DNA of 28,686 nt, from assembly GCA_002794465.1 (NCBI GenBank), contig MTSL01000037.1, forward strand, positions 1 through 28,686, written 5' to 3'. Source of the DNA: Paramicrosporidium saccamoebae KSL3 (taxonomy: Eukaryota > Fungi > Cryptomycota). Below, in pieces: positions 1-28,686 of the stretch. The notes under the pieces are model-generated. The model had not been told where the DNA came from and searched no databases. It saw only the letters and a list, made by a program, of their open reading frames with translations. Within the stretch, counting starts at the first letter, position 1; each line of letters opens with the position of its first letter. Position numbers and translations under genes: made by a program.

Positions 1-2427
1 TTTTTCCTGGCGGTCATTCACTGTCTCAATGTGCTGCTTGCAGTGAAGAAGAACGAAGAGGCCGTGTCGCGCTGCATGCGTTTCCTGGTGGGATTCCTAG
101 TGTTTTCAGCGGAAAAGGACGAAGTAGCGGTGCTGGGCGGCACTTCGCCAACCACTCGTCTGATTGAAAATGTAATGCTCTATGCATTGGAGGGTGTGGA
201 CACTAAGGAAAGGATGGTGCGGGTGCGTCTGACACAAGTGTTGGTAGCCTGCGTAAATGCAATGGACGAGCTCAGCGACGCCTTATGGAGTGTCTTTCGT
301 GCCAAAATGACCGAACGTCTATTCGACAAAGAGGCAGCAGTGCGGGTGCAGGCAGTGCATGCCATGGCACGACTCCAAAGCATGACATTATGTGAGGACA
401 GCGAGCTGACGGTACAGGCAGTGTTTTTGGAACTAATGGCACACGATCCCGTGGCTGAGGTGCGCAAGGCGGTTCTTGGCCAAATCGACGTCAACGAAAC
501 GACCCTCGAGGCGATTTTGTTACGTCGGAGGGATGTGGATTCGGGAATCCGTAGATTCTTCTACGCCAAAAAGATGGGCGACATTGACGTGCGCACACTG
601 AGCATGAAGCAGCGCGATAATGTACTCCGCACGGGACTTATTGATCGAGACCCAAATGTACGTCGAGCGTGTGTGGAAATGGTCTTTGGACGATGGATCC
701 AGGCGGCAGAGAACAATCTGATCCAATTGCTGATGAGTCTTGATGTAATCGGCCATGCTCCGGTAGCTGAATACGCCCTAAAGGCGTTCTACGAGACGAC
801 GCCAGAAATGTTTACCGTTTTCCCATCGGCATATTTTGAGAATCTGACCCCAGAAACTGCCATTGCGTTGCGTGTATATTGTGAACAGCCGGGTTCCAAT
901 GCTGGAGAGCTCCTCCCAGAAATGAGCGAATTGGCCCACCACGCCAAGCGCATATACGAAAGCATATTGGCTGGTGATAGTGACGATTCATATCGCACTG
1001 AGGCCGAGTTTATGCTTTGCGAGCTGTTCAAAGTCATTGGAGTGTTGGACGGATCTGATGAGATGGGACGACGGGTAGTACAGGGTCTGCTAGTTGATCT
1101 GCTATCGAACCTCGAATTGGGAGACGTCGTCTTCTCCAAAGCCTTGGAGCTGCTCTCAAAAATGAGTCCCGACCTGGACGAGTTTCTACAAACTGTTGGC
1201 CAACTCGTTGCAGATCTCCACGAATTGCATTCAGTGCCTGCAAATGGACTGGAGGACCAACTGCAAAAGAGCCTTGAATCACTGACTCTTTTGGGTGGAG
1301 CCAACGCTGTACTTCCAGAGGATGTACGTATCATGGCTCAATTGCGATGTTTGGAGATTGTGATGGCTGCATTCCAACTCCCTGCCGTCTCCCTTAGTCG
1401 TCATCCAGCCATCCTATCGTTGCTCAACGAGGTCATTATTCCGGCAGTAAACAGTCCATATGCAGTGGTTCAGACCAAAGGATTGTTGTGTTTGGGGATT
1501 GCCTGCACAATGAGTTTGGAACTGAGTCGAGAGTATCTGAATTTGCTGGTTGAATTCTTCCAGCACGGCCAGGACGAAACCCGATTGACCGCCCTAAAGG
1601 TGATCTGCGACTTGGCCTTTGTGTTTGGCGACGAAAGCATTTTGACCGTTTTGAATGACAAGGTCGTCTCTGCCCTTTGGGATGACGACGTCTCGGTTCA
1701 GGCTGCGGCAGCTGAGGGATATGCTAAATTACTGCTTCATCGCATCCTGCACGATTCGAACATCCTAGCGGGACTCCTTCAGCTCTACTTTAACACTCTG
1801 ACCACTGACAATCCTCGTCTTTGTCAGACGTTGGCGTACTTTTTGCCGGCATTTGCGTATAGCTCGGTGGGAAATCAGGTACTATTGGCTCGTTCCGTCC
1901 TACCGGTACTAAAATCGTGGACACCCGATAATGGCCTTTCTCTGCAACAAGTGGCTGGTCAATTACTTGAGCTCACGGATCCTGCTCGTCTTTCAGAGTT
2001 GGCAGATCGCACAGAAGAGGGCAATGCACATGCAGAGCTGGCCGAAGAGCTTGCCTGGGCCGCCCTGCGTTCTCCCGCTACCACCGGAAAGGTTTATGCA
2101 GCCCTGCTCACTCGTCTCACTGTCGCAGATTGGCCCACCCGCACCATGAAACGTCTTCTTTTTGTAGCCGGCCAACTAATCCGTGTCATTGTTGATCGGA
2201 CAACCCTAACTGCACTGAAAAAGATGGTCGCCCTGTTAGTGGAACTCGACGATCCCACCCAACTGCTCGAACCGGAGGATCTGATTGATTTGCGAGCAAA
2301 ACTAGCCGAGGTGGATATGCCAGAGAGGCCCGTTCTAAAGGTGACAGTAAAGAATCACCGTCCTGTGAAACAATCCAACTTATCGACTGTCAATATAATG
2401 GATGAGATTCATGATCTTCTCGACTAA
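1..2427 (+). CDS. YCG1: Condensin non-SMC subunit CAP-G/Ycg1 (HEAT repeats), 5'-partial
   Basis: Frame 1 is open from base 1 (FFLAVIHCLNVLLAVKK...), so the true start lies upstream of the window. HEAT-like segments DKEAAVRVQAVHAMARLQ, DPVAEVRKAVL, RRRDVD; C-terminal Cnd3-type motifs VIIPAVNS..GLLCLGIAC, AAEGYAKLLL, LCQTLAYFLPAF. Confidence 0.88.
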   Translation, partial: FFLAVIHCLNVLLAVKKNEEAVSRCMRFLVGFLVFSAEKDEVAVLGGTSPTTRLIENVMLYALEGVDTKERMVRVRLTQVLVACVNAMDELSDALWSVFRAKMTERLFDKEAAVRVQAVHAMARLQSMTLCEDSELTVQAVFLELMAHDPVAEVRKAVLGQIDVNETTLEAILLRRRDVDSGIRRFFYAKKMGDIDVRTLSMKQRDNVLRTGLIDRDPNVRRACVEMVFGRWIQAAENNLIQLLMSLDVIGHAPVAEYALKAFYETTPEMFTVFPSAYFENLTPETAIALRVYCEQPGSNAGELLPEMSELAHHAKRIYESILAGDSDDSYRTEAEFMLCELFKVIGVLDGSDEMGRRVVQGLLVDLLSNLELGDVVFSKALELLSKMSPDLDEFLQTVGQLVADLHELHSVPANGLEDQLQKSLESLTLLGGANAVLPEDVRIMAQLRCLEIVMAAFQLPAVSLSRHPAILSLLNEVIIPAVNSPYAVVQTKGLLCLGIACTMSLELSREYLNLLVEFFQHGQDETRLTALKVICDLAFVFGDESILTVLNDKVVSALWDDDVSVQAAAAEGYAKLLLHRILHDSNILAGLLQLYFNTLTTDNPRLCQTLAYFLPAFAYSSVGNQVLLARSVLPVLKSWTPDNGLSLQQVAGQLLELTDPARLSELADRTEEGNAHAELAEELAWAALRSPATTGKVYAALLTRLTVADWPTRTMKRLLFVAGQLIRVIVDRTTLTALKKMVALLVELDDPTQLLEPEDLIDLRAKLAEVDMPERPVLKVTVKNHRPVKQSNLSTVNIMDEIHDLLD

Positions 2428-2856
2428 TAAATTGTTTCAGTATCAACAGTGAATACCAGCCCATAACTGCCACTTTCACAATCCGGCGTACCATAATAAA
2501 GTAACTTGCTATTCAACAAAAGGAACTGTTGATGGGCAAACTTACTTTTATTAAAGTATATGGCTTCTTTATAGATAGCTATTCTCAATATAACCAGACT
2601 GGACTGTGAATAGTTCCCTAGTTTGAGAAGACGTATTTGTGTGCTAGAGTGGATCGCTTTGCTGGGTATTTGAGGACAGTGAGATGTGTATCCGTACTAT
2701 TATAGGATTAGCAGTAAACAGACCCCCCTTCCCGTCCATACTATTTATCCCCACTACGCGACAAGCGGATGCTGTTTTACAGAAACTCTTTTTAGCGGCA
2801 ATCCCTCCCGTCACTATTATCAAGTCTAATAACAAATTGAAAATTTATAAACAAAT

Positions 2857-5007
2857 CTATGTGCGACGATCTTGATAACGCGGATCCCTGTCTCGTTCAT
2901 CGTTTGGACGCTTGTCCCATGAGTTTCTATCGCGTTCTTCTCTTGGATTCTCGGACGAGTTTCTGTCTCGCCCCTCCCACCGATCCTCGCGTCGATCCTC
3001 CCGCCGATCTTCCCGCTGATCCTCTCGCCGATCTTCCCGTCGGTCTTCCCACCGATCATCTCGTCTATCATCCCTCCGTTCTCTGTCCCATTCCCCTCTC
3101 CTCTCCCTCCCGGCTAGCCGTTCATCGGTGAATAATGGATAACGTCGGCCTTCACGACGATGACGAGATTCTTCCCATTCGCCCTCTTCCCGGCCAGCCC
3201 GACCCCAGCGAGCGTATTCGCTCTCAAGACGGCGCTCAGAGACAGGCGGTGGGGGCGTGTAGTAGCGTGGCGGAGTAGGCACCCCAACTGAAGCTGGGGG
3301 AGTGGAAAAGGCGAGGGGTTTTGGTGACTCGATGGATCGCGGTTCGGTAGTAAAGGGGTTAGGTCCAGCCATGTCAGCAGGATCTCGTTTCATCATATCG
3401 GGTCGATAAAGACGCTCTCCAATCTCGGGATTATCTGATGGACTCGATTTCCGTCTTGAAAGATAATCTGACAACGACACTCTCTTCTTGGAGGGAGTCT
3501 CTGGTGCACTGGCTGGCAATGACACGACATCAACATCAATCCGACTCTCCACAGAGGGGGGCGACTTGCTATCTGTTACATCCACAAAGTCATCGTCGCT
3601 CTGTTTCAGGGGCGATTCCACGTGGCTGGTAATGTGTGATTTGATTGGAGATCCTAGGGAGGATTGTCGAGAACGATCTGCAAAGGACCTGCTCAGCATC
3701 TTCTTTAACGGCAATTTTGTTGGCGACGATGGAAGGGAGAGTGCTCGTACCGGCGATACGGACAGAGACGGTTCCGTAGTGGAGGGAGACGCCTTCCGAC
3801 TTCGCTTTGGTGGCGACAAAGGCGGTGGACTGGCGCCGCCACTGGGACCGGACCGACGACCCGACTTTTTCTCTGCACTCTCCATTCTCTCAATAAACTC
3901 AATGTACTGCTGCAACTTTCGCTCCTCTCGTGACATTTTCCTTGGATCAGTCGTCCTTTTCCTGGCAGATGGTGCAGTTGTGACCAGTGGCGCTGCAGAC
4001 GGCGCCGGTTTGGCAGTCTCTTCCTCGAAATCAGGCATATCGTCAGCCAAACATAGCTCGGGATAGGCACAACAACATTCGTATCGGAAAAAGTGATTTC
4101 CATCAACATAGTCAAAGGGTAAGAAGAGCTCTTCATTCTCTCGAATTGTATTGCGGGCGAACAGACACCAATGTACCGACTCACCGCCATCTGAAAAGAC
4201 AATTTTCACCTCGCAGTTTGGACGACATGACCGTCTCACATACCGCAGACTGTTTCCGAATTTACGTGCATCCACAATAAGGTCGGGGGCGGTAGAGTTG
4301 AACAGGACGAAACTTTGAAAGACATTCTCCACGCGGGGACTCTTTCGTTCCAAAATAGAATATGGCTGGACATGGCCTACATATTCCCCTATTATTGCAC
4401 CCGGGTCAATATCCTCAGCCGCAAAAACTCCCAGTTTGGCTCCCAAGGCGTTGCCCCTTCGTCCCGAACTCCGCACCCGCAGCTCTCGAACATCCAACAG
4501 TTTTGCACTCGTCCGTATATCCGCCAGCGAGGGAAATACCACCATACGACATAGCTCAAAGTTCACGCTGCTTAGGGACAGGTCCTTGGGAAGACGGGGC
4601 ATTTGCAGACGTGCTGCCTCATACTCGGAGGCTACCTGAGCAAGCTCCTCCTGGGCCTCTGTTGCCAGAATATTCTCGCTAATTTCGTTCAGTGCGGGAG
4701 TCGTCTCTCTGCTCGTTCCTGTTCTCCTTTTCCTCGTTCCTCCACTCGACACTTCCACGTCCACGTCGTCAGGACGACATTCCTCGCACAGAAACACCTC
4801 CGGCACGTTGTTTCGTGCTATTCCCACGCATACAGCATGTTGCCATGCCAGACAGCTGTCGCACTGTATGGTAAAGCCGTCGTCTTCGTCGCTACCGCAG
4901 ACACAGCGTATGCCGCCCGTGTCGTCTTCGCCGGGCGGGTCGCTGCTAGGTATGGGACTGGGCACAGGCGTCAGCCCTACTACGTCCACTATGTCGCTCA
5001 GTTGCAT
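2857..5007 (-). CDS. SET3: Set3/UpSET/MLL5-like PHD finger + SET domain protein (716 aa)
   Basis: N-terminal PHD finger (IRCVC..DDGFTIQCDSCLAWQHAVCV..FLCEEC). SET domain has RRSCRPN in place of canonical NHSC, as in the Set3 family. Long Ser/Pro-rich region and Arg/Glu/Asp-rich tail. Confidence 0.85.
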   Translation of the reverse strand: MQLSDIVDVVGLTPVPSPIPSSDPPGEDDTGGIRCVCGSDEDDGFTIQCDSCLAWQHAVCVGIARNNVPEVFLCEECRPDDVDVEVSSGGTRKRRTGTSRETTPALNEISENILATEAQEELAQVASEYEAARLQMPRLPKDLSLSSVNFELCRMVVFPSLADIRTSAKLLDVRELRVRSSGRRGNALGAKLGVFAAEDIDPGAIIGEYVGHVQPYSILERKSPRVENVFQSFVLFNSTAPDLIVDARKFGNSLRYVRRSCRPNCEVKIVFSDGGESVHWCLFARNTIRENEELFLPFDYVDGNHFFRYECCCAYPELCLADDMPDFEEETAKPAPSAAPLVTTAPSARKRTTDPRKMSREERKLQQYIEFIERMESAEKKSGRRSGPSGGASPPPLSPPKRSRKASPSTTEPSLSVSPVRALSLPSSPTKLPLKKMLSRSFADRSRQSSLGSPIKSHITSHVESPLKQSDDDFVDVTDSKSPPSVESRIDVDVVSLPASAPETPSKKRVSLSDYLSRRKSSPSDNPEIGERLYRPDMMKRDPADMAGPNPFTTEPRSIESPKPLAFSTPPASVGVPTPPRYYTPPPPVSERRLESEYARWGRAGREEGEWEESRHRREGRRYPLFTDERLAGRERRGEWDRERRDDRRDDRWEDRREDRREDQREDRREDRREDRWEGRDRNSSENPREERDRNSWDKRPNDERDRDPRYQDRRT
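2981..3076 (-). repeat. Coding 12-bp tandem repeat (8 units) encoding REDR/RDDR/WEDR in the Set3-like tail
   Basis: Plus-strand units cgatcctcgcgt, cgatcctcccgc, cgatcttcccgc, tgatcctctcgc, cgatcttcccgt, cggtcttcccac, cgatcatctcgt, ctatcatccctc. Confidence 0.9.
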
Positions 5008-5498
5008 CCCTCAGACACCCAAAATTTAACTAAACTACGGTGCCGTCTATGCCCGGTCGGCGTCCAAACCAGTTTATTTATTCTTTGGCGCCAACCCATG
5101 TTTGGGCTATCCTAGCCAATCATATTGTCGCTAGTGATTGGACCGTCTGTTCCCTACTATCTCTACAATTTATGCACAGCAATAACAAGAGTGGTTTATT
5201 AATTATGGCTGTCTTTTATAGGGCCGGGCCCTTTATCGGATCCCCCTCCAAACAGAGTTACTTGAACGCACTATGTTGGCACATTACATATTCTCCCATG
5301 GTACCACAGCAACCTATGTAGAGGAATCTTCTATCGCACACCCTAAACGGGAGCTGGTTGAATTAAATATCGCCCTTATTCATGTGACGGCTTCCGTCAT
5401 CTGATCGTGTGACCAATGGAAGTTATTTTTCCTTGAGCGTAGCGAGTTAACCCACCACACGTCATTTATAGCCGCCTATACCGCGTACCGCAACTTTA

Positions 5499-6383
5499 TT
5501 AGTCAAAGAATTCACGACGAATGCGGCCGATTAGGGCTCGCAGATTACTACATGTTTCTATCATTACACAGAGCTGATGAGAGGGCGGAAGGGTCACTAG
5601 GGCAACCGCCAGTAGGCCATAAGCGTACGAGTCAACATAGCCTGGCCTCGGACCGGAAAAATACTCTTGTGAGCCCAGCAATTCTGACAACGCCCGGAGT
5701 GAATCCAATGCATCAGATGTCAACTACCAATTAATTCGCCACTGGGCATACCGAGTCTGCAGAATTCTTTCCAAACAACATTTCCTCAGACACTGCCCGT
5801 CGTTTCTTCCACATCAGCCATTCACTGACCGGCCATGGGACATTTCGCATGTAATTCCTCCTGGTCGTCTTACTGCGCATCGGCTCCTCTAGCCACAATG
5901 CCGCAAGTAGGGCGGGGCGGATTGATTTTTTAAAAAGTGTCAAGGCGGCCATTACCACTTGATTCGGGGCAGTCTCTACAATCCCAGCCTAGGATATTAG
6001 ATACCGCAAGGCCAGTACCCGTTCAGAGCCAAATTCCTTAATGCCTTCTTGCGTAATGGTCTTTCCATTTGGAAACATGATAAATGGCAGAATGGCATTA
6101 GGCGACATTTCTGGTTCATTGCTGTCCTCAATGACAAACTCTATGTGGCACATTTTCAGCCAGCACTATCCAGTTAACGGACCTCTCATTCAATTACGAT
6201 GGCACTGAGACAGTCTGGATCAAACGATGGCAACACACCATATGGGCCGTATGTCACCAAATAAACGTCCTGTCCCCCCACACAAAGTTCCAGATACTCC
6301 GGCGACACTGGTCGCTCCGTTTCGGCACCAGAAAGAAAGTTGGCTACCGTGTTCACCACCTTTCCAATTCCCGAAGCAGACAT
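5499..6383 (-). CDS. Metaxin family (Sam35/Sam37/metaxin-like) GST-fold protein, 4 exons, 264 aa
   Basis: Exons 6383-6198, 6165-6019, 5988-5752, 5723-5499 sum to 795 nt. Joined protein has LPSFDPDCLSAICWLKMC..SNEPEMSPNAILPF (metaxin N-domain) and a C-terminal GST-like DSLRALSELLGSQEYFSGPRPGYVDSYAYG. Confidence 0.8.
5724..5751 (-). other. Spliceosomal intron, 28 nt (metaxin intron 3)
   Basis: GTATGC...ATTAATTGGTAG; joins ORFs 5731..5958 and 5499..5723 in frame. Confidence 0.85.
5989..6018 (-). other. Spliceosomal intron, 30 nt (metaxin intron 2)
   Basis: GTACTG...CTAATATCCTAG; in-frame TAG stop if retained. Confidence 0.8.
6166..6197 (-). other. Spliceosomal intron, 32 nt (metaxin intron 1)
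   Basis: GTAATT...GTTAACTGGATAG; removal restores the frame SAI|CWLKMC. Confidence 0.85.
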
Positions 6384-6558
6384 AACGAATAATTATATTT
6401 TGATCCGTAAGAGTTTGAATTTGTAATGCAGACCATTTATACCTAGTCAGTATATTCTATCCATATCATCGCATCATATTTTGATCCGTAATGTAAACCA
6501 TTCATATATAGTCGGTAGATCCCATCCATACACCATCTCAGTTACTCGTTTACATTTA

Positions 6559-8029
6559 TTATCGGGTTTGTACACGTACTTCAAGTACTTGGTGAAGATC
6601 AAAACGATGGCCTGTCAGTTGGTCTGTTACTTGGAGACGCTTGATCCAATGCAGGCCTTCGCGGATGGGCAGGAATTTGAGATACACAGTAGCGCACTTC
6701 CCAGGCGGAACGAGGCCGACGTGTACTTCAGGGGCAAGAGGAAGAAAGGTCAGGGTAAGATTTTCGTATTTGGAATAGTACACATCCATCATTTGTTCGG
6801 TGGATATGAATGGTCCCTCGGACGTTTTTGCAGGCATCGAGTCTTTGGAAATAGTTTCTAGTGGCTTACGGATCACCAAATCCCGCTCCGTGTCGCTCCC
6901 ATTGTTGACAAAAACTTGTAGTCGAAATATCTCATTCAGATAAATGGGCTCCTCCGGAACTAGAAACTTAGCGATCACATATTAATTACGGGTAAGTGTA
7001 ATGGCCAATTCGCCATTGTGTCGGTTGGGGAACATTCTTGACATGTTCACTTCGCTTTCAAACGAGACTAACAATTTCTCGTTCTGAGCACTCCTTGTTG
7101 CCCATCGATCATGCCAGGTTGCAGCCATGGTCGCATCCAGATGCACTTTCATTTCTTGAGGTTTTCCACGAAGTAACCGTTCTGCAAAGGGCATCCGAGT
7201 TGCTTGGAAAATGCACCCATACACTTCGCCCGGCTTCAAGCTGGCCGGAAGAGGTACAGAGAACGGCTCCACCTGGAATATACGCTTCTCAAACATCCCG
7301 TCCTTTAAATTGATAGCGTGACTGGCCAGATCACCAAGCACTAGAGACAAGGAATCGATGGTGTATTCCTCTCGCAATGCCTCATTACAGGTCAGCTGCA
7401 CTGAAATCAAAGCGCTGTCGTCTGTCATTCGGACATACTCAATGGCCGCGTGCAAAGGACGGAATAAGGGAATGCTATGGCATACAGTTGCCAAGGTTTC
7501 TGTCACATTTGCCCTCTCCAGAGGACTATCAGTCTCATCTTCTAGCAGGTCCCGTAGCAACTTGGCACCCATCCTCGGCTCTTCCAGAAATCGCCTCAGA
7601 GAATCGTCACGACGTTCTTCATAAAGACTCACTGTCAACTTTGCGCTCGCCTTTTCAAAAGACGCCTCTGAATCGATCAATGCATCCACTGGGATAATAA
7701 TCTTTTTGGGATTGACGAAAATGGCATTCCTACGGCCGGAATATTCTTCCCGCGGAATTATATCCGACCCTTCAGCTGGCTCGCTCAGGGAGGACAGACT
7801 CTCTACTGAGCGCATTTTATGGACATCAAGTAAACCCGAGCGCTCTGATGTCTCCAATTCCACCGTGTACGCTTCCAGTCTAGCAAATATTCCGCTGGCA
7901 AGCTCTTCTGTTGCATCGCAGGCATAATTAAAGTCCAAAATGATTGACATTGTACTCCTCTCCCCTTGAAGCGTTAGCTTGGCGAGACTCACATACCACA
8001 AATAATGTACTGACGGGAGCCATTTTCAT
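6559..8029 (-). CDS. TRAPP II subunit Trs65-like protein, 3 exons, about 470 aa
   Basis: Exons 8029-7993, 7964-6990, 6959-6559 sum to 1413 nt. The C-terminal EVHVGLVPPGKCATVYLKFLPIREGLHWIKRLQVTDQLTG resembles the Trs65 Ig-like domain. The start could be ATG 8029 or 8023. Confidence 0.6.
6960..6989 (-). other. Spliceosomal intron, 30 nt (Trs65-like intron 2)
   Basis: GTAATT...GCTAAGTTTCTAG; contains an in-frame TAA; joins the two ORF-track fragments. Confidence 0.85.
7965..7992 (-). other. Spliceosomal intron, 28 nt (Trs65-like intron 1)
   Basis: GTGAGT...GCTAACGCTTCAAG; the only intron here ending in AAG; links an upstream ATG exon in frame. Confidence 0.7.
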
Positions 8030-8249
8030 CTTCTTCACCCAATACCAAAGTCACGGAGACGTGTTTGTCATGAATGAGCGACTTTAGCGACGTTGTCATC
8101 CACACCCCCGTCTTGCCACGACAGTCTTTTGCTGTCCGAAATTCGTGCTTCAAATCTATGAAATTGTGATGTTTTGTAATTCACAACCATTGCAAACGCC
8201 TATGTAATTGAACCCCTTTTGTCCAACCCTAGTTCGCTTGGAAACGCGA

Positions 8250-9245
8250 ATGCACGAGAATGAGGCCACCCTCCCTGAAGGAAAACCGACATTAAAACGG
8301 ACCAACTCGTCCGAACACAGCTACAAGTTATCATGTCCTCGCTGCCGTGACCCGCACCCAAACCTCATAGAAGATTTTGCTGCTGGTGATCTAATTTGTC
8401 AAAACTGCGGCTTCGTGGTAGGCGACCGCATTATAGACACGCGTTCTGAATGGCGAACCTTTAGCAACGACGGCACTGGAGGGGATGACCCGTCGCGTGT
8501 GGGTGGACCGAGTAACCCGCTGCTTGGGGGAGACCAGCTGGATACTATGATATCGGGGCGGGACAACTACTCGGGAGCCTCAAAGGACTTGAATAGGTTG
8601 CAGAATAGGACAAACTCCAAGTCTGTGGACAGGACCCTGCTGCAGAGCTTTAAAGAAATTTCGACACTCTGCGAAAGAGTGGGTCTCCCCAAGGTTATCG
8701 CTGACCGTGCCAAACAACTGTATAAAATGGCTGATGAGGCCAAAGTTTTAAAGGGAAAGGGTAATGATGGGATCGTTGCCACTTGTCTCTATGTCGCATG
8801 TCGTCAAGAACGAGTTACAAGGACATTTAAGGAAATCAGCGCACTCACGAGGGTCCCCAAACGCGACATTGGCCGATGCTACAAACTACTTGCCCCCCTC
8901 TTGGAAACCAGAATGGCTACAGTGTCTACCGAGGATTTTGTCACCCGATTTTGCTCATATCTCTCCCTGGCGATTGATGTACAACGTGCAGCCGTCCATT
9001 TAGCCCAAAAATGCACAGAAATTGGCTGTACTGCTGGTAAAAGTCCCATATCCGTTGCATCTGCGGGAATCTACCTGGTGTCGCATCTGTTTCCGAACGC
9101 CAAAAAGTCTCCGAAAGAAGTTTCGTTCGTTTCCGGTGTGTCTGAAGCTACAATTCGTGGAACATACCGCGATTTGCTACCCTTTAAAATGGAGCTCATT
9201 CCTCGGGAGCTTCACGGCCAGATTATAAACTTGCCACCTGCCTAA
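8250..9245 (+). CDS. SUA7: General transcription factor TFIIB (331 aa from ATG 8250)
   Basis: Zn ribbon CPRC..GDLICQNCG, B-reader IDTRSEWRTF, cyclin repeats (CLYVACRQE..RTFKEI; GKSPISVASAGIY; VSEATIR). The ORF track begins at TTG 8208; the first in-frame ATG is 8250. Confidence 0.95.
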   Translation: MHENEATLPEGKPTLKRTNSSEHSYKLSCPRCRDPHPNLIEDFAAGDLICQNCGFVVGDRIIDTRSEWRTFSNDGTGGDDPSRVGGPSNPLLGGDQLDTMISGRDNYSGASKDLNRLQNRTNSKSVDRTLLQSFKEISTLCERVGLPKVIADRAKQLYKMADEAKVLKGKGNDGIVATCLYVACRQERVTRTFKEISALTRVPKRDIGRCYKLLAPLLETRMATVSTEDFVTRFCSYLSLAIDVQRAAVHLAQKCTEIGCTAGKSPISVASAGIYLVSHLFPNAKKSPKEVSFVSGVSEATIRGTYRDLLPFKMELIPRELHGQIINLPPA

Positions 9246-9330
9246 ATTGTCTATAATAAATAAATACACTTGGTGGTTCATTTGAGTATCTCATCGATGG
9301 GTAATTCTGCTTGTCAGCTGGTTCAAATCA

Positions 9331-9498
9331 TCGCTGGTATGCCATCTGGCCCAAGTTGTCGCTGGTATGCCGTCTGGCCCAAGTTGTCGCTGGTATGCCG
9401 TCTGGCCCAGGTTGTCGCTGTTATGCCATCTGGCCCAAGTCGTCGTTGGTATGTCGCCCGGTCCAAGTCGTCGTTGGTATGTCGCCCGGTCCAAGTCA
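9331..9498. repeat. Intergenic minisatellite, 6 x 28 bp (consensus TCGCTGGTATGCCRTCTGGCCCAAGTYG)
   Basis: Units begin at 9331, 9359, 9387, 9415, 9443, 9471. Flanked by the 13-bp direct repeat TCAGCTGGTTCAA at 9314-9326 and 9510-9522. Confidence 0.95.
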
Positions 9499-9603
9499 AT
9501 ACTAGTATTTCAGCTGGTTCAACCTCCCTTCCCCAGTAATCCATTTACATTTTAGCTAACCCAAGCCACTAAACAGAGGCTGTTAATAACCACGCGCTAA
9601 CTG

Positions 9604-9737
9604 CCAATTATTAATCGCCAATCACTACCAGACCCAATCACTATCCAACCCAATCGCTACCAGACTCGACCATTGCCCGCTCCAATCACAATAGCATGAA
9701 TCTAATTATAGCTTCAGACTCTGGACCAACTATAAAT
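9604..9737 (+). promoter_or_regulatory. Putative ICL1 promoter: 3 x 16-bp CCAAT-containing repeat, two extra CCAAT boxes, TATA box
   Basis: ccaatcactaccagac (9618), ccaatcactatccaac (9634), ccaatcgctaccagac (9650); further CCAAT at 9604 and 9682; TATAAAT at 9731-9737 just upstream of ATG 9770. The motifs are seen; function is inferred. Confidence 0.6.
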
Positions 9738-9769
9738 CGGCGCGTGCAGCGGGTGTTGTCAGTGTTAGA

Positions 9770-11449
9770 ATGATTGTTGATGCATCTTTTGAAGGTAAGA
9801 TCAAGCAAGCCCATATGGAAGACGTCAAAAAGACTTCGGCTTGGATGTCCAATGAACGCTTTAAAGAACTACAACGCCCGTACACCGCTGAGGAGGTGGT
9901 CTCATTGAGAGGTACCTTTCGTCAAGAATATGCGTCGCAGGCGCAGGCAAAAAAGTTGTGGAAGTTGCTGAAGGAGCATCAACAACGAAAGACGGCCAGC
10001 ACAACATTTGGTGCATTGGACCCGGTTCAAGTCGTACAGATGGGCAAGTATCTCGACACCATCTATGTGTCGGGTTGGCAATGCTCCTCCACCGCCAGCA
10101 CTACAAATGAGCCCGGTCCTGACCTGGCTGATTATCCCATGGACACGGTGCCCAACAAGGTAGAGCAGCTATTTATGGCACAGTTGATGCATGATCGCAA
10201 ACAGTACTCGGAGCGTTTAAAAATGTCAATGGCCGACAAGAAAGGAAATCCTTTCGTTGACTATCTTGCGCCCATGATTGCAGATGCAGATACTGGACAC
10301 GGCGGAACAACTGCCAACATGAAACTTGCCAAGCTGTTTGTGGAACGGGGAGCGGCTGCAGTCCATGTAGAAGATCAGGCCGCAGGAACAAAAAAGTGTG
10401 GACACATGTCGGGAAAAGTGCTAGTGTCGATTCGAGAACACATTGATCGTCTGGTTGCTATGCGGCTCCAATTTGACATTATGGGAACGGAGACTTTGAT
10501 CATTGCTAGAACTGATGCAGAAGCCGCCCGCCTAATCAACAACAACATTGATTGCCGTGACCACCCCTTTATACTCGGCTCCACCAACCCAACTCTTCCC
10601 TCATTAATGGACGTGATGATGGAGGCGGAGAAGGATGGACACAAAGATTTGGCTACGGTTGAGCAAGAGTGGCTCAACAGTGCACGTCTAATGACCTTTG
10701 GCGAGCATGTTGCCGAATTGATGACGGAAGGAGGCATGCCAGTTCATGACATTAGTCAATGGAAGCAGGATTGTCTGAAAATGTCGAATCGACAGGCCCG
10801 ACAGTGGGCCATGAACAAGGGACTGAATCATGTGTCTTGGTGTTGGGAGGCGCCAAGAACTCGCGAAGGATACTATCGTGTCCAAGGAGGCACTGCATAC
10901 TGTATCCATCGAGCCATCCAATATGCACCATACGCCGACATGTTGTGGATGGAAACGGCAAAGCCCATCTATGAGCAAGCCAAGATGTTTGCCGCAGGAG
11001 TGTTGCAGGCTTATCCTGGAAAGCTGCTATGCTACAACCTGTCGCCTTCCTTCAACTGGGACACTGCGGGAATGACTGAATCGGACATGAAAGACTTTAT
11101 CAGCCGACTTGCGAACCTGGGCTTTGTTTGGCAATTTATTACCTTGGCTGGATTCCACATTGACAGTCTGGCCACGGATCGTTTTGCCCGTTCGTTTGTC
11201 AGCGATGGAATGCTCTCGTATGTCCGTGATGTGCAAAGAATGGAGAGAGAGGAGGGCGTTGAGACGCTTGCACATCAAAAATGGTCTGGTGCCGGTTACA
11301 TGGACCTCCTGTTGCACACTGTAACCAAAGGATCCTCAGCTACTGCCGCCATGGGAAAGGGAGTAACGGAGGCCGATTTCCAAAAGAAAATCCCGCTGGC
11401 CGCTGTCAACAATCTGTCCCATGATATTACCAAGATGGTTGCCAAGTAA
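9770..11449 (+). CDS. ICL1: Isocitrate lyase, eukaryotic/fungal long form (559 aa)
   Basis: Active-site KKCGHM (not the KRCGHL of methylisocitrate lyase), [47 protein letters not shown]. The fungal-type domain II insertion starting [11 protein letters not shown] is present. Confidence 0.97.
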
Positions 11450-11495
11450 CCACGGAACAAATAAAGTGTGGAAATTTGTTTGTTACATTAAACGC

Positions 11496-12410
11496 ATGAT
11501 TGTCAGTCTCTGCTCCATTGGTCTTGCAGTAGTGCTTTACGCCGCCTACAAGGTGGGCTGGTGGGCTTATGTTAGCTTTATCAGACCCATTGACCTGAGC
11601 AAATACCGCAAAGCGCAGTCATGGGCCATGGTCACCGGAGCTACGGACGGGATTGGCCTGGCATTTGCCCAGGTGCTTGCGGAGCATGGCTTTAACATTC
11701 TGCTGGTCAGTCGAAGCAAGGAAAAGCTGGAGAATGTCAAGGAGAAGATCCAAAAGGCCACCAAGGTGCAAGTTGATTACGCCGTTTCCGATGCCATGGA
11801 TGTCTCTGAGGAGAACATTCAAAGTGTCATTGACAAGACTGCGTCTCGCGACATTTCAGTGCTGATTAACAATGTGGGGATTGGTGTGGACGGGATGAAG
11901 CTTCTACATGAGCAGAGAACAAAGAACATTGAGGATGCCGTCACGGTCAACTGTGTCTACCCAACGCTCCTTACTCGGGCCATGGTTCCGGTGCTGCTCC
12001 GCCATCAAGGCCCCAAATTGATGGTCAATCTCTCATCGGTTGCGGCCCTCATCATGAATCCCTTTGCCTCTGTCTATTCTGCCACCAAGGGATACAACCG
12101 CCAATTCTCTCTGGCCCTTTCTGCCGAGTACCACTCCCAGGCCATGGATGTTCTCTGTGTTGAGCCTGGTCTTGTCGAGTCGAACATGACCAAGGTTAAG
12201 CCGTCGCCAGTATGCTGCTCAGCGAGAGAGTGCGCTGAATCGGCGTTGCGCAAGGTGGGAGAGGTAGAGTGTATCCCGCATTGGAAGCATATGATGATGT
12301 ATGCACTGTCCGTGTGCTACAAAGTATTGCCGAGCATCGTGCAGCCTCCATTTGTATCCTACATGGTTGGCACTTTCCGCGCAAAGACTGCCCCTTCCAA
12401 ATCCGACTAG
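11496..12410 (+). CDS. SDR, very-long-chain 3-ketoacyl-CoA reductase / 17beta-HSD12-like (304 aa)
   Basis: N-terminal hydrophobic anchor, TGATDGIG cofactor motif, LINNVG, catalytic YSATK. The real start is probably ATG 11496; the ORF-track start overlaps the ICL1 stop. Confidence 0.85.
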   Translation: MIVSLCSIGLAVVLYAAYKVGWWAYVSFIRPIDLSKYRKAQSWAMVTGATDGIGLAFAQVLAEHGFNILLVSRSKEKLENVKEKIQKATKVQVDYAVSDAMDVSEENIQSVIDKTASRDISVLINNVGIGVDGMKLLHEQRTKNIEDAVTVNCVYPTLLTRAMVPVLLRHQGPKLMVNLSSVAALIMNPFASVYSATKGYNRQFSLALSAEYHSQAMDVLCVEPGLVESNMTKVKPSPVCCSARECAESALRKVGEVECIPHWKHMMMYALSVCYKVLPSIVQPPFVSYMVGTFRAKTAPSKSD

Positions 12411-12585
12411 TCCTGGACTCTTAGCGTAAAATTTTGCCCATGGGTGGCCATGAAAATACAGAAACAACAAGTGGGAACCCGATCTGATCTGGTGGTCACG
12501 TAATAAAAGAAAATATGAGATACTCGTATCGTGCCCCTGCGTTGACAGCAGAACGTTGGCATTGTCTCGGGCAATTAGCGCCTAT

Positions 12586-12662
12586 CCAATAGTGCCGATT
12601 CAATAGCCCTGATTCTCTATCAGCAGCTCAATAACGCCAATTCAATAGCACCACTTCAATGG
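12586..12662 (+). repeat. Degenerate 14-bp tandem repeat (about 5.5 units) running into the DNM1 ATG
   Basis: ccaatagtgccgat, tcaatagccctgat, tctctatcagcagc, tcaataacgccaat, tcaatagcaccact, tcaATGg. Confidence 0.7.
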
Positions 12663-14859
12663 ACCAGCTAATACCCATCATCAATAAGCTTCAGGAAGTA
12701 TTCGAAGCCATTGACCCCGACTCGCCTGATGCCGGCATACCGGATGTGGACCTCCCCCGCATTGTCGTGGTCGGTTCGCAGAGCTCTGGAAAGTCGTCCG
12801 TGCTGGAAAGCCTTGTCCAGCGTGATTTTCTTCCCCGTGGCAAAGATATTGTGACCCGAAGACCGCTGGTGCTGCAGTTGCTGCATGTTTCCCAGGGACA
12901 GCGGCCGGAGGAATGGGGAGAGTTTGGCCATCTACCGGGACGACGATTTGCCGATTTCCTGCAGATAAGAAGAGAGATTGAAGAGGATACGGCGCGAATT
13001 GCGGGATCCAACAAGGGCATATCAAGACAGCCCATACATTTGAAGATATATTCGCCGCATGTGGTGAATTTGACATTGGTGGACTTGCCAGGAATTGCAA
13101 AAATCCCCGTGGGAGAGCAGCCGCAGGACATTGAGAGTCAATTGCGTCAATTGGTATTAGAGTACATTTCGCGTCCAAATAGTGTTATTCTGGCAGTTAC
13201 TCCGGCCAACAGCGATCTAGTCAACTCTGATGCACTGCAAATTGCCCGGGAAGTAGACCCAACCGGCGCCCGAACCATTGGCGTACTGACTAAACTCGAT
13301 TTGATGGATGCAGGCACGCATGCCGGAGACATTTTGTGCAACCGTGCGTCATTCCGACTGCAGCTGGGCTTTATTGGCGTGGTGAATCGCAGCCAACACG
13401 ACATTAACGTGAACAAACCAATTGCCGAGGCGATGAGACAAGAAACTGAATTCTTCAGAAACCATGCCCATTACCGGCACATTGCCCATCGCTGTGGGAC
13501 CCAATTCCTCGCCAAGGAGCTGAACAAGGTATTCTTGGCACTCAATGTGTTTAGTTTGTAGATCCTACTGCAGCACATTAGAGATCAGTTGCCAGAACTC
13601 CGAACCCGCATCAACACACTGATTCTTTCAACTCAGAATGAGCTGCAATGTCTCGGTGACCTGGGGTTGCCTGGAAAGGCCCATAGAGGGACACTTCTAC
13701 TCAAGCTAGTCACCAGCTATGTAACCGAATTCAACGAGGCCATTGAAGGCACTCTTCGACGCAACGCCACCTCTGAAGAATTGTAAGATTGCAGTGTTGG
13801 TAATGTTGTAGGACTGGCGGCGCCCGGATCAATTATATTTTTAATGAAGTCTACGCCAATTCCATCAATCAATTCGATGCATCAACGGGACTTACAGTTA
13901 TTGAAGTCAGAAATGCAATCCGAAATGCCTCGGTATTCCCCTAGTGGCCATGTATTGACCAGTAGGGACCGCGACCTGCTCTGTTTGTGCCCGAGGCATC
14001 GTTCGAGGTTTTAGTGAGGAAGCAAATAGCAAAGCTAGAGACACCTGCACAAAAGTGTGCCGACATGGTCTTTGAGGAATTGCAGCGATTAATACACCGG
14101 CTGGACCGTAAGGAATATAGACGCTTCCCGAACTTGTCAGCCAAGATGGTGGAAGTGTCTAATGAACTCTTGCGAGAGCGCTTAGAGCCCACATTGACCA
14201 TGATTGAGAATTTGGTACGAATAGAGATGGCCTACATCAACACAAATCATCCCGACTTTTGTCGAGCGGGAGCCAGTTTCGGCGTGCTTGCCAAAATTGT
14301 GGAGAGTCGGAAACCCAAGTTGCCGTCAAATTCCTCCAAATCCTCTGCCGATGACATTCCCCTGGAGATGGCACCGACTGGCAAGGAAGAGAGTGGATTC
14401 TTGTCCTATCTCTTCCGTGGCCAGCCCATCCCTCAATCCCGGAGCAAACCGACACTGCCAATGAGCTCGAGTTCCCCCATCAAACAACAGAGACCAATGC
14501 CCATCACTCCGGAGCCATCCCCCACCTTTGACTACTCTGACAGTCTTTCTGAAAAGGAAGAGGTAGAGACACAACTAATCATGACGCTGTTGCATTCATA
14601 CTTTCTCATTGTTCGTAAGAATCTCCTCGATGCTGTTCCCAAGGCGATCATGCATTTTCTTGTCAATCACGTAGTAGAGCAATTGGGCACCCGACTAGTA
14701 ACCGATCTATATCGGGAGGAAATGTTTGAAGAGTTACTGGAAGAGGACGAAACTGTAGTACGACAAAGGGCGAGATGCAAAACGGCGTTGGAGGCATATC
14801 GTCAGGCGGCAGGCATACTATCAGATTTGCGAGATTCCGATGTAGTCCGTCCTATTTAA
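12659..14859 (+). CDS. DNM1: Dynamin-related fission GTPase Dnm1/Drp1, 4 exons, 701 aa
   Basis: Exons 12659-13528, 13562-13782, 13812-13932, 13966-14859 sum to 2106 nt. [21 protein letters not shown]; middle domain [11 protein letters not shown]; [27 protein letters not shown] resembles Drp1/Dnm1 more than Vps1. Confidence 0.9.
13529..13561 (+). other. Spliceosomal intron, 33 nt (DNM1 intron 1)
   Basis: GTATTC...TTTAGTTTGTAG; LNK|[11 protein letters not shown]. Confidence 0.9.
13783..13811 (+). other. Spliceosomal intron, 29 nt (DNM1 intron 2)
   Basis: GTAAGA...GGTAATGTTGTAG; restores EELTGGARI. Confidence 0.9.
13933..13965 (+). other. Spliceosomal intron, 33 nt (DNM1 intron 3)
   Basis: GTATTC...ATTGACCAGTAG; restores IRNAS|[10 protein letters not shown]. 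Confidence 0.9.
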
Positions 14860-15063
14860 ATTTACACAATATATATATTCTGTGATTTAAAAGCGGTTTT
14901 TATCGCAGTTCTGGCTCGAGTCTTGATTTGATTCGGTTTGGTTTTATTTGGCTTGATTTGGGCTTGGTTTTAAACTCTTTAATTTGGTATATTCCAACTC
15001 CAATATAGTTGATCCTTTGTATCCCAACATTCGTACAATCCTTGACCCGCCATGTCTCAACTC

Positions 15064-15774
15064 TCACATGTTTTGGATATAGGGATCAATTACACAAAAG
15101 AGATGGGCTGGGAGACATTCGCTGCGACATAGGGGACATTCGGGACGCATCTTTGTCCAACTAAAAATGCAATCCCAGCAGAATAAATGTCCACATTTTG
15201 TGACGGTTGTCGCTCTTCGTCGCCCCAAACACAGACTACACGTTGCCACCCGCGGTACCTCCTCTATTGTCGATGGAGTGGCTCGCTGAGTGAGCTTAAG
15301 GATGGCCACTGGCAAGGCAGCAATGGCAAGTAATCGGTAGAACATACTGCCATTGGTGTCAGGCGCTCGTCTTGGATGGTAAATATAGCGGAGTGACAAG
15401 ATGCGTCGGATGAGGGTTGGATAGCGTCCTTCCCAATAAAAAAGCACCTTGTTAAAAGATTCAGCGCTCTCAAGCAGCCGCATAAAAGGCATCAGAGTCA
15501 GTACAATACGTTTCCAAACGGGCGGGACAGTGGAATTGATAACATCGACTGGAAGAATTTGACAATACTCTTCCCCAAGAGTCTTTGTTCCTGCCAATGT
15601 GGTAAGTGCATAGTAGAGTGCACTGGATAATGGCAATGTGTCGGCCCCAATCCATCGATAGACATGGCGCATGTTGAGTACCCGACGGAGCTTGTCATCT
15701 AGCTGGTGGATGTAGAATTGGTCTTTCTGATGCGCACGCGCAATGACGCTTGTCTCTGCAAAACCCCACCTCAT
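15064..15774 (-). CDS. PEX10: Peroxin Pex10 (RING E3 ligase), 236 aa
   Basis: IARAHQKDQFY and TLGEEY motifs of the Pex2/10/12 N-domain; C3HC4 RING CSLC..CGHLFCWDC..CPLCR. First in-frame ATG is 15774. Confidence 0.88.
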   Translation of the reverse strand: MRWGFAETSVIARAHQKDQFYIHQLDDKLRRVLNMRHVYRWIGADTLPLSSALYYALTTLAGTKTLGEEYCQILPVDVINSTVPPVWKRIVLTLMPFMRLLESAESFNKVLFYWEGRYPTLIRRILSLRYIYHPRRAPDTNGSMFYRLLAIAALPVAILKLTQRATPSTIEEVPRVATCSLCLGRRRATTVTKCGHLFCWDCIFSWTKMRPECPLCRSECLPAHLFCVIDPYIQNM

Positions 15775-16217
15775 CTGTCCATATAACAAAGCTAATCAAT
15801 AGTGTGTGAGGGTATATATGCGGTCCAGGGGGTCGCGTAGGGGGGGATAATACCACGGACTGTGTCAGGTGGGAAGAGACGAGATGGGATGAGAGGAGAA
15901 TTTATTCAGTCAATCCAACGACCCTTTTATAGTCTCACAAATCACGTAATAGCCCCCAAATGGTAAAGACCTCATTATCCTTCATCGATTGTTCTGACTA
16001 TCTCCTCTCCAAACTAGGGAACTATCCTCAAATATCCAACTAATCAGTTCTACGTCACACAGGGACCCCCAGTCGAATCTCCACGCCGATTATACAAAAA
16101 GGACAGGCTTTAATTATAAGGGTTGGCAATCAATCCGCTCTGTTACACAGGGGCCCTTGCTCTTGAAATTTTCAGGTTCACTAGCATTGAGCTAGTCTCA
16201 TGCTATGATTTTAATGA

Positions 16218-17858
16218 CTAATTCCATGCAGACAAAACGTGGCTGATGAGATTGACAGTAGAGGCATCGTGACTAGTACTGGCATTGCCAGTTTCGAGCT
16301 CTTTCAAGACGACATTGGCTAGTTGTTTGCCCAACTCCACCCCCCACTGATCAAACGAATTAATGTCCCACACGATCCCCTGTACAAATATCTTGTGTTC
16401 GTACATGGCAATTAGTGCACCCAGTGTGTAGGGTGAGAGACAGTCGTAGAGGATCGTATTGGTGGGATGGTTTCCGACAAAACTCTTGTGGGTGCGCAGC
16501 AAATTGCGACGGACGGGATCCTCCTTAGCCATCTCTGCATCAACCTGAGCGGCCGTTTTGCCGACCATTAGTGCCTCAGTCTGGGCGATGCAATTAGCCA
16601 AGAGCATCCGATGGTGCATTCCATGGGCAATGGGATTGAGACTCTTTGTACCTGCAATAAAGTCGGCCGGGATCATTTTGGTGCCCTGATGGATTAGCTG
16701 GAAAAATGCATGTTGTCCATTTGTGCCTGGCTCTCCCCAAATGATAGGACCAGTCTGACAGCTCACAGCCTTGCCATTAACAGTGGTAGACTTGCCATTT
16801 GACTCCATATCGCCTTGTTGTAGATAGGCCGGGAAGCGATGTAAATACTGTTCGTAGGGCAGAATGGCATGGGTTTGGGCACCATGGAAATTGTTGTACC
16901 AAATGCCCAGCAGTGCCAAGATCACTGGGAGGTTCTTTTCGAGGGGTGCAGTCCGGAAATGCTCATCCATAAAATGTGCTCCTTCCAGTAGCTCAGTGAA
17001 TCTCTCTGATCCAATGGACAGCATAATGGATAGTCCCACACCCGACCACAGCGAATAGCGTCCACCCACCCAATCCCAAAATTGGACCATATTCTCTTCA
17101 GCAATTCCAAACTGTGCCACTGCCTCTCGGTTTGTAGACACGGCCACAAAGTGCTTAGCCACTGCCTCGGCTGGATGGTGCTGCAGGAACCAGGATTTGG
17201 CTGACACGGCGTTGGTCATGGTCTCTGCCGTTGTAAAAGTTTTGCTGACAATGATGAACAGCGTCGTCTCTGCCACCACCTGTTTTAACGTCTCTGCCAT
17301 ATGTGTTCCGTCAATGTTGGAGACGAAATGAACGCGCAAGTCGGCAGAATAGTGTTTCAATGCCTCACAGACCATTACCGGTCCCAAATCAGAGCCACCA
17401 ATGCCAATGTTTACCACATCGGTAATCCGCTTTCCCGTTGCGCCCACCCATTGTCCATTGCGGATCTGCTCGCTGATTCGTTTCATCACAGCAAGTTCCG
17501 CCTGGACCAGAGGCATGACGTCCTGTCCATCGACCATGATGGGAGTGCCAGCAGTGTTCCGGAGGGCGATATGGAGAACAGAGCGGTTCTCAGTCACATT
17601 GATGGGCTTTCCTGCAAACATGTCCTCTCTCTTTCCCTCCACCCCAACCTCTCTGGCTAATTCAAACAGCAATCGCATCGTCTCCTCAGTCACCAAGTTT
17701 TTACTATAGTCCAACAAGAATGGAGACAATTTGACAGAGTAATCAGAGAAACGTGCTGGGTTGGTGCGAAAGAGGGTGCGCATGTCGAGGTTCTTTCCCT
17801 CCTTGTCATAATGAGCAGTAAGTCGTCCCCAAACACTCAGTTCTGTTGGCATCATCAA
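16218..17858 (-). CDS. PGI1: Glucose-6-phosphate isomerase (546 aa)
   Basis: [69 protein letters not shown]. Confidence 0.98.
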
Positions 17859-18096
17859 TACGCCTATATCTTTAATTAAATCTTTATCCGCAATCCCAAT
17901 GTATACGGATCAAGAAGGGTCGCATCCCTAACCTCGCAGTTTTATTAAAGTATGTTCCATATAGGAAGCCATCCTTAATATGATTGGAATGGATTCTAAG
18001 ATCGTTATCCGGGTCGGGTTCACCAGTGATATGCGGATACTGTTTAATAGGGTCTTTCCTTTCAATCTCACAATGACTATATTTAAATGTTTGTAA

Positions 18097-19845
18097 TTAC
18101 GCAAAGAGCGATTCGGTCGTCTTGGGGGTAAAAGGACGCGGGCCACGTCTTGGGATTTGCATTTCAAATCCCATCTCATTCAGCTTTTTCAGATTGTAAT
18201 CGTGGATCAGCTGTCTGCGATCCTTCATCGTCTTTACCACTCCACGCAGCTCCTCTCCGTCTCCTTGCGCAATTAGAGACGAGAGATAATAGTTCCGATG
18301 GTTGTTTTGCAGTGGATTTGGCGATTCTACCAGACGACGGTAAATCTCAATGCAGGCACCATTATCTTGACGAGAACGCACAGCACGCATCAACAACTCA
18401 TAAGTGTGTCCGTTCGGGGCCACACCATTCTGTTCCATGTGCAGGACAATCTGACGAAACTCGGAATTGGCATTCAAACAGAGCGAGGCCAGACTGTCAA
18501 CAGTGATGGTCAGGGGAGTGGGGCTGATAATCTTGGCCACGCTGGACTTGAAGCTTCCCGGAACAAGACGATCCAAGAAGGCCTGCAAGACGGCATTGTA
18601 CAGCGACACATCCAACTTTTTCCCGGATCCTTCGCCGGCAAAGGTCTCAATCAGCTTTGTGGCCCGTCCTTGGTCATTGCGGGCAAATAGCTTGAACAGG
18701 TTGGCAAAATCCACTGGCTCTGATGGGTATCCGAGACTTGCAAAGTACTCGAGCACCACAGGCGCTGTCAACAGCTCTGCCGACGTGTAGTAATAGTTGA
18801 CAAATGTGTTGGCAGTGACATTGTTAGGCTTGCACTTGTCGCTCGTCTTCATCGTGTCCAGCATCTTCAAGGCCTTGTCAATCTGACCTGCATGCAAATA
18901 CCCATTGATCATGGTGTTGCAGGCTACATCGTGCATTCCATATAGCTTGTTCATGTCGCGGAAACAATGTTCTGCATCATCCACACGACGCAAATACACC
19001 AATGAGCCGATGCGGTAAATGTATGAAGACTGATCAGCCAAATTGTTCAGCACCATTCGGGAAAAGAGCACATCAGCACGATCATCAAGACCACAGCGCG
19101 GAAGAGTGTAAAGCATCTTGTTGTAATAGTACGTGCTGGGTTGGATTCCGCGTTTCTCCATCGTCACCGCCAGATTAATCAATAATCCTCCCTGCTGGAG
19201 ACCGCTCAGTCCCAGAGCCATGTCGTCATAGAATGAGACGGGCAGCTCAATTCCCTCCTGCTTCATCGTATCCAGAATTCCCTTCATGGGCTCATAGAAT
19301 GTCGTATGATTCAGTGTCTCTGAGGAATTGGGTGCATCTCCGAAACGTTGAAGCTCTTCGCCAAACAACAGACGGATCTCACGGACACGCAGAGTACGAC
19401 GTCCGCTTCTCAGCACAGAGCCGTAAATCTCGGCAGTAGGCGCTACTCCAGCCTTGCGAAGCATATTTAACGCTTCGGAGCTGTTGACAAAATCACGATT
19501 ATCTGCCAGAATTTTAAAGACTTGCTCAATTTCTGCTACTGGTGCCGCACTGCCCTTTTCCAAAAGCTCCCCTAGGGTGGCCATCAGTTTCTCTGATGGG
19601 ATTTCGGGTTGGAAGCGTGCCTCCCGTTCGTTAACCTCCACTGGAGCAGATGTTATTCCCAATGACTCATTAATGGTCATGGTCGGCTGCGAGTCTAGAG
19701 TGGCGAGGGAGGGGTGGAAGGCGCGGGTGGGAGTCCAGCTCGGGAATGACGCCACTGGGTGTACTGTCGGATAGCTTATAGGTGCGATGCAGCGAGTGAG
19801 GAGGGCGGGACGCACGAGGCGCGATACATTACGAATGAAAACCAT
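18097..19845 (-). CDS. Pentatricopeptide-repeat protein, probably mitochondrial (582 aa)
   Basis: Arg-rich, acid-poor N-terminus from ATG 19845 (MVFIRNVSRLVRPALLTR). PPR-like motifs YNKMLYTLPRCGLDDRADVLFSRM, CNTMINGYLHAGQIDKALKMLDTMK, PNGHTYELLMRA. Confidence 0.8.
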   Translation of the reverse strand: MVFIRNVSRLVRPALLTRCIAPISYPTVHPVASFPSWTPTRAFHPSLATLDSQPTMTINESLGITSAPVEVNEREARFQPEIPSEKLMATLGELLEKGSAAPVAEIEQVFKILADNRDFVNSSEALNMLRKAGVAPTAEIYGSVLRSGRRTLRVREIRLLFGEELQRFGDAPNSSETLNHTTFYEPMKGILDTMKQEGIELPVSFYDDMALGLSGLQQGGLLINLAVTMEKRGIQPSTYYYNKMLYTLPRCGLDDRADVLFSRMVLNNLADQSSYIYRIGSLVYLRRVDDAEHCFRDMNKLYGMHDVACNTMINGYLHAGQIDKALKMLDTMKTSDKCKPNNVTANTFVNYYYTSAELLTAPVVLEYFASLGYPSEPVDFANLFKLFARNDQGRATKLIETFAGEGSGKKLDVSLYNAVLQAFLDRLVPGSFKSSVAKIISPTPLTITVDSLASLCLNANSEFRQIVLHMEQNGVAPNGHTYELLMRAVRSRQDNGACIEIYRRLVESPNPLQNNHRNYYLSSLIAQGDGEELRGVVKTMKDRRQLIHDYNLKKLNEMGFEMQIPRRGPRPFTPKTTESLFA

Positions 19846-20228
19846 TTGCGGGAGTAATGCAGCCAACGAAAAGTTCGTGCCCTGGCTACCTTTTCAAAAG
19901 TCCGCCAACCATGCATTGAGCATTAAGGGGTGACGATGGCTAGCTCTGAGTGATACGTGGTGAAATAAACATGGCAAGAGAATTCAGTGGCGAAAACCAA
20001 AATGATTGTCACTTTATCCATGTCGTAGCATTTTGACGCTATGCTGGAAGATTCCTAAAGTGGAATAATTGGCTGGGTATTTGTCGCTGTGAGAATGAAG
20101 GCGGAGGAGTTGGAGGTGAGAAATTGATAGATTGACGTCACAAGGCACCTATGTTTTGTATCTTCCCCGCGCCTCTACAAAGCTACAACAATATTACACA
20201 TTGAATTTCTATTCTCATCCATCATTAG

Positions 20229-22078
20229 CTACAAATTACCGACAGTTTCGCCAATCTTTCCACTAACCCGAGGACTAAGCGACTCTAATCCAACCGGCTT
20301 CCCTTTGCCACGAATCGCATTCTTAATGGCCCGCGTTGCAAACACTGTCAGATTTAGTCTGGCCCAGTCCTCGTCCAAGAGGTCCCGTAAATCACCCACT
20401 GTGAGCAAATCTTCCGTCTTCAATTTGATCAGCCATTCATTGGCCTTTTCCACTGGACGATTGACCAGAGAGGCGACGTCTGAGATGAATTCTTCAATTA
20501 GACAATCATTGAGATATTCCTTGAGGGATGATTCTGAATCAAAGCTTTCTGAGGGTCTCAGATCCAAGTTGCTAACAGAAGTTCGTCTGTTTCCAGCCGA
20601 CAACAAGGCCACACTTGGACTTTCAACCGACACTGAAGCTACTCCTACCGGTTCAGAACGAATGAAACTCGTACCTCGTGCCAAAGAATCAGCATCATTA
20701 TCAAAGGTCCCGTGGCGCTGACGTGAGCGGCTGCGCGTGAGAGGCAACGAGATGGACGCAATAGTCTCATATTCAGATGGCACCCTTCGATGAGAGGACC
20801 GTTCCTCATTCCGTATAATATCCATGGGGGAGGACATTCCATGCTGCTCCTTGTTGTGGGAGGTCTTTACAATTTCACGTAAAATTCGATGAATCTCGTT
20901 ACAGACTAATCCCTGATATTTGGCACTCAGCACCTTTTCCTCAATCATCTCTTTGACAACATCCTCTGCAGTATCCATGTCCCGGTTGTATTCAAATTTT
21001 ATGGAATGCTTCTCCTGTCCCTTAAATAACACCTGCAGCTTGAGCTTTGTCTTGTTCTCAGCCGCCGACACAAGAATCACCTCTGGTTCTTCCAATAAAA
21101 AGGCATGTTCAGACAGCTTCTTGGCAGACCAACGATCATTCTCCGAGGCAAGACAGCTATTAATGACAGTGAGTATTTCCTTGTCATGCACCTTGACGAG
21201 ACATTCGGGCTTGACACCCTGCGAGACCTTTTTGTAAATCTGGGCGGCATTCTTGCATTCCGAGTATGGGTATTCGCCCGTGGACATTTCCAGCAGACAC
21301 ATTCCAAACGCATAAATGTCAACCTTTTCGTTATAGCCCTTTTCCTCGTACATCTCTGGCGCCATAAATTCAGGTGTTCCGATGACAGTGTATTTCTTGC
21401 CAAAACGCATCTTGGCCGTCCCCATATCGCCAATCTTCACCTCCCCATGCGATCCGTTTATAAAGATATTGTCGCACTTGATGTCGCGGTGGATGATGGG
21501 CGGGGAGTGCGAGTGCAAATAGATTAGTCCTTTGAGTATCTGTCGCGCCCAGCGCCGGATAATTTTAACATTCGGAGACTTTAGTTTCTTAATGTACCTA
21601 CAGCGTTAATATAGCGTTCATATAGCGGATGGCCTACTCTCGTAGAGTTCCTGATGTCATCAGCTCAGTGATAAATACAAACTCACCATTCGAGTACCAG
21701 GAATCATGGAATGTAATGATATTTGGATGACGCACCTTTTTCAAAATCTCCACCTCTTCGCTAAACTCATTAAACTCGGAGCGGGTGGTCTGGCAGCAAT
21801 TCCACGCTACCTCAATTCCCTCTTCTTTATCAATTGCCTTCCAAACAACCTTGTACGCCCCCTTGCCCAGTATTACATTCAACTACAAACTCAGCCCGTT
21901 CGATAATTGTTACTTTTCCATAGCGTCCATTAGGTCCGCCCCACTCCACAACACGCTCCGGCTCATGTGAGTGGCCCTTTTCATTTTCCTCTAGGTTGCG
22001 TTCCAGGCCATTCGGTTCGGCGACTGGTGCATCGTGGGGTTCTTGTTCACCTTTGGGGGTGCTCAGTGTCTTCTCCAT
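20229..22078 (-). CDS. WNK (with-no-lysine) family Ser/Thr kinase, 3 exons, about 592 aa
   Basis: Exons 22078-21914, 21882-21638, 21597-20229 sum to 1779 nt. Lys in the Gly loop ([10 protein letters not shown]) and VAWN at beta3; [18 protein letters not shown]; [13 protein letters not shown]; post-kinase [19 protein letters not shown] resembles the WNK autoinhibitory/CCT-like domain. Confidence 0.9.
21598..21637 (-). other. Spliceosomal intron, 40 nt (WNK intron 2)
   Basis: GTAGGC...ATTAACGCTGTAG; restores SGTLREYIKK. Confidence 0.9.
21883..21913 (-). other. Spliceosomal intron, 31 nt (WNK intron 1)
   Basis: GTAACA...GCTGAGTTTGTAG; GRYGK|LNVILGKG. Confidence 0.9.
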
Positions 22079-22205
22079 GGCCAATAAATACTGTGGATGG
22101 TGGACAGAGAGGGACGGGAACGAACCAAACAGCGTTCGCCTTTTGACTAGCTCTGATTAGTCCAAAACGGTCACATGCAATAACAAGGTTAATCTGTAAT
22201 ATTGG

Positions 22206-22838
22206 CTACACTAGTATGCCATAGTATTCCCTTTGTGCTGTAATAAATGAGCAACCGCTGGAAAGCTCCGGCCATTGCACAATAAACTTGTCAGAGAACA
22301 TGGTCATCAGTTTCCCCGAAAGCGACAGCTTTCTGGTCCGAGCAAAACTCTCAATGTAAACAATTTTTGACCTCTGTCTGAATCGAAACTATACCATTCA
22401 AGCGCAAAATCTAGAATCTTACAATCGAGACAATATATGCAGCAAAAGCAACACAGACACAAATCCCAGGTCCGTTGCATAAAATCTAATGCGTCAATTT
22501 CCTTGAGACTGACTGTACTAGGTCTATTTTTTCTGCCCACAATGTCCTGACACAATAGAATACAGTCCAGATTGTTGTGAATAGGGATGTAAAATATGAC
22601 TGTCCCACCTTTCTCGGTCTTGGCAAGTGCAACTTTGTGATCTCTCTGTTGTAACTTTGCCTGTAGCTATCGATCATCCGGAGTGCCAAATTGTCATCAT
22701 CGCACACAATAAAATGTGATGGCCTTAGGTCGCAATCCAGCTGCACGACCATTCTGAACATTTCTGCGGTATGCCCTCCTATCAATTATAGTCCATTGTC
22801 ACGGAAGCACCCGAGCCGAGCACTGCTGCTATCACCAT
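22206..22838 (-). CDS. ALG14: UDP-GlcNAc transferase subunit Alg14, 4 exons, 177 aa
   Basis: Exons 22838-22811, 22778-22519, 22485-22423, 22388-22206 sum to 534 nt. Joined protein has VLGSGGHTAEM, PRPRKVGQS, DLILCNGPG, VYIESFAR..LSLSGKL, FIVQWPEL, YYGILV*. Confidence 0.9.
22389..22422 (-). other. Spliceosomal intron, 34 nt (ALG14 intron 3)
   Basis: GTAAGA...CTTGAATGGTATAG; restores the frame to VYIESFAR. Confidence 0.88.
22486..22518 (-). other. Spliceosomal intron, 33 nt (ALG14 intron 2)
   Basis: GTACAG...ATTGACGCATTAG; DL|ILCNGPG. Confidence 0.9.
22779..22810 (-). other. Spliceosomal intron, 32 nt (ALG14 intron 1)
   Basis: GTGCTT...TATAATTGATAG; atypical donor; removal restores GSGGHT. 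Confidence 0.85.
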
Positions 22839-22865
22839 ACAATTCTCTATGATATAAGAAATCTA

Positions 22866-23222
22866 TTAAGCGCCAATCTCTTCATTATTCTGTCGGATAC
22901 GCATCTTATTTATCAGTCGCATCTCGGTGCGAGTAGGCAGTATGCCCTCTTTCTTGAAACGATAAGGATCGAGACGAGAGGGACGGACGGCCTCGGTGTG
23001 TAGCCATGCGGGGTATTCCGAGTCGGGAAGCGCAATGGGGTCCGGGCGACCGGCATAGACATTGACGTTTTTTAGTGGCTGGCCGATGGTGGCCGTGACA
23101 GTGACAACCTTCAAAGCTGCTGCCTTTTCCGCTTCGCGCACTAAAAATCATGTTGGAATGATAGGAATACAGGCATTGAGAGCCGCTTGCTTGGCAGAAA
23201 TGCTTGAAAATGCCCGAAGCAT
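22866..23222 (-). CDS. Mitochondrial ribosomal protein mL54 (yeast MrpL37 family), 2 exons, 108 aa
   Basis: Exons 23222-23171 and 23140-22866. Presequence-like MLRAFSSISAK; family-like motif LKNVNVYAGRPDPIALPDSEYPAWL. Confidence 0.8.
23141..23170 (-). other. Spliceosomal intron, 30 nt (mL54)
   Basis: GTATTC...CATGATTTTTAG; in-frame TGA if retained. Confidence 0.8.
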
Positions 23223-23420
23223 TAGTGGCCGTGTACCAGGGATACGGATAAAGAGTCTCTAACCGTGAGAGTACTTCCCGAGAGGTATGGATCCGGAATA
23301 AATGATCTGTTAGTGAACGAGGGCACATCGTTATTAAAAATGTCCTTATAGACGACATTTACTCTTGAAATTAGTTTGTACCGGAACACTAACCATCCAC
23401 AAACAACATTTATTGGAAAT

Positions 23421-25049
23421 TTAGTCCGTCTTTGCAATGTTCATGCGGGCAATTTCATCGGCCAAGTCTTCCTTCTCATCATCATCCTCATTATCGTCGT
23501 CAAGGGGTTCCTGGGTTTCAGCGTCCGATTCCTCGTCTTCACTGTAAAACTCCATATCACTCCAGTTATCAAGAATGTCGGCCCTCTGCTCTGTCTGTAA
23601 GGCCTCTTTGAGTGCATCGGCAGCGGTTCCAGTTGGATTGAAGCAATTTCCATTAAGCATCAGGACTTTGAGGCTAGTGAATTCGTGGAGATTCTTGGTG
23701 AGATGCTCAAGTCCCTGTTCGTCCATTTCGTTGTATTGAAGATTCAAAAGTTCGATGGGGCACTGGCTGGAGGCAAGACTGGTTATCACCATTTCACAAC
23801 CATCACTGCCAAGAAGACAGTCGCCGATATTCAGCACCTTCAAGGACTTTAGTTGTTTTAGGGCACGAGCAAATGCCTGAGACCCAGTGGAGGTAAAAGT
23901 ATTGTCTTGCAAATTCAGTTGGATGAGGGTGGGGTTGGCGGCAATTCCGTTTGAGAGTTCTGCAATTCCCTCGGGCCTGATGCCATTCTGAGGCAGAGCA
24001 ATTTCTTTCAATAGGCCGTGGGATTTAAAGGCCTCGCCCATAAGCGCTGACGATCCATTTTCGAGGCGGTTACGACCAATCTCTACACGACGCAGTGAAG
24101 ATTGTTTGCCAGCGTCAATGTTCAGCTTTTGGCAATTCAGCAAGGACTGGGCAATAATTTTCCCACCCTCAGGTCCAAGACCATTGTTGTTCAAAATCAA
24201 CTCTTGCAAGCCAGTGGCTTCTGAAAGCAGGACAGCAGCAGCCTTGGCACCAACGGGGCCAAATGCATTGTCACTATAATCAACCACCCTCAATGTGGAC
24301 TTGTTTTTCAATACCTGTCCAAATGCCTCTACAGCCACGTGCACCTCTTCCTTCATACGTCCGGTGAAACAGTCGTTCAGGTAAAATTCTTCAATGCTGT
24401 CACAACCAGCCAATGCCTCGGCGAGTGCCTTTGATGCATCAACGCCCAAAGTGTTTCCATTTAATTTGACCGTCTTCAATCCAGGATTGGCTTTGATCGT
24501 GGCGACATACTCAGCAACGTCGTCTGCACTGTTCAGCTTTAATTTTTGGTTAGCAATAGACAATTCTTGTAGGGCTGGCGCACTAGAGTCTTTTGACTCG
24601 TTCGTGGTTATAACTACTGGCTCGTCAGTGGCCACAACTATGGTTTCGCTGGTGACTGGAATGACTGCGTCGTCAGTTGTCACAACTACCATTTCGTCGG
24701 CTGGTAAGACTGGTGCTTCATCGGCGGATATAACCGCTGTTTCGTCGGCTGCCCCAAGTACTGTTTTGTCAGCGGGCATAACTGCCGTTTCATCGGTCGA
24801 CACAACTACTACTTCGTCAGCGGGCAAAACCACCACTTCCTTCTTGAGCGTCTCAACGACTACAGGCTTGTCGGTCTGGACTGATTCAGGAACCGTTGTA
24901 GACGCTTGCGATGGAGATGCCTCGTCCATGTTTCCACGCCCTACCTTACATTTACCAGCACACTTGCCAGAGTCTTTGCATGACTCTTTGGGAGTCTGTA
25001 CAGGTTGCTTGGCTTGCGACTTTGACGACTTGTTCAAGGAATTTCCCAT
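23421..25049 (-). CDS. RNA1: Ran GTPase-activating protein (Rna1/RanGAP1) with long N-terminal extension (542 aa)
   Basis: LRR core with LNGNTLG, DCFTGRMKEE, SDNAFGP, GRNRLEN, PQNGI, LQDNTF, GDCLL, LQYNE, LNGN, followed by an acidic tail. About 160 extra N-terminal residues. Confidence 0.9.
   Translation of the reverse strand: MGNSLNKSSKSQAKQPVQTPKESCKDSGKCAGKCKVGRGNMDEASPSQASTTVPESVQTDKPVVVETLKKEVVVLPADEVVVVSTDETAVMPADKTVLGAADETAVISADEAPVLPADEMVVVTTDDAVIPVTSETIVVATDEPVVITTNESKDSSAPALQELSIANQKLKLNSADDVAEYVATIKANPGLKTVKLNGNTLGVDASKALAEALAGCDSIEEFYLNDCFTGRMKEEVHVAVEAFGQVLKNKSTLRVVDYSDNAFGPVGAKAAAVLLSEATGLQELILNNNGLGPEGGKIIAQSLLNCQKLNIDAGKQSSLRRVEIGRNRLENGSSALMGEAFKSHGLLKEIALPQNGIRPEGIAELSNGIAANPTLIQLNLQDNTFTSTGSQAFARALKQLKSLKVLNIGDCLLGSDGCEMVITSLASSQCPIELLNLQYNEMDEQGLEHLTKNLHEFTSLKVLMLNGNCFNPTGTAADALKEALQTEQRADILDNWSDMEFYSEDEESDAETQEPLDDDNEDDDEKEDLADEIARMNIAKTD
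24597..24836 (-). repeat. Coding 24-bp (8-aa) degenerate tandem repeat, about 10 units, in the RanGAP N-extension
   Basis: PADEVVVV STDETAVM PADKTVLG AADETAVI SADEAPVL PADEMVVV TTDDAVIP VTSETIVV ATDEPVVI TTNESKDS; boundaries approximate. Confidence 0.85.
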
Positions 25050-25526
25050 TTACCGCCCTGGCAATTCAACTTGCTCATATTGTTTCCGAGTCAAATGTTT
25101 TTGAAGCAAGCTTATACCCTTAAACATCACCATTAGATTTCACTTTACTTAACACGGGGGCTAAAAATATTCTTGGATTTTCCTTGTCCAGGTGAACAGT
25201 TAAGCAAAAGTTGAGACTGCCGCTAGAGTTGACCCAAACATCCATGTAATGACGCCAAATAAAAACCAGCACCCTTATTGCATAGCAGCGAGTCGTCTCT
25301 TGATGCTCTTACACCCTACATGTGGCCGTAAAATGCCGCGCTCGATTCCATAATAGCAACAAAAACTTGCGCTGCGGTCAGTGTGGGCGATGTTGATGTC
25401 AGCAATAGCAAAGGTGGGATAGAGTTCCAGATGATCTGAATTTTGATGCTTACAGCATGATTGTGGCCAAGAGTAATGCCTAGTGAATTGGCGCAGGAAA
25501 TACAGATGGTAAAGGGTACGACTAGA

Positions 25527-26456
25527 TTATACGGGAGATGTTGGTTTGGATGTAGAAGGGGTTGCTTCTTGTTCAGACATGGTGGGGATAGTATTCTTTT
25601 CTAACTCCTTGACCATGGCAGCCTTTTCGAGTTTGACACAATCAAGCTCTCTTTCAACCATGGCAGCTTTTTCAGACTTGATAGGATCAGTCTCTCTTTC
25701 GATCATGGCAGCTTTTCTAGATTTAGCAAGATCAGCCTCCCTTTTGAGCGTGTCTGTCTCTCTTTCAGACATGGCAACCTCTTCAAATATAGGAGATGGA
25801 TGCGAATCAATAATGTATGGATCTGCTCTGTCCAAGTACCACAGATGCGGGATAAGGAGCAAGGTCAAGATTGTCGGAGGAAGGGGCCCGAATATCCACA
25901 GCACAAACAGAAAGGCAAGATAAAAGATTCGGGTCCCAGCCGTGTGAAAGTCGGCCCCTCTCCTAAGAATCTTTGCCACATATTGCGGAGTAAAGTGATG
26001 ACTCCTCGTCAAAGGTACTCCAAGCAAGTATCCAACATGATTTGATGCTCGCACACTCTGCATGTAGCAATAGAAAGCAACAGTAAAACACACGATTACA
26101 CCAAAAAACTTGTGGATCGGCCGCAGATAAGATGACGCCAACAAGTCCAATCCCAGCGGCCCATGGATATGAATCGTATTGATAAGGTATGCAGCCGTCA
26201 CAGCGCTCAGCGTAAGCGAAGTGGATGCTAGCAGGGATGACGACATGAGTGTATTCCTTATCGTCTGAATTGCCAGCAATTCCTTCCCCTCCTGCATCAC
26301 GGCCTGGCACCACAGTAATCTTGCCTCGTGATTGTGGCCCACCGTGGTATACATCGGCCGTCTTTTATATCGCTGCCAAAAGTACAGATGGTAGAGAACA
26401 TATGCCAAGAACGAACAGCCCACCAGCACGGGCTCTAAAACATCACCAACGACCAT
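25527..26456 (-). CDS. DUF599-like membrane protein (309 aa) with repetitive C-terminal tail
   Basis: From ATG 26456: TM segment LAYVLYHLYFW, then LAIQTIRNTLMSSSLLASTS, AFYCYMQSVR, G.RIFYLAF..LWIFGP, which I recognise as the DUF599 pattern. The 5' 140 codons of the ORF-track ORF are an antisense shadow of the neighbouring gene. Confidence 0.75.
   Translation of the reverse strand: MVVGDVLEPVLVGCSFLAYVLYHLYFWQRYKRRPMYTTVGHNHEARLLWCQAVMQEGKELLAIQTIRNTLMSSSLLASTSLTLSAVTAAYLINTIHIHGPLGLDLLASSYLRPIHKFFGVIVCFTVAFYCYMQSVRASNHVGYLLGVPLTRSHHFTPQYVAKILRRGADFHTAGTRIFYLAFLFVLWIFGPLPPTILTLLLIPHLWYLDRADPYIIDSHPSPIFEEVAMSERETDTLKREADLAKSRKAAMIERETDPIKSEKAAMVERELDCVKLEKAAMVKELEKNTIPTMSEQEATPSTSKPTSPV
25614..25772 (-). 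repeat. Coding 45-bp (15-aa) repeat in the DUF599 tail
   Basis: ATG-anchored units at 25772, 25706, 25661, 25616 (spacing 66, 45, 45): MSERETD...SRKAA, MIERETDPIKSEKAA, MVERELDCVKLEKAA, MVKE. Confidence 0.85.
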
Positions 26457-26510
26457 AACTAATTTTCCTAATTTGGAAGTAATCTTCTGGGCTGGGCCCC
26501 GGGGGACAGG

Positions 26511-27482
26511 ATGAGCCGGACAGAGGGGAAACATGCGGCGGTGGTATCGATTGAGGGAAGACGGGATGTGAAGCCAACAAGCAGTAGAGTCGGTAGGACA
26601 CTGCGCATAACGGGTGTGACAGTGGCGCTGGTTACGGTGGGATTTGCGGTCAACCTGCTCCAGATATTGGCCTCGCCAGTGGCCTTGATTTCTCGTCGAT
26701 TGGCACATAGCCTGAACTCGTACGTCACGTGGTTCGGTTGGACACTCTGCCAATACTTTGTGGAGGACCAAGACAACGTCAAATTGACTTTTTCTGGACT
26801 GGACGAGTTGCCTGAGGGCGAGAGTGCCTTTGTCATTGCCAACCACGCCTTCTTTGGGGACTTTTTCCTTACCCACGCCGTTGCTCGCAAAAAGGGAATG
26901 CTGTCCTACTGCCGGTATTTCCTGAAGGATTCAATCAAATATATTCCCGTGTTTGGATGGGGGATGTACTTTTGCAACATGATCTTCTTGAAGCGAGACT
27001 GGCAGCGCGATAATCGACGACTAGCGGGGGCAATTGGGCTGTACTTGGAATGCGAGCTTCCTATTTGGCTAGTGAGCCATGTGGAGGGACATCGCATGAA
27101 TCCCTCCAAACGGTTAGAAAGTCAGAAATACGCAAAGGCTCATGGTTTGCCAGTTTTGGAAAATGTCCTTTTGCCGCGTTGCAAGGGATTCGTTTCGACA
27201 ATTGCTGCGCTGCGCGGGTCTCATGTAAAGTATGTCTACGACATTACTGTTGCTTACCATCATCGTGTAAGAGGCTTCCTGGGGACACCATCGCTTGGCG
27301 AAGTTTTGTCTGGTGGATTGGACGACTATCAGTTCCATGCGCACGTGGAACGCATTCCAATCTCTCAACTGCCCTTGGATGAGCCGAATCTCAACAAATG
27401 GCTATATGATCTGTATGTAGAGAAGGACCGCTTACTTGCAAAGATCAAGGCTGCCTTTGAAGCCAAGGATAAGCGCACATAA
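26511..27482 (+). CDS. PlsC-family lysophospholipid acyltransferase (AGPAT3-5/LCLAT1-like), 323 aa
   Basis: NHAFFGD (NHx4D), FLKDSIKYIPVFGWGM, FLKRDW, EGHR, VLLPRCKGF, VYDITVAY; C-terminal KDKRT fits a KxKxx ER-retrieval signal. Confidence 0.88.
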   Translation: MSRTEGKHAAVVSIEGRRDVKPTSSRVGRTLRITGVTVALVTVGFAVNLLQILASPVALISRRLAHSLNSYVTWFGWTLCQYFVEDQDNVKLTFSGLDELPEGESAFVIANHAFFGDFFLTHAVARKKGMLSYCRYFLKDSIKYIPVFGWGMYFCNMIFLKRDWQRDNRRLAGAIGLYLECELPIWLVSHVEGHRMNPSKRLESQKYAKAHGLPVLENVLLPRCKGFVSTIAALRGSHVKYVYDITVAYHHRVRGFLGTPSLGEVLSGGLDDYQFHAHVERIPISQLPLDEPNLNKWLYDLYVEKDRLLAKIKAAFEAKDKRT

Positions 27483-27656
27483 GACTTGTTATTAAATAAT
27501 ACTGAATTGTGTGTTTGCAGTAAAAGCCCCTTAAAGCCGAGTTAAAGGCTGTTCGTATTAAAGGGTGTACGCCCTTTTATGGACAGCCATCCTTAATCTG
27601 ACTAGTGGGATGGTTTAAGCATTTCTCCACTCGCAGTCCTCTCAATGGCGCTTTTA

Positions 27657-28211
27657 TTAGAGAATGCAGTCTTTTGGGATTGGCGAATTGGTCAGACTTG
27701 GAGCAAATGTTTCTTTGTGTGCATCCTCGGCCTTGGTGTCGAATTGGCCGGCCACTCGCTCCCGCACGGGTGGCGGGGGCTTGGGAATTTCTAATCCGCT
27801 TAATTTTGAGATCCGGACGTGTCTATATCCACCCTTTCCGTCATCTACCCACCCCCAATTAATCTTGGTCGGTTTCCTAATCATTAGTACTAGTTGCCCG
27901 CATACTTTTTCTCCGGATCAAGGAGTGCTACCTTGGAGGCCTGTATGCCCTGTTCTATATTGTACACTGTCCCTCCCACTCTCTTTCGTGCAATGTTAAG
28001 CCCCTCTATGAGCACACGGTTCTCCCGCCGACGCACCTCAATGACCTTGCCCTGCGAACCCTCCAGTGGTCCATCCGAAACTTGCACCTACACTGTCAGT
28101 ACTGTGTGTTGTGGATACAATATCGCCGCGTACGATGCGCCATGTCTTTATCTGGTCCTTGGGCTTCACCTTGGGCACCAGCTTACCAAAGCGGAGTCCC
28201 CACTTTTCCAT
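27657..28211 (-). CDS. Mitochondrial ribosomal protein uL24m, 3 exons, 164 aa
   Basis: Exons 28211-28119, 28087-27906, 27876-27657 sum to 495 nt. KOW-type WRIVRGDIVQVSDGPLEGSQGKV, VLIEGLN, KVALLDP, RHVRISKLSGLEIPKP. Confidence 0.85.
27877..27905 (-). other. Spliceosomal intron, 29 nt (uL24m intron 2)
   Basis: GTATGC...ACTAATGATTAG; restores DPEKKKPTKI. Confidence 0.88.
28088..28118 (-). other. Spliceosomal intron, 31 nt (uL24m intron 1)
   Basis: GTATCC...ACTGACAGTGTAG; RGDI|VQV. Confidence 0.88.
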
Positions 28212-28231
28212 GTAAATGTTTATTCTTTTCG

Positions 28232-28686
28232 TTACGGCGTAGAGACATTGCGGCCAAAAAGAAAAGTCTTGGCCCAATCAAACGCCACCATCATACGAGT
28301 ACGATAGGAAACCTGTTCGCTGAGATAGATGGAACGCCAAAGCCAAAAGGCAAGAAAGCGATCGGCCAAGTAGGTACGTCCAAGATCAAAGACTGCATAA
28401 TGTGCACCGACATAGGCAGTCATCCCAAAGTGTTGATATGTAAATGGAGAAATGCAAGCCTTGTAATTGATGGGATCCAAATGGTTGCGCATTCGGTGCA
28501 AGGCCATGCTATTGAATATATTGGCAAGATAACGGCCTTCCTGACTGGCAACTTGGGCTGTGGCGGGAAGAGATCGTAGAGTGAGTTCCACCTCATCGAC
28601 CAGTCTCTGGAATGTTTCCCTGGACACTTCGCCCTTTGTTCCATATCGTTGGACGAGACGCTGGAGGAATGCGAGGTGGACTCGCA
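28232..28686 (-). CDS. Type II (alternative) NADH dehydrogenase, C-terminal part (5'-partial)
   Basis: Frame is open to the window edge (RVHLAFLQRLVQRYG..FQRLVDEVELTLRSLPATAQVASQEGRYLA); PFTYQHFGMTAYVG, FWLWRSIYLSEQVSYRTRMMVAFDWAKTFLFGRNVS are Nde/NDB-type C-terminal motifs. Confidence 0.9.
   Translation of the reverse strand, partial: RVHLAFLQRLVQRYGTKGEVSRETFQRLVDEVELTLRSLPATAQVASQEGRYLANIFNSMALHRMRNHLDPINYKACISPFTYQHFGMTAYVGAHYAVFDLGRTYLADRFLAFWLWRSIYLSEQVSYRTRMMVAFDWAKTFLFGRNVSTP

Follow-up and report, generated by a model that had tools for sequence, protein, structure and literature searches.

The window analysed here is the entire contig MTSL01000037.1 of Paramicrosporidium saccamoebae KSL3 (28.7 kb). 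On it we identified 17 predicted GT-AG introns of 28-40 nt (median 31) in seven housekeeping genes, as follows.

5499..6383, minus strand: metaxin/Tom37-like gene, 264 aa spliced, 3 introns; Pfam Tom37 unbroken over residues 58-174, and GST_C_6
6166..6197, minus strand: metaxin intron 1, 32 nt, phase 0, after aa 62; GTA..TTAAC..TAG
5989..6018, minus strand: metaxin intron 2, 30 nt, phase 0, after aa 111; GTA..CTAAT..TAG
5724..5751, minus strand: metaxin intron 3, 28 nt, phase 0, after aa 190; GTA..TTAAT..TAG
6559..8099, minus strand: Trs65/TRAPPC13-like gene, 492 aa spliced, 2 introns; Pfam IgD3_Trs65 and TRAPPC13_C
7965..7996, minus strand: Trs65 intron 1, 32 nt, phase 1, codon 35; GTATGT..CTAAC..AAG
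6960..6989, minus strand: Trs65 intron 2, 30 nt, phase 1, codon 360; GTA..CTAAG..TAG
12659..14859, plus strand: DNM1/Drp1 gene, 701 aa spliced, 3 introns; Pfam Dynamin_M unbroken over residues 223-505
13529..13561, plus strand: DNM1 intron 1, 33 nt, phase 0, after aa 290
13783..13811, plus strand: DNM1 intron 2, 29 nt, phase 2, codon 364
13933..13965, plus strand: DNM1 intron 3, 33 nt, phase 0, after aa 404
20229..22078, minus strand: WNK-type kinase gene, 582 aa spliced, 3 introns; Pfam Pkinase unbroken over residues 58-304, and OSR1_C
21883..21913, minus strand: WNK intron 1, 31 nt, phase 0, after aa 55; GTA..CTGAG..TAG
21598..21637, minus strand: WNK intron 2, 40 nt, phase 2, codon 137; GTA..TTAAC..TAG
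20645..20674, minus strand: WNK intron 3 (the newly found 17th), 30 nt, phase 1, codon 445; GTA..CTGAAC..TAG
22206..22838, minus strand: ALG14 gene, 177 aa spliced, 3 introns; Pfam Alg14 over residues 5-176 (profile 3-171 of 171) in one stretch
22779..22810, minus strand: ALG14 intron 1, 32 nt, phase 1, codon 10; the sole GTG start among the 17
22486..22518, minus strand: ALG14 intron 2, 33 nt, phase 0, after aa 96; GTA..TTGAC..TAG
22389..22422, minus strand: ALG14 intron 3, 34 nt, phase 0, after aa 117; GTA..TTGAA..TAG
22866..23222, minus strand: mL54 (Ribosomal_L37) gene, 108 aa spliced, 1 intron; Pfam PF08561
23141..23170, minus strand: mL54 intron, 30 nt, phase 1, codon 18; GTA..ATGAT..TAG
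27657..28211, minus strand: uL24m gene, 164 aa spliced, 2 introns; Pfam KOW, ribosomal_L24 and uL24m-like
28088..28118, minus strand: uL24m intron 1, 31 nt, phase 0, after aa 31
27877..27905, minus strand: uL24m intron 2, 29 nt, phase 2, codon 92; GTA..CTAAT..TAG

Excision of these segments yielded uninterrupted, domain-complete open reading frames in all seven genes, with Pfam matches continuous across the junctions. The preliminary description had claimed this for 16 GT-AG segments between 5724 and 28118; all 16 were present, and the 17th was added in WNK. Fifteen of the lengths it gave were correct, and the first Trs65 intron proved to be 32 rather than 28 nt. The 28-nt candidate (GTGAGT...) was rejected because it left an ORF of 47 aa, compared with 492 aa for the 32-nt segment (GTATGT...CAAG). 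Its median of 31 nt held with all 17 introns. Our own protein-to-genome aligner, when fed the uninterrupted homologues P0001 and P0121, returned exactly three DNM1 introns (from P0001) and two uL24m introns (from P0121), each at the coordinates above. Spliced uL24m aligned end to end with P0121 at 49% identity, and alignment of spliced DNM1 with the human Drp1 structure (8t1h_A) showed 0 gaps at the three junctions.

All 17 introns began with GT and ended with AG. The start was GTA in 16 of 17 (background 0.19; binomial P = 5e-11) and the end was TAG in 16 of 17 (background 0.16; P = 2e-12). A T-R-A motif whose A lies 7-9 nt ahead of the final base was found in 16 of 17 (background 0.086; P = 1e-16, an optimistic value as the pattern was set post hoc from the same introns); DNM1 intron 1 lacked the motif at the usual distance. 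GC content was 0.415 in the introns and 0.487 in the window. Lengths modulo 3 were unbiased (6/5/5 for the 16 introns first listed, 7/5/5 with the 17th), all three phases were used, and relative positions within genes ranged from 0.05 to 0.76. Intron density was 2.3 per kb in the seven genes and an estimated ~0.7 per kb of coding sequence contig-wide. Retention would introduce a stop or frameshift for 16 of 17, so these housekeeping genes would be expected to need efficient removal. The remaining one, WNK intron 3, is in frame and stop-free, and a search for frame breaks was therefore blind to it.

Fourteen of the 17 introns lay at the codon and phase of introns in uncultured, syntenic relatives (L002, L003, L005 or L007), where the counterparts were 30-61 nt long and diverged in sequence and the exons were conserved. 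The other three (DNM1 introns 1 and 2, ALG14 intron 3) corresponded to exact gaps in orthologues. In metaxin, retention would bring in an in-frame stop (intron 1), an in-frame TAG (intron 2) or a frameshift (intron 3), and the L002 counterparts, each at the same codon, measured 42, 42 and 30 nt. The L002 counterparts of the two Trs65 introns occupied the same places with 39 and 37 nt; the exon 5' of intron 1 was conserved, and intron 2 contained an in-frame TAA. For WNK intron 1 we found a 37-nt intron at the same codon in L002 and a 60-nt, phase 0 intron in the more distant fungal contig L084, and for intron 2 a 33-nt intron at the same place in L002. The counterpart of WNK intron 3 in L002 interrupts the same codon, is 40 nt long and frame-breaking, and is flanked by conserved residues (LA(R/K)G before the junction and (V/I)(A/S)S(V/M)SV(E/D)SP after it); position, motif and this orthologue are the evidence on which we predict the 17th intron.

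In ALG14, removal of intron 1 re-formed the conserved GSGGHTAEM motif, with a 34-nt L002 intron at the same place, and removal of intron 2, which carries an in-frame stop, re-formed LILCNGPG, with a 31-nt L002 intron at the same codon. Retention of ALG14 intron 3 would shift the frame, and the L002 orthologue shows an exact 34-nt gap. The mL54 intron, with an in-frame TGA, had a 38-nt counterpart at the same place in L002 and flanks conserved on both sides. At the position of uL24m intron 1, L005/L006 have an intron of 49 nt and L007 one of 61 nt, and uL24m intron 2 matched a 40-nt intron of L005/L006 in position and phase. DNM1 introns 1 and 2 were precisely missing in both L002 and L003, and removal of intron 2 re-formed the conserved ELTGGARI motif. 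DNM1 intron 3 was absent from L002 and represented in L003 by a diverged 38-nt intron at the same codon; without it, IRNAS and [10 protein letters not shown] were rejoined, gapless against human Drp1.

With a probability of roughly 0.9, we interpret the segments as genuine U2-type (GT-AG) spliceosomal introns of P. saccamoebae squeezed to 28-40 nt and predicted to be excised from RNA. Every sequence and comparative test run supported the spliceosomal nature proposed in the preliminary description. Three elements make up each intron. The 5' splice site is minimal (GTA), and a spacer then sets a degenerate branch motif (yTrAy) 20-25 nt further downstream, or 31 nt in the one intron of 40 nt. Between the branch A and the TAG 3' splice site lies a constant interval of 7-9 nt, too short to accommodate a polypyrimidine tract. 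The spliceosome would recognise the intron as a unit and take as 3' site whichever usable AG comes first at a set distance beyond the branch point. We observed the boundaries, the signals, the restored conserved proteins, the shared positions and the presence or absence in relatives; we infer excision from RNA, the efficiency of splicing and this mode of 3' site choice.

The alternative that survives best, though improbable, is that the introns are real and inefficiently spliced, like the short introns of microsporidia, and would be tolerated relics. Short introns of Encephalitozoon cuniculi average <20% splicing, several annotated short introns in other microsporidia have no split reads, and another report gives a median efficiency of ~25%. 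However, DNM1, WNK, ALG14 and metaxin each carry three introns, nearly all of which would cause premature stops, and splicing at 20% per intron would leave <1% correct transcripts. The strong conservation of splice signals across relatives also suggests selection on recognition.

Public gene calls mishandle all seven genes, which are truncated, split, shortened or omitted. The metaxin call is truncated to 111 aa (5989-6383, with 59 nt removed). Trs65 is on record as two calls of 322 and 77 aa, and DNM1 as two of 360 and 320 aa, whose models remove 45 nt in the 5' part and 53 nt in the 3' part. The WNK call has an identical span and a 561-aa product, with 164 nt removed compared with 101 nt here; the mL54 model differs (102 aa, spanning 22866-23396), and no gene is on record at the ALG14 and uL24m loci. 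Elsewhere on the contig, PPR and PGI are fused in the public calls. None of the spliced products was present in an exact look-up in a 15-billion-protein collection, and protein searches revealed no 100%-identical transcript-derived proteins.

These calls raise a second alternative, which we consider very unlikely: that the introns are real and their boundaries longer. The spans and product lengths of the calls need larger removed segments, and the annotation was made by MAKER with Trinity transcripts as evidence. Yet these are the calls in which DNM1 and Trs65 are split, metaxin is cut short, ALG14 and uL24m are missing and PPR is joined to PGI, and Augustus was trained on Rhizopus. The short ends are instead fixed exactly by intron-less orthologues and by the gapless human Drp1 alignment, and a 45-nt DNM1 intron 1 (13529-13573) would lose a conserved ILLQ.

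We give almost no weight to the idea that the frame breaks reflect mistakes in sequencing or assembly, or mark decaying pseudogenes, with nothing removed from RNA. The assembly is a draft and the parasite is hard to culture, but errors or decay cannot yield 17 insertions of 28-40 nt that are all GT-AG with a positioned branch motif, 14 of them at the same codon, with different lengths, in independent assemblies of other organisms; the exons, moreover, are conserved and domain-complete. A non-spliceosomal bypass (translational hopping, DNA elimination or RNA editing), raised only for the very short length and with nothing specific in its favour, is just as negligible given the canonical GT-AG ends, the branch motif, the use of all three phases and positions homologous with ordinary 60-115 nt spliceosomal introns of other fungi.

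Taking the segments as spliceosomal introns, we compared their lengths with those of their counterparts. In 12 of 14 orthologous pairs the P. saccamoebae intron was shorter than the relative's (median 31 versus 38; one-sided sign test P = 0.006). DNM1 introns 1 and 2 share position and phase with introns of 101 and 91 nt, respectively, in Glomus cerebriforme, which bears out the earlier view that the set is well below typical fungal size. Since they match the Glomus introns, DNM1 introns 1 and 2 are ancestral introns that have shrunk, and the majority of the 17 are inherited from intron-rich ancestors. On this reading, old fungal introns have undergone ~threefold shrinkage in this compact parasite lineage, and some have been precisely lost in close relatives.

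P. saccamoebae is an obligate intranuclear parasite of amoebae in the Rozellomycota, with a 7.28-Mb genome, and the genome paper places it as sister to Microsporidia. The preliminary description had contrasted this genome with microsporidia, as that of a metabolically unreduced lineage. That contrast needs recasting: because P. saccamoebae is an intranuclear parasite sister to Microsporidia, its tiny introns belong within the genome compaction of the microsporidian lineage, not outside it. The metabolic part holds only in relative terms: complete oxidative phosphorylation is kept and, as described, glyoxylate, peroxisome and mitochondrial genes are retained, the contig coding for isocitrate lyase, a Pex RING protein, metaxin, DNM1, NDH2 and mitoribosomal proteins; the organism is still a reduced parasite. 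The streamlined spliceosome that the preliminary description suggested is a conjecture; the analysis covered this one contig of the genome, and no Rfam families were found on it.

The literature searched contained no report of ultra-short introns in P. saccamoebae, and introns are never mentioned in its genome paper. The size class is already known from other shrunken genomes, and P. saccamoebae, with its compact parasite genome, is a further member. E. cuniculi is alike in broad lineage, GT-AG ends, similar intron size (about 25 nt) and compact parasite genome. However, its genome has only 36 introns, and the first 16 described lay mostly in ribosomal-protein genes, directly after the ATG, whereas P. 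saccamoebae has 17 in one 28.7-kb contig, spread along varied housekeeping genes. With the microsporidian miniature class (about 23-30 nt), the P. saccamoebae lengths overlap at the upper edge only.

Mikrocytids (16-17 nt), chlorarachniophyte nucleomorphs (18-21 nt) and heterotrich ciliates (15-16 nt) likewise have many introns confined to a narrow band of lengths close to what looks like a minimum, and most of these genomes are reduced; their introns, however, are roughly half the length of those described here and vary far less. P. saccamoebae, with a spread of 12 nt, falls outside this fixed-length class of mikrocytids, nucleomorphs and Stentor (15-21 nt, spread 1-4 nt). Mikrocytid introns are also conserved in sequence, whereas those of P. 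saccamoebae have only GTA, the branch motif and TAG in common. Myxozoans and dicyemids (median 22-27 nt) are likewise obligate parasites in which ordinary ancestral introns shrank independently; they are, however, animals, with slightly shorter introns and other signal changes. Ordinary short fungal introns exceed those described here two- to threefold in length (63 bp on average in Cryptococcus, 69-101 nt in Glomus DNM1), although those of Glomus DNM1 are of the same GT-AG type at homologous positions and phases after aa 290 and at codon 364. A further comparison is the S23 gene of Rozella allomycis, also in Rozellomycota, with putative ~30-nt introns that introduce premature stops; the paper on that gene mentions only a 120-bp S23 intron for P. 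saccamoebae. The Rozella introns reportedly have no conserved 5' splice-site or branch-point motifs, whereas the motifs of the P. saccamoebae introns are clear.

Every claimed junction was inspected in three frames, and spliced models were then built. The preliminary description had placed 16 GT-AG introns of 28-40 nt in seven conserved genes; all 16 segments were present and left uninterrupted open reading frames (ORFs) once removed. The lengths it proposed were exact for 15 of the 16, the exception being the first Trs65 intron, which is 32 nt rather than 28 nt (7965-7996, beginning GTATGT), as the 28-nt version gave an ORF of just 47 aa. A motif scan picked up a 17th intron of 30 nt in WNK (20645-20674), which a search for frame breaks misses because it is in frame and stop-free. 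At that codon L002, a contig from an uncultured relative, has a 40-nt intron that breaks the frame, with conserved flanks.

Intron-bearing genes of the window, with spliced products and public gene calls
Metaxin: spliced product 264 aa; public call truncated, 111 aa
Trs65/TRAPPC13: spliced product 492 aa; public calls split, 322 + 77 aa
DNM1: spliced product 701 aa; public calls split, 360 + 320 aa
WNK-type kinase: spliced product 592 aa with the introns of the preliminary description removed, 582 aa with the 17th also removed; public call shortened, 561 aa
ALG14: spliced product 177 aa; uncalled
mL54: spliced product 108 aa; public call a different model, 102 aa
uL24m: spliced product 164 aa; uncalled

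One continuous Pfam match spanned the junctions in each spliced protein (Alg14, residues 5-176 on profile positions 3-171 of 171; Dynamin_M, 223-505; Pkinase, 58-304; Tom37, 58-174; KOW, 28-59). The DNM1 model aligned with human Drp1 (8t1h_A) free of gaps at all three junctions, and the motifs LNK/ILLQHIRD, EEL/TGGARI and IRNAS/[10 protein letters not shown] were restored (slash, junction). We also employed a purpose-written protein-to-genome aligner in which GT-AG introns of any length from 18 to 120 nt were permitted. With P0001, a metagenomic DNM1 orthologue whose ORF is uninterrupted, as query, its output was exactly 13529-13561, 13783-13811 and 13933-13965; with the distant uninterrupted uL24m homologue P0121 (49% identity) as query, it was exactly 28088-28118 and 27877-27905. 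At the level of sequence, the observation is confirmed, and its interpretation is supported in part, with the streamlined spliceosome a purely hypothetical element. The segments are very probably real introns with the boundaries given here (probability roughly 0.9). Exact look-up found none of eight spliced products in a collection of ~15 billion proteins, homology searches with DNM1 and uL24m returned no 100%-identical transcript-derived protein, and a metagenome scan with WNK recovered mainly distant fungi and no cDNA/genome pair from a single organism.

The 17 introns ranged from 28 to 40 nt (median 31) and included phases 0, 1 and 2, with length modulo 3 unbiased (6/5/5 for the 16 introns first listed, 7/5/5 with the 17th). 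Each of three signals was found in 16/17 introns: a GTA start (background 0.19), a TAG end (background 0.16) and a T-R-A whose A precedes the last base by 7-9 nt (background 0.086). In 15 introns the branch A lay 20-25 nt from the 5' end, against 31 nt in the sole 40-nt intron, so the spacer between 5' site and branch is the variable part; there is no space for a polypyrimidine tract. GC content was 0.415 in the introns compared to 0.487 in the window. Per kb of coding sequence, intron density was ~0.7 for the window as a whole (hand tally) and 2.3 for the seven genes; published values on the same measure are 2.5 for Rozella and ~0.01 for Microsporidia. We propose that these miniaturised introns would be removed by ordinary U2-type splicing, with the intron recognised as a unit, that is, across the intron, and the 3' site fixed by its distance from the branch point. 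Retention would introduce a premature stop or frameshift in 16 of the 17. The ultra-short introns of canonical Microsporidia are ~25 nt, few and poorly spliced, and there is a minor chance that the window introns, while real, are spliced poorly as in E. cuniculi, which would bear on their efficiency and not on their identity.

By our own count the window holds 19 genes, with a coding share of ~83% (hand tally):

Cnd3 (partial), PHD-SET protein, metaxin, Trs65/TRAPPC13, TFIIB
Isocitrate lyase (ICL), short-chain dehydrogenase, DNM1, Pex-type RING protein
Phosphoglucose isomerase (PGI), PPR protein, WNK-type kinase, ALG14, mL54
LRR protein, DUF599, acyltransferase, uL24m, NDH2 (partial)

An intron-free ORF occupies 23421-25049 on the minus strand. 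The other 12 genes yielded no further intron, and across all 19, tblastx and spliced alignment against relatives revealed none above 40 nt in length. Scanning the window for Rfam families and tRNAs gave no matches. A loose GT..branch..AG pattern matched 35 times against 19.5 +/- 4.9 expected, which alone is not diagnostic; the scan is useful only in combination with reading frames and orthologues. Several candidates were rejected. The segment at 12592-12623, 5' of the DNM1 ATG, ends GTG..CAG and is an artefact of the over-extended, Prodigal-style N-terminus of P0001, and an aligner call at 18059-18100 falls where the PPR protein is not conserved, at its C-terminus. Several calls in the LRR protein lie in its repetitive N-terminus; coding tandem repeats in the LRR protein and DUF599 account for such spurious calls (24692-24831 and 25612-25744, with a 24/48-nt period in the N-terminal part of the former and 45 nt in the latter). 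In-frame "introns" of 18-63 nt in PHD-SET, DNM1 and PPR of L002 are simple indels, with neither GTA/TAG ends nor a stop. Immediately upstream of the WNK and mL54 starts are two GT..CTAAT..AG segments that, from their sequence, could be 5'-leader introns:

22147-22174, minus strand, 28 nt, upstream of WNK
23364-23393, minus strand, 30 nt, upstream of mL54

An extra WNK exon joined through the first of these was discarded, as by eye no upstream ATG is in frame.

P. saccamoebae is an intranuclear parasite of amoebae belonging to Rozellomycota (genome accession MTSL00000000), which the genome paper placed as sister to Microsporidia, with 7.28 Mb, 46.9% GC and 3,750 protein models. Annotation in that paper relied on MAKER, with Rhizopus oryzae as training set for Augustus, and the words intron, splice and exon are absent from its main text and accessible supplements. 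Should the public models be correct, the true intron boundaries would be longer than ours, which we consider very unlikely; public calls were wrong or missing for all seven intron-bearing genes. The unreliability of the public annotation of this contig extends well past the introns: a single product of 1,117 aa joins PPR to PGI (16218-19845), and no call exists for the short-chain dehydrogenase (about 11496-12410), which is free of introns. The recorded ICL model (656 aa, 9297-11449) begins upstream of, and runs across, a 28-nt tandem repeat in the TFIIB-ICL spacer (9331-9496, 5.9 copies, 90% matches), which is followed by a 16-nt repeat at 9618-9665. A start at 9770 is favoured by relatives and Pfam, and look-up found no record of the ICL ORF with our own start codon. 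In the searchable literature, the introns of P. saccamoebae are represented only by a 120-bp intron in S23 and a comment that introns are usual in the GTPase genes of short-branch microsporidia. Its short introns are undescribed there; subscription journals lay outside this scope, and an earlier description is possible.

Homology searches found syntenic contigs of uncultured relatives:

L002: JGI metagenome 3300036987, 72 kb; gene order from Cnd3 to LRR as in the window; DNM1 80% identical
L003: Logan DRR438482; DNM1 86% identical
L005 and L006: Logan SRR28640814 and SRR28640822; order NDH2-uL24m-acyltransferase-DUF599-LRR
L007: ENA ERZ12298643

Introns in these relatives matched 14 of the 17 window introns in codon and phase, with other lengths (30-61 nt), diverged sequence and conserved flanking exons. 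For DNM1 introns 1 and 2 and ALG14 intron 3, the orthologues showed exact gaps, of 33, 29 and 34 nt respectively. Conversely, ICL has introns of 40 nt in L002 (7101-7140) and 39 nt in L003 (605-643) where the window is uninterrupted, between 10108 and 10109. Also absent from the window are introns of L002 in WNK (35 and 44 nt), metaxin (40 and 41 nt) and the dehydrogenase (47 nt), and two in uL24m of L005 (45 and 40 nt). Judged from these contigs, intron presence/absence turns over quickly in the P. saccamoebae clade, and such a pattern of shared positions with presence/absence is, on comparative grounds, the hallmark of evolving spliceosomal introns. Sequencing errors or decay of pseudogenes, which would also break reading frames, could not yield this pattern and are almost certainly not the explanation; non-spliceosomal bypass of the segments is equally improbable. 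The exact gaps would fit intron loss through spliced-RNA intermediates, a model taken from the literature. A metagenomic relative of WNK with 61% identity (L016, Ga0105047_10227207) has introns at 457-489 (33 nt) and 908-946 (39 nt) of GTA..CTGAC..TAG architecture, and the short-intron regime may therefore reach further environmental lineages.

Glomus cerebriforme introns of 101 and 91 nt share position and phase with DNM1 introns 1 and 2, and a more distant fungal contig has introns of 60 and roughly 100 nt at WNK positions 55 and about 137. These matches indicate that the window introns are old introns that shrank. Of 14 orthologous introns, 12 were shorter in the window than in close relatives (median 31 versus 38 nt, sign test P = 0.006), so that, of the genomes compared, P. 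saccamoebae shows the most advanced shrinkage. Orthologous introns form a size series from 31 nt in the window through ~38 nt in the closest relatives and 40-61 nt in uL24m of L005 and L007 to 91-101 nt in the two DNM1 introns of Glomus, a natural system for studying the lower limit of intron length.

A published study that reconstructed the history of introns in fungi, with Rozella as sole representative of this region of the tree, dated the massive loss of introns to after the divergence from Cryptomycota. From its place at the base of the microsporidian radiation, P. saccamoebae serves as a less-reduced comparator for the loss of genes, mitochondrial functions and introns in Microsporidia, to which a moderate number of ancestral introns at ~31 nt adds an intermediate state. 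Tentatively, and at slightly less than even odds, P. saccamoebae and its uncultured relatives would together represent an undescribed stage of microsporidian genome reduction, and the 3,750-protein set would possibly be corrupted throughout, since gene predictors miss introns of this size. Many ancestral fungal introns may have been retained at this stage and squeezed to a floor of ~30 nt with fixed spacing from branch to 3' site, and miniaturisation may have come before true Microsporidia lost introns wholesale. The faulty gene calls on this contig render presence/absence tables from the P. saccamoebae proteome suspect, and, were the proteome corrupted, gene-loss inferences on microsporidian origin based on the 3,750-protein set would need to be redone.

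Ultra-short introns are also found in mikrocytids (16-17 nt), nucleomorphs (18-21 nt), heterotrich ciliates (15-16 nt), and myxozoans and dicyemids (22-27 nt). The window introns would share a common mechanism with the known ultra-short classes, although each class differs from them in length, number, placement or sequence. They show neither the traits of the E. cuniculi class (few introns, 5' bias, location in ribosomal-protein genes) nor those that define the fixed-length classes, and we therefore file them under the ultra-short spliceosomal introns of compact parasite genomes.
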